Shown here piece by piece: positions 1-64,000 of a stretch of 64,000 nt of DNA; the first letter of the stretch is position 1, and each line of letters begins with the position of its first letter. Under the pieces are notes generated by a model. That model was not told the origin of the DNA and did not search any database. It saw only the letters and a list, made by a program, of their open reading frames with translations. Source of the DNA: Alphaproteobacteria bacterium (GTDB lineage Bacteria > Pseudomonadota > Alphaproteobacteria > UBA828); the NCBI GenBank assembly GCA_963422645.2, contig CAXXVO010000006.1, positions 32,001 through 96,000 of the forward strand. The letters run 5' to 3'. Made by a program: the position numbers and the translations under genes.

Positions 1-1295
1 GGCCTGAGCTCGATCAGCTCCGCGCGGCGCTCGGCGAGCGCGGTCACCACGTCGCCGACGAAGGCTTCGTCCACATCGATCTGGATTTCTTCGATGGGCT
101 CGAGCGGCGCGCCACCCTTGGGGTCTTCGCGCATCAGCACCCGCGGGCGGCCGATGGAGAGCTCGAAGCCCTCGCGACGCATCGTCTCGATCAACACCGC
201 GAGTTGAAGCTCGCCGCGGCCGGCGACCTCGAAGGCGCCGTCCTCCGCCATGCCGTTCACCTGGATCGCGACATTGCCCTCGGCTTCGCGTGCGAGGCGT
301 GCTGCGATCATGCGTGAGGTGAGCTGCGTTCCCTCGCGTCCCGCGAGCGGCGAGTCATTGATCGAGAACACCATTGCGATCGTCGGCGGGTCGATCGGCT
401 CGGCCGGGATCGCGGCGCAGTTCCCGGAAGCAGCGACGGTGTCCGCCACCGAGGCGGTCTTGAGGCCCGCGAGCGTCACGATCTCGCCGGCCCCTGCATG
501 CTCCACCGGGATTCGCTCCAGCCCGCGTGCGCGTAGCAACTTGGTGAGGCGGGCGACCTCGACCACGCCGCCGTCCGCGCCGAGCACTGTCACGGTCTGG
601 TTCGCCTCCATCTCGCCGGAGAGCACGCGGCCGCTCACCAGCCGCCCGAGAAAAGGGTCGGCCTCAAGCAGACTGATCAACATGCGGAAGGGTGCATTCC
701 GATCCGTGGCAGGCGCCGGCACGTGCGCGATGACGGTTTCGAAGAGCGGGGTCATGTCAGCCCCGGCGGCGGCCGCATCGCGCGAGGCCCAGCCGTCGCG
801 CGCGGAGCTGTAGACGAGGGGGAAGTCGAGCTGCTCCTCGGTCGCGCCCAAGGCGTCGAACAAGTCGAAGACCGCTTCGTGCACGATCTCGGGCCGGGCG
901 TCCGCGCGATCCATCTTGCTGACGGCCACGATCGGCCGCAGGCCGAGCCGGAGCGCCTTGTCGACCACGAATTTGGTCTGAGGCATCGGACCCTCGGCCG
1001 CGTCCACCAGGACCAGCACGCCGTCGACCATGCCGAGCACGCGTTCGACCTCGCCGCCGAAGTCTGCGTGGCCGGGGGTATCGACGATGTTGATGCGCAC
1101 GCCGTGCCAGTCGATCGCGGTGCACTTGGCCAGGATCGTGATGCCGCGCTCGCGCTCGAGTTCGCCGCTATCAAGGGCGCGCTCCCGCATCGGCTGGTTC
1201 GCCCGCACCGTGCCGCTCTGGCGCAGCAGAGCGTCGACCAGGGTCGTCTTGCCGTGATCGACGTGGGCAATGATGGCAATGTTGCGCAGGTCCAT
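1..1295 (-). CDS. typA: Translational GTPase TypA/BipA (runs off left edge)
   Basis: Minus strand reads [21 protein letters not shown]...[11 protein letters not shown]...[14 protein letters not shown]...[20 protein letters not shown]; ATG at 1295; absent from the ORF track because it has no stop in the window. Confidence 0.95.
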
Positions 1296-1506
1296 GGCCG
1301 CGCGGCACTCCTTCGCTGCGGTGGGTGCAGTCGATGGAGACGCGCCCTCCCGGATCGGGATGTCGGTTATATAGCAGACGCCACGCAGATCGACAGTGTC
1401 GGGCGGAATCGGGACGGTCGAACCCTGGCACCCTGCCGCAAGACTCCTGGCATTGGCGCGAATAGAGTGAATTGCCGTGGGTTCGGGGGATCGGGGCGAG
1501 GTTGTG

Positions 1507-2718
1507 ATGCGAGGCAGTGCCGGCAAGCCGCTGTCGTGCCTTTCCAACCGGGCTGCCAGAAATCTGTTCCTGGACCGGCACGGCCTTGGGCGCCCGCCGC
1601 AGGGAGAAGGTCTCACAGGGCTGATCGAGCGGCTCGGCTTCGTCCAGATTGACAGCATCGCCACGGTCGAGCGCGCCCACCATATGATTTTGGCCTCCCG
1701 GCGCAGAAGCTACCGGCCGCAACAGCTCGACGACCTGCTGGAAGGGCGGCGAACTTTGTTCGAGCACTGGACCCACGATGCGTCGGTCATCCCCATGTCG
1801 TTCTATCCCCATTGGCGGCTGCGCTTCCGCCGCGACGCCGAAATGTTGCGGGCGCGCTGGCGAAAATGGCGCCGGGCAGGGTTCGAGGAGCGTCTCGACG
1901 AGGTGCTGGAGCGCATCCGCGAGGGCGGACCCGTCATGGCGCGAGAGCTCGGCGGCGGCCGACGGCGTGACGTATCCGGTTGGTGGGACTGGCACCCGTC
2001 GAAGACGGCGCTGGAGTTCCTCTGGCGCACCGGCGCGCTCGCCATCGACCGGCGCGAGGGGTTCCAGAAGGTCTTCGACCTGGCCGAGCGCGTGATCCCG
2101 GCCTCCTTCCGCGCTGCCGTGCCGGACGATCGGGAAACGCTGGACTGGGCATGCGCGAGCGCGCTCGACCGGCTCGGCTTCGCTTCCGCCCGAGAGATCG
2201 CGGCCTTCTGGGACACGGCCTCCCTCGACGAGGTGCGGTCCTGGTGTGCCGCCCGGGACGCCGGCGAGCTGGTCGAGGTCGCGGTGGAAGGCGCGCGGCC
2301 CGGCGAGGCTCGCCACCTCTTCGCGCGTCCCGACATAAGCGAGCAGGCCGAGCGGGCGCCGGAGCCACCAGCCGGAGTGCGTGTGCTCAGCCCCTTCGAC
2401 CCGCTGCTGCGCGACCGCAAGCGCGCCCAATGGCTCTTCGGCTTCCGCTATCGCATCGAGATCTATGTGCCGGAGGAAAAGCGCGAATACGGCTACTACG
2501 TCTTCCCGCTGCTGGAGGGCAACAGGCTGGTCGGGCGTATCGACATGCGCCGCCGGGAGGGCCGGCTCAGCGTGCGGGCGCTCTGGCCCGAGCGCGGCGT
2601 GCGCCTCGGCAAGGGGCGGCTCGACCGCATCGGGCGCGAACTCGACCGCATCGCCCGCTTCTGCGGCTGCGACGGCCCGGTGTTCGAGAAGGGATGGATC
2701 AGGGAGAGCCGGGAGTAG
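1507..2718 (+). CDS. YcaQ/AlkZ-like winged-helix (HTH_42) DNA glycosylase family protein
   Basis: FVQIDSI (QxD motif), FEHWTHDAS, LSPFDPL, YRIEIYVP..KREYGYY. Confidence 0.85.
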   Translation: MRGSAGKPLSCLSNRAARNLFLDRHGLGRPPQGEGLTGLIERLGFVQIDSIATVERAHHMILASRRRSYRPQQLDDLLEGRRTLFEHWTHDASVIPMSFYPHWRLRFRRDAEMLRARWRKWRRAGFEERLDEVLERIREGGPVMARELGGGRRRDVSGWWDWHPSKTALEFLWRTGALAIDRREGFQKVFDLAERVIPASFRAAVPDDRETLDWACASALDRLGFASAREIAAFWDTASLDEVRSWCAARDAGELVEVAVEGARPGEARHLFARPDISEQAERAPEPPAGVRVLSPFDPLLRDRKRAQWLFGFRYRIEIYVPEEKREYGYYVFPLLEGNRLVGRIDMRRREGRLSVRALWPERGVRLGKGRLDRIGRELDRIARFCGCDGPVFEKGWIRESRE

Positions 2719-2788
2719 CGGGCGCCGTCCGGGCCTCTACGAAGCCCGCTTCATGGTCCCGTTAGGTCTGATCGCATGAAGGGTCGGA

Positions 2789-2859
2789 GCCGATCGGCGC
2801 GCTAATCCATTGATCTTGCTGCATTGCGGCGGGTCGAAGAGGCGCGCCTAACAACACCC
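2789..2859. repeat. 71-bp MITE/IS-end-like module, copy 1
   Basis: Ungapped match to 8807-8877 (46/71 by hand count); 2842-2857 is a perfect inverted repeat of 6218-6233. Confidence 0.5.
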
Positions 2860-2921
2860 ATGGCTCAATCGCCCGCGAACGCGATCAATCGCCCGCAGAC
2901 GAGTGCTCCCAGCCAGCAAAC

Positions 2922-3149
2922 CGTTGAGAGGATGGCGTGACCGATCAAGCGGGCGCGCGGGGCATCCTTGAGCAGGAACCCGTGGGTCCAGCACAGAGCG
3001 AGCGTCGACAGAACCCCGACCGCAATGAAGGCCAGCTTGAGCTGCAGGAATCCCACGCCACTGTATTCCTGGGCCCGGACCGAGAAGAGCAGCGGTCCCG
3101 TGAGCAGGGCAAGGATCAGCCCACCCGCCGCAACGGGGGCGAGCACCCG
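2922..3149. repeat. 228-bp direct target duplication, left copy (right copy 5073-5300)
   Basis: Sequence cgttgagaggatggc...gagcacccg abuts both IS ends. Confidence 0.93.
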
Positions 3150-5072
3150 CCTGACTTCGACGGTTGGGCCGGATTTTGGCTGATCTCCCGTCTGGAGTTT
3201 TCTGCAAAGACAATGACTTAGAAGTTGCGGTGCGGTCAAGCCGCTTTGTAGTGCCTAGTAGGTATATGTGGTTGTCGATACCCCCGCCGCGCGCTACACT
3301 TTCCCCGTGTTCGTTCGCATCAAGACCACGCCCAACAGCCCGCGACGCTCGGTCCAGCTCGTCGAGGCCGTGCGCGACGGCGGCAAGGTCCGACAGCGCA
3401 TCGTTCGCCACATCGGCGTGGCCATGGACGAGGACGAGCTCGAGCGCCTGAGGCAGCTCGGCGAGTACGTCAAGGCGAAGCTGGAGGACCAGCGCCAGCC
3501 TTTGCTGTTTGCGCCCGAGAAGATCGCAGACCAGGTGATCCGCGTCGGACGCCAGGGCGACGGCAAGCAGGAACTCCCGGTCGATCTCAAGCAACTCGAA
3601 GAGGAGCAGCGCCTGATCACTGGCGTCCACGAGGTCTACGGCGAGATGTACCGCCTGCTGGGCCTCGATGCGCTGCTGCCGCGATCGCGCTACCGGGCCT
3701 CGCACGACGCGCTGTTCCACGTGGTGATGGCACGCATCGCCAACCCCGACAGCAAGCGGGGCAGCGTGCGCCGGCTCGAGGAGGACTTCGGCGTGAGCCT
3801 TCCCCTTGAGAAGGTCTACCGCATGATGGACCAACTCGGCGCGACCGTGATCGAGCGTCTGCGCACGCAGGTGGGCGAGGCGAGCCGATCGCTGCTGCCG
3901 GAGCCGGTCGCGCTCCTCTTCTTCGATTGCACCACGCTCTACTTCGAGACCGCGGTTGAGGACGAGCTTCGCCAGCACGGCTTCAGCAAGGACGGCAAGC
4001 ACAAGGACTCGCAGGTCCTGCTGGCATTGATGGTGACGCGCGAAGGGCTGCCGATCGGCTACGAGGTCTTTCCCGGCGCCACCTACGAGGGGCACAGCCT
4101 GGTCCCGGTCTTGCAGGACATGCAGCGCCGCCACCAGGTGGAGCGCACGGTGTGCGTGGCCGACCGGGGCATGCTGAGCGCCGACAACCTCGACGCCATG
4201 GACACGATCGGCGGCGAGTACGTCGTCGGCGCGCGGCTGCGCAAGCTGCCGCTCGCGCTGCGGAAGCAGATTCTCGACCCGGGCACCTATGCCCCGCTGG
4301 AGGGCCCGGAGAAGCGCCGGGTCGGCGAATGGGAGCACAAGGGCCGGCGCCTGATCGTCGTCTTCTGCCCCGTGCGCGCGCGCACGGACGCACACGAGCG
4401 CCGCAAGCAGGTGGAGCGCCTGCTCGACAGGCTGGCCCGCAGCGACAATCCGAAGGAGCTGCTCTCCAATCACGGGGCGAAGCGCTTCATCGCCGTCGAG
4501 GGCGAAGCCCGGCTCACGGTGAACCCGGAGAAGATCGCCGAGGCCGAGCGATGGGACGGGCTCGCCGGCGTCATCACCAATCTGCGCGACGCCAGCGTCA
4601 CCGAAGTGATGTCTCACTACCACGGGCTCTGGCAGGTCGAGGAGAGCTTCCGGATCACCAAGCACGACCTGCGGGTGCGCCCCATCTGGCACTGGAACCC
4701 GGACCGGATCCGCGCCCACATCGCCATCGCCTTCATGGCCTTCGCCTGCGTCCGCCACCTCGCCTACCGCGTCGCCATCCAGAAGCGGCGGATGTCCCCG
4801 GAAGTCATCCGCTCCGCCCTCGTCCACCGCCAATGCTCGGTCCTGCGCTGCCGCCAATCAGGCAACCGCTACGTCATCCCCTCCAAGCCGACACCGGCGG
4901 CGGAACAGATCTATGCGACCATGGGGCTGCCCCTGACGATCACCCCGTACCAGCTCGACTGACCGCCGACGAAACCCGGCCCGGTCTCGCAGCGCCGCCG
5001 GATGTAGTGCCTGGCCGGAAATGAGAACCGGCCAATTTCAAATACTTACGCGAATCAACCGTCGAAGTCAGG
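3150..5072 (+). mobile_element. IS1634-family insertion sequence
   Basis: 17-bp perfect terminal IRs CCTGACTTCGACGGTTG (3150-3166 / 5056-5072), long DR, single transposase. Confidence 0.9.
3307..4962 (+). CDS. IS1634-family DDE transposase
   Basis: FFDCTTLYFE, GFSKDGK, VADRGM, LWQVEESFRITKHDL, RIRAHIAIAF. Confidence 0.9.
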   Translation: MFVRIKTTPNSPRRSVQLVEAVRDGGKVRQRIVRHIGVAMDEDELERLRQLGEYVKAKLEDQRQPLLFAPEKIADQVIRVGRQGDGKQELPVDLKQLEEEQRLITGVHEVYGEMYRLLGLDALLPRSRYRASHDALFHVVMARIANPDSKRGSVRRLEEDFGVSLPLEKVYRMMDQLGATVIERLRTQVGEASRSLLPEPVALLFFDCTTLYFETAVEDELRQHGFSKDGKHKDSQVLLALMVTREGLPIGYEVFPGATYEGHSLVPVLQDMQRRHQVERTVCVADRGMLSADNLDAMDTIGGEYVVGARLRKLPLALRKQILDPGTYAPLEGPEKRRVGEWEHKGRRLIVVFCPVRARTDAHERRKQVERLLDRLARSDNPKELLSNHGAKRFIAVEGEARLTVNPEKIAEAERWDGLAGVITNLRDASVTEVMSHYHGLWQVEESFRITKHDLRVRPIWHWNPDRIRAHIAIAFMAFACVRHLAYRVAIQKRRMSPEVIRSALVHRQCSVLRCRQSGNRYVIPSKPTPAAEQIYATMGLPLTITPYQLD

Positions 5073-5503
5073 CGTTGAGAGGATGGCGTGACCGATCAAG
5101 CGGGCGCGCGGGGCATCCTTGAGCAGGAACCCGTGGGTCCAGCACAGAGCGAGCGTCGACAGAACCCCGACCGCAATGAAGGCCAGCTTGAGCTGCAGGA
5201 ATCCCACGCCACTGTATTCCTGGGCCCGGACCGAGAAGAGCAGCGGTCCCGTGAGCAGGGCAAGGATCAGCCCACCCGCCGCAACGGGGGCGAGCACCCG
5301 CACCACCGCCTCGCGAGAGATGCCGCGCCACACGTCTAGAAGCCGCAGGTTGAGCGGAACGACGGACCCGATCAGCAGGGCGATTGCAAAGATGTGCGCG
5401 GCGTTGACGGCGGCATAGCCCCAACGGGAACCCCGCAAAGCCTGCGCCAGGGCCGTCCCCTCGAGCGCCGCGAACAGGGCCTCCAAAGTCTCAGTCGCGC
5501 CCG

Positions 5504-6130
5504 GCGTTCCTGGAGACCCAGGTCACCGGCCGCACGCCCTTCGATGATTTCCGCGACGCCTTGGCGCGCGACGATGCGGCCAGTCGGGCCCGCTATCCCG
5601 CCGCTGCCGCGCGCGGCCTGCGCCTCTTCATCGGCCGGGGCAACTGCGCCTTCTGCCATTTCGGCCCGGCCTTTACCAACGGCGAGTTCGCCGATGCCGG
5701 CGTGCCGCATTTCGTCGAGCCCGGCCGGGTCGATCCCGGCCGGCACGGCGGCATTCGCAAATTACGCCAGAGCCCGTACACCCTACTGGGCCGCTTCAAC
5801 GACGATGCAGGGCGCTCCACCGCCGCCAAGACCCGCTACGTTGACCTGCGCCAAAGCAACTTCGGCGAGTTCCGGGTGCCGGGCCTGCGCAACGTCGCGC
5901 TCACCGCGCCCTACATGCATGCCGGCAGCCTCGCGACGCTCGCCGACGTGGCCCAACACTATTCGACGCTCGACGAGGAACGGCTGCACGCCGGGGGTGA
6001 ACGGATTCTGCGCCGCCTGGACCTGAGCGCGCGCGAACAGGCCGATCTCGTCGCCTTTCTCGAAACGCTGACGGAAAAAGAGCCGCTCCACGAATTGGTA
6101 AAGAAAACCGGCAACGCTGTATGCCCATAG
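5504..6130 (+). pseudogene. 3' half of a di-heme cytochrome c peroxidase/MauG-family gene
   Basis: CAFCH heme motif, FRVPGLRNVALTAPYMHAGS, DLVAFLETL; first heme domain and signal peptide missing. Confidence 0.8.
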
Positions 6131-6237
6131 TCAAGGCCCGACCCCAGGTGACAAGCCCCCACTGATTGGTCCAGTTGGAATATAAGTGCACTGATGGTTG
6201 GACTCGCCCCCGATGTTGTGTTGTTAGGCGCGCAGTT

Positions 6238-8798
6238 TCAGAACTCCTGACATTACGCTGGTAAGTGATTGAATCATTGAGAATGTTTTGGGAACCGCCG
6301 GCCGACCTTCGTAATGTCAAGTGTTGAGGCGAAAAGATGCGGGACGAGCGGCAGAAAGAAGCGGTCAGAATAGCAGGGTATTCCAACTAATGTCAATGAT
6401 ATGGGCGCTGTAAAGGGGCCTCGTAGTGAGCAGCCGAACTCGCTTACAATGCGCGGCAAAGGGGCACAACGCGGTTCAGGAACATAGCCGATGCAGCTTC
6501 AGTTTCCGCTGTGGCCGGAAAACGCCATCGTCATCTCCGAGACGCTCGCAATGGTCGAAGAGGACGGAAGGGTCGTCTTTTTCAACAGCGCGGGCCCGAT
6601 CTTCACCTATGCCGAAGACGATGCCCTCGGGAAACGCCACGCAATGGCGATGCTCACTGCACAGCGTCTGGTCTCAGCCGAAGCTCTGGCAAGGGCGATG
6701 GGTGTCAGCGGGCAGACCGTCCGGCGCAATCGTGACAAGTATCTCGACGGTGGGCTGGAGGCGCTCATCGCGAAGCCGCGTCCAAGAAAAGGATACAAGC
6801 TGGCCGGGGCCGAGCTCACCCTGGCACAGGAGCTGCTCGACGCAGGTGCGAGCGTGTCGGCAACAGGGCGTGCCGTCGGGGTCTCGGAAGGGTGCGTCAG
6901 GGCGGCGATCAAGACCGGCAAGCTGGTGCGGCCGGGCAAGCGGACGGCGCGAGGAGGCAAGGGTGCCGGGCCGGCGCAGGGTTCGGTTGCAGCTGCACCG
7001 GCGCCGGGCGCTCAGCGAACGGAAGCGCCGGTATCGTTGTCGCTCCCACAGGGCATCCTGGAGACCGGGCCGGGACCGTCGCTGCGTTCGGCGGCGGATG
7101 CGCAGTGCAGCGCCGGTGTTGCCGTCAAGCGGATTGAGGAACGGACTCTGGCGATGGCCGGCCGCCTGACGGAGGCGCCGATGCAGGTGCAGGCGGCGGA
7201 AGCGGTGCCGGGAGCCGGTGTGCTGCTGGCGCTGCCGGCGGTGCTGGATCAGGGCCTGTTCGCGGCCGGCGAGCAAGCCTACGGCCATCTCAAGAAGGGC
7301 TTCTTCGGTCTGTGCAGCGTGCTGTTGTTGCTCACCTTCATGGCGCTGCTGCGGATACGCACGCCGGAGCAGCTCAAAGCCCATGCGCCGGGCGAACTCG
7401 GCCTGCTGCTCGGCCTCGACCGCGCGCCGGAGGTGAAGACCTTGCGCCGCAAGCTCGCGGAAATCGGCGCCATGGGCAAGGCGCGCCACTTCGCCGATGC
7501 GCTGGCCCGGCGTTGGGCGCGCCCCGAGGCGCTGGGCTATCTCTATGTCGACGGCCATGTCCGGCCCTATCATGGCCGCAAGTACAAGATCCCGAAGACC
7601 TGGTCGCCGCAGCGTCGGCTGTGCATGCCGGCGACCTCCGATACCTGGGTGAACGACGCGCAGGCGCAGCCCTGGTTCTTCGTCACCGCCGAAGCCAATG
7701 ACGACCTGCTGTCGATGCTTGAGAACGCGGTTCTCCCGAAAATCCGCGACGAGGTCGGCGCCGGGCCGCGGCCGACCGTGGTGTTCGATCGCGGCGCCTG
7801 GAGCCCGGCTGCCTTCCAGCGCTGGTCGATCGCCGGCTTCGACATCATGACCTATCGCAAGGGTCGCTACGCCCCCTGGCCACAGCAGGACTTCGTCACC
7901 GTTGTCGATCCGAGCGGCCGGCAGAAGGCAGGCAAGCCGATGACCTGGAAGCTGGCCGAAAAGCCGCTCGCGCTCAGCACCGGGGGCGGTGACTCTCTGA
8001 CAGTGCGCGAAGTTCGCAGGCTATGCGACAACGGCCACCAGACCTCGATCGTGACCACGCGCACCGACCTGTCGACCGGCGCCGTCGCCGCCCGGATGTT
8101 CGCGCGATGGCGGCAGGAGAACTACTTCAAATACATGCGCCAGGAATACGCCCTCGACCATCGGTGCAGCTATGCCGCAGAAGCCGCAGACCCCGGCCGC
8201 CCGATGGCAAATCCTCAGATCAAGGCTCTGGAGAAAAGCCGGAAGATCGTGAAGAAGGCGCTCGACAAGCTTCGCATTCGCTACGGCGAACTGCGCGACC
8301 GGAAGCCGAGCGATCCGGACCTGCCGGACATCAGGGAATGGATCGGCGAGTTCGACCGTATCCTCAAGGAGATCCGGGCCGGGAAGAGAGCCTTGCCGAA
8401 GAAGGTGTCGGCCAAGACCGTGATGGACGAGGCGGACATCGTTCGTCTCGAGATCGAACGCAAGCGCTTCACCGACCTGATCCGCATGATCGCATACCGC
8501 GCCGAGAGTGCGATGCTGCCCATGATCGCACCGCTGTTCATGCGCGATGCCGAGGAGGGCCGCACTTTCCTCAAGGCGGTCTACCAGCTTCCGGCCGACA
8601 TGATCCCGCGACCCGAACGACAGATACTCATCCTCCGCTTCCACTCCATGGCCAACCCGCGATTCAACCGCGCTCTCGCTCATCTCTGCGAAAATCTCAC
8701 CGCCGAATCGCACCTCTATCCGGGAACGCAACTCCGATTCGTCTTCCAGCCCCCGGCTCTTTCCGCCATTTGAAATTGCACCATGTCAGGAGTTCTGA
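6238..8798 (+). mobile_element. Unclassified IS (2561 bp), related to the 38974-44002 elements
   Basis: 16-bp perfect IRs TCAGAACTCCTGACAT (6238-6253 / 8783-8798); 3-bp DR GTT (6235-6237 / 8799-8801). Confidence 0.9.
6491..8773 (+). CDS. Large putative DDE transposase (760 aa) with N-terminal HTH regions
   Basis: YVDGHVRPY, VFDRGAW, RWRQENYFKYM; sole ORF between the IRs. Confidence 0.8.
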   Translation: MQLQFPLWPENAIVISETLAMVEEDGRVVFFNSAGPIFTYAEDDALGKRHAMAMLTAQRLVSAEALARAMGVSGQTVRRNRDKYLDGGLEALIAKPRPRKGYKLAGAELTLAQELLDAGASVSATGRAVGVSEGCVRAAIKTGKLVRPGKRTARGGKGAGPAQGSVAAAPAPGAQRTEAPVSLSLPQGILETGPGPSLRSAADAQCSAGVAVKRIEERTLAMAGRLTEAPMQVQAAEAVPGAGVLLALPAVLDQGLFAAGEQAYGHLKKGFFGLCSVLLLLTFMALLRIRTPEQLKAHAPGELGLLLGLDRAPEVKTLRRKLAEIGAMGKARHFADALARRWARPEALGYLYVDGHVRPYHGRKYKIPKTWSPQRRLCMPATSDTWVNDAQAQPWFFVTAEANDDLLSMLENAVLPKIRDEVGAGPRPTVVFDRGAWSPAAFQRWSIAGFDIMTYRKGRYAPWPQQDFVTVVDPSGRQKAGKPMTWKLAEKPLALSTGGGDSLTVREVRRLCDNGHQTSIVTTRTDLSTGAVAARMFARWRQENYFKYMRQEYALDHRCSYAAEAADPGRPMANPQIKALEKSRKIVKKALDKLRIRYGELRDRKPSDPDLPDIREWIGEFDRILKEIRAGKRALPKKVSAKTVMDEADIVRLEIERKRFTDLIRMIAYRAESAMLPMIAPLFMRDAEEGRTFLKAVYQLPADMIPRPERQILILRFHSMANPRFNRALAHLCENLTAESHLYPGTQLRFVFQPPALSAI

Positions 8799-8806
8799 GT
8801 TTGGGC

Positions 8807-8877
8807 GCCGATCGGCGTGGTAAGGCGTTGATTCTCAGCAATTCTGAAGGGTCAAAGGGCGATACCGAATAACACCC
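8807..8877. repeat. 71-bp MITE/IS-end-like module, copy 2
   Basis: Degenerate direct copy of 2789-2859; contains an IHF-site-like TAAggcgTTGATT. Confidence 0.5.
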
Positions 8878-9079
8878 CGACGACGAGTGGACGAGATACA
8901 AGATGGGGGGGGATTCTCTCGACGCACGTCATGCGAAATGAGTGATTGTGCGGCGATTGGGTACGATCCCGTCCGTTCGGATAGCACTCTAGGTCTCGCG
9001 ACGCACACGGCATATGCTGCGCCGCCGGCCAAGGCGGCGGCGGTCGGCCGCAAGAGCAAGAGCGAGGGAACGATCAACA

Positions 9080-11134
9080 ATGAATGACATGTCGAGTGCG
9101 GCCGTTCGCGTCGCATGTGATGTCGGCGGCACGTTCACCGACGTGTGCGTCCTGGACGAAGCGACCGGCCAGATGCGCGTCGCCAAGACCCCAACAACGC
9201 CCGACCCCATCGACGGCGTGCTGGAGGGCATCAAGGCCGGCGGCGTCGACCTCAAGGACATGGTGCTCTTCGCTCATGGCACCACGCTCGCCACCAACGC
9301 GCTGATCACGCGCAACTTCCCGCCCGCGATCATGGTCACCACCAAGGGCTTCCGCGACGTGATCGAGATCCGCCGCGGCACCCGAGACGACCTCTGGGAC
9401 ACCTACAAGGAGATGGCGCCGCCCTACATCAAGCGCCGCGACCGTCTGGTCGTCACCGAGCGCATCGACTACAGCGGCACGGTCATCGAGCCGGTGAACG
9501 AGGCGGAGGCGCGGGAAGCCGCGCGCATCATCAACAAGCGCGGCGTGAAGACCATCGCGGTCTGCTTCGCCAACGCCTTCGCCAACCCCGAGAACGAGCG
9601 CCACATGCGCGACATCCTCGAGGAGGAGGTTCCCGGTGCGTCGATCTCGCTTTCCAGCGAGATCATGCCGGAGATCTTCGAGCACGAGCGCTTCTCGACG
9701 ACGGTGGCCAACGCGGTGCTCGCCCCCGTCGCGGGCGAATACGTGACGCGCCTCGCTACGCGGCTCCGCGAGGGCGGCTACGACGAGGACATTCTGCTGT
9801 TGCATTCCGGCGGCGGCGTGATGACCGAAAGCACGGCGTCGAAGTTCGCGGCCCGGCTCGCCGCCTCGGGCATCGCGGCGGGCGCGATCGCGAGCCGCTT
9901 CGTCGCCCAGCTTGCGGGCTACGAGAACTCGATCAGCCTCGACATGGGCGGCACCAGCACCGACGTCTCGCTCTGCGACCGGGGCAATCTGCGGGTCACC
10001 ACCGACTGGTACGTGCAGTACGGCTATCCGATCTGCTTCCCCAGCATCGAGGTGCTGACCATCGGCGCCGGCGGCGGCTCACTCGCCTGGATCGACGGAG
10101 CGAACTCGCTCCGCAACGGGCCGCAGTCGGCCGGCTCCATGCCGGGGCCCGCCTGCTACGGACGGGGCGGCGTGGAGCCCACCAATTCCGACGCCAACAT
10201 CGTCCTCGGCCGCATCAGCGACCGGCTTGCCGGCGGCGCCGTCACCCTCGACCGCGCGCTCGCCGAGGAGGCCATCAGGCGACGCGTGGCCGACCCGCTT
10301 GGGCTCACGGTGCAGGAGGCCGCGGTCTCCATCCTCCAGGTGGCGAACGCCAACATGGCGGACGCCGTGCGCCTGGTCTCGATCCGGCGCGGCTACGACC
10401 CGCGCGACTTCGCGCTCACCGTGTTCGGTGGCGCCGGGCCGCTCCATGGCGTGGCGCTGGCCCGCGACCTCTCGATCCCGACCGTGCTAGTGCCGCCGAA
10501 CCCCGGCGTCACCTCGGCGCTCGGCTGCCTGCTGGTGGATATCAAGCACGACATGTCGCAGATGTATCTGCGCTCCACCGATGACGCGAAGATCGAGGAA
10601 ATCGAGCAGACCTTCAGCGCGCTGGAGGACGAAGGCCGCCAGCGGCTTCTGCACGAAGGCGTCACCGAGGACCGGATGCAGTTCCAGCGCGTCGTCGACA
10701 TGCGCTATCTGGGCCAGTGGCGCTCCATGTCGATTGCGCTCGCCGCGGATGCGAACTCGCTCGACGCTGCGATCGCCCAGTTCCACGACGAGCACGGCCG
10801 CGAGCACAACTATTCCAGACCCGACGCGCCGGTCGAAATCTATCGCCTCACCGTCACCGCCACAGGGCTCTCGCAAAAGGCCGAATTCGCCAAGGAGGAG
10901 ATGGACCACTCGGCGCCGACGCCTGAGACCGAGCGGCTCGTGGTTTTCGACGAAGATCCTGAGCCGATCATGACCCCGATCTACAACCGCGACGGTCTGC
11001 ACGCAGGCGCAGTCGTCGAAGGGCCGGCGATCATCGAGCAGCTCGACTCCACGGTGCTGGTGCCGCCGGGTCTCAAGGCCGAGGTCGACCCCTGGCACAC
11101 CATTGTCATGCACATTCCGCAAGACGAGAGCTGA
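9080..11134 (+). CDS. Hydantoinase A/oxoprolinase (ATP-dependent lactamase, ATP-binding subunit)
   Basis: DVGGTFTD, HGTTLATNA, DMGGTSTDV, GAGGGS, GPQSAG..PGPACYG. Confidence 0.92.
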   Translation: MNDMSSAAVRVACDVGGTFTDVCVLDEATGQMRVAKTPTTPDPIDGVLEGIKAGGVDLKDMVLFAHGTTLATNALITRNFPPAIMVTTKGFRDVIEIRRGTRDDLWDTYKEMAPPYIKRRDRLVVTERIDYSGTVIEPVNEAEAREAARIINKRGVKTIAVCFANAFANPENERHMRDILEEEVPGASISLSSEIMPEIFEHERFSTTVANAVLAPVAGEYVTRLATRLREGGYDEDILLLHSGGGVMTESTASKFAARLAASGIAAGAIASRFVAQLAGYENSISLDMGGTSTDVSLCDRGNLRVTTDWYVQYGYPICFPSIEVLTIGAGGGSLAWIDGANSLRNGPQSAGSMPGPACYGRGGVEPTNSDANIVLGRISDRLAGGAVTLDRALAEEAIRRRVADPLGLTVQEAAVSILQVANANMADAVRLVSIRRGYDPRDFALTVFGGAGPLHGVALARDLSIPTVLVPPNPGVTSALGCLLVDIKHDMSQMYLRSTDDAKIEEIEQTFSALEDEGRQRLLHEGVTEDRMQFQRVVDMRYLGQWRSMSIALAADANSLDAAIAQFHDEHGREHNYSRPDAPVEIYRLTVTATGLSQKAEFAKEEMDHSAPTPETERLVVFDEDPEPIMTPIYNRDGLHAGAVVEGPAIIEQLDSTVLVPPGLKAEVDPWHTIVMHIPQDES

Positions 11135-11156
11135 CGCAGAGAGCGAGGAGAAGAAG

Positions 11157-13172
11157 ATGAGCAAGAACAGAGAAGGCTACACGCTCGACCCCGTGACCTT
11201 CGAGGTGCTCAAGAACGCCTACGTCAACATCGTCGACCAGATGGCGGAGCAGATCTTCCGCACCTGCTACTCCTTCGTGATCTGGTCGCGGGACTTCTCG
11301 TCCGCGATCTGCGATACCGAAGGCAACACCGTCATGCAGGGCTCGGGCGATATCGCCGCCCACGTGGGCACGCTGCACTACACGGCACAGGCCGTGATCA
11401 ACAAGTTCGGCGACGACATCCACCCCGGCGATACCTTCGTCGTGAATGATGTCTACCAGGGCGGCACCCACTTCAACGACACGCGCATCGTCCGCCCCAT
11501 CTTCTACAAGGGCATCCACCTCGGCTTCTCCCAGGCCAACGGACACTGGGCTGATGTCGGCGGCGCGGTGCCGGGCTCGTTCAACGTGAGCGCGCTCGAC
11601 CACATGGCCGAGGGGCTCCGCATCACGCCGGTCCGGGTCTACAGCAAGGGCCAGTACCTCTCCGACGTGGCCGAACTGATCGCCAACAACACCCGCGCAC
11701 CCGCCGACATCATCGGCGACCTGCAGGCCCAGGCCGAGGCCTGCAACGTCGCCGAGCGTGAGGTCTGCCGGCTCTGCGACAAGTACGGCGTCGACGTGAT
11801 CCAGACCTCCTTCGCCGAGGTGCAGGACTACGTCGAGACGCTGACCCGCCAGCGCATCGCCAAGCTGCCCGACGGCGTGTGGGAGACCGAGGACTACATC
11901 GACGTGGACCCGGTCGCCGGCGAGGGGCTGATCCCGATCCGCATCAAGATGACCATCGACGGCGACAGCGTGCACTACGATCTCTCCCGCTCGCATCCGA
12001 CGACGATCTCGACCTTCCTCAACTGCTGCTACGGCGGCGCGTTTGCGGCGATCGTCGCCGGCACCAAGATGCAATCGCCCGATATCCCGTTGAACTCGGG
12101 CTTCTACCGGGTGGTCACCGTCGATCTCGGGCCGTTAGGAACTGTGGTCAACGCGGACTGGCCCACGCCGGTCGCGGGCTTCTGCTCGGGCCCGTTCGAG
12201 AAGATCATGAACTCGGTGTTCGAGCTCTGGGCGGAAATCTTGCCCGAGCGCGCCATGGCCTGCACCTTCAACCTCGAGTACCTGCTGATCGGCGGGCGCG
12301 ATGGCCGCAAGGAGGATCGCCCCTACTTCATGTGGTACGACTGGATGGTGGGCGGCTGGGGCGCGCGCAACGGCCGCGACGGCTGGGGGGCGACCGGGCC
12401 GGTCTTCGGAGTCCAGCTCGGCACGCAGCCCTTCGAGGGGCAGGAGCGGCTCGCCCCGGTGCTGACCACCGGCCACGAGCTCATCGTCGATTCCGGCGGA
12501 CCCGGCAACTCGCGGGGCGGCCTCGGCGTCGAGAAGGGCGCGATCCTGACCAAGGCGGAGCGCTCGGTCGTCTCCTACTGCTGCGACCGCGAGCGCTCGG
12601 TGACCTGGGGCCTCTGGGGCGGGCTGCCGTCGATCCCGCACGGCGTCTGGGTCAATCCCGGCACCCAGGGCGAGCGCTACCTGGGCTCGATCTTCTCGGG
12701 TGTGCCGCTAGAAGCCGGCGACACCGTGACGCGGCCGTCCGCCGGTGGCGGCGGTCTCGGCGATCCCCTTACTCGCGACCTCGAAACGGTGTGCGAGGAC
12801 GTGGCCGACGGCTACGTCTCCATCGAGCGGGCCAAGAAGGACTATGGCGTCGTGATCTGTGAAATCGATGCCGATCTCGCGGAATACGAGGTCGACGAAG
12901 CGGCGACCGAGGCCGTGCGCGAGCGTATCCGTGCGCAGCGCCACGGTTTGCTCGACGTGGATGCCGAAGACATCGCGGCCAAGTACCGCAGCAAGGAACT
13001 CGACGCACTCGACCTGGTCCGCCAGTACGGCGTGATCGTGGACTGGGGCACCGGCGAGCTCCTGCCCAACACCACCCGCCAGTTCCGCGACATGTTGAGG
13101 CGCCGGACTGCGGCCCATTGGGAGGTGCCGGGCCAGGCGCGCAACGAGCAGCCGACGCTCCGCGTCGCCTAG
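11157..13172 (+). CDS. Hydantoinase B/oxoprolinase subunit
   Basis: LDPVTFEV, DFSSAI, NDVYQGGTHFND, GHWADVGG, GGGGLGDP; GAGGAG RBS upstream. Confidence 0.92.
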   Translation: MSKNREGYTLDPVTFEVLKNAYVNIVDQMAEQIFRTCYSFVIWSRDFSSAICDTEGNTVMQGSGDIAAHVGTLHYTAQAVINKFGDDIHPGDTFVVNDVYQGGTHFNDTRIVRPIFYKGIHLGFSQANGHWADVGGAVPGSFNVSALDHMAEGLRITPVRVYSKGQYLSDVAELIANNTRAPADIIGDLQAQAEACNVAEREVCRLCDKYGVDVIQTSFAEVQDYVETLTRQRIAKLPDGVWETEDYIDVDPVAGEGLIPIRIKMTIDGDSVHYDLSRSHPTTISTFLNCCYGGAFAAIVAGTKMQSPDIPLNSGFYRVVTVDLGPLGTVVNADWPTPVAGFCSGPFEKIMNSVFELWAEILPERAMACTFNLEYLLIGGRDGRKEDRPYFMWYDWMVGGWGARNGRDGWGATGPVFGVQLGTQPFEGQERLAPVLTTGHELIVDSGGPGNSRGGLGVEKGAILTKAERSVVSYCCDRERSVTWGLWGGLPSIPHGVWVNPGTQGERYLGSIFSGVPLEAGDTVTRPSAGGGGLGDPLTRDLETVCEDVADGYVSIERAKKDYGVVICEIDADLAEYEVDEAATEAVRERIRAQRHGLLDVDAEDIAAKYRSKELDALDLVRQYGVIVDWGTGELLPNTTRQFRDMLRRRTAAHWEVPGQARNEQPTLRVA

Positions 13173-13189
13173 ATACCGCCCGTCGTCCC

Positions 13190-13879
13190 GTGAGCGTCGT
13201 CCTGGTCACGGGCGCCGATCGCGGCATCGGCAACGCGCTCTGCTGCGCCTGTCACGCGCGCGGCGACGACGTAATCGCGGCCTGCCTGGGTGACTCAGAC
13301 GAGCTGCGGGCTCTGGGGATCCGGGTGGAGCCCGGCGTAGACGTGACCTCCGACGAGGCGGTGCGGGGCTTCGCCGGCAGGCTCGCGGCCACCGGCACGG
13401 TCCTCGATCTCTTGATCAACAATGCCGGGATTGCGGAGCGGGACTCGCTCGGCGCGCTCGACTACGACGCCATCCGGCGGCAGCTCGAGGTCAACACGCT
13501 GGGGCCTCTTCGCGTGACCGAGGCGTTGCTGGGCCGCCTCACGCCGGGGTCAAAGGTCGCCTTCATCACCAGCCGGATCGGCTCGCTCGGCGACAACCAA
13601 TCGGGCGGGCTCTACGGCTACCGCATCTCCAAGTGCGCCGCCAACATGGTGGCGGTCAACCTCGCCCACGATCTAGCGAAGCGGGGCATCGCCGCCGTGG
13701 TCCTGCACCCCGGCATGGTGGCGACCGCCATGACCTTCGACGACGAGCGCCATGAGGCCCGTCCTCCCGAGGATGCCGCCGCCGCCCTGATCGAGCGGAT
13801 CGATCAGGTGGAGCGGGTGGAGCCCGGCACACCGCCCGCCTTCTGGCACGCGCCCGAGCGCACCATCATCCCGTGGTGA
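13190..13879 (+). CDS. Short-chain dehydrogenase/reductase (CsgA-like)
   Basis: TGADRGIG, NNAG, YRISK catalytic motif, HPGMVAT. Confidence 0.88.
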   Translation: MSVVLVTGADRGIGNALCCACHARGDDVIAACLGDSDELRALGIRVEPGVDVTSDEAVRGFAGRLAATGTVLDLLINNAGIAERDSLGALDYDAIRRQLEVNTLGPLRVTEALLGRLTPGSKVAFITSRIGSLGDNQSGGLYGYRISKCAANMVAVNLAHDLAKRGIAAVVLHPGMVATAMTFDDERHEARPPEDAAAALIERIDQVERVEPGTPPAFWHAPERTIIPW

Positions 13880-13920
13880 GGACGCCGAACGGAGTGCGCG
13901 CCGCAGTATCGGGGACGAGC

Positions 13921-14030
13921 CCCCACCTCATCCCGGCCCTCTCCGACCCCGAGGGCGGAGAGGGAGAGCAGGCTGGTCGAATTGCGTTCCCCCTCCGCCC
14001 TTCGGGGGGAGGGGGACAGGGGGAGGTGGG
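13921..14030. repeat. Inverted pair of REP-like GC hairpins between convergent genes
   Basis: CCCTCTCCG...CGGAGAGGG and CCCTCC...GGAGGG hairpins; outer ends CCCACCTC / GAGGTGGG are mutually inverted. Confidence 0.6.
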
Positions 14031-14069
14031 ATTCGGAGTGTGCGTGCCCCACTCTTCGGCGCGCGCTAC

Positions 14070-15059
14070 TCAGACATCCAGGCCGAGGCTCCGATGGAAG
14101 GCCTCGACGGCGGCGAGGGCAGCGTCGGCCGCGTCGTCCTGCTCCGGCAGGGCGCCGCAGTAGGCGGAGACTGCCTCGCGCGCGATCGGCATCCACTTCT
14201 CGATCCAGCCGCTGAGAACGGAAGCGTTCGCTTCGTTTTCCAGCGAGAACGCGACGAGGGCCGCGCTCCAGCGCCGCGAGCGCTCGCTGTCCCGCATCTG
14301 GTTGTCGGCCAGCAGCCCGAGCAGCCCGTCGTCGAAGCGGCGCCCGATGCGGCCGAGCTGCCGGTGCGCTTCGTCCGCAGCCGGCTTCGCCACCAGATTG
14401 AGCGCCACGAAGTGCTCGCCCCAGTCGTAGGTGGCGAGGGTCTTCTCCAGCAGCGCGCGAAAGCCCTGCCAGGCGGGCTCCTCCTCCCAGGTCCGGCGCT
14501 CGGTCGTCCCGAACCCGCGCGAAGGATGCGCCCGCTGAAGCTCGCGCGCGCGGTAGGCGCAGCGCGAGAGCCAGCGGAACTCGTCGCCGTCCTGAAAGCC
14601 GGCGCAGGCCGTGATCGTGCTCGCCGGCGCGATCTGCACCAGATAGGCCGCGCCCATCTGCAGCGCCATCTGCAGGAAGCGCCGGGGCGTGTAGAGCCGC
14701 TCCAGCACGTCGAGCCACGCGTCTGACAGCGTCGCGTCGTGGCCGATGTCGTTGTGCTCGTCGAGCAGGCCGTCGACGTACTGCTCCTGCTGGTCCTGAA
14801 TCCGCGTATAGACTCGGTAGATCATCTCATCCGGATCGCGGAAGCCTTCCCAGTCCGGATGCTGCAGCGGGCTCTCCGAGACGTTGCGCTTGTAGAACTC
14901 GTTCATCCCCAACAGCGGCGCCGGCGAAAGCTCGTAGGCCTGGTCCGGGTGCCGCGTGCGGGTCTGCAGGTTGGTGGTGACGACTTCGTACTCGCTCGGC
15001 CGCCGCCTCTTCTTGGCGAGGCCGCTCCACGTCTTCATGCCTTTGACTTCGACCGTCAC
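14070..15059 (-). CDS. Soluble di-iron monooxygenase beta subunit (TmoE-like)
   Basis: KTWSGL..RRRPSEYEVVT, DWEGFRDPD, TYDWGEHFVALNLVAKPA. Confidence 0.92.
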   Translation of the reverse strand: MTVEVKGMKTWSGLAKKRRRPSEYEVVTTNLQTRTRHPDQAYELSPAPLLGMNEFYKRNVSESPLQHPDWEGFRDPDEMIYRVYTRIQDQQEQYVDGLLDEHNDIGHDATLSDAWLDVLERLYTPRRFLQMALQMGAAYLVQIAPASTITACAGFQDGDEFRWLSRCAYRARELQRAHPSRGFGTTERRTWEEEPAWQGFRALLEKTLATYDWGEHFVALNLVAKPAADEAHRQLGRIGRRFDDGLLGLLADNQMRDSERSRRWSAALVAFSLENEANASVLSGWIEKWMPIAREAVSAYCGALPEQDDAADAALAAVEAFHRSLGLDV

Positions 15060-15070
15060 GGTACTGCCCC

Positions 15071-15364
15071 CTAGCGTGCGACGAACCGGATGCCGTCCGG
15101 CTCGGTGCGAATGAACCCTGCGAAGCTCGGCATGTTCGACTCGATGTCGCCGAGGGTGACGGTGCGGCCGAGCACGTCGCCCACCGTCTCGAAGCGCACG
15201 AAGCACTCGTCCGCGACCTTGATCCTGATGTAGGACGCGTGGGTCTCGGTGATGACCTCGCATCCCTCGTTGTCCTCCTGGATCGCTTCGACCACCGCGT
15301 CCGCGATATCGCCCGCGCGCATCACGGGACCCACGAGATTGCCGGCGTCGTCTGCCGTCGTCAT
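15071..15364 (-). CDS. Monooxygenase coupling/effector protein (TmoD/MmoB/DmpM family)
   Basis: NLVGPVMRAGDIADAVVEAIQEDN...SFAGFI; AAGGAG RBS upstream. Confidence 0.92.
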   Translation of the reverse strand: MTTADDAGNLVGPVMRAGDIADAVVEAIQEDNEGCEVITETHASYIRIKVADECFVRFETVGDVLGRTVTLGDIESNMPSFAGFIRTEPDGIRFVAR

Positions 15365-15390
15365 GCTCGACTTCTCCTTCGGAAACGCGT

Positions 15391-15651
15391 TCAGCCGGCG
15401 CGGTAGATTTCCACGGACTCCATCTCGACGAAGCCGGCATCGGCGATGGTGAGATGGTCGGGTAGCGGGTCTTCGCTGCCCTGCACCCTCACCTTGAGAA
15501 CTGCATCGGGCGGGAAGGGCGCCACCAGGACGCCCGCGACCTGGTCCGCGACCTTCCCGGCCAGCACCGCCATGGTGTCGCCGGTGTCGAAGACCTGCAC
15601 CTTGTAGCCGTAGTCGCCTTCGAGCAGGACGGCGAGCGGGATATCGGCCAT
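15391..15651 (-). CDS. Monooxygenase gamma subunit (TmoB-like)
   Basis: IPL...EGDY...DTM...VAG...TIADAG pattern, 86 aa, directly after alpha. Confidence 0.85.
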   Translation of the reverse strand: MADIPLAVLLEGDYGYKVQVFDTGDTMAVLAGKVADQVAGVLVAPFPPDAVLKVRVQGSEDPLPDHLTIADAGFVEMESVEIYRAG

Positions 15652-15660
15652 TGCGCCCCC

Positions 15661-17181
15661 CTACTCGGCCGCCGCCGCGCGCGGCACGTCGTAGCCGTCG
15701 ATCCACTGATAGTCGTAGCCGCAGACGCCGCGCTCCTCGAAGCTCTGGCCCATGTACTCGTAGAACCCATCGGGGCCCGGCGGCACGGTGCCGTCCAGCA
15801 ACCGGTCGATGATGCTGCGATGCCCCTGGTAGCGGGCGGGCTCCAGCTCGAAGACCCACTTGCAGGGCTCGCAGCAGAAGTGATAGCGCCGGCCTTCGTG
15901 GTCGAGGTGGAAGTCCGTGGCGTTCCATGTGCGCCCGTTCACCTGCCGGCCGACGCCCGCGATCCCGGTCACCTCCAGTCCGCACATGTTGCAGATCAGC
16001 GGCGGAACCACCGGCACCGTCTTCTCGAAGCGGCCCTCGCGGATATTGTCGATCACCATGTCCCAGCACTTGCCGTAGGTGTCGTTCCAGCCCGGATACT
16101 TCTCCTCCAGCCAGTCGCGTTCGGCCGGCGAGACGCAGGCGATGGGCCGCCACCACTGGGTCGCGCGGTAGACGTAGATACCGATCTGCTGACAATGGTG
16201 GAAGGTCTCGATATCGTGCAGGAAGTAGTCCCAGTACCAGGGCAGGTCGAGGCCCAAGGCCTTGATGTTGCGGCCGAACTGATCGACCACCCATTCGTGC
16301 ATGAACTCCTTGAGCGAATGCTCGCGAAACTCCAGCGGCGTGTAGTAGTCCATGGAGATGCCGCTCAGCGCGGAGAACTGCTTCCATATGCGCCAGAAGC
16401 CGATGTCGATCAGCTGCTGCGCCTCCGCCTTGCGCCCGTTCTCGATCATGATGCTGATGAGCGGCGTGCCGATCTGTGCGTGCCGCGCCTCGTCGGTCTG
16501 GATGCTTTGCAGCATGGTGGCGAAGGTGTGATCGCCGGCCTTCGCCGCGTCCGCAGAGAGGCCGATGAATTGCAGATTGGTAAAGCCCTGCTCAAAGGCG
16601 AAGTTGGTCATAATCGCGGCGCTGATCGCATCGCGGGTGTGCTCGACGTCGTCCAGCGCGTGGCGCAGGCTGATGATGATCCAGTTCTCGGTCTTGGACG
16701 ACTTATGCGCCCAGTCGAAGACGCGGTCCTGCTTGATGAACTCGTAGGCGAAATACATCTGGATCTGGCCGTGACGCATTTCGTCCAGGGTGCCGAAGGT
16801 CGCCATGTTGCGCATCCCCGGCGCGCGTGAGAACCGGGTCATGCGGGCGAAGGCCGACGCCGAGTGGAACTCGGCGAAGCCGATCGGGCTGAAGTGCAGC
16901 GCGAGCAGGGCCTTCCAGTGCGGCGTGGTGTTCTTGAAGTAGTCCGCCCGTGCCAGCGCCGACTTCACCGAATAGGCGCCGATGTCCTTATCGCGCTGGG
17001 TCTCGACATAGTCCCGGTAGCAGACCTTGTAGGGCTCGTCGAAGGTCTCCCACTGCTCGACCGGAATCCCGAAGGGATCGCTGAGTTCGGGCGGGAAAAT
17101 CTCCTCCTCGGCGACGTAGCCGGGAGTCCAGTTGGTATCCCGCGTGAGGTCGTACCATTCGTGCATCTCGAGCAGCGCCAT
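15661..17181 (-). CDS. Soluble di-iron monooxygenase alpha subunit (TmoA-like, group 1) with YHS domain
   Basis: WYDLTRDTNWTP, DEMRH and DEARH iron motifs, FEQGFTNLQF, ERDWLEEKYPGWN. Confidence 0.95.
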   Translation of the reverse strand: MALLEMHEWYDLTRDTNWTPGYVAEEEIFPPELSDPFGIPVEQWETFDEPYKVCYRDYVETQRDKDIGAYSVKSALARADYFKNTTPHWKALLALHFSPIGFAEFHSASAFARMTRFSRAPGMRNMATFGTLDEMRHGQIQMYFAYEFIKQDRVFDWAHKSSKTENWIIISLRHALDDVEHTRDAISAAIMTNFAFEQGFTNLQFIGLSADAAKAGDHTFATMLQSIQTDEARHAQIGTPLISIMIENGRKAEAQQLIDIGFWRIWKQFSALSGISMDYYTPLEFREHSLKEFMHEWVVDQFGRNIKALGLDLPWYWDYFLHDIETFHHCQQIGIYVYRATQWWRPIACVSPAERDWLEEKYPGWNDTYGKCWDMVIDNIREGRFEKTVPVVPPLICNMCGLEVTGIAGVGRQVNGRTWNATDFHLDHEGRRYHFCCEPCKWVFELEPARYQGHRSIIDRLLDGTVPPGPDGFYEYMGQSFEERGVCGYDYQWIDGYDVPRAAAAE

Positions 17182-17250
17182 TCGATCGTCTCCCTGGTCG
17201 GTACCGGGCGATGCGGGCAGCGCCCCGGTGGCGCCGCCCGCACTCCAACC

Positions 17251-18291
17251 TTACCCGCCGAGCGCGTCCTTGAGGATCGAGCAGTCGATCCCCTCTGCCG
17301 ACTCAACCGTCTGGGTCATCAGGCCGAAGGTCAACCACCACTTGTTGGTGAGCTCCCAGTGGTCGGTGAGCTGGCCATTGCGCTGGCCGAAGGGCGGCTC
17401 GCCCTCGGCAACGCCGCAGAACTGCGCCGATTCCTCCAGACTGTACATATAAAGCGTGCCGTCGTCGGGGTTGTTCACACCGCCGAGGATGGGCTCCACG
17501 TCGGGCACGCCCCACTGTAGCACCTCGGCGATCATCGCGTTGCCCTCCGTCGGATTCTCGCGCCACCACTCGACCGCGTCGTAGCGGGCCTTGGTCACCG
17601 CCACCAGCAGGTCGCGATGCTCCGCGATGAACGCATCGGAGACGAATATGGCGTCGGCGATCAGGCCCTCCTTGAGCCAGTATTCCTCGCCGGAATGGCT
17701 CATCTGGCGCGAGCCGGCGAGCTCGGCCAACACCTGCGGGCCGTAGGGGTCCCACAGCTCGGCGGCGGAGAGCTGGCCCGAAATCATCGCGGCGGCCGCG
17801 GCATCCGGGAAGAGGTTCACCATCTCCACCTCGTCCCACTTGATGCCCTGCTGCTCGAGCCAGATCGCCATGTAAATCTGCGACAGCCCGCCTTCGATGA
17901 CGCCGACCTTCTTGCCCTTGAGGTCCTCGGGCGAGGCGATCTCCGGACCCACGATGATGCGGTCCGAGCCGTTGCCGAGATTTGTGAGGCCGAGCAGCTT
18001 CACCGGCATGTCTTCGGCGAGCGCAATGGGGCCGAACTCGATGGTGCTGGTCACGATGTCGATCTGGCCGCTCGCGAGGAGGCCCATGCTCTGCACCGGA
18101 TCCTCGATGATCGATATCTCGAGGTCGACATTCTCCGGCAGCATGCCTTTCGCCTGGGCGATGTGGAGGAAGCCGTACCCCGGCCAGCTGAAGTGCGCGA
18201 CCCTGACGGTGTCCTTTGCGCTCGCGGCACCGGCGATGCCGAGCGCGAGCGCGCAGGCAGCCAGTGTCATGATGGATGTTCGCAACAGCAT
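17251..18291 (-). CDS. ABC transporter substrate-binding protein, NitT/TauT (NMT1-like)
   Basis: Signal peptide, WPGYG, DLKGKKVG, WDPY. Confidence 0.88.
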   Translation of the reverse strand: MLLRTSIMTLAACALALGIAGAASAKDTVRVAHFSWPGYGFLHIAQAKGMLPENVDLEISIIEDPVQSMGLLASGQIDIVTSTIEFGPIALAEDMPVKLLGLTNLGNGSDRIIVGPEIASPEDLKGKKVGVIEGGLSQIYMAIWLEQQGIKWDEVEMVNLFPDAAAAAMISGQLSAAELWDPYGPQVLAELAGSRQMSHSGEEYWLKEGLIADAIFVSDAFIAEHRDLLVAVTKARYDAVEWWRENPTEGNAMIAEVLQWGVPDVEPILGGVNNPDDGTLYMYSLEESAQFCGVAEGEPPFGQRNGQLTDHWELTNKWWLTFGLMTQTVESAEGIDCSILKDALGG

Positions 18292-18334
18292 GTTGGTTTC
18301 TCCCTTTCCGTGTGTTTGACCGTGGAGGCGGGCC

Positions 18335-19180
18335 CTAGCTGACCCGTCCCCGAATCTCCTCGCGCATCATCGCGTAGAGCCGCCGCTCCATGTCCACGTA
18401 GCCCGGATGCACGAGCATCTCCTCCTTCTTGCGGAAGCGGCAGCCTTCCTTGAACGCCATCGGGAGGTCGGCTTTGATCCGCCCCGGCTGGCGTGTGTAG
18501 AAGATGATCCTGTCGGCGAGGTAGATCGCCTCCTGGATGTCGTGGGTGACAACCACCACCGTCTTGTTCTCGCGCTCGATGATCTCGATGATCATCTCCT
18601 CCATTTCCCAGGTGACCTGGGCGTCGAGCGCGCCGAAGGGCTCGTCCAGCAGCAGCAGCGCCGGATTCTGCGCCAGCGTGCGCGCGATGGAGACGCGCTG
18701 CTTCATGCCGCCGGAAAGCTCGGCCGGATAGGAGTTGGCGAACCCCTCCAGATGAACCAGCTCGAGGAAGTGCTCGGCGCGCGCGCGCCGCTCCGCCTTC
18801 GAGAGACCCTGGAGCTTCAGCCCGTACTCGATGTTGGCCCGCGTCGAGAGCCAGGGGAAGGAGGTATAGGCCTGGAACACCATGCCGCGCTCAGGCCCCG
18901 GCCCCAGGATTGGCCGACCGAACATCGTCACGTCCCCGCGCGAGGGGTATTCGAGCCCCGCCATCAGCCGCAGCATGGTCGTCTTGCCGCAGCCCGACGG
19001 GCCGATCATCGCCGTGACCTGATTGGCGTGGACGTCGAAGGAGACATCGTCGAGGGCGATCACGCTCTCCTTCAGGTAGCTCTTGGTGACCCGGTTGGCG
19101 CGGAAGGGCGGCGCACCCTCTATTGGGGCGTTCGCACCCGTCTGTGCCTCCGCCCTTCGCCCAAGCCCGAACACCGCCAT
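18335..19180 (-). CDS. ABC transporter ATP-binding protein, NitT/TauT
   Basis: GPSGCGKTT, LSGGMKQR, LLLDEPFGALD. Confidence 0.93.
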   Translation of the reverse strand: MAVFGLGRRAEAQTGANAPIEGAPPFRANRVTKSYLKESVIALDDVSFDVHANQVTAMIGPSGCGKTTMLRLMAGLEYPSRGDVTMFGRPILGPGPERGMVFQAYTSFPWLSTRANIEYGLKLQGLSKAERRARAEHFLELVHLEGFANSYPAELSGGMKQRVSIARTLAQNPALLLLDEPFGALDAQVTWEMEEMIIEIIERENKTVVVVTHDIQEAIYLADRIIFYTRQPGRIKADLPMAFKEGCRFRKKEEMLVHPGYVDMERRLYAMMREEIRGRVS

Positions 19181-19191
19181 CCCGCCGCCTC

Positions 19192-20024
19192 CTAGCGCCT
19201 GACCCGCAGGTACGGGAAGAAAATCCGGCTGGCGATGCGGAACGTGATGTCGGTCAGCACACCAAGTACGCCGATGGTGAGAATGCCGCCCATCATGATG
19301 TCGACATGGAGGAAGCGCGCGGCCCGCATCATCACCGCGCCGATACCGTCGGTCGCCACGATGATCTCCGCGATCACAAGATAGGTCCAGGCGACCGCGA
19401 TCATGTTGCGCATGGAATCGAGGATGGCGGGTGCTGCAGCGCGGAAGGTGATGCCCACCACCTGCCGCCGCTTGGCCCCCATGGTGAGGCCGGACTCGAC
19501 CAACTCGCGCTGGACCGCGAGCGTGTTGTCGAGGATCAGCGCCACGAGAAAGAAGAAGCAGCCGAGGAAGAGCAGCGCCATCTTGGCGAAGTCGGTCGGC
19601 CCGAACCACACCAGCAGGAGCGGCGCGAAGGAAGCCGCCGGCAGATAGCGCCAGCCCCCGGTGGTGGGGCTGATGAGCGCGCGCGCCTTGACGAAGCAAC
19701 CCATGAAGACGCCGAGCGGCACGGCGATCAGGCTGGCGACGAAGAAGCTCGCATAGATGCGATAGAGGCTGGTGCCGACGTCGGCGATGAAGTTCTTCTC
19801 GGCGAAGAGAAAAGCCATTTCGACCACCACCTGCTCGACGCTGGGCAGGAAGCGCTGCTTCTCGTCCGGCGTGACGTAGTGGGCGACCTCCCAGACGGAA
19901 AAAAAATGATGACGCCGATGACCCCCAGCACCACGGCGCGTCGCTGCGTGAGCGAGCCGAGCACTTCCAGGAAGGGTTGGCGCGGCGGCTTGAAGACGGG
20001 CGCGGCTTCGCCCGGATGCGTCAT
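19192..20024 (-). pseudogene. ABC permease, NitT/TauT, frameshifted in an 8-nt homopolymer
   Basis: N-terminal (..GVIIFF) and C-terminal (SVWEVAHY..AWTYLVIAEII) parts are in different frames, joined at the A8 run 19899-19906; may be a sequencing error. Confidence 0.75.
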
Positions 20025-20115
20025 CGCATCGGACGGCGGCGTGCCCCCGGCGTGCCCTTGGGCCATTCATGTCATCCCGGAGGCCGGCGGTCATGAGCGG
20101 AGCGCCCTGCCCGCA

Positions 20116-21351
20116 TCATTCGTCCACCACGGCGATCGCCTCGACCTCGATCAACAGGTCCTCGAAGGCGTAGCCGTCGACGCGGACCGCCGTCGCCGCC
20201 GGCCCGAGCGGCGGGAAGTAGCGGCGCCGCACCTCGGTCATCTTCTCCCAGTACTCCGTGGGCGAGGCGCCGCCGTCGTCGTACTGGTAATAGGTGTTGA
20301 GCTTGACCATGTCGCTCATCTCGGCGCCGGCCTCCTTGAGCACCGCGATCAGGCTCTCAAACACGTTCTCGGTCTGCTTGGCGATATCGCCGGGGCCGAT
20401 GGTCCGCCCCTTCTGGTCGGCGGAGATTTGCCCGCCGGCGAAGACGACATTGCCGACCCGCCAGCCCTGGGAGAAGGGCACCGGCATGCTCCAGTCCCAG
20501 TGGCCCTGCGGCATGATGCGCCGACGCTCCTGGCCGAGATGCGCGATGCCTTCAAGCTGGATCAGCTCCCCCGGATTGGAGAAATCCTTGACCCTGAGCC
20601 CGGTTCCGGCGGGCCCCGGGTTCGGCAGGTGCTCCATGCGCACCCGGGTCAGCGATTCCCAAAAATCCGTGACGTCGTCGCCCCTGCTCTCCTGCCGGTA
20701 GTAGGTGTTGAGGCGCAGGAGATCGTCCATAGAGGCGCCGGCCTCGGCGAGGACGGCCGCCATGCCGTTGAAGCAGTTGCGGGTCTGCGCCGCGATGTCG
20801 CCGGCATCCCGGAGCGAGCCGTCCCCGTTGAGCGAGCGCTGGCCGCCGACGAAGACCCAGTCGCCCGCCTGCCAGCCCTGCACGCAGGCGATGCCGTTGC
20901 CGCGCGACCAGTGGCCCTCGGGCATGAGCGGGCGCTTGTCCGCACCCGCCACGGCGAACGCGTCGATCTCCAGAAAGAGCCCCTCGTAGGCGAGGCCGGA
21001 GACCGGCGTCTCGGTCGTGACCGGTCCAGGCGCCCTAAAGTACTCGGCCTGCACCGCGTCGATCCGCCGCACGATCTCGGCCGCCGGCGGGCTCTCCTCG
21101 TCGACCACGTAGTAGACGTTCTGCTTCACGACGTCACCGAAGTCGGCGCCCGCCTCGCGCAACACGCGGCCGATGAATTCCATGATGTTGCGGGCCTGGG
21201 TCTCGATGTCGCCGCCGACCGTGCGACCCTTCTCGTCCGCCGAAATCTGGCCGCCGACAACGACGAGGTCTCCAAGCCTCCAGCCCTGGGAGAGCGTGAC
21301 CGGCATGCTCCAGTCCCAATGCCCGGCGGGCATGATACGGCTCTTGCTCAT
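20116..21351 (-). CDS. Protein of three tandem Rid (YjgF/YER057c/UK114) domains
   Basis: Three repeats MP.GHW...QGW..G..V..GGQ...DI..Q...N.YY...E.(D/E)A.A. Confidence 0.88.
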   Translation of the reverse strand: MSKSRIMPAGHWDWSMPVTLSQGWRLGDLVVVGGQISADEKGRTVGGDIETQARNIMEFIGRVLREAGADFGDVVKQNVYYVVDEESPPAAEIVRRIDAVQAEYFRAPGPVTTETPVSGLAYEGLFLEIDAFAVAGADKRPLMPEGHWSRGNGIACVQGWQAGDWVFVGGQRSLNGDGSLRDAGDIAAQTRNCFNGMAAVLAEAGASMDDLLRLNTYYRQESRGDDVTDFWESLTRVRMEHLPNPGPAGTGLRVKDFSNPGELIQLEGIAHLGQERRRIMPQGHWDWSMPVPFSQGWRVGNVVFAGGQISADQKGRTIGPGDIAKQTENVFESLIAVLKEAGAEMSDMVKLNTYYQYDDGGASPTEYWEKMTEVRRRYFPPLGPAATAVRVDGYAFEDLLIEVEAIAVVDE

Positions 21352-21389
21352 GGCGGCTCGTCTCCCCTTTTCTTCTTATGCGTTGGCCG

Positions 21390-22043
21390 CTAACGGCTCT
21401 TGCGCCCGGCTGCCTTGCCGCGGCTGTTGCCGGCGCCGAGCGGCTGGTCCCACTTGAACAGGCTCTTGTAGAGGCCTAACCCCATCATCGGCTCCACCTG
21501 GGCGATGTCGTCCGAGCCGTAGCAATGGGCGTCGAGAAAATCGCGCAGCTCGTCGGGCGAGCCGCACACCACCTCCGCCAGCAGGTCGAAGCGCGCGGCG
21601 ACGCGCATGACGTAGACGACCTCCGGTCGATCGCGGAAGTGGGACGCCACCTCATGAGCGCTGGCACCGCGGGCGACCTTGATGCCGAGCATCGACCAGG
21701 CCGTGTAGCCCAGCGCCAGCGGGTTCACCACGGTGATGAAGTGAATCAGGTTGGCCTTGTGCATCTGGCCCACACGGGAGCGCACGGTTCCCTCGGAGAC
21801 ACCGAGCTCGCGAGCGATCGAGGAGAAGGGCATGCGGCCGTCCTCCTGCAGCAGGGCGACGATCTCCCGGTTTAGCCCCTCGATATGGGGGATCGACGAA
21901 TAGGCAACCGCATCGCCCTGCAGGTCCGCCATCCCGATCTGGCGCAGGCCCATGACCGGCGCGGGCTCGGCTTCGGCCAGCGCGCGGAGCCGAGGCTCCC
22001 GGCTGCTCCCTTTCCCCTGCGAAGGTGGTTTCGAGGCGCTCAT
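21390..22043 (-). CDS. Lrp/AsnC-family transcriptional regulator
   Basis: LLQEDGRMPFSSIARELGVSEGTVRSR HTH plus RAM domain; start uncertain. Confidence 0.9.
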   Translation of the reverse strand: MSASKPPSQGKGSSREPRLRALAEAEPAPVMGLRQIGMADLQGDAVAYSSIPHIEGLNREIVALLQEDGRMPFSSIARELGVSEGTVRSRVGQMHKANLIHFITVVNPLALGYTAWSMLGIKVARGASAHEVASHFRDRPEVVYVMRVAARFDLLAEVVCGSPDELRDFLDAHCYGSDDIAQVEPMMGLGLYKSLFKWDQPLGAGNSRGKAAGRKSR

Positions 22044-22860
22044 GCCGCCCTCCAGTGCGGTCAACGGAATCCCGCTCCGCGAACGCCCAAGTCTGCCGAA
22101 ATCCTCGTGAGACTCTAGTTGTCCTCTAGTAATCCGTCAACGCAAGCCTTCGAATCCACGAATTTCGTAAACTTGGATTCGCTCTATGCCGCGTGTAAGG
22201 TCGCGGCAATGGTTGCTGCGAGGAGGGAGGCGTCTGGTTCGCGACCATGGACGAGATTGCGCGCCACGTTCGCACGTGCATCGACGACGGCTCGTGGAAG
22301 CCCCGGGTCAAGCAGATGCCCTACTACGACGGCCGCATCCCTGAGTGGGAGCCGCAGGAGGCCGCTGCAGCCGCGGAGTAACGCTGACACGCAAATTGCG
22401 TTATCGGGAGGCCGGAATTACGAGGTGCACCCATGACCGACACGCCTGAGAGCACTGAATCGGAGCCGGCGACCGCGGCGAAACCTCCTCCGAATCGAGG
22501 CTTCCCGAGCCCCTTCGAGCTGCCCACGCCCGATGGCGCCGAAGGCTGGGAGGAGCTTTATCCCTACTATTGCCTGATCAGCGACGAACGTCGCGAGATG
22601 GAGGAGGGAAAGTTCTGGTTCTTCGACGGGATGCACAACCCGGAACCGCTCTATCCCTTCGACACCATCATGACCGAGAACTGGTGGGTGGCTGCCAGTC
22701 AGATGGCGAGCCGGGTCTGGCCCATTCCGGTCGCCATGGGCATCGATCAGCGCTTGGTCAACGGTTACATCTACGTCAGCCCCAACAGCGTCACCGACCC
22801 TGACCAGATCGCCGCACGGCACGAGCACTTCGCCCGCCGCGCCGGCCACTATTTCGAGAA

Positions 22861-23911
22861 ACCGCTTATGCACATGGCTCCGGTCGCGAGAGTTTGCCAC
22901 CAGATGTTGAGGTTGAGGTTAGGGCGGGAGAACGGGTAGAATGTTGCCTATACGTTCCTGCCGACGGAGCCACCACATGAAACAGGTCGCCGACAGCCTC
23001 CTCGCCTTCCAGCACATGTTCCCGGACGATGACGCCTGCGCCGCCTGGCTGATCGAAATGCGCTGGCCGGACGGCTTCGTCTGTCCCGCGTGCGGCCATG
23101 AAAAGGGATGGGCGCTGCGCAGAAAAGCACACACCTTCGAGTGCGCCGGCTGCCGCCGGCAGACCTCGGTGACGGCCGGGACGATCCTGCACGCCAGCAA
23201 GCTGCCGCTCACCGTCTGGTTCTGGGCCGCCTACCTGATGGCGACCCACTCCAACGGCATCTCTGCCCTGCAGCTCCAGAAACAGCTCGGTATCGGCTCT
23301 TACCGCAGCGCTTGGCTGCTCGCCCACAAGCTGCGCGCCAGCATGGTCGACCCCGAGCGCAACCCGTTGTCGGGCCTGGTGGAAATCGACGAGGCCAGCC
23401 TTCCATTCCGGACCAAAGACGATCCTCCCACCGGAGGGCAAGGACGCAGCCACGACGGCAAGATGCTCATCGTCGGCGCCATCGAACTGGGGGATGGAAC
23501 CATCCCGGGCCGCCTGCGGCTGGCCGAAATCTCCTCCTACGGCGCCGCCGACCTCGGACACTTCGTCGAAACCGCCGCCGATCCCGACGCCATCGCGAAA
23601 ACCGACGGCTGGTCCGGCTACGCTGCGGTCCCCGCCGATCGCCACAATGTCCATGTCGTCGGGAAGACCGCCGCTCACCTCGTCCTGCCGTGGATCCACC
23701 AAGTCTTCTCCAACCTCAAAGGATGGGCGCGAGGCGTCTACCACGGGCTGCGCCGCAAGCATCTGCAGGCCTATCTCGATGAGTTCGCCTTTCGCTTCAA
23801 CCGCCGCAAAACCCGCCACGCTGCTTTCCGCTCGCTCTTCCGCATCGCCACCAATGCAAAACCCCTTACCTACAGCATGTTGATCGAACCGGAGCCATGT
23901 GCATAAGCGGT
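22861..23911 (+). mobile_element. IS1595-family insertion sequence
   Basis: 24-bp perfect IRs ACCGCTTATGCACATGGCTCCGGT; 8-bp DR TTCGAGAA (22853-22860 / 23912-23919). Confidence 0.93.
22941..23906 (+). CDS. IS1595-family transposase
   Basis: RWPDGFVCPAC zinc ribbon, VEIDE, TDGW, YLDEFAFRFNRR; exact start uncertain. Confidence 0.92.
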   Translation: MLPIRSCRRSHHMKQVADSLLAFQHMFPDDDACAAWLIEMRWPDGFVCPACGHEKGWALRRKAHTFECAGCRRQTSVTAGTILHASKLPLTVWFWAAYLMATHSNGISALQLQKQLGIGSYRSAWLLAHKLRASMVDPERNPLSGLVEIDEASLPFRTKDDPPTGGQGRSHDGKMLIVGAIELGDGTIPGRLRLAEISSYGAADLGHFVETAADPDAIAKTDGWSGYAAVPADRHNVHVVGKTAAHLVLPWIHQVFSNLKGWARGVYHGLRRKHLQAYLDEFAFRFNRRKTRHAAFRSLFRIATNAKPLTYSMLIEPEPCA

Positions 23912-23946
23912 TTCGAGAATTGGGACGAGATCTACGCCAACTGGAC

Positions 23947-25712
23947 AAAACAGTCATGGTCCCCGCGGTTCTGAGCCACCCCGTGGCATGAAACAGGAGC
24001 GGTTCGGCTGACGTTTTCCTTGCGCTTGCACCCATTTGCCGTGTCAGGATGGGTATTGGCGGAGGTGGGGACGTGTGAGCGTCGTTATATCGGTGACGTA
24101 GTTCCCGATGACAAAACTGCTTCCGGCGGCCGGCTCCGCACCCCGTATTGTACCCGGCCCGTGGCCGTGGACGCGCGGCAAATTGCACCGCACCCGCTCG
24201 TCGGATGCGTGTTCTTCCGACCGCTGTCCCCGCCTCCACCGTGGCGATGCCACGGCGTGATCGTACGCCGCCGTGGCGAGAGCGCAAATGAGGAGGAAGG
24301 CGATGAAGACGGAAGGCTTGCACGTCGTCCGGCCGCGCGCGGCGGGTCTGGACGTGCACAAGATGGAGATCACCGCGACGGTTCGCCTCTGTGAGGGCGA
24401 GGGTGAGCCGGTGGTGGAGACGCGCTGCTTCGGCACGCTGCCGAGCGGTCTGGAGGAGATGGTCGCGTGGCTGACCGGTCACGGCGTCGAGGCTGCGGTG
24501 ATGGAAGGGACCGGGGTCTACTGGCAGGCGCCCTTCGCGGCCCTGGAGGCGGCCGGGCTCGAGGCGATCCTGGTGCATGCGCGTCAGGTGAAGCAGTTGA
24601 AGGGGCGCAAGACCGACGTGGCGGACAGCGTGTGGCTGGCCTGCGTGTGCCAGTTCGGGCTCTGCACGCCTTCCCACGTTCCGCCTGAGCCGTTCCGGGA
24701 GCTGCGCGCACTGAGCCGCCAGCGCCGCGTCCTGGTCAGGCAGCGCTCCGCCGTGCGCAACCGCGTGCAGAAGATCATCGACCGCGCCGGTGCGCGCATC
24801 GGCGGCATCCTCTCCGACGTCTTCGGCGTCAACGGCCGGAAGATCCTCGACGGCCTGGCGCAGGGGACGGCGCGCGAGGTCATCCTCGCCTCGCTCACCA
24901 GCCACGTTGCGAACAAGCTGGAGGGGCTCGGCGAGGCGCTCACCCTGAGCCTGGGCGACAACGACCGCTTCATGCTCAACGACCTGCTGGAGGAGCATGA
25001 CGCGCTTGAGGCGCGCATCGCGTCCTACACCAGGAAGATCGACGGGCAGATGACACCGTGGGAGGAGCAGCTCCGTCTGCTGACCACCATCCCCGGCATC
25101 GACCGCACCGCCGCCTCGACCATCCTCATCGAGATCGGCCCCGACATCGGCGTGTTCGCCTCCAAGGAGCACTTCGCCGCCTGGGCCGGGCTCTGCCCCG
25201 GCAACAACGAGAGCGGGGGCAAGCGCCGCAACGCACGCACCCGCATGGGCTCCAAGACCCTGCGCGCCTGCCTCGTCGAGTGTGCCCACGGCGCGGCCCG
25301 AACCAAGGGGTGCCAGTTCGAGGCTCATCACCGCGCCCTCGCCGCCCGGCGCGGCTACAAGCGCGCCATCGTCGCCGGCGCTCACAAGATGCTGCGCATC
25401 ATCTATGTGGTGCTCAAGACCGGCAGGCCCTACTACGACCGCACGGCCGACTACGACGCTCTGATGGTCAAGCGCAACGCTCCTCGGTGGATCCGCATGC
25501 TCCGCCGCTACGGCTACATCGAGCCCGTAGGCGCGGAACTCAAGGCCGCCTGAGCGGCCCGCATCTCGTCAGCCGGCTACGCGGGACCGCTTCGGACCAC
25601 ATCGGGGAAGTCCACCGCTCGTCTCCGCCGCGCCGACCCTGGCGGTCTCAGCCAACGCCGTGACCTCGGGGTTGGAGCGTCACCGCGCGTCCCTCGCCAG
25701 AATCTGTTTCAC
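23947..25712 (+). mobile_element. IS110-family element
   Basis: Ends defined by restoring the host frame; shared AC core at 23945-23946 and 25711-25712; no long DR. Confidence 0.85.
24303..25553 (+). CDS. IS110-family DEDD recombinase
   Basis: GLDVHK, MEGTG, KTDVAD, IPGI, WAGLCPGNNESGG; GAGGAGG RBS upstream. Confidence 0.93.
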   Translation: MKTEGLHVVRPRAAGLDVHKMEITATVRLCEGEGEPVVETRCFGTLPSGLEEMVAWLTGHGVEAAVMEGTGVYWQAPFAALEAAGLEAILVHARQVKQLKGRKTDVADSVWLACVCQFGLCTPSHVPPEPFRELRALSRQRRVLVRQRSAVRNRVQKIIDRAGARIGGILSDVFGVNGRKILDGLAQGTAREVILASLTSHVANKLEGLGEALTLSLGDNDRFMLNDLLEEHDALEARIASYTRKIDGQMTPWEEQLRLLTTIPGIDRTAASTILIEIGPDIGVFASKEHFAAWAGLCPGNNESGGKRRNARTRMGSKTLRACLVECAHGAARTKGCQFEAHHRALAARRGYKRAIVAGAHKMLRIIYVVLKTGRPYYDRTADYDALMVKRNAPRWIRMLRRYGYIEPVGAELKAA

Positions 25713-27140
25713 GGCAAAAGCGAAAGACTGCATCGCGCGCCTGACCGAGATCGAGTTCCGTCCACTACCGGAGCTGGAGCCCGAGCAAAACGTCTTCGGC
25801 CATCGCGGCGTCTACTCCTCCCACGACCTGCTCAGCGCCTACAACCGGCTGATCGAGAACATGCTCGAGATGGGCTCCTACCATTTCGAGATGCTGAACC
25901 TCGGCTACGGCGCCTACCTGACCTTCCGCGACTTCTGCCAGCAGGCGTTCTCCGGAATAACCGACCGCACGCTGACGCAAATCGTCTGCGGCATCGACAA
26001 TCTGCTGCTGCGGCCGGACGACAAGGTCCGTGAGCTGGCCGAACTGGCGGTTGAGCGAGACCTCGCTGACGTTGTCCTGCAGCACGACGACCCGGACGCG
26101 ATGCTGACCGCCATGGCGAAAGCGGACGGCGGGGACGAATGGCTGGAGGCTCTCGAGGCCGCCAAGGAGCCGTGGTTCCACTTCTCCACGGGCATCGGCT
26201 ACGACCATTCCGATCCGGTGTGGATTGACGACCTGCGGCTGCCCTTCATCGCGCTGCGCGGCTATGTCGAAGCGTTGCAGAGGGGCGAGGACATCCGCCG
26301 CCCACTTGAGAAGCTGCTGGCGGAGCGGCAACGGGTGACGGAGGAATACCGCGCACTCCTGCCCACCGATCAGGACCGCGAGGCCTTCGACGGCCTGCTG
26401 ACGCTCACCTGCAAGGTCTTCCCCTACGTCGAGGATCACAACTTCTACGTCGAGCATTGGCATCACACGATCTTCTGGTCGAAGGTGCGGGAGCTCGCCG
26501 ACGTCTTCGTCGCGCACGACTTCTTCGACGACCGCGAAGACCTCTTCTACCTGCATCGCCACGAGGTCTACGACGCGCTCTACGATCTGCTGATTGGCTG
26601 GGCCACGGGCACGCCGCCGCGAGGCGAAGTCTACTGGCGGCCCATCGTCGAGCGGCGACGGCGCATTCGGGACTCGCTCTGCAAGTGGACGCCACCGCCG
26701 GCATTGGGAACCCCGCCGTCGGTCGTCACCGAGCCCATCACCATCATGCTGTGGGGCATCACCGAGAAGACGATCGAGGAGTGGCTGGGCGTCGACCCCG
26801 CCGCCGGCGGCGATGTCCTGCGTGGCGTGCCCGCTTCCGCCGGCAAGGCGACCGGGCCGGCCCGCGTGATCACCCGCTCGGAGGACCTCTACAGCGTCAA
26901 CGAGGGTGAGATCCTGGTCTGCCGGATCACGGCGCCGAGCTGGGCGACGGTCTTCTCCCGAATTGGCGCGGCGGTCTCCGACGTCGGCGGCATGATGGCT
27001 CATACCGCGATCATCTCGCGCGAGTACGGGCTGCCCGCCGTCGTCGGCGTGGGCTTTGCCACGGCGACGATCCAGACCGGCGACCGGGTCGAGGTCGACG
27101 GCAACGAGGGCACGGTGACGGTTCTGGAGAGAGCCGCGCC

Positions 27141-28238
27141 GTGACCGGCGATCCCCACATTCTGTGGCTGGATCAGGAGGGCGCGCCGGACAACCCGCTG
27201 CTCGGCGGCAAGTTCGCGAGTCTCGCCGAGATGACGGCGGCGGGCTTCGCCGTGCCCCCTGGGTTCGGCGTGACCACCGCCGCCTATCGCGCCTTCATGG
27301 CCCACGCGGGCCTCGATGGTAAGGCCGCGTTTGTGCGGGAGGCCGCGCGCCGCAAGGCGCTCGCGGACATCGGGAGCACGCGCGCGCGGCTCGTGGAGGT
27401 CATTGGCGCGGCCCCGATGCCGGAGGAGCTGGAGACGGCGATCCGACGCAACTACGCGATCCTTGAAGAGAGGACGGGCCGGGCCGCTGTGCCGGTGGCT
27501 GTGCGCTCCAGCGGCGAAGCGGAGGACCTGGCCGATGCGAGCTTCGCCGGCCAGTACGACACCTATCTCTGGGTCACCGGCGCCGTTGCCGTGCTGCGGC
27601 ATGTGCGGGCGTGCTGGGCCAGCATGTTCGGCGACGCGGCCCTCTCCTACCGGGCCGGCGGCGGCGACGGGGCGGCCGAGGGCAACTACGGCATCTGCGT
27701 GGGCGTTCAGCAAATGGTTGAGGCGCGTGCCGCCGGCGTCATGTTCACCCTCGACCCCTTGAACGGCGATCGCTCGAAGATCGTCATGGAGGCCTGCTGG
27801 GGCCTCGGCGAGGGCGTGGTCAAGGGCGACGTGACGCCGAGCCGCTTCACCGTCGACAAGGTGACGCTGGAAATCGTCCAGCGAGAGATCGTGCCGCAAG
27901 CGGAGGAATACCGCTTCGATACCGCCTCGGGCGCGGTGAGATTGATGCCGCTCGCGCCTGAGCGAGCGCGCGCAGCCTGCATCGAGGACGCGGAGGCGCT
28001 CGCGCTGGCCCGGCTCGCCAAGCGGATCGAGGGGCATCGCGGCGCGGCGCAGGACATCGAATGGGCGATCGGCCCGGACGGCGAGGTGCGAGTCCTCCAG
28101 GTCCGGCCCGAGACGGTGTGGAGCCAGCGAGAAAGCGCCGGCCTCGTCTCTGAAAGCAGGAGCGCGGTCGGGCACGTGCTCGCCAGGCTCTCGGGCGGCC
28201 GGGTGGCGACGGCGAACCCCGGACAGAGAGACCGGTGA
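27141..28238 (+). CDS. Stand-alone PEP synthase/PPDK N-terminal ATP-binding domain protein
   Basis: LGGKFASL, AVRSSG.AED..SFAGQYDT, GLGEGVVKG, DIEWA..LQVRPET; GTGA overlap with upstream gene. Confidence 0.92.
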   Translation: MTGDPHILWLDQEGAPDNPLLGGKFASLAEMTAAGFAVPPGFGVTTAAYRAFMAHAGLDGKAAFVREAARRKALADIGSTRARLVEVIGAAPMPEELETAIRRNYAILEERTGRAAVPVAVRSSGEAEDLADASFAGQYDTYLWVTGAVAVLRHVRACWASMFGDAALSYRAGGGDGAAEGNYGICVGVQQMVEARAAGVMFTLDPLNGDRSKIVMEACWGLGEGVVKGDVTPSRFTVDKVTLEIVQREIVPQAEEYRFDTASGAVRLMPLAPERARAACIEDAEALALARLAKRIEGHRGAAQDIEWAIGPDGEVRVLQVRPETVWSQRESAGLVSESRSAVGHVLARLSGGRVATANPGQRDR

Positions 28239-29107
28239 AGAGCGCCGACTTCGCCTACCACCGCCCGGACGATATCGCGGAAGCGGTGCGCTATCTGCGG
28301 GATTACGACGGCTCCGCACGTGTCCTGGCCGGCGGCCAGAGCCTGATGCCGATGATGAACATGCGGCTCTGGCGCCCGGATGCTCTGATCGACATCAACG
28401 GGCTCACTGACCTCGCCCAGTTGACAGTCGAGGGGGACGAGACTCGGATCGGCGCGCTGGTCCGCTACAGCACGCTTGAGTTCTCGCCCCTTGTCGCGGA
28501 GCGGCTGCCGCTCATCAAGGCGATGGTGGCCTTCGTCGGCGACCGCCAGGTGCGCAATCGCGGCACCATCGGGGGCAGCTTGGTGCAGGGCGACCCGACG
28601 GGCGAAATGCCGCTCGGCTGCCTGGTGCTCGGCGCGACAGCCAGCGCCCTCGGGCCGTCCGGCGCGCGCACCATCGCCATGACGGAGCTCTACGAGGGCG
28701 CCTACGCCACCACGCTCGCGCCCGACGAGGTGCTGACGCAGATCCGCTTTCCCCCGCATCCGCCGCACTTCGCCTTTCGCGAGTGCTGCCGACGGCACAA
28801 CGATTTCTGCGTGCTCTCGGTGGCGGCGGCCGGTCACATCTCGGACGACGGCCGCTGGAGCGAACTTCGCATCGGGCTCGGCGGAGTCAACGACACGCCG
28901 GTTCTGGCCGAGGCCGGCATGGCTCTTCTCGACGGAAGTCGCCTCGACGACACCGACATCGCCGCGACAGGCGAGGCTGCGCTCGACGCCATCGACCCGC
29001 CCGACGATATCCGGGGCTCGGCCGAATACCGCGCCCACCTCGTGCCGCTCTACGTCGCGCGGGCGTTGCGCGACCTGCGCGCCTCGGCGCAAGCGGCCGC
29101 GCGATGA
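28235..29107 (+). CDS. Molybdenum hydroxylase FAD subunit (CoxM-like) 1
   Basis: LAGGQSLMPMMN, QVRNRGTIGGS, DIRGSAEYR. Confidence 0.92.
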   Translation: MKSADFAYHRPDDIAEAVRYLRDYDGSARVLAGGQSLMPMMNMRLWRPDALIDINGLTDLAQLTVEGDETRIGALVRYSTLEFSPLVAERLPLIKAMVAFVGDRQVRNRGTIGGSLVQGDPTGEMPLGCLVLGATASALGPSGARTIAMTELYEGAYATTLAPDEVLTQIRFPPHPPHFAFRECCRRHNDFCVLSVAAAGHISDDGRWSELRIGLGGVNDTPVLAEAGMALLDGSRLDDTDIAATGEAALDAIDPPDDIRGSAEYRAHLVPLYVARALRDLRASAQAAAR

Positions 29108-29610
29108 AATATCGCCACGAGTTCCGCGTCCGGGAAAGCGGCGACAAGGTCTGGCGCTTCTTCGAACAGCCGCTGGAGGTCGCGCGCTGCATGCCGGGAG
29201 TCGAGGAGGTGGAGCCAGTGGAAGGCGAGGACGACAGCTATTCCGTCCGCGCGACCCAGAAACTCGGACCCATGTCGACGACCCTCCAGGCCAAGGTGCG
29301 CATCACCGAGCGCGTCGCCGGCGCGCGCATCGCCTTCACGGCGACCGGCAAGGCGGTGCGCGGCGCGGTCGGGAATTTTCGGGCGCAGAACGTGGTGACG
29401 CTCGCGCAGGCAGGAGGCGAGACCTGCATCGCGGTGGAGGGCGAGGTCGCACTGGCCGGCGTGCTCGGCACCGTCGGCAGCGCGGTAGTCAACAAGCACG
29501 CCGCGAAGGTGACCGCGGAATTCGCCTCCAACCTGGAGCAGGCGCTCTCGGCCGCCGACGAGCCGCGCGCCGGACACCGGCCCGAGGAGACTGCCGTTGA
29601 GCGGCAATGA
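29104..29610 (+). CDS. CoxG/SRPBCC-family accessory protein
   Basis: VW......VARCMPG, KLGP, G.V.LAG.LG pattern within a cox-like operon. Confidence 0.8.
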   Translation: MKYRHEFRVRESGDKVWRFFEQPLEVARCMPGVEEVEPVEGEDDSYSVRATQKLGPMSTTLQAKVRITERVAGARIAFTATGKAVRGAVGNFRAQNVVTLAQAGGETCIAVEGEVALAGVLGTVGSAVVNKHAAKVTAEFASNLEQALSAADEPRAGHRPEETAVERQ

Positions 29611-30106
29611 GCTGGCCTTCGCTTTCCGCCTGAACGGCGAGGCGGTATCGGCCGAGGCGCCGGCCCGCATGCACGCGGCCGACTTCCTGCGCCATCGCCT
29701 GGGCTGGACCGGCACCCACGTCGGCTGCGAGCAGGGCGTCTGCGGCATGTGCACGATCCTGGTGGACGGCGCCGCGATCAAGTCCTACCTGATGCTCGCC
29801 GTGCAGCTCGACGGCGCCGAGGTGAGAACGGTCGAAGCCCTGGCCGAAGGCGACCGCCTGAATGCGGCGCAGGAGGCCTTCAAGCGGCACCACGCGCTCC
29901 AGTGCGGCTACTGCACGCCGGGCTTCCTGATGCTGGCGGAAAGCCTGAAGGCCGGCGGCCGGGTGCTCTCCCGCGCCGAGATCCGCGAAGAGCTCGCCGG
30001 CGTCCTCTGCCGCTGCACCGGCTACGAGAACATCCTGCGCGCAGTGGAGGACTATCTGGGCGCGGACCGGGCCGCAGAGCCGCCCGGCGGCGAGGAGTCG
30101 GAATGA
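29597..30106 (+). CDS. 2Fe-2S subunit (CoxS-like) 1, one ligand Cys replaced by Tyr
   Basis: GCEQGVCGMC...KSYL, QCGYCTPG, LCRCTGY. Confidence 0.9.
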   Translation: MSGNELAFAFRLNGEAVSAEAPARMHAADFLRHRLGWTGTHVGCEQGVCGMCTILVDGAAIKSYLMLAVQLDGAEVRTVEALAEGDRLNAAQEAFKRHHALQCGYCTPGFLMLAESLKAGGRVLSRAEIREELAGVLCRCTGYENILRAVEDYLGADRAAEPPGGEESE

Positions 30107-32475
30107 GGGCTCCGCGCCAGAGCCTCATCGGCGCCTCGCTCCCGCGCAAGGAGGACGATCGCCTGCTGCAAGGCGACGGCCTCTTCACCGACGACGTGCA
30201 ACTGGCCCACCAGCTGGAGATGGCGGTGGGCCGCTGCCCCTTCCCCCGCGCTGCGATCGGTGCGATCGACGTGGCTCAAGCCCGCGCCCTCCCCGGCGTC
30301 AGGCACATCCTGACGGGCGCCGGCGTGCGGGCCGCGAGCGAGCCGCTGACGGTGTTGCGGCCGGTGCCCGGCGCGCCCCTGCTGCCCTACTACGCGCTGG
30401 CGGGTGAAGAGGCGATCCACGAGGGCCAGCCGGTGGTGAGCGTGGTGGCGACCAGCCGCGCCATTGCCGAGGACGCGCTGGAGCTCATCGACATCGACTA
30501 CGAGCCGTTGCCGCATGTGACCGACACGCTCGGCGCGCTCGCCGACGACGCGCCGGTGCTGCATCCCGAGACGCTGCCGTCCAACCTGCTGACCAGCAAC
30601 GTGGACCGCGCCGGGGAGCCGGAGAGCCGCATGGCTGCGGCCCCGGTCGTGGTCGAGGGACGCTTCCACGTGAACCGGGTGAGCGCGCTCCCGATGGAGG
30701 CGCGCGGCATCGTCGCCCATTGGCGTGCCGGCGCCCGCGCGCTGGAGGTCTACGCCTCTACCCAGACGCCGCATCTGATCCGGCAGCAGTTGGCGGAGTG
30801 CCTGCCCCTCGACGAGGGGTGCATTCGGGTCATCGCCTCCGATGTCGGCGGCGGCTTCGGCATGAAGCTCGGCCTCTATCCCGAGGACGTGCTGGCAGCG
30901 CTGCACGCCATGGCAATCCGGCGTCCGGTCAAGTGGATCGAGGACCGCCTGGAATTCTTCCGCGCCAGCACCCAGGCGCGCGAGGCCGTGCACGACCTTC
31001 GCATCGGTGCCGAGGCCGACGGCCGCATCGTCGCGGTCACCAACCAGTACACCACCGACCTCGGCGCCTGGAACTCGACCTACGGCTCGGCGCAGCTCTC
31101 GAGCGTGGTCTTCACCGGCCCTTACAAGGTGGCCGATGCGGCGGTCGAGCGCCGCGTCGCGCTCACCAACAAGACGCCGGTCGGGGCCTATCGCGGCTAC
31201 GGCCAGCCGGAGGTCAACTTCGCCCTGGAGGTGTTGCTCGACCGGCTGGCGCGCCGGCTCAAGATCGACCCGCTGGAGCTAAGGCGACGGAACTTGCTCC
31301 GGCCGGAGGACCTGCCCTGGACCACGCCGAGCCGCGCGGTCTACGACAGCGGCGATTACCTGAAGACCCTGCAGCTGGCCGCCGACGCGGTCAATTACGA
31401 CGCCCATCGCGCCGGCCGCCGCGACAACCGGGGCGACGAGCGCCTGACGGGTATCGGCTTCGCCTCCTTCGTCGAGCGCACGGGCTATGCCAGCGCGCGC
31501 TTCCTCGCAGGCCGCGGCTCCCGCTTCGGCGCCCACGAGAGCGTGACCTTGCGGGCCAACCGCTCCGGCGGCATCGACCTCTACACCGGGGTCTCCACCT
31601 TCGGCCAGGGCAGCGAGACGGCCTTCGCCCAAGTCTGCGCCGAGGTCTTCGGCATCGACTACGAAGCCATCACCGTCCATGCCGGCGACAGCGGTGCATC
31701 GCCGCTCAACACCGGCGCCTTCGCCTCACGCACCCTGATCGCGGCTGCCGGCGCCATCCGCGAGGCCGCGGACGCGCTGCGCAACAAGACCCTCCGCATC
31801 GCGGCCATGGTCCTGCAATCGACTCCGGGCGCGCTGGAGGTGAGCGGGCGCGCCGTGCACGTAGCAGACGAACCCGGCCGCACCGTGCCGCTCGCCGACA
31901 TCTTCACCCGCGCGATCATCGGGCAGGGAATTCCGGAAGACGAGGAGCCGGGCCTGGAGGCGGCCGCGCACTTCGAGCCCACGCATGCGTCGTTTTCCTT
32001 CGGGACCGCAGCAGCGTTGGTCTCGGTCGAGGCCGAGAGCGGCGAGTTCGACGTGGAGCGCTTCGTGATGGCGCACGACTGCGGCGTCGTGGTCAACCCG
32101 CCGCTGGTGGAAGGCCAGGTGCGGGGCGGGCTGGTGCAGGGGCTGGGCGCGGCGCTGGCGGAGGAGCTTCGCTACGACGAAGGCACCGGCCAGCTCGTCA
32201 GCGGCAGCATGCTGGACTACTTCGCGCCCACCATCATGGACGTGCCGCCGATCGACCTGCTGCACACCGAGCTCCCCTCCACGGTCACGCCCTTCGGCGT
32301 GCGAGGCGTGGGCGAGGTCGGCACGATTCCGCCGGCCGCCGCCGTCACCAACGCCATCTGCGATGCGCTGGCGGACTACGGCGTCGAAATCTCGACCTTG
32401 CCGCTCACGCCGGAGCGTGTCTGGCAGGCGCTGGCAGCGGCAAGAGGCGCCCGCGCGGGCCACGAGCCAGGATGA
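30103..32475 (+). CDS. Xanthine dehydrogenase-family molybdopterin-binding subunit 1
   Basis: RKEDDRLL.G, DVGGGFGMK, AYRGYG, GQVRGG, RGVGEVG. Confidence 0.93.
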   Translation: MRAPRQSLIGASLPRKEDDRLLQGDGLFTDDVQLAHQLEMAVGRCPFPRAAIGAIDVAQARALPGVRHILTGAGVRAASEPLTVLRPVPGAPLLPYYALAGEEAIHEGQPVVSVVATSRAIAEDALELIDIDYEPLPHVTDTLGALADDAPVLHPETLPSNLLTSNVDRAGEPESRMAAAPVVVEGRFHVNRVSALPMEARGIVAHWRAGARALEVYASTQTPHLIRQQLAECLPLDEGCIRVIASDVGGGFGMKLGLYPEDVLAALHAMAIRRPVKWIEDRLEFFRASTQAREAVHDLRIGAEADGRIVAVTNQYTTDLGAWNSTYGSAQLSSVVFTGPYKVADAAVERRVALTNKTPVGAYRGYGQPEVNFALEVLLDRLARRLKIDPLELRRRNLLRPEDLPWTTPSRAVYDSGDYLKTLQLAADAVNYDAHRAGRRDNRGDERLTGIGFASFVERTGYASARFLAGRGSRFGAHESVTLRANRSGGIDLYTGVSTFGQGSETAFAQVCAEVFGIDYEAITVHAGDSGASPLNTGAFASRTLIAAAGAIREAADALRNKTLRIAAMVLQSTPGALEVSGRAVHVADEPGRTVPLADIFTRAIIGQGIPEDEEPGLEAAAHFEPTHASFSFGTAAALVSVEAESGEFDVERFVMAHDCGVVVNPPLVEGQVRGGLVQGLGAALAEELRYDEGTGQLVSGSMLDYFAPTIMDVPPIDLLHTELPSTVTPFGVRGVGEVGTIPPAAAVTNAICDALADYGVEISTLPLTPERVWQALAAARGARAGHEPG

Positions 32476-32485
32476 GGTAGCCGAG

Positions 32486-33160
32486 ATGGAGTATCCCGCC
32501 CGCGGGCGCTATGCCAACGCCGGCCTCTCGCCCTTGGAGGATGACGCGATGCAGTGGCTGGACGGCTTCTACCAGCTTGAGCATCTGATCGCGACGCGGA
32601 TGTGGGCCATCAAGATCTGCCCGGAGGCCTCGCCCGAGCTCAAGTTCGCCGCGTTGACGCACGACGCCGAGCGCTTCTTCCCCGGCGGGCCTTCCAGCAC
32701 GCCGACCAACGGCTTCGACGATCCCGACTACCTCTTCGCGCACTCCACCCGCTCGGCGAATATTGTCGAGGAATGGCTGCGCAGCCGCGCGCCGGCGCCG
32801 GACGAGGCGTTCAACCGACGCGTGCGCCGGCTCATCCTGCGGCATGAGATAGGCGGCGGCTGGGAGGCCGACTTCGTGCAGGCGGCGGATTCGCTCTCGT
32901 TCCTGGAGACCCTGGACTGGATTACCCTCGATTGGGTGCGGGAAGGCCGCTACACCACCGCGCAAGCACGGGAGAAGCTGGACTTCACCGTGGAGCGGAT
33001 CCGGCCCTCCATCGCCGTCGCCGCGGCGCTCCCGCTCTACGAGAGCGCCGTGCGCGCCCTGGACGCTGCCGAGGACTGCACCATGGACCTGCAACGGCGG
33101 CGCGAGCTGGCCGGCAGCCGGCGATTCCTGTTCGGGCTCCGGCAGTCTCAAACAGGATAA
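32486..33160 (+). CDS. HD-domain-like protein (DUF4202-like)
   Basis: EH...AALTHDAER...AHSTRS...RHE....ADSLSFL. Confidence 0.6.
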   Translation: MEYPARGRYANAGLSPLEDDAMQWLDGFYQLEHLIATRMWAIKICPEASPELKFAALTHDAERFFPGGPSSTPTNGFDDPDYLFAHSTRSANIVEEWLRSRAPAPDEAFNRRVRRLILRHEIGGGWEADFVQAADSLSFLETLDWITLDWVREGRYTTAQAREKLDFTVERIRPSIAVAAALPLYESAVRALDAAEDCTMDLQRRRELAGSRRFLFGLRQSQTG

Positions 33161-33227
33161 CTCGGACCCGGATCAAACCGGCCAGCACTGTGTCTCACCG
33201 TAAATTCGGCATAGTCTGTGCGCCGCC

Positions 33228-34109
33228 ATGTATCCAGCGCCGATCGAGGCCTATTTCCTGCCGCGGACCATCGATGAGGCGCTGACCTGCCTCGCCCAGG
33301 CGGGGGACGGCGCCATGTTCATCGCCGGCGGCATGAGCCTGATGCAGGCGATGAAGGCGCGGCTGGCGACGCCGCATGCGCTCATTGACCTCAACGAGGT
33401 CGAGGCGCTCAGCGGCCTCGCCAAAGGGCCGCACGGCGTGACCGTGCGCCCCCTCACCCGCTACCGCGAGCTCACCGTGACCTCGGCCCTGCACGGCGCT
33501 CTGCACGCGATCGGCGATGCGGCGGCGACGGTGGGCGACCGCCAAGTGCGCAACGCCGGTACCATCGGCGGCAGCCTCTGCTGGAATTACGTCGCCTCGT
33601 GCCTGCCCAATGTCTGCCTCTGCCTCGACGCCACGCTTGTTCTCGCCTCGCTGAAGGGTGGTGAGAGAAGCGTGCCCATCGACGAGTTCCTGATCGGGCC
33701 GCTCGAAACCGCGCGGCAGGACGACGAGCTCCTGATTGAGATCAATTTCCCCTCCGCGCCGTATCGCGGCGCCGGCAGCGCCTACAGAAAATACGGCGCG
33801 ACGGTGGACGGACTGCCGATCGTCGGCATTGCCGCCTCCATTGAGGTCGACGAGGCTGGGGATTGCACGGACGCGCGCCTCAGCGTCGGCGGAATTCTGC
33901 CGACCGCCCAGCGATTCGATGGCGTGAGCGACCTTCTGTGCGGCCGGCCGGCGACGCCCGAGGCCTTCGCCGAGGCGGCGGGCGCGGCAGCCGATGCCAT
34001 CGAGACGCAGACCGACACTCTCGCCAGCGCCCACTATCGCAAGGTGCTCATCCGCACGCTCGGTCGCGATGTGCTGACCCTGGCCCATGCCCGCGCGACG
34101 GGAGGGTAA
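33228..34109 (+). CDS. Molybdenum hydroxylase FAD subunit (CoxM-like) 2
   Basis: IAGGMSL..MK.RL, QVRNAGTIGGS. Confidence 0.92.
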   Translation: MYPAPIEAYFLPRTIDEALTCLAQAGDGAMFIAGGMSLMQAMKARLATPHALIDLNEVEALSGLAKGPHGVTVRPLTRYRELTVTSALHGALHAIGDAAATVGDRQVRNAGTIGGSLCWNYVASCLPNVCLCLDATLVLASLKGGERSVPIDEFLIGPLETARQDDELLIEINFPSAPYRGAGSAYRKYGATVDGLPIVGIAASIEVDEAGDCTDARLSVGGILPTAQRFDGVSDLLCGRPATPEAFAEAAGAAADAIETQTDTLASAHYRKVLIRTLGRDVLTLAHARATGG

Positions 34110-34113
34110 CGCC

Positions 34114-34629
34114 GTGGAGAAGACGATCACCGTCACCGTCAACGGCAGGGCGTATACGCGAGAAGTGCCGCTCCGCCTCCTCCTCGTCGATTTCATCCGC
34201 GACGAGTGCGGCCTCACCGGCACGCATATCGGTTGCACCTACGAAGGGCGCTGCGGGGCCTGCACGGTGCAGATCGACGGACGCGCCAACAAGTCCTGCA
34301 TGAAGCTCGCGGTGCAGGCCGACGGCAGGGAGATCACCACCATCGAGGGGCTCGGCACCGCTGACAAGCTGCACCGTTTGCAGCAGACGTTCCGCCGCTA
34401 TCACGCGCTGCAGTGCGGATTCTGCACGAGCGGGATTCTGATGAACGCGGCCGACTTCCTGGACGAGAACATCAACCCGACCGAGGACGAGGTGCGCCGC
34501 ACGCTGGTTGGAAACCTGTGCCGCTGCACCGGGTACAGCCACATCGTCGAGGCGATCCTCGCGGCCTCCGCCATGCGTCACGGGCTGAACCCCGAAGCGC
34601 CGCCGGCAGAAACCGAGACCGGGCCATGA
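34114..34629 (+). CDS. 2Fe-2S subunit (CoxS-like) 2
   Basis: GCTYEGRCGAC...KSC, QCGFCTSG, NLCRCTGY. Confidence 0.92.
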   Translation: MEKTITVTVNGRAYTREVPLRLLLVDFIRDECGLTGTHIGCTYEGRCGACTVQIDGRANKSCMKLAVQADGREITTIEGLGTADKLHRLQQTFRRYHALQCGFCTSGILMNAADFLDENINPTEDEVRRTLVGNLCRCTGYSHIVEAILAASAMRHGLNPEAPPAETETGP

Positions 34630-37100
34630 CCGCGACCGCGACCGGCGAGACACGCTGGATCGGCCGCTCGCTGAGGCGCCGCGAGGATGCCCGCCTACTC
34701 ACCGGTCGGGGCGAATTCCTGGCCGATGTGCGCGTCCCCGACTGCCTGCATCTCTGCTTCGTCCGCTCGAGCCATGCGCATGCCAGGATCAGAGACATCC
34801 GGCTCGAGACGGCGCTGGCAATGCCTGGCGTGGTGGGCGCCATCACCGGGGCCGAGCTCGCGACGGAGATGCAGGGCCAGAGGATTCCGGTGCTGATCCC
34901 CGCTTTTGCCGCCAAGTACCGGCAGTACTGGCCGCTCGCGGTGGACGAGGTGTACTGGCACGGCGAGCCGCTCGCCGCGGTCGTGGCCCAAGACAAGTAT
35001 CTCGCCGAGGACGCCGCCGCCGCGGTGGAGGTCGATTACGAGGAATTGCCCGTGATCACCGACGCCGAGGCGGCGCTCTGCGACGACTCTCCGCGCGTCT
35101 ACGACGACTGGGACGACAACGAGATCTTCGCGACGAGCTTCACCGGCGGCTTCGAAGCGGATCGAATCGCCAGGAACGACGCTGAGGTCGAGGCGTTGTT
35201 CGCGCAAGCCCACGTGGTGCTCAAGCAGCGCTTCCGCACCCAGCGCTGCGGCGTCTGCCCGATCGAGACCCGGGGGGCGCTTGCACTCTGGAGCGAGACC
35301 GACGGGCTCACCGTCCACCTCACGACCCAGCGCCCCCACATCGAACGCCTCGCGCTCGCCGACCTGCTCGAGCTTTCGACCGCCGAGGTCCGGGTCGTCG
35401 CGCCGCGCGATCAGGGCGGCGGCTTTGGCGTCAAGGCGCCCTTCTACCGCGAGCATGTCGTGGTCTGTCATCTCGCGCGCAAGCTCGGGCGCCCGGTGCG
35501 CTGGATCGAGACCCGCGAGGAGCACCTGATGACGGTCAGTCAGGAGCGCGATCAGATCCACGATCTCGAAATCGCGGCGGACAACGAGGGACGCATCCTC
35601 GCGCTCCGCAATCGCGGCATCGGCGACGTGGGCGATGGCCGTCAGGGGGTCTATTGGGGCTTCGTCATGCCCTCGCTGGGCTCGGTGATGCTGCCCAACG
35701 CCTATGCGATCGGCCATGCGGACATCAAGCTGCGCTGTGCCGTCACCAACAAGACCTGCCTCAGCCCGTCCCGCTCGTTCGGGGCCTTTCCGACACGCTT
35801 CGCGCTCGAACGCGGCCTCGACATGCTGGCGCGCAGGCTCGGCATGGAGACGGCTGCGCTGAAGCGCAGGAACCTGGTCACCGACTTTCCCTTCACCAGC
35901 GTGACCGGGGTTCATCACGACAGCGGCGACTACGTGAAGGCGTGGGACGCGCTGATCGACAGGGTCGATCTCGCCGGCTTTCGCGCGCAGCAGGCCGACG
36001 CCCGCGCCTCCGGCCGCTATCTCGGGATCGGCTTCGCCTGCGGTGCCGAGTTCTCCGGCATCCCCTCCGACGTGCTCGTGCCGCTCGAGAACCAGCCCGG
36101 CTACGGCGTCGTCACCATGCGCATCGACCCGCGCGGCAAGGTCGCCATCCATGAGGGCGACGCGCCGCAGGGGCAGAGCCACGAGACCACGATGGCACAG
36201 GTCGCCGCCGAGATATTCGGCATTCACCCGGATGACGTCAGCGTCCACCACGGCGACACCGGCACCACGCCGCTCAGCTCGGGCACGGTCGGCGCGCGCG
36301 GCGCGTCCTACACCGTTGCCGCCATCGCCGAAGCTGCGACCGCACTCAAGGCCAAGATGGCACGCTACATGAGCCACGATCACGGGCTGGAGGGTGCAGA
36401 CCCCGCCGATTTCAGCTTCCGGGGCGGCGCAGTCATTTACGAGAAGGACGGCAACATCCGGCGCGCGTTCGGCGCGCTCGCGGATCGCATCGTGATGGGC
36501 TCGATCAACCTGCCGCCCGGCGAGAGTCCGGGGCTCGAGCACACGGCCTATTTCGAGGCCCCCAAGCCGATGATCTGCTTCACGGCGCAGGCCGCCAAGG
36601 TCGAGGTCGACATCGAAACCGGGCAGTTCACCATCCTCGACTACGCCACCTGCGAAGACGTCGGCACGGTCATCAACCCGATCGTCGTCGAGGGCCAGGT
36701 TCAAGGCGGCGTGGTGCAAGGCATGTCGAACGCGATGTTCGAGGAGTTCCTTTACGACGAGAACGGCCAGCAACTGACTGCGGACTTCGAGAACTACCGC
36801 CTCGCCTCCGCGGCGGATGTCCCGAATGTGACGGTAGGCCATGCGCCGACGCCCTGCCCGGACCATCCGCTCGGCGTTCGCGCAGTCGGCGAAGGCCGGC
36901 CGGGGCCAGTGCCGGGTGCGCTCGCCAACGCCATCTGCGACGCCCTCGCGCCTTTCGGCGTCGAGATCACGACACTTCCCCTCAAGCCCGAGATGATCCT
37001 GGCGCTGATCGAGGCCGGCCGCATCCACTTCACCTCGGCTTACCCCGACGACGCCCTCTTCCGCCAGCTCGCAGGACGTCTCGCCGCAGCAGGCCCGTGA
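34626..37100 (+). CDS. Xanthine dehydrogenase-family molybdopterin-binding subunit 2 (atypical active-site loop)
   Basis: RREDARLLTG, QGGGFGVK, PSRSFG, GQVQGG, RAVGEG. Confidence 0.9.
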   Translation: MTATATGETRWIGRSLRRREDARLLTGRGEFLADVRVPDCLHLCFVRSSHAHARIRDIRLETALAMPGVVGAITGAELATEMQGQRIPVLIPAFAAKYRQYWPLAVDEVYWHGEPLAAVVAQDKYLAEDAAAAVEVDYEELPVITDAEAALCDDSPRVYDDWDDNEIFATSFTGGFEADRIARNDAEVEALFAQAHVVLKQRFRTQRCGVCPIETRGALALWSETDGLTVHLTTQRPHIERLALADLLELSTAEVRVVAPRDQGGGFGVKAPFYREHVVVCHLARKLGRPVRWIETREEHLMTVSQERDQIHDLEIAADNEGRILALRNRGIGDVGDGRQGVYWGFVMPSLGSVMLPNAYAIGHADIKLRCAVTNKTCLSPSRSFGAFPTRFALERGLDMLARRLGMETAALKRRNLVTDFPFTSVTGVHHDSGDYVKAWDALIDRVDLAGFRAQQADARASGRYLGIGFACGAEFSGIPSDVLVPLENQPGYGVVTMRIDPRGKVAIHEGDAPQGQSHETTMAQVAAEIFGIHPDDVSVHHGDTGTTPLSSGTVGARGASYTVAAIAEAATALKAKMARYMSHDHGLEGADPADFSFRGGAVIYEKDGNIRRAFGALADRIVMGSINLPPGESPGLEHTAYFEAPKPMICFTAQAAKVEVDIETGQFTILDYATCEDVGTVINPIVVEGQVQGGVVQGMSNAMFEEFLYDENGQQLTADFENYRLASAADVPNVTVGHAPTPCPDHPLGVRAVGEGRPGPVPGALANAICDALAPFGVEITTLPLKPEMILALIEAGRIHFTSAYPDDALFRQLAGRLAAAGP

Positions 37101-37440
37101 GCGCCCGGGCGACGTGCCCCGAAAACCCAAGCTCGTTCAACCCTCAACCCAATGGCGACCATCCCAAGATCCCGGCGCCAAACGGCGGCGCAGGACAACA
37201 GGCGCCGTCAACCAAAGGTCACATGCCAAACAGTCCGCGAATTGGTCGGGCTAGACCACAGGAGGCACGGCAGAAATAGCGACGAGCGTCATGCGAGCGG
37301 TCGACAGTAGTTGGCGCGGGGGCTCGTGCCCATATGCGCCTCAGCTCGTTGGTCGAGCTGAAACCATGCAGGCAAGGGCTCGACGCAGACAGTTGGTCCG
37401 CAGCAAAGGCAAGCTCAAGTCTTCGCGCTTCAGCGGCTCC

Positions 37441-37953
37441 CTATCGCGAGGTGTGTTTTTCGTCGGGAAGGAGCAGCAGCAGAGATTGAATTATTTCGGC
37501 GACAAATTCGGCGCGGCCGCTGACCCCGGCCTTCGCATAGATGGCGGTGGCCTGTAGCCGGGTGGTGTTTTCCTTCACCCCACGCGCCTCGGCGATTTCG
37601 GCGAAGCGATATCCCTTGATGATGAGCCAGGCGACGTCCTTCTCGCTGCTTGTCATGCGCCATTCGTCCATCAGCTCGGCGATGCTGTCAGCAAGTCCCT
37701 GGGAAACCACCTTGTTCCGTTTCTCTTCCACGTCCAGCCGAGTGCGCAGTCGCCCCAGATCACGTGCATTGAGAAGAAGTGCCATCGTCACGCCAAGAAA
37801 AATTATCAACTCCATAATGAAATGGGTCGTACCTAATTCGTCTTCTATTACGATGTCTACAATAAGATCATACAAGAAGAACAGTATGGCCAACGTCAGC
37901 GCCGCTAAAGCAAGCAATCGTTGTTGGATGATCTTTCTCGATGTTTCCCGCAT
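37441..37953 (-). CDS. Membrane-anchored LuxR-type HTH regulator
   Basis: Two hydrophobic N-terminal segments; MTSSEKDVAWLIIKG...EIAEARG...AIYAKAGVSGR. Confidence 0.8.
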   Translation of the reverse strand: MRETSRKIIQQRLLALAALTLAILFFLYDLIVDIVIEDELGTTHFIMELIIFLGVTMALLLNARDLGRLRTRLDVEEKRNKVVSQGLADSIAELMDEWRMTSSEKDVAWLIIKGYRFAEIAEARGVKENTTRLQATAIYAKAGVSGRAEFVAEIIQSLLLLLPDEKHTSR

Positions 37954-38403
37954 TTGACCGGTAATCCTCCGTAGCGGGCCACTATCACCTGCGGGCCCTC
38001 GATCATTCTCACCGCCCGCGGTCCCAAATCCGACGCTGCCCGCGGCAAGGGTGCACCGGAGCGCGGCTCGTGGCGAGCGGGGTGACGGCCACGCCCATGG
38101 CACCGCGGTTCATATAACAGACCACAGGGCCCCCATTTATATAGCAATGGACCTACGTGGGGCGCCTCTCCCTATAACAAACCAGTCTAGTGGCCGTTCC
38201 AGCAAGCGGTTTGACTTGGCGTCCAGTCCAAATCGAAGGGGACGGTCGCCATGAAGCCGCACGCCGCCATCCACCACGTGAGCCATCGATTCCACCGCGA
38301 CCCCTCCCAGGTATCGTCCCGGTGGTTCCAAATCTCCCGCTGGCACACGGAATTCCGCATTCGAGCGGCGACAAGGCTCGGCACCCTCCTCGGGTCCGTG
38401 TCG

Positions 38404-38973
38404 ATGCTGACTCTCGAGATGCTGGCGAGGTCGGGGCAGCGATGGTCACGGTTCGCCAATCCGAAACTCGTCGCAGCTCTCACCTGTGTTGCGTTCCTTC
38501 TGAACGCGTGCGGCGGCGGTGGCGGCAGCAAAGAGCTGGCTGTCCTCCACGGGCAGGATGCGCGCCTTCAAACCGGGGCAAGTGAGCTTGCAGAAGGCGG
38601 GGACGGCGACGGAGATGGGGACGGCGATATTGGCGCGCCCAATGCGCTTGGCGTAAAAGGAAATGCTCTGACGCTCAGTAAACAGGTGAGCATCGTCACC
38701 GAAACGGACACGCCGACGCTAAGTACGGATGGGAGCGTCGGCAACGAAGGAACAACGAGCTATCAGGTCATCAACTTGGAGGGCCGCTACCCTGGGACCT
38801 TCTCCGGCGCACGCGTACAGCACTCATTCGACGATTGGGGCTACTGGGCAACGCAGGGCTTCGAGACGCTGTTCAAGGCATACAATAGCGGCAGCGTAGA
38901 GAACGGCTCGTTCTACACCCTGCACATCGAAGGCATTCCGACCGGCAATAATCCGGTCAGTGGCTCCTTAGTC
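38404..38973 (+). pseudogene. Predicted lipoprotein truncated by IS
   Basis: Hydrophobic stretch then LNAC-GGGGG lipobox and GD repeats; frame runs into the IS end; start uncertain. Confidence 0.6.
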
Positions 38974-41331
38974 TCAGACTTCCTGACCTCTGCTGATTTT
39001 AGGTGACACGAGCCGCGCGGATTCCGAGGCCCCGTCGATGTCGTAGACTATGCGCAGACGGGTGCCGGGGAAGACCGTTTCGGTGGCGTTCAGGTCGCTC
39101 AGAACCGCATCGATCCAACGGTCGCAGGCGTCGTTTGCGAGGCCAAGAATGTGGACCCGCAGGAGGCCATTGCCAGGATCCGGCAGGATGTCGGCATCGG
39201 CGGTGAGCAGCGCTTGAAGCAGTTTCCGGGGATGGGGCTTGTGGCCCTGCGCCTGCATGACGGGAAGCATCATGCGGGTTTCGGCGCGGTAGGCGATCAT
39301 CCGGATGACGTCGAGGAGGAGGCGCTCGCGCGCGGGCAAGGCATCGAGCTGCTCGGCTTCGTCGAGGTCGCCGGCCCGGCAGTGCTTGGGCGTCTCCCTG
39401 CGGCTGGCCCTGACGATGTCGCGGACATCCTGGAGGTCCCTGACTTCCCTCCTGAGTTCCGCCGTCGGCTGCTTCTTCCGGGCCGTGTCGGCGATGCGGT
39501 TGCGCAGGCGGCCAAGCTGGCGGTCGAGGCGATGGATTGCCTTGTCATAGGCCCGCCGCAGCGGGTTGACGACCATGGCGGCGGGATCGAGAGGCTCGAG
39601 CTCGTGGGTCGGCAGGGCGTCGAGATTGAACTCGTCACGCATGTACTTGAAGAAGTTCTCCTGCGACCAGCGCGAGAACATGGCGCCCGCAACCTCAGCC
39701 ATCGGCTTGTGCGGATCGGTGGTGATCAGCGGCACCTGACGGCCGTTGTCGAGCAGGCGGCGGATCTGGCGCACCCTGAAGCCGTTCGGCAACGTCACCG
39801 GCTTCTCAGCCAGCCGCATGGTGGCGCTGCCGTCCGCCGCCGGTCCGTGAATGGGAACGGTCATCGCGCCGAAGTCCTCGGCCGGCCAGTCCTCGCCCCT
39901 GAAGTTCTTGTGCCAGGTCAGGCAGGCGACGCCGCGCCTCGCCAGCCGGCGGAACAGATCCGGGCTCCAGCCCTCGCGGTCGAAGACCAGGGTGAGCGCC
40001 GGCTGGCCGGGATGCTCGGCGGTCAGGTCCGGCGCCCCGGCGCCAACGATCCCAAGCTCCTGCAGCGCCGGCACCACGTCGGCTTCGATGGCCGCGACCA
40101 TCTTCGGGTCCAGCGGCTTGTGCAGACAGAGCAGCGGCTTGCCGCCCAGAGCGTTGATCCAGTAGCTGGCGCTCGCCGGCAGGCACAGCTTCTCGCGCGA
40201 GACGAAGTGCTTGGGCAAGCGCCCCTTGCGGCCGGAGTAGACCTTGACGTGCCCGTCGATGGCCAGCGTCGCCCAGAGCTCCGGCTCGTCGGCCTGCCAG
40301 CGCCTGGCAAGGGCGAGCTGCCACGCCCGCACGCCGGCCTCGTCGTCGGCGATGAGAGCGATCTTGCGGCGCAGCGTCTTGACCTCGGGGCAGCGATCGA
40401 GGCCGAGAATGGCGCCCCATTCGCCCGGCGCCTGGTAGCGCAGGCTCTCGGGGTTGCGCACCCGCGCCAAGGTCATGAAGGCCAGGAAGAGCAGGATCGT
40501 AGGCAAGCCGTAATAGCCCTTCGGCAGCAATGGCAGGAGACCGGTCTCGGAGAGAAGACCTTCCTTCAGCAGGGCCGGCAGGGCGGCGAGCACGCCGCCG
40601 AAGCGGACACCGCGGGCGGCGGCGGCGAACTGCGGTTCGACCGGCCCCGCCTGTCCACAACTGGCCAGAACCCGAGCCGGAACATCGCAAGTCGCACGCC
40701 CCATCGGCGCCTGCCGGTCCCGCCGATCGCGCGCGCTGCGATCCGTTTGCGGCTGCGCTTCCAGCCCCGGCGCCGTCTCCGGCCCCGGGGCACCGGTACT
40801 CTCTTCATCGACACGGCCTTCAGGAGCCGCACCCGCGTCAGGCGGCGCAGCCAGCGCTGAGCGTCCGGGCTCCCCATCCGCCTCCGTGTTGCCGATCAGT
40901 CCCTGACGGCGCCACTTGTTGACCGATGGCGCTGACACGCCGAGAACCCGGGCCGCCGCAGAGCCGCTCAGGCCCGATGCCAGCAACGCCGTCGCCTTCT
41001 CCGCCAACTCCGGAGTGAACACCGACGGCCCGCGACCGCGCCGGGGCTTCATGAACCCCGCTTCGCCCTCGGCCAGGTAGCGCCGTCGTGCGCGCTGCAC
41101 CGTCGCGCGCGAGACAGCGAAAGCGTCAGCCAGTTCCTGCGGCGAGACCGCGCTGATCGCCGCGAGGCGGCCGATCCGCAAGAGCATGGCCGTGCGGTCA
41201 TCGGCGGCGTGGCTGTCAAAGGGAATGAGGTTGGAAAAGTAGGTGAAGGTGTCGTCCGAGATCAGGACGGCGAAGCAGCTGTTGCCGATCGAGACCGCCT
41301 CTGGAGGGCACATTGGGAGGGTACTGGGCAT
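38974..41331 (-). CDS. Large putative DDE transposase (785 aa), copy 1
   Basis: IDGHVKVY, VFDREGW, RWSQENFFKYM; the stop codon is the terminal 3 bp of the IR. Confidence 0.8.
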   Translation of the reverse strand: MPSTLPMCPPEAVSIGNSCFAVLISDDTFTYFSNLIPFDSHAADDRTAMLLRIGRLAAISAVSPQELADAFAVSRATVQRARRRYLAEGEAGFMKPRRGRGPSVFTPELAEKATALLASGLSGSAAARVLGVSAPSVNKWRRQGLIGNTEADGEPGRSALAAPPDAGAAPEGRVDEESTGAPGPETAPGLEAQPQTDRSARDRRDRQAPMGRATCDVPARVLASCGQAGPVEPQFAAAARGVRFGGVLAALPALLKEGLLSETGLLPLLPKGYYGLPTILLFLAFMTLARVRNPESLRYQAPGEWGAILGLDRCPEVKTLRRKIALIADDEAGVRAWQLALARRWQADEPELWATLAIDGHVKVYSGRKGRLPKHFVSREKLCLPASASYWINALGGKPLLCLHKPLDPKMVAAIEADVVPALQELGIVGAGAPDLTAEHPGQPALTLVFDREGWSPDLFRRLARRGVACLTWHKNFRGEDWPAEDFGAMTVPIHGPAADGSATMRLAEKPVTLPNGFRVRQIRRLLDNGRQVPLITTDPHKPMAEVAGAMFSRWSQENFFKYMRDEFNLDALPTHELEPLDPAAMVVNPLRRAYDKAIHRLDRQLGRLRNRIADTARKKQPTAELRREVRDLQDVRDIVRASRRETPKHCRAGDLDEAEQLDALPARERLLLDVIRMIAYRAETRMMLPVMQAQGHKPHPRKLLQALLTADADILPDPGNGLLRVHILGLANDACDRWIDAVLSDLNATETVFPGTRLRIVYDIDGASESARLVSPKISRGQEV

Positions 41332-41486
41332 GGTTGAGACCGTGCAATTGGTATCAAATTATAATATCAGACCTCGGGCGCGACACCCAGCGAAAAACCG
41401 CCTGAAACAACCGAAATGTATCAGAATTCAAGGAGTTCCCGGCACGCTGCCCAGAACAGCCAGCATCACGAGGTCAGGAAGTCTGA
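38974..41486 (-). mobile_element. Unclassified IS (2513 bp), copy 1 of tandem dimer
   Basis: 17-bp IRs TCAGACTTCCTGACCTC; GTC on both sides. Confidence 0.9.
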
Positions 41487-41489
41487 GTC

Positions 41490-43847
41490 TCAGACTTCCT
41501 GACCTCTGCTGATTTTAGGTGACACGAGCCGCGCGGATTCCGAGGCCCCGTCGATGTCGTAGACTATGCGCAGACGGGTGCCGGGGAAGACCGTTTCGGT
41601 GGCGTTCAGGTCGCTCAGAACCGCATCGATCCAACGGTCGCAGGCGTCGTTTGCGAGGCCAAGAATGTGGACCCGCAGGAGGCCATTGCCAGGATCCGGC
41701 AGGATGTCGGCATCGGCGGTGAGCAGCGCTTGAAGCAGTTTCCGGGGATGGGGCTTGTGGCCCTGCGCCTGCATGACGGGAAGCATCATGCGGGTTTCGG
41801 CGCGGTAGGCGATCATCCGGATGACGTCGAGGAGGAGGCGCTCGCGCGCGGGCAAGGCATCGAGCTGCTCGGCTTCGTCGAGGTCGCCGGCCCGGCAGTG
41901 CTTGGGCGTCTCCCTGCGGCTGGCCCTGACGATGTCGCGGACATCCTGGAGGTCCCTGACTTCCCTCCTGAGTTCCGCCGTCGGCTGCTTCTTCCGGGCC
42001 GTGTCGGCGATGCGGTTGCGCAGGCGGCCAAGCTGGCGGTCGAGGCGATGGATTGCCTTGTCATAGGCCCGCCGCAGCGGGTTGACGACCATGGCGGCGG
42101 GATCGAGAGGCTCGAGCTCGTGGGTCGGCAGGGCGTCGAGATTGAACTCGTCACGCATGTACTTGAAGAAGTTCTCCTGCGACCAGCGCGAGAACATGGC
42201 GCCCGCAACCTCAGCCATCGGCTTGTGCGGATCGGTGGTGATCAGCGGCACCTGACGGCCGTTGTCGAGCAGGCGGCGGATCTGGCGCACCCTGAAGCCG
42301 TTCGGCAACGTCACCGGCTTCTCAGCCAGCCGCATGGTGGCGCTGCCGTCCGCCGCCGGTCCGTGAATGGGAACGGTCATCGCGCCGAAGTCCTCGGCCG
42401 GCCAGTCCTCGCCCCTGAAGTTCTTGTGCCAGGTCAGGCAGGCGACGCCGCGCCTCGCCAGCCGGCGGAACAGATCCGGGCTCCAGCCCTCGCGGTCGAA
42501 GACCAGGGTGAGCGCCGGCTGGCCGGGATGCTCGGCGGTCAGGTCCGGCGCCCCGGCGCCAACGATCCCAAGCTCCTGCAGCGCCGGCACCACGTCGGCT
42601 TCGATGGCCGCGACCATCTTCGGGTCCAGCGGCTTGTGCAGACAGAGCAGCGGCTTGCCGCCCAGAGCGTTGATCCAGTAGCTGGCGCTCGCCGGCAGGC
42701 ACAGCTTCTCGCGCGAGACGAAGTGCTTGGGCAAGCGCCCCTTGCGGCCGGAGTAGACCTTGACGTGCCCGTCGATGGCCAGCGTCGCCCAGAGCTCCGG
42801 CTCGTCGGCCTGCCAGCGCCTGGCAAGGGCGAGCTGCCACGCCCGCACGCCGGCCTCGTCGTCGGCGATGAGAGCGATCTTGCGGCGCAGCGTCTTGACC
42901 TCGGGGCAGCGATCGAGGCCGAGAATGGCGCCCCATTCGCCCGGCGCCTGGTAGCGCAGGCTCTCGGGGTTGCGCACCCGCGCCAAGGTCATGAAGGCCA
43001 GGAAGAGCAGGATCGTAGGCAAGCCGTAATAGCCCTTCGGCAGCAATGGCAGGAGACCGGTCTCGGAGAGAAGACCTTCCTTCAGCAGGGCCGGCAGGGC
43101 GGCGAGCACGCCGCCGAAGCGGACACCGCGGGCGGCGGCGGCGAACTGCGGTTCGACCGGCCCCGCCTGTCCACAACTGGCCAGAACCCGAGCCGGAACA
43201 TCGCAAGTCGCACGCCCCATCGGCGCCTGCCGGTCCCGCCGATCGCGCGCGCTGCGATCCGTTTGCGGCTGCGCTTCCAGCCCCGGCGCCGTCTCCGGCC
43301 CCGGGGCACCGGTACTCTCTTCATCGACACGGCCTTCAGGAGCCGCACCCGCGTCAGGCGGCGCAGCCAGCGCTGAGCGTCCGGGCTCCCCATCCGCCTC
43401 CGTGTTGCCGATCAGTCCCTGACGGCGCCACTTGTTGACCGATGGCGCTGACACGCCGAGAACCCGGGCCGCCGCAGAGCCGCTCAGGCCCGATGCCAGC
43501 AACGCCGTCGCCTTCTCCGCCAACTCCGGAGTGAACACCGACGGCCCGCGACCGCGCCGGGGCTTCATGAACCCCGCTTCGCCCTCGGCCAGGTAGCGCC
43601 GTCGTGCGCGCTGCACCGTCGCGCGCGAGACAGCGAAAGCGTCAGCCAGTTCCTGCGGCGAGACCGCGCTGATCGCCGCGAGGCGGCCGATCCGCAAGAG
43701 CATGGCCGTGCGGTCATCGGCGGCGTGGCTGTCAAAGGGAATGAGGTTGGAAAAGTAGGTGAAGGTGTCGTCCGAGATCAGGACGGCGAAGCAGCTGTTG
43801 CCGATCGAGACCGCCTCTGGAGGGCACATTGGGAGGGTACTGGGCAT
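41490..43847 (-). CDS. Large putative DDE transposase (785 aa), copy 2
   Basis: Identical protein to copy 1. Confidence 0.8.
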   Translation of the reverse strand: MPSTLPMCPPEAVSIGNSCFAVLISDDTFTYFSNLIPFDSHAADDRTAMLLRIGRLAAISAVSPQELADAFAVSRATVQRARRRYLAEGEAGFMKPRRGRGPSVFTPELAEKATALLASGLSGSAAARVLGVSAPSVNKWRRQGLIGNTEADGEPGRSALAAPPDAGAAPEGRVDEESTGAPGPETAPGLEAQPQTDRSARDRRDRQAPMGRATCDVPARVLASCGQAGPVEPQFAAAARGVRFGGVLAALPALLKEGLLSETGLLPLLPKGYYGLPTILLFLAFMTLARVRNPESLRYQAPGEWGAILGLDRCPEVKTLRRKIALIADDEAGVRAWQLALARRWQADEPELWATLAIDGHVKVYSGRKGRLPKHFVSREKLCLPASASYWINALGGKPLLCLHKPLDPKMVAAIEADVVPALQELGIVGAGAPDLTAEHPGQPALTLVFDREGWSPDLFRRLARRGVACLTWHKNFRGEDWPAEDFGAMTVPIHGPAADGSATMRLAEKPVTLPNGFRVRQIRRLLDNGRQVPLITTDPHKPMAEVAGAMFSRWSQENFFKYMRDEFNLDALPTHELEPLDPAAMVVNPLRRAYDKAIHRLDRQLGRLRNRIADTARKKQPTAELRREVRDLQDVRDIVRASRRETPKHCRAGDLDEAEQLDALPARERLLLDVIRMIAYRAETRMMLPVMQAQGHKPHPRKLLQALLTADADILPDPGNGLLRVHILGLANDACDRWIDAVLSDLNATETVFPGTRLRIVYDIDGASESARLVSPKISRGQEV

Positions 43848-44002
43848 GGTTGAGACCGTGCAATTGGTATCAAATTATAATATCAGACCTCGGGCGCGAC
43901 ACCCAGCGAAAAACCGCCTGAAACAACCGAAATGTATCAGAATTCAAGGAGTTCCCGGCACGCTGCCCAGAACAGCCAGCATCACGAGGTCAGGAAGTCT
44001 GA
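41490..44002 (-). mobile_element. Unclassified IS (2513 bp), copy 2 of tandem dimer
   Basis: Repeats copy 1 at a 2516-bp offset; ORF translations identical. Confidence 0.9.
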
Positions 44003-44483
44003 GACTGCGCTCCTGAACTTCTCCGGCTCATCCTGAGTATCGCTGTCCTCTCATCTTGTTCGCGACGCGGCGTTCATCATCCTCTCGCGCTCAAGAGAGT
44101 AGGCACCCCCGCGGCGTGGGGGCGTTGACGCAAAAGGAACTGGCTTGTTCCATAAGAGAGAGGGGGTACCTGGGCAGTTACATATAACCACTCCGAGCCG
44201 AGCAATTACTTGACGATTCAATTGGATAGAGCGGTAAGAACATTCGGAGAGTCTAGCGAATGGATAGGAGTCGATGCGACCTGCTTTTATTCGGACCCTG
44301 AACTTCGATAAGAGTCGGGATTTAGATACTTCGACCTGTGTTGGACTTCACACCATGACACGGGCGAAGCTGAAATTCTTGTGTCTTCGAATTTCCCTCC
44401 GTATGGATGTCGGAGTTGCTGACGATTTATCTGCGCCAAGACCGGGCGTGGCCAGCCGAGCGTGAGGAGAAAGAGCAGGCGGG

Positions 44484-46088
44484 TTAGATCTCTCCGCGGC
44501 CCATCAGGCGGGCGATGTGTCCCGCTTGCCGGATGGCGAGGGTGACGATTGTGAGCGTCGGATTGCCCGCGAGCGACGAGGTGAACTGGCTGCCGTCGGA
44601 GATGAAGAGGTTGGGGATCTCGTGGCTCCGGCCCCAGCGGTCGACCACGCCTGCACCGGGGTCGTCGCTCATGCGGCAGGTGCCGAGATTGTGCGAGACC
44701 GGGAGCGGCGGCGAGCAGAAGATGCGGAACGCACCGGCCGCCTCCAGGATCGGGATCCCGTTGCGGTAGGCGTAACGCTTCATCGCGAGATCGTTGGGGT
44801 GATCGTCGAGATTGAGGCAAGCGATGGGTAGCCCATGCCGGTCTCTCTCGCTGGGATGCAAGGTCACCCGGTTGGAGGCGATCGGCATGTCCTCGCCGTT
44901 CACGAACAATCCCCCGACGCACTCATAGGCCTCGATCCAGCTCGCGTAGTCGCGGCCCCAGCGCCCCGGACTCATGAACGCCGCGAAGAAGGGCAGGCCG
45001 AGGCCCATGGAGCCGAAATAGAAACCGCCGGCGAAGCCGCGCGCCGGGTCGTGCCGGGCCTCGTCGCGGATGATGCCGGCGACGGTCATTCCGCGGTACA
45101 TGCGCACCGGCTTCAGGAACTCGCCGTACATATAGGCCGTCACATGACGCATGTAGTGCCGGCCGACCGCGCCCGCTCCGTTGGCAAGCCCGTCCGGCCA
45201 CGCGTTCGACTCCGAGTTGAGCAGCAGCCGCGCGGTCTCGATCGAGTTCGCCGCCACGCAAATCAGCCGCGCCTTCTGCAAGTGATGGTGCCCCGCGGCA
45301 TCGGCATAAAGCACGCCGCGGACCTTGCCGCGCTCGTCATGCTCGATGCGGAGCGCCATCGATCGCGTGCGAATCTCGCAATGGCCCGTGGCCTCTGCGC
45401 GCGGCAGCTCCGAAACAAAGGTGGACCACTTGCCGCCCGAGCGGCAGCCTTGCATGCAGAATCCGATCTTATCGCAGGCGTTGCGCCCGTCGCGCGGCAC
45501 CGCATTGATCGCCACATTGTTGGGACCATAGTCGCGATAGCCCATGCGCTTTGCGCCGAGCGCCATGACCCGACAGGCGTTATTGCCCCGGTGCTGCGCG
45601 ATATTGCCCCGCCCGCTGACACCCATCTTGCTCTCGGCCTCGCGGTAGAAGGGCTCTAACTCCTCATGGTCGACCGGCCAGTCCTCCAGGGCGGCGCCCT
45701 CGATCTCGCCGTAAGTGGAGCGCGCCTTGAACTCGTAGGGATTCGGACGCGGACACATGGCCGCCCAATGAAGCGTGGTCCCGCCCAATCCCTTGCAGGT
45801 CCAGGTCGGCGCCGTCGGGTAGTCGCGGGCGATGGGCGAGCCGCCGGTGCAGGCCCGCTCATCCTTCCAGGTGAGAAGGTCGTACATCGCCCACTCGTCG
45901 TTGACGAAATCGCTCGTCTTGAAGCGTGGCCCGGCCTCCAGCACGACCACGTCGATCCCCCGCCGGGTCAGCTCGTCGGCCATGGTGCCGCCGCCGGCGC
46001 CTGAGCCGATGATGACGACGACGCTATCGTCGGTCAGGTCATAGGTGACGGCGGGGACGTCCTCGTCATCGAGATAAGGCGTGGTCAT
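44484..46088 (-). CDS. GMC-family flavin oxidoreductase
   Basis: IIGSGAGGG, GLGGTTLHWA, SHNLGTCRM, NPTLTI. Confidence 0.92.
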   Translation of the reverse strand: MTTPYLDDEDVPAVTYDLTDDSVVVIIGSGAGGGTMADELTRRGIDVVVLEAGPRFKTSDFVNDEWAMYDLLTWKDERACTGGSPIARDYPTAPTWTCKGLGGTTLHWAAMCPRPNPYEFKARSTYGEIEGAALEDWPVDHEELEPFYREAESKMGVSGRGNIAQHRGNNACRVMALGAKRMGYRDYGPNNVAINAVPRDGRNACDKIGFCMQGCRSGGKWSTFVSELPRAEATGHCEIRTRSMALRIEHDERGKVRGVLYADAAGHHHLQKARLICVAANSIETARLLLNSESNAWPDGLANGAGAVGRHYMRHVTAYMYGEFLKPVRMYRGMTVAGIIRDEARHDPARGFAGGFYFGSMGLGLPFFAAFMSPGRWGRDYASWIEAYECVGGLFVNGEDMPIASNRVTLHPSERDRHGLPIACLNLDDHPNDLAMKRYAYRNGIPILEAAGAFRIFCSPPLPVSHNLGTCRMSDDPGAGVVDRWGRSHEIPNLFISDGSQFTSSLAGNPTLTIVTLAIRQAGHIARLMGRGEI

Positions 46089-46522
46089 CGCTCGGTCTCC
46101 GCGTCCACTTCATCCTCGGAGATCCAGTCGATGTCGTCGAAGCCGCGTTGGATATAGCCGCCGAGGTGGGACGACGCCCCTTCGTAGCCGAAACGGGGCC
46201 AAAGCTCGCGATTGTCGTAGAGATGGCGCGCCGTGCCGGCCCGCACGACTTCGAAGAATTGCGAGCCCTCGACAGCATAGAGCGCGGTCACTTTCTCCTT
46301 CTCCGAAAGGGCGACGAAGGGGCGCTCGAGCGCCGCATCCAGCGCCGCAACCCCTTCCGCCAACAGCGAGCGCTGGGTCGCGCCCCCCTCCCCCGAGACG
46401 ATATCGACCACGCGGCGGTAAGGAGCGTCGTCCAGGAAGTCGTGCGGGTAGAGAGCGCGCGCCATCGCGGTCAGCGTCGCCTGCACGTGCTTATCGAGCA
46501 TCCCCTCAGGTGTCGATGCCAT
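46085..46522 (-). CDS. Gluconate 2-dehydrogenase subunit 3-like partner
   Basis: MAR.LYPHD, FGYEGAS..GGYI.RGFDDIDW; coupled to the GMC gene. Confidence 0.75.
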   Translation of the reverse strand: MASTPEGMLDKHVQATLTAMARALYPHDFLDDAPYRRVVDIVSGEGGATQRSLLAEGVAALDAALERPFVALSEKEKVTALYAVEGSQFFEVVRAGTARHLYDNRELWPRFGYEGASSHLGGYIQRGFDDIDWISEDEVDAETER

Positions 46523-47856
46523 AGCTCATCGCCATCAGCTCGATCGGGTGATGGGCGCGCGTCGGGTGCGCTCGGCCCGCGCCGATCCGCTCCATCCCTT
46601 GCACGATGTGCTCGCCGGCGAGCGGACACTCCGAGGCGAGGTAAGCGCGGCCGCTCTCGGCCGCCTGCCGGATGACCGGCTCGCCGACCTTCATGCCGGT
46701 CTCGAAATTCCGCTTCATCACGCCCCAGGTGCCGCCGTGCCCGGCGCAGCGCTGCATCATCAAGACGTTGCTCTCCGGGATCAAGCGCAGCATGACGGCG
46801 GCTTTCGCACCGATGTTCTGGGCCCTGGCGTGGCAGGCTTGGTGGAGCGCGACATCGCCGTCGAGCGGCGGCCAGTCCCTCGGCGAGTCCCTCATCGCGG
46901 GCGATGCCCACGATGTATTCCGAAATGTCGCTGGTGTGCTCCGCGAGGCGCGCCACCGCCGGATCGTCCGGCATGTACTGCGGCCACGTCGTCTTCATCA
47001 TCAGCGCACACGATGGAATCGGCGCGACCACGTCCCAGCCGCGCTCGATCCAGGAACCGAGCGTGGCCGCAACGCGACGGGCGCGCCGGCAAATCTCGGC
47101 AACATCGCCACGTTCCAACTGCGGCATTCCGCAGCATTCGTCGTAGACGATCTGGGTTTCGACGCCGTTCTTCGCAAGCACGCCCTGGGCAGCATGGCCG
47201 ATGCCCGGATTGTTGTACTCGACGAAGCACGTCGCGTAGATCACGGCCTTGCGACCGGCAGCCGGCGCTCCCTTGTTCACCGGCGGCGGGGACGCATCGG
47301 CCCGCCGACTGAAGCTCCGGGCATGGAAGCGCGGCAGCACCGCGTCGCGGTGAATGCCGGCAAACGCTTCCATGAGCGCCCGGGCGAGTCGGTTGCCCCG
47401 GCGCGCCGCCCAGTTGGCGAGCGGCGCGAAAGCCCCGAGCCACCGGCCGTTGCGATCGGTCTCGCCCAACGCGCGCTCCATAGGGCCGACCTCGCCATCG
47501 TGCAGCGCACGCGCCCGCTGGCGAATCATCAGAGCGGGAAAGTCCACCGCGTGCACGTGCGGCGGCGTGTAGGGGCAAACCGGATAGCACATGTCGCAGA
47601 GCGTGCAGGCCGCACCCACGCTCTCGAAGTCGGCGCTCTTCACCGCGCCGACGCTGCCCGCGCCGTCGATCAGGTCGAAGAGCCTAGGGAAGCTCTCGCA
47701 GAGATCCACACAACGGCGGCAGGTGTGGCACACGCCTGCGACGCGGTGCAGCTCATCGTCGAGCGCACCTGCGTCAAGATACGCGGGCGCCTCCCAGTCG
47801 ATGGGTGGCCGTGGCACGGAGCGGTCCCGCACGGCCCGATCGGCGCTTTCAGCCAA
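46506..47856 (-). pseudogene. GlpC/HdrD-like Fe-S oxidoreductase with CCG domains, frameshifted near 46870
   Basis: CHTCRRCVDLC, CTLCDMCYPVC and ECCG in one frame; HQACH, RCAGHGG and SECP in another. Confidence 0.8.
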
Positions 47857-49195
47857 GGACGGCGCGCGTGGACTCGGCAGTGATCTCCACCATCTGATCG
47901 ATGGTCTCGTCATCGACGATGATCGGCGGCGCAACCATGTAGACGTCCGGCCGGAAGCGGCTGAAAAGCCCACGTGCAATCGCTTCGGCGTGGATCTTGG
48001 CGGCGATGCCGTCGCCGGGATCGAAGCTCTCCTTGGTCCCCCGGTCTTTCACGTACTCCACGGCGCACATGAGCCCGAGCCCCCGGATGTCCCCGACGTT
48101 GGGATGATCGGCGAGCGCGTCCTTGAGGCCAACCAACAGGCGCTTGCCCTTCTCGGCGGCCTGGCCGGGGAAATCCTCTCGTTCGATCAGGTCGATCATC
48201 GCGCAGCCGATGGCGCAGCCAGTGGGATGCGCGCTGTAGGTGTAGGCGTGCATCCAGGGCTTGCCACTCTCGTGCATGGTGTCGGCGATCTCGTCGCTGA
48301 TCCCGATGCCGCCGAGGGAGAAGTAGCCCGACGTGATGGCCTTGGCGAACTGGATCATGTCGGGCTCGACACCCCAGTGCTGCAAGCCGAACATCTTGCC
48401 GGTGCGGCCGAACCCGGTGATGACCTCGTCCGACACCATCAGCACGTCGTACTTGGTGCAGATCTCGCGAATACGCGGGAAGTAGTCGGGCTGAGGCGGA
48501 ATCACCCCGCCGCCGCCCTGCACCGGCTCGGCGATGAACATCGCCACTGTCTCCGGCCCTTCCGCGAGGATGGCCTTCTCAAGCTCGTCCGCCGCAGCGA
48601 TGCCCTGGCTCGCGGCCCCCTCCGGCGCCTCGTAGCGATAGGGATAGGGGCTCGGGATGTGGACGAAGCCAGGCATGCGCGGCTCGAAACTCGGCCAGTA
48701 GATGCTCATGCCCGTGGCGCACATGGCAGCAAGCGTGACGCCGTGATAGCCCCAGATGCGGGAGATGACCTTGGTCTTCTCCGGCTGGCCTTTCAGCTTC
48801 CAGTAGTAGCGGGCCATCTTGATGTTGCTGTCGGTCGCCTCGCCGCCGCCCGACGTGAAGAAGAAGTGGTTGATGTTCGGGTATGTGATCCGCGCGAGCT
48901 TCTCGGCAAGCTCGATCGCACGCGGGTTGGTGCTGCCGGCATAGCCTGAGGCGTACGCCATCTCGGCGAGCTGCTTGCTCCCGGCCTCGATCAGCTCGCG
49001 GCAGCCGTTGCCGGCGGTGTTGTTCCAGAGGCCGGAAAGACCGTCGATGAAGCGGTCCCCGTTCGCATCGACGAGGAAGGCCCCTTCCCCGCCGACCCAG
49101 ACTTTGCCGGTGGCGTGGGTGGCACGGCTGTGCAACGGATGGAGCAGGTGCGCGTTATCTCGATCGAGCAGCGCAGTTTCGGCGTCGTTGGACAT
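47849..49195 (-). CDS. Class III (omega-amino acid) PLP aminotransferase
   Basis: DGLSGLW, GYHG, AEPVQGGGG, DEVITGFGRTG, AKAITSGY. Confidence 0.93.
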   Translation of the reverse strand: MSNDAETALLDRDNAHLLHPLHSRATHATGKVWVGGEGAFLVDANGDRFIDGLSGLWNNTAGNGCRELIEAGSKQLAEMAYASGYAGSTNPRAIELAEKLARITYPNINHFFFTSGGGEATDSNIKMARYYWKLKGQPEKTKVISRIWGYHGVTLAAMCATGMSIYWPSFEPRMPGFVHIPSPYPYRYEAPEGAASQGIAAADELEKAILAEGPETVAMFIAEPVQGGGGVIPPQPDYFPRIREICTKYDVLMVSDEVITGFGRTGKMFGLQHWGVEPDMIQFAKAITSGYFSLGGIGISDEIADTMHESGKPWMHAYTYSAHPTGCAIGCAMIDLIEREDFPGQAAEKGKRLLVGLKDALADHPNVGDIRGLGLMCAVEYVKDRGTKESFDPGDGIAAKIHAEAIARGLFSRFRPDVYMVAPPIIVDDETIDQMVEITAESTRAVLG

Positions 49196-49415
49196 CTCGG
49201 TCGTTCCTCCCTGTAGCGACCGCGCGTGTACCCGCTCGGCCAGCCCTCCGATGCCAGTGTGGCCGGCAGGGCGGATTCGATCAAGTGAGGCAGAACCAGG
49301 GGCAGCGAAGTTCGCGCTGGCGCAAACCGGTTGGCAAGTCCTTTCGAATAGGCGTAAAGGTGCATGTGATGGGGGCCGATACGTAGCCCTGCGGGCACCG
49401 CGACACGTTTGGCCG

Positions 49416-49862
49416 ATGGACAAGAACGCGCGCGACGGCATGCTGGAGATCTCGCTGGTCAACGACCTGCGGGAGATCGCCGCCATCGCTGCGAAGATCG
49501 ACGCGTTCTGCGAAGAGCAGGGACTCACGCCGCAGACTGCCTACGCGCTCAATCTCTCGATCGACGAGATCCTGACCAACACCATCAGCTACGGCTACGA
49601 CGACGATGAACAGCACCGGATCGGGCTCTCCTTGCGCAAGGAGGGTGACGTACTCGTCGTGGAGATCGTGGATGACGGCCGGGCATTCGACTCCTCGCTG
49701 GCGAGCGACCCGGATATCGACTCGTCTTTGGAGGAGCGCGCTCTCGGCGGTCTTGGCCTCTTCCTCGTCCAGAAGATGATGGACGACGTGACCTACCAGC
49801 GGCGTGATGAGCTCAATGTCATCACGCTGAGGAAGAACACGGCCCAGCGGGCCGAGCAATAG
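49416..49862 (+). CDS. RsbW-like anti-sigma factor/HATPase_c domain protein
   Basis: DEILTNTISYG, DDGRAFD, GGLGLFLV. Confidence 0.88.
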   Translation: MDKNARDGMLEISLVNDLREIAAIAAKIDAFCEEQGLTPQTAYALNLSIDEILTNTISYGYDDDEQHRIGLSLRKEGDVLVVEIVDDGRAFDSSLASDPDIDSSLEERALGGLGLFLVQKMMDDVTYQRRDELNVITLRKNTAQRAEQ

Positions 49863-50145
49863 CCGAACTAATCAGGTTGGGCGCTCGGGCACTTGCGGCT
49901 GGCCGGGAGCGTATCGACAAGTCCTACGGCATGCCCAGCGCGCAAACGGAGGATATCCACGGCTGATCCGGCCCGGGGGCTCGTGAACGGCGCGCGCCCC
50001 TGCCCCCAAATGCCTATCGAATTGATTGCGCCGGCATACTACCTTCGAGATCGCGGGCACAGGACAATGCGGCGACAAGGTCGCCGCGCGACTCGGCTGC
50101 ACGTGCTGCGCGCCTGTTGGGAGATTAACTTCGGCGGAGACGGCG

Positions 50146-51678
50146 ATGAACGCCCGGGTATTCGAGGAGGTGGAGCGCGAGCGGGCACGGGAGACTCCCA
50201 AGGCCGCGTTCGAGGAGCAGGCTGCGGCGCTCAGAGTCTCGCTCGTCGAGGCGCAGCGCAATCTCGCTGGCGCGGATTTTCCGGTCGTCGTGCTTTTCGC
50301 AGGGGTCGATGGCGCCGGCAAGGGCGAGACCGTCGACCTGATCACCGAGTGGCTCGACCCGCGCCGGATTGTCACCCACGCCTACGACCGGCTCACTGAG
50401 GAGGAAGGTCAGCGGCCCGAGTTCTGGCGCTACTGGCGCGACCTGCCGGAGCGCGGGCGCATCGGGCTCTTCCTCAGCGCGTGGTATTCCGAGCCTCTGT
50501 TGGACCGTGCCTACGGACGCATCGGGCCGAGCGCCCTCGACCGGCGGCTCTCGCGCATCGCGGCGTTCGAGCGGACGCTTGCCGATGACGGCGCCCTGAT
50601 CCTCAAGTTCTGGATGCACCTCGACAGGAAGGCGCAGCAGCAGCGCCTCGAGTCGCTGCAGAAGCATCCGCGCCACCACTGGCGGATCTCGCAGTGGGAT
50701 TGGCGCAACTGGCACCGCTACGAACACTTCAACGAGGCCGCCGAGCACATCATCACCCGCACCAGCACCGCCGAGGCGCCGTGGCTGGTGGTCGACGGCC
50801 GCCACGCGCGCTATCGCTCGCTCAGGGTGCTGGGCATGGTGAACCGGGCGCTGGAAGCGCGCCTGGCCGGCCTGCCGCCGCCGGATGCGGGCTTCCGCGC
50901 CCGCGCGCCGGTCGCGAGCCGGGCGGTGGTCGGTGCGACGGTGCGGGAGGTCAAGCCGCTCGCGACGATCGACCATTCGAACATCGTGGGCCGCAAGGCC
51001 TACGAGAAGTCGATGGCGCGCCTCAGGGCCGATCTCTACTGGCTCGCCGCGCAGAACCTCCTGCACGGCCTCTCCGTCGTGCTCGTGTTCGAAGGCTGGG
51101 ACGCCGGCGGCAAGGGCGGCGCCATCCGGCGCATGGTCTCGGCGCTGGATGCCCGCAGCTATCGCGTGCATCAGGTAAGCGCGCCGAGCGACGAGGAGCG
51201 TGCCCATCACTACCTCTGGCGCTTCTGGCGGCGTCTGCCCGAGGCCGGGCAGATCGCGGTGTTCGACCGCAGCTGGTATGGGCGGCTCCTGGTGGAGCGC
51301 GTCGAGTCTTTCGCGACCGAGGCGGAATGGCGGCGCGCCTACGCCGAGATCCGCGACTTCGAAGAGCAGATCATCGGCCACGGCACGTTGTTGATGAAAT
51401 TCTGGCTTCACATCGACAAGGACGAGCAAGAGCGGCGCTTTCTTGCGCGCAAGGATAATCCCTACAAGAGCTGGAAGCTGACCGAGGAAGACTGGCGCAA
51501 CCGCGCCAAGTGGGAGGCTTACGAGGACGCCGCCAACGACATGATCGCCGGCACGAGCACCCGTGAGGCGCCGTGGACTCTGGTCCCCGGCAACAACAAG
51601 AGGCATGCCCGCCTCGAAGTCCTGCGAACGCTCTGCGCCGCGCTGCAATCGCGGCTCAGCGAGCGGGCGGCGGAGTAA
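50146..51678 (+). CDS. pap: Polyphosphate:AMP phosphotransferase (two-domain PPK2)
   Basis: GVDGAGKG and EGWDAGGKGG, FDRSWYGR, WKLTEEDWRNR. Confidence 0.92.
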   Translation: MNARVFEEVERERARETPKAAFEEQAAALRVSLVEAQRNLAGADFPVVVLFAGVDGAGKGETVDLITEWLDPRRIVTHAYDRLTEEEGQRPEFWRYWRDLPERGRIGLFLSAWYSEPLLDRAYGRIGPSALDRRLSRIAAFERTLADDGALILKFWMHLDRKAQQQRLESLQKHPRHHWRISQWDWRNWHRYEHFNEAAEHIITRTSTAEAPWLVVDGRHARYRSLRVLGMVNRALEARLAGLPPPDAGFRARAPVASRAVVGATVREVKPLATIDHSNIVGRKAYEKSMARLRADLYWLAAQNLLHGLSVVLVFEGWDAGGKGGAIRRMVSALDARSYRVHQVSAPSDEERAHHYLWRFWRRLPEAGQIAVFDRSWYGRLLVERVESFATEAEWRRAYAEIRDFEEQIIGHGTLLMKFWLHIDKDEQERRFLARKDNPYKSWKLTEEDWRNRAKWEAYEDAANDMIAGTSTREAPWTLVPGNNKRHARLEVLRTLCAALQSRLSERAAE

Positions 51679-51711
51679 CGCGCCGGGAGGGTCGCTCCAG
51701 CCTTCTACGAG

Positions 51712-53757
51712 TCACAGCGCACGGCCGAGCTCCTCGCCTTCATACATGGATTGGACCGGACGGCGGGGCGCGAGCACGTCTCCGACCCGGTGCAGCTCGA
51801 CGACACGCCCTTCGAGCGCCCGATAGAGTGCGTCGTTGGGCGAACGCAGCATCGAGATAACGACGGTATCCACCCCCTCGATCACGTGCGGCTGCCCGCC
51901 CCAGATCGAGCGCACGTGGACCCTGTCGCCCTCGATCTTGTCCACGTTCGTGTGGGTGCTGCAGACCACACCCGCCTCCTCCAGGCGCGGCATCACGAAC
52001 GAGAGATCGAGGGTGCGCATGACATCCTCGCCCACCATGGCGCGCGGCGTCACGATTTCGACCTCGACGCCGCCGGTCGCCAGTATTTCGGCGAGCCCGA
52101 GCGGCAGATAGAAGCCGGTCTCCTCCAGGATCACGAGCCGTTGCCCGAGCGCGCCCGCATCCGCCAGCGCCCGCTCGGTCGCCGTGCCGACGTCGACGAC
52201 GTTCTTCTGCTCGGTCCCGGCGAGGCGCGCCTGTCCCGGACGAAACTGGCTGCGGCCGTCGCAGTCCCAACGCGATCCGGTGGCGACGACCACGGTGTCG
52301 GGTTTTTCCCGTTCAATCAGGTCAGGCGTCGCCTCCTCGCCGAGTCTCACCTCTACGCCGGCGACCTCCATGGCACGCGCCAGATTGTCGATGGCGGTGC
52401 CCCATTCCTTGCGCGTCGGCAGCGCCATCAGCAGGTTCAGGTGGCCGCCGAGGCGCTTTTCACGCTCCAGCAACGTCACCCTATGGCCGCGGCTCCCGGC
52501 GACCGCAGCGGTCTTCATCCCGGCGAGGCCGCCCCCGACGACGAGGATGTTTTTCGCCGCCTCCGGTGCCACCGGCTGCAGCGTGTCACTCCCCCACCGC
52601 GCCTCCCGGCCGACGCTCGGATTGACTGCGCAGGTAACCGGCTTGTTATCGAAGAGGCGCGCGACGCACTCATTGGCGCCCATGCATCGGCGGATTTCCT
52701 TCTGGCGGCCCTCGCGGGTCTTCTTCACCAGGTGCGGCTCGGCCATCTGCGCGCGGGTCATGGCGACCATGTCGGTGTCGCCGTCGGCGATTGCCTGCTC
52801 CGCCTGGTGCAGGTCGATGACTCGGCCGACGACAAAGATCTTGGCCCGGTTGCCCACCACGGCCTTGGCGCGCTTCGCAAAGGGGAGCATGAAGCCGTTC
52901 TTCACATCCATCGGCGCGACGGCGTGGTGCAAGGTGTAATAGCCGCCGCCGGAGATGTTGAAGAAATCGAAGAGCCCGGTGGTCGAGAGAATCTCCAGCT
53001 GCTCCTCGGCCTGGTCCGGCGTGATTCCGACCTCACCCAGGAACTCGTCGAAGGAGAGCCGGACGCCGACCGTGAACCCGTCGCCGACCTGCGCGCGCAC
53101 CGACTCGCCGATCTCGAGCAGGATCTGGCAGCGGTTGCGCACCGAGCCGCCGTATCGGTCGGTGCGGTCGTTGTGGAGAGGGCTCAGGAACTGGCCCAAC
53201 AGGTAGCTGTGCGCGGCATGCAGCTCCACCCCATCGCAGCCCGCGACCTTGACGTTGAGCGCCGCTTCCCCGAACTCCCTGACCACGTCGTCGATGTGCT
53301 CTTGCTCCATCACCAGTGGGATTTCGTGGTGAACGATCGAAGGCAGCTTGGAGACACCCCAGAGCGGGTGCCACTCGTCCATGATCATCGTGCCCTTGTC
53401 GTGGACGCCGCAGCCGAAGAGCTGGACGAACTGCCGCGCGCCGTGCTCGTGCACCGCGTCCGCGAGCTTGGCGTACTGGGGGATGGCACGTTTTTCCCAG
53501 GCAGAGCAGCCTTCGACGAACGAGCCCTTGCCGATCCGGTGACCGGCCTGCTGCTCGGTGATGAAGAGCGCCGCGCCGCCCTTCGCGCGCTCCCGGAAGA
53601 ACTCGATGTGCCGGTCGCCGAGGATGTTGTCCTTGCCGAATAGCGTGGTCTGGGCGGTCATCATGATCCGGTTCTTCACACGCGTAGAGCCGATCTCCAG
53701 CGGCTCCCAGACCAGACGAAGCTCGGATCCGTTTCCCTCGGCTGCCGTTGCGCTCAT
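51712..53757 (-). CDS. Old-yellow-enzyme/NADH:flavin oxidoreductase (FadH/TMADH-like, two-domain)
   Basis: KNRI, DGVELHAAHSYLLGQFLSP..N.RTD.YGGS, VGGGLAG. Confidence 0.9.
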   Translation of the reverse strand: MSATAAEGNGSELRLVWEPLEIGSTRVKNRIMMTAQTTLFGKDNILGDRHIEFFRERAKGGAALFITEQQAGHRIGKGSFVEGCSAWEKRAIPQYAKLADAVHEHGARQFVQLFGCGVHDKGTMIMDEWHPLWGVSKLPSIVHHEIPLVMEQEHIDDVVREFGEAALNVKVAGCDGVELHAAHSYLLGQFLSPLHNDRTDRYGGSVRNRCQILLEIGESVRAQVGDGFTVGVRLSFDEFLGEVGITPDQAEEQLEILSTTGLFDFFNISGGGYYTLHHAVAPMDVKNGFMLPFAKRAKAVVGNRAKIFVVGRVIDLHQAEQAIADGDTDMVAMTRAQMAEPHLVKKTREGRQKEIRRCMGANECVARLFDNKPVTCAVNPSVGREARWGSDTLQPVAPEAAKNILVVGGGLAGMKTAAVAGSRGHRVTLLEREKRLGGHLNLLMALPTRKEWGTAIDNLARAMEVAGVEVRLGEEATPDLIEREKPDTVVVATGSRWDCDGRSQFRPGQARLAGTEQKNVVDVGTATERALADAGALGQRLVILEETGFYLPLGLAEILATGGVEVEIVTPRAMVGEDVMRTLDLSFVMPRLEEAGVVCSTHTNVDKIEGDRVHVRSIWGGQPHVIEGVDTVVISMLRSPNDALYRALEGRVVELHRVGDVLAPRRPVQSMYEGEELGRAL

Positions 53758-53865
53758 TCGTCCCCTCCTGAATTTGGTAGCCGGGATAGTACACTGCCCC
53801 TTCCCGGAAGGCTCACGCTGCGCCGGACCGCGCGCGGCGGGGGCAAGCAGGCACGCAGAGGTAAG

Positions 53866-55371
53866 ATGAGCGACGCGCTCCAGGCCGATGTCGTGGTCGT
53901 GGGCGGCGGCAACGCCGCGCTCACGGCAGCGCTCGCCGCGGCGGAGGCCGGCGCCAGCGTGCGGCTGCTTGAGGCCGCGCCAGAGGCCGAGCGGGGCGGC
54001 AACAGCACCTATACCGCAGGCGCCATGCGGGTGGTCTTCGACGGGCCCGAGGCCCTCAACGCGCTGATGCCCGACCTCTCCGAGCGCGAGCTGGCCGAGA
54101 CCGATTTCGGCACCTACACCGAGGCCGACTATTACGACGACATGGCGCGGCTGACCCAGTACCGCGCCGACCCCGACCTCGTGGAGCGGCTCGTCACCCG
54201 CAGCCACGCCACGCTCGTCTGGCTGCGCGAGAAGGGCGTGCGCTTTCAGCCGAGCTACGGCCGCCAGGCATTCAAGCGGGAGGACGGACGCTTTCGCTTC
54301 TGGGGCGGGCTCGCGGTCGAAGCCTGGGGCGGCGGGCCGGGCCTCGTCGCGGCGCTCTACGAGAGTGCCCAGGATTCTGGCGTGGCTATTCACTACGCAG
54401 CCGAGGCTCGCTCGCTTCTCGCGGACGACGACGGCGTGCGCGGCGTGATCGCACGCATCGGCGGGCGCACGGTCGAGGTCCGCGCGCAGGCGGTGGTATT
54501 GGCCTGTGGCGGATTCGAGGCCAATGCCGCGTGGCGGGCGCGTTATCTCGGACCCGGCTGGGACCTCGCCAAGGTGCGGGGAACCCGCTTCAACCAGGGC
54601 GACGGCATTCGCATGGCGCTGGAGGCAGGCGCCAAGCCGGCCGGCAACTGGTCGGGCTGCCACGCGGTCGCCTGGGACCGTAACGCGCCCGAATTCGGCG
54701 ACCTCGCCGTCGGCGACGGCTTCCAGAAGCACAGCTACCCCTTCTCGATCGTCGTCAACGCATTAGGCGAGCGCTTCGTCGACGAGGGCGCGGACTTCCG
54801 CAACTACACCTACGCCGCCTACGGCCGCCGGGTGCTGGAGCAGCCCGGTCAGGTGGCGTGGCAGGTCTTCGACGCGCAGGTGACCCACCTGCTGCGCGAC
54901 GAGTACCGCATCCGCCAGGTCACCAAAGCGAAGGCCGATACGCTGGAAGACCTTGCGGCGCGCATGGAGGGCATCGACGGCGCGCGCTTCCTTGAAACCG
55001 TGCGGGCGTACAACGACGCCGTGATGACGGAGGTTCCCTTCGACCCGACCGTGAAGGACGGCCGCGGCACCCGGGGCATCGCTCCGCCCAAGTCCAACTG
55101 GGCCAACCGGATCGAGACTCCGCCCTTCGAGGCCTATGCCGTCACCTGCGGCATCACCTTCACCTTCGGCGGGCTCGCCATCGACCCCGGCGCCCGGGTG
55201 CAGGCTGTCTCCGGCGCGCCGATCCCCGGCCTTTTCGCTGCAGGCGAGCTGGTCGGCGGGCTCTTCTACGGTAACTATCCGGGCGGCACCGGCCTGGTCT
55301 CTGGCGCGGTCTTCGGCCGCCTCGCCGGCGTCGGCGCCGCCCAATTCGCGAAGGAGGGAACGGCCCTGTGA
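53866..55371 (+). CDS. tcuA: FAD-dependent tricarballylate dehydrogenase TcuA-like flavoprotein
   Basis: GGGNAA, RGGNS.YTAG, GPGWDLAKVRG, DEGADFRNYTYA, NYPGGTGL. Confidence 0.8.
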   Translation: MSDALQADVVVVGGGNAALTAALAAAEAGASVRLLEAAPEAERGGNSTYTAGAMRVVFDGPEALNALMPDLSERELAETDFGTYTEADYYDDMARLTQYRADPDLVERLVTRSHATLVWLREKGVRFQPSYGRQAFKREDGRFRFWGGLAVEAWGGGPGLVAALYESAQDSGVAIHYAAEARSLLADDDGVRGVIARIGGRTVEVRAQAVVLACGGFEANAAWRARYLGPGWDLAKVRGTRFNQGDGIRMALEAGAKPAGNWSGCHAVAWDRNAPEFGDLAVGDGFQKHSYPFSIVVNALGERFVDEGADFRNYTYAAYGRRVLEQPGQVAWQVFDAQVTHLLRDEYRIRQVTKAKADTLEDLAARMEGIDGARFLETVRAYNDAVMTEVPFDPTVKDGRGTRGIAPPKSNWANRIETPPFEAYAVTCGITFTFGGLAIDPGARVQAVSGAPIPGLFAAGELVGGLFYGNYPGGTGLVSGAVFGRLAGVGAAQFAKEGTAL

Positions 55372-56281
55372 GCGCCGAGCGCATCGGCTTCATCGGCACG
55401 GGCGTCATGGGCGAGCCCATGTGCCGCAACCTCGTGTGCAAGCACGACGGACCAGTCACCGCCTACGACCTCGACCCGGCACCGCTGGAGCGGCTCGCCG
55501 CCGATGGAGCGGGGATCGCGCCCTCCATCGCGGCGCTCGCCCAGGCCGCCGATCTGATCTTTCTGTCGCTCCCCTCGGGCCACGAGGTGCGGGCGGTCTG
55601 CCTCCGCGACGGCGGCCTGATCAAGCACGTCGGCGCCGGGCGCACCGTCGTCGATACAAGCACCGCGCCGCCCGCGCTCGCCCGCGAGTTCGAAAGCGCC
55701 TTCGCCGCGCGGGGGGCATCGCCTTCGCCGACGCGCCGATCGCGCGCACGCGCCAGGCCGCCATCGACGGCACGCTCAGCATCATGGTGGGAGGCGATGC
55801 TACGCTGGTGGAGCGACTGCGCCCCTTACTCGCCCACATCGCGCAGGACGTGACACACTGCGGCCCGGTCGGCAGCGGGCAGGCGGTAAAGATCCTGAAC
55901 AACATGATCCTCTTCCAGAACGTCCGGGCACTGGCCGAGGGCCTCGCGATCGCGCGCCGGCAGGGGATCGAGCCGCAGACCTTCCTAGAGGCGGTGGGCC
56001 GCAGCTCGGGCGACAGTTTTGCGCTGCGCAACCACGGCATGAAGGCGATGCTGGCGGAGCGCTACCCCGAGGGCGCTTTTCCGCTGACCTATGCGATGAA
56101 GGACCTCGACTACGCTCTTGATCTCGCCGAGGAATCGGGACTCGACGCCGAGGGCGCGGCGCTGATCAAAGCCTTATTCACCGAAGCCATCGAGCGCGGT
56201 CTCGGCGCGCGCTACCATCCCGTAATCGCAACCCTGATCGACCGCACGCGCCCGACCCAGCCGGAGGAAGAAACACCATGA
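55368..56281 (+). pseudogene. 3-hydroxyisobutyrate dehydrogenase-family oxidoreductase, frameshifted at a G6 run (~55711-55716)
   Basis: IGFIGTGVMG in the first frame; DAPIA...LSIMVGG...KILNN in the second. Confidence 0.8.
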
Positions 56282-56934
56282 CCCAGGTTCCCGACACGCT
56301 TCTCGCGAAGACACGTGCCGAACTCTCCACCGCGCAATTGGGGGACGTGCTGGACACTCTCGACCGCCGCCATCAGTTCCTGCCGCCCGAAATCTGTTCG
56401 GCCACGCCCGGCGCCACGCTGGTCGGCCGGGCGATGCCGCTGCTGGAGATCGCGGCGACGCCGGACGATCACAGCTTCGGCCTGATGTTCGAGGCCCTCG
56501 ACTCCCTCGGGAAGGACGAAGTGTACGTCGCCGCCGCCGGCGCGCCGCCCTTCGCGCTGTGGGGCGAGCTGATGACCACGCGCGCGCTGGCGCAGGGCGC
56601 GTCGGGTGCCGTTCTCGACGGTTATATGCGCGATACGCGGGAGATCCGCGCCATGACGCTGCCGGTCTTCGCGCGCGGCTCCTACGCGCAGGATCAGCGC
56701 GGACGGGGCCGTGTGGTCGCCTATCGGGAGCCGGTTCGCATCGCCGAAGTCGCCGTCCGGCCCGGAGACCTGATCGTGGGCGACGACGACGGCGTGCTCG
56801 TGGTCCCGAGCGACGTCGCAGCCGAATGCGTGGAGAAAGCGCTGGAGAAGCGCCGCATGGAAAACGTCATCGCCCAGGAGATCGAGGCCGGCCTCTCCAC
56901 CACCGAGGCGTGGGAGAAATACGGCGTCATGTAA
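56278..56934 (+). CDS. RraA/HMG-aldolase family protein
   Basis: WGELM, DGYMRD, PGDLIVGDDDGV. Confidence 0.88.
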   Translation: MTQVPDTLLAKTRAELSTAQLGDVLDTLDRRHQFLPPEICSATPGATLVGRAMPLLEIAATPDDHSFGLMFEALDSLGKDEVYVAAAGAPPFALWGELMTTRALAQGASGAVLDGYMRDTREIRAMTLPVFARGSYAQDQRGRGRVVAYREPVRIAEVAVRPGDLIVGDDDGVLVVPSDVAAECVEKALEKRRMENVIAQEIEAGLSTTEAWEKYGVM

Positions 56935-56961
56935 GGCCTCGGCCGGCGATTGAAGGGCGCT

Positions 56962-57999
56962 TTAGCGGAAGAGCGTCTCGAACTCGGTTGCGGCGGTATC
57001 CCAGCTTCGGCTCCGGGCGCTTCGACGGGCGATCTTGCTTGTGGCCTCGAAGGCGTCGTCGTCTTTCAACATGGCCAGAGCGTTCTCCACGAAGGCATCG
57101 TCGTCGGGCGCGAGAAAGCCCGATTGACGATCGGTGAATCGCTCTTTCACGGCACCGACCGGCCGGGCCACCGCCGGCAAGCCCACGGCCTGCGATTCGG
57201 CCAGCGTCGAGCAATACATCTCGCGTTCGGAGCCGGGATAGAGGTGCACTCGGGCCCTGGCGTAGGCCTTCGCCATGTCCCGGTCGCCGCCGGGCGCCAT
57301 GATCGTCACCCCGTGATCGGCGCCTGCGCTCGCCTTCTCGTAAATCGGCTTGAGATCGTCGGCGCGCGTGTCACCGGCGGTCTGGGCGCGCTTGAAGCCA
57401 GCCGAGTAGATCTGCAACTGGGCGTTCGGCGCCTGCGGGCGGATCCGCTCGATCCACAGGTCGAGCAGCCAATCGAGATCGTGCTTGGGGTGGGTCGTGA
57501 CCACTGCGGTCGGCGGCTCCTCCGGCGACATCTCCTCGTTGCTGCGGTATTCCTCGCGCACACCCGGCGCGATCGAGCGGTAGTAGACCAAGTCCTCGCC
57601 CTGGGTCCGATAGGCTTCGGAATGGGTATTGCCCTGGAACACCACCTTGGCGTCGGTGCGGTTCAGCACCTCGTGAACCTGCGGCCGGTGGAGATAATCC
57701 GGCGGTCCGGTGACCCAAAGAATGCGCGCGCGGGTCGCTCGCGTGAACTCAAGCAGCGCCGGCTTGCGAAATGCGATCAGCACCTCGGAGATCGGCGGCT
57801 TGCGACCTTCCCAGTGAATCCAGCTTACGTTCTCGAAACTCAGGCTGTTCGGGCTCCGATTGACTGCGCGCACGACATGGCCCTGGCGCGCGAGTGCCGC
57901 CGGCAGGCTGGCAAACGCCTTCTCGGCGCCTCCAATCGGTTGATATGCGGGGGTCATCCCGTTGAATGGGATAGAGTCGTCGACCAAGGTGACAAGCAT
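56962..57999 (-). CDS. Glycosyltransferase, GT4-like
   Basis: IGGAEKA, LYPG...EMYC..LAESQAVGLP. Confidence 0.8.
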   Translation of the reverse strand: MLVTLVDDSIPFNGMTPAYQPIGGAEKAFASLPAALARQGHVVRAVNRSPNSLSFENVSWIHWEGRKPPISEVLIAFRKPALLEFTRATRARILWVTGPPDYLHRPQVHEVLNRTDAKVVFQGNTHSEAYRTQGEDLVYYRSIAPGVREEYRSNEEMSPEEPPTAVVTTHPKHDLDWLLDLWIERIRPQAPNAQLQIYSAGFKRAQTAGDTRADDLKPIYEKASAGADHGVTIMAPGGDRDMAKAYARARVHLYPGSEREMYCSTLAESQAVGLPAVARPVGAVKERFTDRQSGFLAPDDDAFVENALAMLKDDDAFEATSKIARRSARSRSWDTAATEFETLFR

Positions 58000-58100
58000 G
58001 CGTCGGCTTATAGCCCTGCCCGCATGGCTTGCCAAGCAAGCCCCACACTGGCCGGACCGAGCTGGATGGGCGAGGATCGGCCTGGACCGATGAGAGGACG

Positions 58101-59447
58101 ATGACCACGACCGGAGCGAGCGAAAAGGCCGGGCCAGAACTGCCGAAGTGCCCGAGCGTGGAGGAGATTGCGGCCGGGGTCCACGCCGGTCGCGAGAGCG
58201 CGGCGGCAGCCTGCGACGCGGCTCTGGGCCGCATCGCCGAGACCGAATCGCGGGTTCACGCGTGGCACTATCTCGACGCCGCCGAAGCTTCAGCGCGGGC
58301 ACAGGCGATCGACGATGCCGGCCCGCGCGGCGTGTTTGCCGGCGTTCCCGTCGGCATCAAGGACATCATCGATACCGCTGATCAACCGACCGAGAACGGC
58401 ACCCCGCTCGACGAAGGACACAGGCCAGGCGCGGACGCCACGGTCGTGCGCCGCCTGCGCGCGGCGGGCGCGCTGATCCTCGGCAAGACCGTGACCACCG
58501 AGCTTGCCTGCGGTGCCGCCAACGCCACCCGCAACCCCCACGACCCCGCGCGCACGCCAGGCGGCTCGTCCTCGGGCTCGGCAGCCACGGTGGCGGCCGG
58601 CGGCGTGCCGCTCGCCCTCGGCACCCAGACCGCGGGCTCGGTGGTGCGGCCCGCCGCCTTCTGCGGCGTCTGGGGCATGAAGCCGAGCTTCGGCACGATC
58701 CCACGCACCGGGATCACGCGATTGTCGCGCACGCTCGATCATGCGGGCGTACTCGCGGGCTCTGTGCAGGACGTGGCGCTCGGCATCGACATCATCTCCG
58801 GCGACGACGGGTTGGATCAGGCGAGTGCCGGAGGGGCGCCGACCCGCCTCGCCGCTGCCCTCGCGCTCCCGCTCGGGCGGCCCCGGCTGGCCTTCATCAA
58901 ACAACCGGCCTGGGAGGAGGTCGGGCCGGGCGCCGCGGCAGCCCTTGAGGCCGCGGCGGGAGCGTGCGGCGCGGAGCCGCTCACCCTGAGCTCTTCCTTC
59001 GACGAGGCGGGGGCGGTACATATTGGAATCATGCGGCGCGAGGTCGCCCACGCGCTTGCGCCCTGGTACGAGCGCGGCGCGGCAGACCTTTCCCAAACCA
59101 TACGCAAGCATATCGAAGCGGGCCGGGAGATCGACGCCGACAACTATCTCGCCCTGCTCGACGCAGCCGACGCGATGCGGCGCGCCTTCGAACACGCGAT
59201 GCGGCCCTACGATGCGGCGCTGACCCTTGCCGCGCCGGGTGCCGCGCCCGAGGGCCTGGCCTTCACCGGCAGCCGCGCCCAGACCATGCTCTGGACCATG
59301 CTCGGCGTGCCTGCGGTCAACGTTCCCGTCCTGTCCGTGGATGGGCTGCCGCTCGGCCTTCAGGTCGTGGGGCGCTTCGGCGCCGATGCGACGACGCTGC
59401 GCGCGGCGGCCTGGTGTGCCGGCCGCTTGCAGGAGGCACGCCAGTGA
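58101..59447 (+). CDS. Amidase-signature family amidase
   Basis: GIKDII, TPGGSSSGSA, GTQTAGSVVRPAAFCG. Confidence 0.92.
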   Translation: MTTTGASEKAGPELPKCPSVEEIAAGVHAGRESAAAACDAALGRIAETESRVHAWHYLDAAEASARAQAIDDAGPRGVFAGVPVGIKDIIDTADQPTENGTPLDEGHRPGADATVVRRLRAAGALILGKTVTTELACGAANATRNPHDPARTPGGSSSGSAATVAAGGVPLALGTQTAGSVVRPAAFCGVWGMKPSFGTIPRTGITRLSRTLDHAGVLAGSVQDVALGIDIISGDDGLDQASAGGAPTRLAAALALPLGRPRLAFIKQPAWEEVGPGAAAALEAAAGACGAEPLTLSSSFDEAGAVHIGIMRREVAHALAPWYERGAADLSQTIRKHIEAGREIDADNYLALLDAADAMRRAFEHAMRPYDAALTLAAPGAAPEGLAFTGSRAQTMLWTMLGVPAVNVPVLSVDGLPLGLQVVGRFGADATTLRAAAWCAGRLQEARQ

Positions 59448-59486
59448 GCGCACCATTGGGCGCGCCATAGCGCCGGGACGCAAAGC

Positions 59487-60111
59487 ATGACGCAATTTCA
59501 CTTCGCCCACGCCGGTGGGTCCAGCGGCGAAGCCGCCATCGAGGCCTGCATCGAGCGGCTGGGCCCCACGCTGCCGCAGCAGGGCCTCGGCATGCTCTAT
59601 GTGACCGATGCGATTGGCGATCACCTGCCGGCCGCTCTAGACCGGCTCAAGCGCGCGACTGGCATCGACGAGTGGGTGGGCTCGGTCGGCATCGGCATCT
59701 GCGCCACCGGGCGGGAGTATTTCGACGAGCCAGCCGCCGCGGTCATGATCGCCGACCTCGACCCGGCCAGCTACCGGGTGTTCGAGACCATCCGCGACGA
59801 CCTCGGCGAGTTCAGCCGTGACAACGGCACCTGGATCGCTCGCGCTCCGGCACGGTTTGGCATCGTGCACGCCGACCCGCGCAACCAACGCACGGGCGAC
59901 ATCGTTGCCGACCTCGCCGAGGAGCTCGACGGCTTCCTGGTCGGCGGCCTCTCGTCGTCGCGGGCGGTGCCCGCGCAGATTGCGGGCGCGGTTACCGAGG
60001 GCGGGGTCTCCGGCGTCCTGTTGTCGGAGACCGTCACCGTCGCCACCGCGCTCAGCCAGAGCTGCATGCCGATCGGCCCGAGCCACGAGATTACCGATTG
60101 CCGGGCCAACA
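59487..60111 (+). pseudogene. FIST N-terminal domain protein truncated by IS
   Basis: LYVTD, WVGSVGIGIC..G.EYFDEPA, LSQSC.PIG; runs into the IS IR at 60112. Confidence 0.8.
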
Positions 60112-60325
60112 TCAGACTTCCTGACCTCGTGATGCTGGCTGTTCTGGGCAGCGTGCCGGGAACTCCTTGAATTCTGATACATTTCGGTTGTTTCAGGCGG
60201 TTTTTCGCTGGGTGTCGCGCCCGAGGTCTGATATTATAATTTGATACCAATTGCACGGTCTCAACCATGCCCAGTACCCTCCCAATGTGCCCTCCAGAGG
60301 CGGTCTCGATCGGCAACAGCTGCTT
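60112..60325 (+). mobile_element. Truncated upstream end of the 2513-bp unclassified IS
   Basis: Reverse complement of ~41273-41486, including the IR and first transposase codons. Confidence 0.9.
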
Positions 60326-60431
60326 GTTGTTAAGCGTGGAAAAGTGACCCCCTATTGGGGGTGATCGGCGTCCAAAATTGACCCCCTTGGATTTGTGTCC
60401 ATGAACACACCTCGTCGTTTGGACGGACGGG

Positions 60432-61958
60432 GTGGTGGGGGAGATGCTGGTTGTGGAAACGATCGCGAAGATCCGTCGGGATCATCTGGTGAAGGGCGTT
60501 CCGATCAAGAAGCTCGCCCGGGATTTGAGGGTTTCCAAGAACACGATACGCAAGGTGGTGCGGGGCGATGCGACCTCGCACAGCTACGAGCGCAAGATCC
60601 AGCCGATGCCGAAGCTTGGGCTGTGGGTGGAGGAGCTTGAGCGCCAGCTGAAGGCCAACGAGAAGAAGGCACGCAAGGATCGGCTGTCTCTTCTGCGGAT
60701 TCATGAAGACCTTGTGTCGCTGGGCTACAAGGGCGGCTATGACGCGGTTCGCCGCTATGCCAGGGCCTGGCGGCGCCGGTGGCGGCTGTTGTCGCCGGCG
60801 CAGGCCTATGTGCCGCTGATCTTCGATCCCGGCGAGGCCTACCAGTTCGACTGGAGCCACGAGTACGCGCGTCTGTCGGGCGCGACGACCAGGGTGAAGG
60901 CGGCGCACATGCGGCTGTGCCACAGCCGGATGTATCTGGTCCAGATCTTTCCCCGCGAGAGCCAGGAGATGGTCTTCGAGGCGCACGAGCGTGCCTTCCG
61001 CTTCTTCGGCGGGGTCTGCCGGCGGGGCATCTACGACAACATGAAGACGGCGGTGAGCACGATCTTCGTGGGCAAGAAGCGGGACTACAACCGCCGCTTC
61101 CAGGAGCTGTGCTCGCACCATCTGGTGGAGCCTGTGGCGTGCACGCCAGGGGCTGGCTGGGAGAAGGGGCAGGTCGAGAAGCAGGTGGGTGACCTTCGCG
61201 GCCGCCTGTTCGTGCCCATCCCGCGGGGCCGCTCCTACGCCGAGATCAACGAGTGGCTGATGGATCGGTGCATCGAGGACGCCAAGAAGCATCCGCATCC
61301 GACAATCCCGGGCAAGACGGTGTGGCAGGTGTTCGAGGAGGAGCAGCCCTTCCTGATGGCGTATCGCGGCCCCTTCGACGGCTTCCATGCCAGCGAGGTG
61401 TCGGTCTCGAAGACCTGTCTGGTGCGCTTCGACAACAACCAGTACAGCGTCGCGGCCCGCGCCGTCGGCCGGCCGGTGGACGTGCGGGCCTATGCCGATC
61501 GGATCGTCATCCGCCAGGACGGCGAGACCGTTGCCGAGCACCCCCGCAGCTTCGGGCGCGGCCGGTTCGTCTACGATCCGTGGCATTACGTGCCGATCCT
61601 GACGCGGAAGCCCGGCGCGCTACGCAATGGCGCGCCCTTCAAGGACTGGCAGTTGCCCAACGCGCTCGGCCGCCTGCGAACCCGGCTCGCGGGCCACGAC
61701 GACGGCGACCGGCAGTTCGTCAAGGTGCTCGCGGCGGTGCTGGAGGACGGACTGGAGGCGGTTGAGGCGGCCTGTGCCGAGACGCTCGACTGCGGTGCCT
61801 GCAGCGCCGACGTGGTGCTCAACATCCTCGCCCGGCAGCGCCAGCCGGCACCGCCGGCAATCATCCCGACGCCCGAGGGCCTGCAGCTTCGCCACAAGCC
61901 GGTAGCCGACTGTCAGCGCTACGACAGCCTGAGGGAGGCCGGTCATGGAGCGTCATGA
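60432..61958 (+). CDS. istA: IS21 transposase IstA
   Basis: [19 protein letters not shown]. Confidence 0.93.
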
Positions 61959-62673
61959 TGTGCTGGAGATGATGACCCAGCTGAAGCTCGCAGGTATGCG
62001 CGCCGCTTACGACGACATCCTTGCCGACGGGCTCAAGCGCCGCCATCCGGTGCAACAGATCATCGGTACGCTGCTGCAGGTCGAGATCGCCGACAAGAGG
62101 GCCCGCTCGATCAAGTACCAGATGGCCTCCGCCAAGCTGCCGACGGTCAAGGAGCTGGCCGACTTCGACTTCGCCGCCTCGCCGGTCAACGAGCCCCTGA
62201 TCCAGGAGCTCGCCGGCGGCGGCTTCCTCGAGGGCAAACGCAACATCGTGCTGGTCGGCGGCACCGGTACCGGCAAGACCCATCTCGCCGTCGCCATCGC
62301 GCGGTCCTGCATCCGCAAGGGCGCGCGCGGCCGGTGCTACAACGTCGTCGACCTGGTCAACCTCCTCGAGGCCGAGCTTCGCGCCGGACGCCAGGGCCGC
62401 ACTGCAGACCAGCTCGTCCGCCGCGACTTCGTCATCCTCGACGAGCTCGGCTACCTGCCCTTCGCCCAGGCCGGTGGGCAGCTGCTCTTCCATCTGATGA
62501 GCCGGCTCTACGAGCGCACCTCGATCGTCATCACCACAAACCTCGCCTTCGGCGAATGGCCATCCGTCTTCGGCGACCCCAAGATGACCACAGCGCTGCT
62601 CGATCGCCTCACCCATCATTGCGAGATCATCGAGACCGGCAACGAGAGCTGGCGCTTCAAGAACCGCTCCTGA
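61945..62673 (+). CDS. istB: IS21 helper ATPase IstB
   Basis: [27 protein letters not shown]. Confidence 0.95.
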
Positions 62674-62875
62674 CCCGCCGCCGGCCTCCCTTGCGGCCCG
62701 GTTGCCCCGGTGGGCCAACAGGGACCCCCCACGCGGCTTCGCTCCGCGTAGCGCAGGGCGCCACACGAAGCCGCGCGGGTCCCCCCTATTGGCTACCGGG
62801 ACAACCTCCGCCGTGCCACTCAGGGGGGTCAATTTTGCACGCCGATCGGGGGTCAGTATTGAAAGCCGATTGACA

Positions 62876-63275
62876 CCTCAAGATGCGCCAGAGGCTGTGG
62901 ACCGAGATCCTGCGCCGGGCCGCAGACTACGCCATCGCCCGCAGGCTCGACCCCTCCGGCGCATCATGGCCCGATCCCGCAGACCCCGCCCTCGCCGTCT
63001 CCGTCGAATGGCCCGAGATGGTGGTCGCCGACGCCTCCCGACACGCCGCCGCGCTCGCCCAGACCGCAGGCGCCGCGGCGCTGGCCATCGAGCGCGGCCT
63101 GCTCTCGGACGCCACCGCGCTCCGCGTCATCGCCGCCGTCGCCGGGCGCCTCGGCGTCGAGATCGACGCCGACGCCGAACTCGAGGCGGCGCGCGAAGAC
63201 GCCGCCGGACGGGCCGAAGAAGACGCCTTCCGCGAGCCCCCGCAGGACGAGGACGCCGACGACGGCGAGGCGTAG
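62876..63275 (+). pseudogene. Probable 3' fragment of a phage portal gene
   Basis: Begins at the IS21 end, sits directly upstream of a minor head gene, acidic tail; mainly positional evidence. Confidence 0.45.
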
Positions 63276-63278
63276 CAC

Positions 63279-64000
63279 GTGGCTACCGACCGTCAGCGCG
63301 AGCGCAGGCTCAAGGGCGAGCGATCCCGCCGCGCCCGCGCCCTGCCCCGCATCCAGAAGGACACCGCCGCCGAGGTCGGCCGCATCCTCGGGCGCGCCGA
63401 GCGCGACATCCGGGCCACCCTCGCCGGCGCGCCCTCCGATTACCAGGCATGGGCGCTGCCATCCCTCCAGGCCTCCGTCCGGGACGCCCTCGACAGCCTC
63501 GGCGCAGACGCCGGGCAGGCCATGGCCGAGGGCGCAACCCGCGCCTGGGACGCCGGCATCGATACCATGGACGCCCCCGTCGACGCCGCCATGCGCCTCG
63601 ATGCCCCCGACTTCCGCATCGCCGCCGTCCTGCCCGAGGTCGACACCCGCCAGCTCCTCGCCATGCGATCCTTCCTCACCGACAGGATGAAGGACGTCTC
63701 CACGACGCTTGCCGAGCGCGTCAATACCGAACTCGGCCTCGCCATTGACCGGCTCGGTCCCCGTCGGCGAGACCACCGGCCGCGTCGCCGCCATCCTCAA
63801 GAGCGGCGGCAGGTCCCGCGCCCTGACAATCGTGCGGACCGAGCTCGGCCGCGCATACTCCATGGCCGGACAGCAGCGCATGGAGCAGGCCGCCGGGATC
63901 CTGCCGGGGCTGAGGAAGCAGTGGCGACGCTCCGGAAAGCTCAGAAGCCGCATCGCCCACGACGCCGTCGACGGACAGACCAGGGAAGCCGCCAGGCCCT
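63279..64000 (+). pseudogene. Phage minor head/morphogenesis protein (Mu gpF/SPP1 gp7-like), +1 frameshift near 63745, runs off right edge
   Basis: After the shift reads RALTIVRTELGRAYS...KQW...R..HDAVDGQ. Confidence 0.75.

Follow-up and report, generated by a model that had tools for sequence, protein, structure and literature searches.

A probable mosaic of separable catabolic modules, specific to one lineage, in a sponge-associated alphaproteobacterium rich in insertion sequences

Two described systems come from work on hydroxypyridines. According to the preprint on the Ensifer 3-hydroxypyridine dehydrogenase (3hpd preprint), HpdA1-4 depends on two further proteins, one PEP-utilising and one PPDK-like, and converts 3-hydroxypyridine to 2,5-dihydroxypyridine. 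The same text reports that strain MAK1 uses a di-iron monooxygenase (SDIMO) for 2-hydroxypyridine. Both precedents had been named in the initial annotation of the DNA analysed here, and this source bears them out. Our window (the whole stretch of DNA that was analysed, 64,000 nucleotides) contains genes of both kinds. The source is a sponge-associated alphaproteobacterium rich in insertion sequences, and we read the region as a mosaic of catabolic modules that can be told apart. To this reading, in which four separable modules have come to lie side by side over 28 kb in one lineage and do not form one dedicated island, we give a probability of roughly 60%.

Gene content of the four modules

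Genes were called by Pfam and NCBIfam profile searches of the open reading frames; what these genes are, where they are broken and how each module is distributed are direct observations. Module M3 (9014–13879) is a putative ATP-dependent lactam or hydantoin hydrolase, HydAB of the caprolactamase type, with an SDR.

9014–11134, plus strand: HydA, hydantoinase/oxoprolinase A subunit (Pfam Hydantoinase_A, Hydant_A_N, Hydant_A_C)
11103–13172, plus strand: HydB, hydantoinase B subunit (Pfam Hydantoinase_B, E 4e-145)
13118–13879, plus strand: SDR (Pfam adh_short), 3' of HydB and converging on SDIMO beta

HydA scores 524 bits against the NCBIfam caprolactamase alpha model, under its cut-off of 1000, and the best NCBIfam model for the SDR is IsoH (271 bits, under the cut-off of 350). 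The closest PDB chains to HydB are caprolactamase (6yra_B) and N-methylhydantoinase (7hk5), whereas acetone carboxylase reaches only 68 bits; judged from its sequence, HydB is of the lactamase type and not the ketone-carboxylase type. This agrees with the earlier proposal that the pair is a ring-opening, lactam-type enzyme.

Module M1 (14070–22357) is a putative Lrp-controlled uptake-and-oxidation unit.

14070–15032, minus strand: SDIMO hydroxylase beta subunit (Pfam Phenol_Hydrox; start inferred from the ORF translation)
15071–15364, minus strand: SDIMO effector protein, MmoB/DmpM (Pfam MmoB_DmpM, E 5.5e-22)
15391–15651, minus strand: TmoB-like gamma subunit (Pfam TmoB, E 1e-16)
15661–17181, minus strand: SDIMO hydroxylase alpha subunit (Pfam Phenol_Hydrox and YHS)
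17251–18291, minus strand: NMT1/SsuA-type substrate-binding protein (Pfam NMT1; NCBIfam SsuA family 93 bits, under cut-off)
18335–19150, minus strand: ABC transporter ATPase (Pfam ABC_tran; ORF open up to 19699)
19192–20094, minus strand: ABC transporter permease (Pfam BPD_transp_1)
20116–21351, minus strand: triple Rid (YjgF/L-PSP) fusion protein, Rid3, 411 aa (Pfam Ribonuc_L-PSP, three stretches)
21390–22064, minus strand: Lrp/AsnC regulator (Pfam HTH_AsnC-type and AsnC_trans_reg; true start probably further in)
22220–22357, plus strand: CE4 polysaccharide-deacetylase-family remnant, residues 257–302, 46 codons (tblastn with the intact L007 gene as query)

The SDIMO alpha subunit matches ToMO (1t0q_A, 618 bits) and T4MO (3dhg_A, 600 bits) over the full length. 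The ABC importer may take up a polar nitrogen compound, which the T4MO/ToMO-like di-iron hydroxylase would hydroxylate, and the Rid and CE4 proteins may process the product. There are no Rieske ferredoxin or reductase genes beside the SDIMO set in the window; electrons would come from a ferredoxin and reductase encoded elsewhere. Of the CE4 amidohydrolase gene that usually accompanies M1, just this remnant is left in the window; the gene is intact at L004, L005, L006, L048, L007, L008, L009, L011 and L123.

Module M2 (22433–33160) is, by gene composition, a member of the HpdA-type systems.

22433–22860, plus strand: PEP-utiliser (dikinase swivel/substrate subunit), 5' part (NCBIfam PRK08296 profile positions 7–126; junction mapped)
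22861–23911, plus strand: IS1595-like insertion sequence (transposase 22941–23906, Pfam DDE_Tnp_IS1595)
23912–23944, plus strand: 33-bp PEP-utiliser piece between the elements (aligned locally with the L032 gene, which is uninterrupted)
23945–25716, plus strand: IS110-like insertion sequence (transposase 24273–25553, Pfam DEDD_Tnp_IS110 and Transposase_20)
25717–27144, plus strand: PEP-utiliser 3' part, mobile His domain (Pfam PEP-utilizers; PRK08296 positions 134–608, NCBIfam)
27141–28238, plus strand: PPDK_N ATP-binding dikinase subunit (Pfam PPDK_N, E 2e-92)
28235–29107, plus strand: CoxM-type FAD subunit (Pfam FAD_binding_5 and CO_deh_flav_C)
29104–29610, plus strand: CoxG/SRPBCC subunit, a separate protein (Pfam COXG, E 2e-17)
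29597–30106, plus strand: CoxS-type 2x[2Fe-2S] subunit (Pfam Fer2_2 and Fer2)
30103–32475, plus strand: CoxL-type molybdopterin subunit, CoxL1 (Pfam MoCoBD_1, MoCoBD_2, Ald_Xan_dh_C)
32486–33160, plus strand: HD-superfamily protein, last gene of the operon (Pfam DUF4202 E 0.0017, HD E 0.061)

The best PDB chain for CoxL1 is quinoline 2-oxidoreductase (1t3q_B, 504 bits). The HD protein scores 0.95 to DUF4202/HD clusters in the Atlas, and its H33, H59-D60, H86, H120 and D135 are invariant among 18 sequences; in a Foldseek search with its model (pLDDT 87), the top matches are HD hydrolases without exception (E 0.014 or higher). The two-protein dikinase would phosphorylate a ring hydroxyl, the four-component Mo hydroxylase (FAD, SRPBCC, FeS, Mo) would then hydroxylate the N-heteroaromatic ring, and the HD protein plausibly removes the phosphate. 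We infer the substrates, this phosphate cycle and the regulatory coupling.

The first dikinase gene is interrupted by both insertion sequences, each of which recurs in many near-identical copies. Among the matches listed, the genome holds at least 18 further full-length copies of the IS1595-like element and at least 36 full-length copies of the IS110-like element, the latter at 99.9% identity or more. One contig of run X4 skips the IS1595-like element and contigs of runs X4 and X5 skip the IS110-like element; an IS-free allele persists in the population. Because the two elements split its first gene, M2 is probably inactive in this genome.

Module M4 is a second Mo hydroxylase, on this reading an unrelated one.

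33228–37100, plus strand: CoxM2 (33228–34109), CoxS2 (34087–34629) and CoxL2 (34626–37100), by Pfam

The initial annotation had listed these genes correctly in the main, as the profile searches confirm, including HydAB and the SDR converging on the monooxygenase end. It had overlooked the IS split, the CoxG/SRPBCC gene and the CE4 stump and, for the SDIMO, the absence of neighbouring ferredoxin and reductase genes. Its picture of one Lrp regulator between two tightly packed, divergent operons does not hold: Lrp shares its strand with the Rid, ABC and SDIMO genes, and the PEP-utiliser gene is the interrupted one. Its statement that the cluster has no ring-cleavage dioxygenase stands for the ORFs scanned between 9 and 37 kb.

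Distribution of the modules

M1, a widespread di-iron monooxygenase unit, is conserved with Rid3 and CE4 genes across Alpha-, Beta- and Gammaproteobacteria; it is unstudied, and we found no published description of it. Neighbourhoods were counted at the 52 SDIMO loci whose flanks reach at least 5 kb upstream of alpha and at least 6 kb downstream of it, and loci with less flanking sequence were left out.

Alpha identity at least 90%: 6 loci; Rid3 in 6, CE4 in 4, PEP-utiliser in 3
Alpha identity 70–89%: 18 loci; Rid3 in 17, CE4 in 18, PEP-utiliser in 0
Alpha identity 59–69%: 12 loci; Rid3 in 9, CE4 in 10, PEP-utiliser in 0
Alpha identity 50–58%: 16 loci; Rid3 in 0, CE4 in 0, PEP-utiliser in 0

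A family orthologous to the triple Rid protein adjoins the SDIMO at 32 of the 36 well-flanked loci in which alpha is at least 59% identical. M1 is an independent unit. In Sneathiella litorea (L030), two integrase genes flank a complete version with SBP/ABC/permease, alpha, TmoB, Rieske, effector, beta, reductase, Rid3, CE4, M20 and Lrp genes.

The seven-gene M2 operon is likewise a widespread, independent unit. We surveyed 80 CoxL1 loci, with sub-counts limited by flank length. In 30 metagenome loci the sequence reaches 7.5 kb or more to the 5' side of CoxL1; of these, 17 have the collinear order PEPu-PPDK-CoxM-(CoxG)-CoxS-CoxL and 10 have a divergent dikinase pair. An HD-like gene lies directly 3' of CoxL in 22 of the 51 loci whose sequence continues for at least 1 kb beyond CoxL. 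Elsewhere, M2 accompanies 2,5-dihydroxypyridine 5,6-dioxygenase (NicX) and maleamate-pathway genes: among 33 loci of at least 12 kb, 15 have the dioxygenase (match to 7cn3, E 4e-94), 16 a GntR regulator, and 7, 7 and 5 have alpha/beta-hydrolase, Amdase-family and isochorismatase-family genes, respectively.

M4 falls outside the synteny block shared with three genomes (G001–G003). In G001–G004, its CoxL2 orthologues are between 50 kb and 3 Mb away from the cluster, and it adjoins the locus in contigs L123 and L124, a link limited to the closest metagenome relatives.

Alternative readings of the juxtaposition

The initial annotation had assigned the modules to one pathway for an N-heterocycle. 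For the clade, such a pathway would begin with SDIMO hydroxylation of an imported pyridine-type ring and phosphorylation of the new hydroxyl by the dikinase; the Mo hydroxylase would add a second oxygen beside the nitrogen, giving a pyridone or lactam, and the HD protein would remove the phosphate. SDR and HydAB would open the ring hydrolytically with ATP, and CE4 and Rid3 would release the nitrogen, leaving a dioxygenase unneeded; the block indeed has no NicX-type gene. The HydA-to-HD block is collinear in G001–G003 at about 90% nucleotide identity and is also conserved in metagenome contigs L123 and L125. Its dN/dS against G001–G003 (0.05–0.29) indicates purifying selection and its dS (0.19–0.59) is alike across modules; the block has therefore been together and functional since the split from these genomes. 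In undegraded relatives, M2 starts about 75–140 bp past the end of CE4; it is co-oriented with CE4, opposite to Lrp, and lacks the GntR regulator found elsewhere, a pattern that fits M2 having been captured by the M1 regulon. In L131, a more distant contig (CoxL1 77%), HydA (78%) and HydB (89%) lie directly upstream of M2. That much of the claim survives; the modules are, however, separable elsewhere and M2 is interrupted here. M1, M2 and M3 occur together only within the narrow clade of about 90% nucleotide identity, and their co-occurrence therefore gives a single pathway no support. The search for the combination in other genomes, named beforehand as the check, was mostly negative: of 79 SDIMO loci, 5 have a dikinase gene beside the SDIMO, and these belong to closely related organisms; SDIMO-unit genes adjoin M2 at 2 of 80. 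The next relatives retain M1 without M2 and have HydAB at another place: G004 and G005 carry M1 (alpha 94% and 91%) with no CoxL1 orthologue (best match 39%). Elsewhere, in the loci counted, M1 accompanies CE4 with M20/CobW or arginase-family genes, never M2. A NicX-like gene (46% identity) is present on another contig of this genome. Adjacency to these families alone is weak evidence, since profile matches in this genome number 35 for Hydantoinase_B and 16 for MoCoBD_1. We consider a single pathway possible but unlikely.

A narrower route, with M2 as a bystander, is doubtful. Here the SDIMO would hydroxylate the carbon beside the nitrogen of a cyclic amine, the SDR would oxidise the carbinolamine to a lactam, HydAB would open it with ATP and Rid3 would handle imine side products. 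The lactamase-type HydB fits, HydA, HydB and SDR are overlapping and co-oriented in the window, and the SDR converges on the SDIMO at all six loci with alpha identity of at least 90%. HydAB of the same subfamily (51–62%) also lies directly upstream of alpha at 8 of the 16 well-flanked loci in the 50–58% class (Actinomadura, Pseudonocardia and one Dehalococcoidia MAG), but HydAB of at least 50% identity occurs at none of the 18 and none of the 12 loci in the 70–89% and 59–69% classes. In G004 and G005, moreover, the HydB orthologues (96% and 90%) sit 380–670 kb from the SDIMO among PhyH, DRL, isochorismatase and LIV-type ABC genes, and in this genome IS66 and Transposase_29 elements lie between the paralogous SDIMO2 and HydAB2, which are near each other. 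That the adjacency comes from a chimeric contig is extremely improbable. The estimated contamination of the MAG is 8.48% and an assembler could be led astray by the numerous copies of IS elements, but the same order recurs in the separately assembled G001, G002 and G003, the independent metagenome contig L123 spans the ABC genes through CoxL2 to two unnamed ORFs, and contigs from other studies' runs cover the junctions; these contradict such an origin.

Comparison with described systems

The initial annotation had called the combination apparently undescribed. For M1 we found no description; M2 corresponds to a kind of system that has been characterised before. Compared by gene make-up, the Ensifer 3-hydroxypyridine dehydrogenase system matches the seven-gene M2 operon in composition, and its cluster has the make-up of the metagenome M2 loci with catabolic neighbours. 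A plasmid of Rhodococcus ruber carries a complete toluene monooxygenase beside a Cre-like dikinase, P450 and HD gene cluster, an arrangement that favours the single pathway, since it is a separate genomic precedent for a route in which the hydroxyl introduced by an SDIMO is then phosphorylated.

Gene content of the block and its insertion elements

The window has a G+C content of about 67%. Genes were picked by frame-specific GC3 and named by Pfam and NCBIfam scans, and all of the families listed in the initial annotation were found where it had placed them. The Lrp/AsnC regulator described as lying between two operons is present, on the same strand as the Rid, ABC transporter and di-iron monooxygenase (SDIMO) genes. 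The proposed layout holds for the genes but not for the integrity of the first dikinase gene, the PEP-utiliser (PEPu), which is split by two insertion sequences (IS). The parts list was also incomplete: a CoxG/SRPBCC gene, the stump of a polysaccharide-deacetylase-family (CE4) gene and the absence of a Rieske ferredoxin and reductase had been overlooked.

Features of the block (window coordinates; genes named by Pfam and NCBIfam, CoxG/SRPBCC by Pfam; the elements within PEPu delimited by alignment to the uninterrupted gene of a relative)
9014–11134, + strand, HydA
11103–13172, + strand, HydB
13118–13879, + strand, SDR
14070–15032, − strand, SDIMO beta
15071–15364, − strand, SDIMO effector
15391–15651, − strand, TmoB-like gamma
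15661–17181, − strand, SDIMO alpha
next, − strand, NMT1/SsuA-type binding protein, ABC ATPase and permease
20116–21351, − strand, triple Rid protein (Rid3; 411 aa, three Rid domains)
21390–22064, − strand, Lrp/AsnC regulator
22220–22357, CE4 remnant (residues 257–302 only; intact in relatives)
then, + strand, PEPu, PPDK_N, CoxM, CoxS and CoxL (CoxL1), followed by a 224-aa HD-like protein
22861–23911, IS1595-like element within PEPu
23912–23944, 33 bp of PEPu between the two elements
23945–25716, IS110-like element within PEPu
29104–29610, CoxG/SRPBCC gene, between CoxM and CoxS
33228–37100, + strand, second CoxM/S/L set (CoxM2/S2/L2)

The open reading frames at 22433–22939 and 25660–27144 cover positions 7–126 and 134–608, respectively, of the same PRK08296 profiles (about 600 residues; NCBIfam). 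As they match successive parts, they represent one gene cut in two. In the genome, full-length copies number 18 more for the IS1595-like element and at least 36 (≥99.9% identity) for the IS110-like element, and these many near-identical copies indicate that the insertions into PEPu are recent. Both families have undergone a massive, recent expansion genome-wide. A contig of 1759 letters from another study (run X4) shows zero differences to the window on both sides and lacks both elements (joints 22851 to 23911 and 23947 to 25716), so that an IS-free PEPu allele exists in the population; a contig from a further run (X5) also skips both elements, with some differences to the window. Joined as in X4, the PEPu pieces of the window form 1887 nt, with 628 codons and no internal stops. 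The gene is intact in relatives; in the assembled genome, the whole protein cannot be made. Because PEPu is split here, and because a knockout of orf10 in Ensifer adhaerens HP1 abolished growth on 3-hydroxypyridine according to that study (bioRxiv 10.1101/2020.01.08.898148), the dikinase–Mo hydroxylase operon is by analogy probably inactive in this genome. Contigs from an RNA run (X19) are 90–95% like parts of the operon, an occurrence in an RNA library that does not equate to proof of transcription and in which uncovered parts carry no meaning.

The window lies within a 296-kb contig of a 5.9-Mb assembly (23 contigs; estimated contamination, 8.5%). The closest public-genome loci are from metagenome-assembled genomes (MAGs) titled Rhodospirillales or Alphaproteobacteria bacterium, and two RNA runs that share part of the stretch are labelled sponge metagenome. 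The Transposase_29 protein has 91 tblastn matches in the genome. Two Transposase_29 genes lie in tandem at 38974–41331 and 41490–43847 (− strand) and have identical Pfam scores, so the pair looks like a duplicate of one IS; it is only 34% identical to the Transposase_29 gene at 6491–8773. A composite transposon was rejected because the flanking Transposase_29 genes share just this 34% identity. Outside the block, the region 44484–60170 holds catabolic-looking genes for a GMC oxidoreductase, a class-III aminotransferase, PPK2, a FAD_binding_2 protein, an RraA-like protein, an OYE-type flavoprotein fused to a Pyr_redox domain and an amidase (40% identical to that of divergent dikinase–Mo hydroxylase clusters), as well as a FIST-domain protein gene split by an IS21-like element.

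Genomic partners of the monooxygenase and hydroxylase operons

SDIMO loci were gathered by a pattern scan with one genome per species, giving 79 loci from the best 80 of 124 confirmed relatives. The window proteins were mapped onto these by tblastn, and neighbours were defined by all-against-all clustering and named with Pfam. Partner counts are restricted to the 52 loci whose flanks reach at least 5 kb upstream of alpha and at least 6 kb downstream of it, which excludes loci with less flanking sequence.

Partner genes at SDIMO loci, by identity of alpha to that of the window
≥90% (n = 6): Rid3 6, CE4 4, binding protein 6, SDR 6, HydA 3, PEPu 3, Rieske 0
70–89% (n = 18): Rid3 17, CE4 18, Lrp 17, Rieske 16, arginase-family pair 10, M20 6, PEPu 0
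59–69% (n = 12): Rid3 9, CE4 10, M20 12, CobW 10, PEPu 0
50–58% (n = 16): Rid3 0, CE4 0, HydA (at ≥50% identity) 8

These counts tie the SDIMO alpha clade above about 59% identity to the triple Rid protein and CE4 across Alpha-, Beta- and Gammaproteobacteria. Carriers include MAGs titled Poriferihabitaceae, Spongiihabitans and Arenicellales. In Sneathiella litorea (locus L030, 5054–19518), a complete version, with the importer, all six SDIMO components, Rid3, CE4, M20 and Lrp, lies between two integrase genes. We found no description of the SDIMO–Rid3–CE4 cluster in a limited search of the literature. The initial annotation had put forward its whole combination as a candidate undescribed island; the dikinase–Mo hydroxylase part belongs to a described kind. 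The SDIMO–Rid3–CE4 unit, conserved but undescribed, in many Proteobacteria that include several sponge-symbiont lineages, is among the most interesting products of this analysis.

Several of these clusters (loci L012, L015–L019, L027, L040, L042 and L051, with L030) often have an NMT1-type ABC importer and Lrp, and are extended by either M20 and a CobW-type GTPase or two arginase-family genes and HypA. Together with the Ni-chaperone-like gene, the two arginase-family genes are a hint that the substrate may be a guanidino compound; NCBIfam naming assigned no specific function to the CE4, M20 or arginase-family partners. The genome itself has two related stretches, C9:235714–237876 and C9:298933–301066, which comprise a second Rid3 gene (52% identical) and an intact CE4 gene (75–80% identical to those of L007 and L030), adjoining an Amidohydro_1 gene and IS elements, and, about 60 kb from these genes, an arginase-family pair (64–76% identical to that of L012). 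A second SDIMO (alpha 52–53% identical) lies at C7:106628–109110 with TmoB, Rieske and effector genes; its beta-like gene is on another contig (C9:6206–7153).

For the dikinase–Mo hydroxylase operon, metagenomes were scanned with an alignment of CoxL1 homologues, and the 80 loci retained are the best of 205 relatives. Homologues with 67–78% identity to CoxL1 come from Alpha-, Beta- and Gammaproteobacteria and Actinobacteria. The order PEPu–PPDK_N–CoxM–(CoxG)–CoxS–CoxL is collinear in 17 of the 30 loci with at least 7.5 kb upstream; the dikinase pair is divergent in 10 and neither arrangement is found in 3. Under a strict offset rule, the HD-like gene directly follows CoxL in 22 of the 51 loci with at least 1 kb downstream, and at least three more loci (L124, L134 and L140) have it after a partly matched CoxL. 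Neighbours in the 33 loci of at least 12 kb include a GntR/FCD regulator (16), a protein of the type of NicX, the 2,5-dihydroxypyridine dioxygenase (15; 346 aa, E = 4e-94 to 7cn3, 2,5-dihydroxypyridine 5,6-dioxygenase), an amidase (8), an alpha/beta hydrolase (7), an Amdase/Asp-Glu-racemase-family protein (7) and an isochorismatase-family protein (5). The seven-gene dikinase/Mo-hydroxylase/HD operon is compact and widespread, and its neighbours tie it to 2,5-dihydroxypyridine metabolism. Class-level samples of 400 genomes yielded PEPu homologues in 5 (41–49% identity), with no Cox or HD genes beside them in four loci examined, and a CoxL1 match at E = 1e-220 or better in 1 (49% identity); as only two CoxL1 candidates were scored per genome, this sample says little.

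A second architecture (L169, L172, L174, L182, L188, L192, L196–L198 and L200; CoxL 61–65% identical) has PEPu and PPDK divergent from CoxM–CoxG–CoxS–CoxL, together with IclR and an amidase, and CoxL is not followed by an HD-like gene; in L172, two such divergent units lie side by side. In agreement with the initial annotation, the open reading frames scanned in the 9–37 kb block include no ring-cleavage dioxygenase and no NicX; a NicX-like gene is present on contig C10 (C10:346432–347472; L203:9432–10472). Its product shares 46% identity with the L202 homologue of 2,5-dihydroxypyridine dioxygenase. The gene adjoins a Rieske ring-hydroxylating oxygenase alpha, a sugar-type ABC transporter and Amidohydro_2, and the locus may be a separate hydroxypyridine module.

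Shared history and separability of the modules

Synteny with three close genomes (G001–G003; about 90% nucleotide identity) spans window positions 8985–33141, from HydA through the HD-like gene, and ends there. Across all 19 of the 19 validly framed gene segments, a set that leaves out the 5′ PEPu segment, dN/dS is 0.05–0.29 (dS 0.19–0.59) against each of these genomes. Such low values indicate that the block was inherited together and kept functional in this subclade. An undegraded counterpart of the locus is found on a metagenome contig (L123), where the ABC genes, Rid3 and Lrp are joined by uninterrupted CE4 and PEPu genes and by the rest of the operon up to the HD-like gene; beyond this lie CoxM2/S2/L2 and two unnamed open reading frames. 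The CE4 gene is lost in the window genome and also in G001. The next relatives (G004 and G005) keep the SDIMO unit and SDR (alpha 94% and 91%). No CoxL1 orthologue was found anywhere in these two genomes (best match, 39%), and their HydB orthologues (96% and 90%) are hundreds of kilobases away, beside PhyH, DRL, isochorismatase and LIV-type ABC genes. CoxL2 orthologues in G001–G004 are separated from the cluster by 50 kb to about 3 Mb, and linkage of the second CoxM/S/L set to the locus is confined to the closest metagenome relatives. The combination itself is genuine, though specific to the lineage.

We consider the block to be a lineage-specific mosaic of separable modules (probability roughly 0.6). 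The initial annotation had proposed an N-heterocycle catabolic island that operates as one pathway; the gene combination stands, whereas the single pathway is at most partly supported, given that the combination is restricted to one lineage, that the dikinase–Mo hydroxylase operon is of a known kind and broken here, and that co-occurrence of the SDIMO unit, this operon and HydAB counts against it. Synteny, which that annotation had named as a check, is informative in this respect: PEPu is beside the SDIMO in 3 of 6 loci at ≥90% alpha identity, in none of 18 at 70–89% and in none of 12 at 59–69%. The SDIMO unit and the dikinase–Mo hydroxylase operon keep different partner sets elsewhere, and G004 and G005 run the former without the latter. 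The genome also has 35 Hydantoinase_B matches, of which HydB is one, and 16 MoCoBD_1 matches; this paralogue load argues against integration and makes adjacency to a hydantoinase or Mo hydroxylase weak evidence here. Where symbiont genomes are rich in IS and paralogues, gene adjacency taken by itself is weak evidence for a pathway.

A single integrated pathway in the clade is nevertheless favoured by several observations. Selection has maintained the block in the G001–G003 subclade. In undegraded relatives about 75–140 bp separate CE4 from the start of the dikinase–Mo hydroxylase operon, which is co-oriented with CE4 and opposite to Lrp and has lost its usual GntR gene; in one locus (L131; CoxL1 77%), HydA (78%) and HydB (89%) lie directly upstream of the operon. 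On a Rhodococcus ruber plasmid, a complete toluene monooxygenase (alpha 48%) is convergent with a Cre-like cluster that comprises a dikinase, a P450 and a pair of HD genes. An SDIMO alpha gene is directly preceded by HydAB of the window's subfamily in Actinomadura, in Pseudonocardia and in one Dehalococcoidia MAG. Weighed against the co-occurrence counts, these points leave integration an unlikely reading, and SDIMO, SDR and HydAB acting as one route is somewhat less likely again. A speculative version of integration, about as doubtful as integration itself, is that a 3-hydroxypyridine-type operon came to be placed, in this sponge-associated clade, downstream of the CE4 gene of the uncharacterised SDIMO–Rid3 unit, sharing its Lrp-facing promoter and adjoining a lactamase, to give a dioxygenase-free, hydrolytic route for a pyridine-type host metabolite. 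Such a route would run through O2-dependent hydroxylation, phosphate tagging, water-dependent hydroxylation, dephosphorylation, ATP-driven ring opening and deamination. The mosaic of modules is the reading that we carry forward.

Some associations are recorded here in their own right. On the R. ruber Y14 plasmid (L106, 5666–20793), the Cre-like cluster comprises HD, IclR, P450, PPDK_N, PEP-utiliser, SDR, ferredoxin, reductase, HD and aldehyde dehydrogenase genes, is convergent with a six-gene toluene monooxygenase and has IS1380 transposases on both flanks; this layout fits a conversion of toluene to p-cresol and on to a phosphorylated intermediate. The HydA and HydB genes upstream of SDIMO alpha in the Actinomadura, Pseudonocardia and Dehalococcoidia loci (L057–L062 and L064–L066) are 51–62% identical to the window pair, with a PucR-type regulator, an NCS1-type permease, an aldehyde dehydrogenase and a ferredoxin reductase nearby. 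A second HydAB pair of the genome (59% identical; C7:117363–121402) lies 8 kb from the second SDIMO, a proximity that was set aside because IS66 and Transposase_29 intervene and the beta gene of that SDIMO is on another contig.

Comparison with known enzyme systems

The SDIMO hydroxylase alpha, beta and gamma subunits and the effector are all present as a group-2 four-component set. Alpha matches ToMO (TouA) with 618 bits and T4MO (TmoA) with 600 bits over its full length, and the TmoB-like, effector and beta genes follow it in the T4MO order. Glu and His residues at positions 104, 134, 137, 197, 231 and 234, which we take to be the iron ligands, are invariant in 13 sequences. Unlike T4MO and ToMO, the window operon contains no Rieske ferredoxin or NADH reductase gene (the TmoB–effector gap is only 27 nt), nor does any of the 6 loci of the ≥90% alpha clade; more distant relatives encode both within the operon. 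The sole TmoC-like Rieske gene of the genome (C7:106949–107275) is in the second, fragmented SDIMO locus and the sole reductase-like match is at C3:141363–142340. A further difference from T4MO and ToMO is the linkage to an ABC importer, the triple Rid protein, a CE4 hydrolase and Lrp, which points to a polar nitrogenous compound rather than a hydrocarbon as substrate. The unit suggests a use of di-iron monooxygenases on nitrogenous compounds taken up by an importer, as opposed to hydrocarbons. The 2-hydroxypyridine 5-monooxygenase HpdABCDE of Burkholderia sp. MAK1, as described in the HP1 report (bioRxiv 10.1101/2020.01.08.898148), is likewise an SDIMO, and acts on an N-heteroaromatic ring. 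The clustering with 2,5-dihydroxypyridine ring-cleavage genes that would be expected of this type is not seen in the window SDIMO family: NicX-, NicD-, NicE- and NicF-type genes are found in none of the 79 loci, and thus nothing ties this SDIMO to 2,5-dihydroxypyridine.

HydAB carries the family-level Pfam domains, and its best NCBIfam models are caprolactamase alpha and beta, at 524 and 335 bits against an equivalog cut-off of 1000, which is not reached. The best PDB matches of HydB are caprolactamase (6yra_B) and N-methylhydantoinase (7hk5). An acetone or acetophenone carboxylase, which would place HydAB in a sequence of SDIMO, alcohol, ketone and carboxylation, was rejected, as HydB scores 68 and 122 bits against these versus 289 bits for caprolactamase.

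Our initial annotation had pointed to a precedent from Ensifer adhaerens HP1 for a PEP-utilising protein, a PPDK-like protein and a Mo hydroxylase, and the window operon agrees in composition with the published 3hpd cluster. According to that report, HpdA1–4 are the Mo, FeS, separate SRPBCC and FAD components; the PEP-utilising and PPDK-like proteins (orf9/orf10) are both essential; maleamate-pathway genes and a GntR regulator are part of the cluster; and its distribution is scattered over the same phyla as the CoxL1 homologues (bioRxiv 10.1101/2020.01.08.898148). The parts list is the same in both systems (Mo, 2×[2Fe-2S], SRPBCC/CoxG, FAD, PEP-utilising and PPDK-like), with the four hydroxylase components on separate genes in the window (CoxM–CoxG–CoxS–CoxL; Pfam) and adjoined by the PPDK-like gene and the IS-split PEPu. 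CoxL1 has quinoline 2-oxidoreductase as its closest solved structure (504 bits). Homologous operons (CoxL 61–78%) sit with NicX, maleamate-pathway-type genes and GntR, as in HP1. None of these genes is found within the window block, and the operon of the window clade follows a CE4 gene and adjoins the SDIMO unit, unlike the 3hpd cluster. From this make-up, the operon is best read as a member of the HpdA-type kind, a likeness judged by the parts list and by the neighbours of homologous operons; the HP1 plasmid was not found in the plasmid collection, in which the best PEPu match was 48.5% and the best CoxL1 match 37.7%.

The HD-like terminal gene occupies the same position as orf8 of HP1, going by the text of that paper, which also reports that the two genes after hpdA1 were dispensable for 3-hydroxypyridine conversion in a heterologous host and that a phosphorylated intermediate was undetected (bioRxiv 10.1101/2020.01.08.898148). 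Residues H33, H59-D60, H86, H120 and D135 are invariant in 18 sequences. The predicted structure (pLDDT 87) has only HD hydrolases as its top Foldseek matches, with probabilities of about 1.0 but E ≥ 0.014 and TM scores of 0.4–0.67, and matches to Pfam HD (E = 0.061) and DUF4202 are below threshold; model and motif are compatible with a hydrolase or an oxygenase alike. We propose the protein as a candidate phosphatase of a phosphate cycle, in which it would supply the dephosphorylation still missing from the poorly understood mechanism of HpdA. That the hydroxypyridine dehydrogenase operon regularly includes an HD-superfamily gene is also among the most interesting products of this work.

The dikinase places its PPDK_N and PEP-utilizers domains on two adjacent genes (Pfam), and PEPu is 43.6% identical to a subunit in the phenylphosphate synthase/carboxylase cluster of Azoarcus KH32C. 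By sequence, it is assigned to the phenol-phosphorylating two-component family. Published members of this family, PpsAB, CreHI and HpeHI, are described as starting pathways in which the substrate is phosphorylated, transformed and later dephosphorylated (JBC 2025, PMC12167813). They share with the window operon the separation of the ATP-grasp subunit from the His-swivel/substrate subunit, and differ in the partner enzyme, which is a carboxylase or P450 in those systems and a Mo hydroxylase here.
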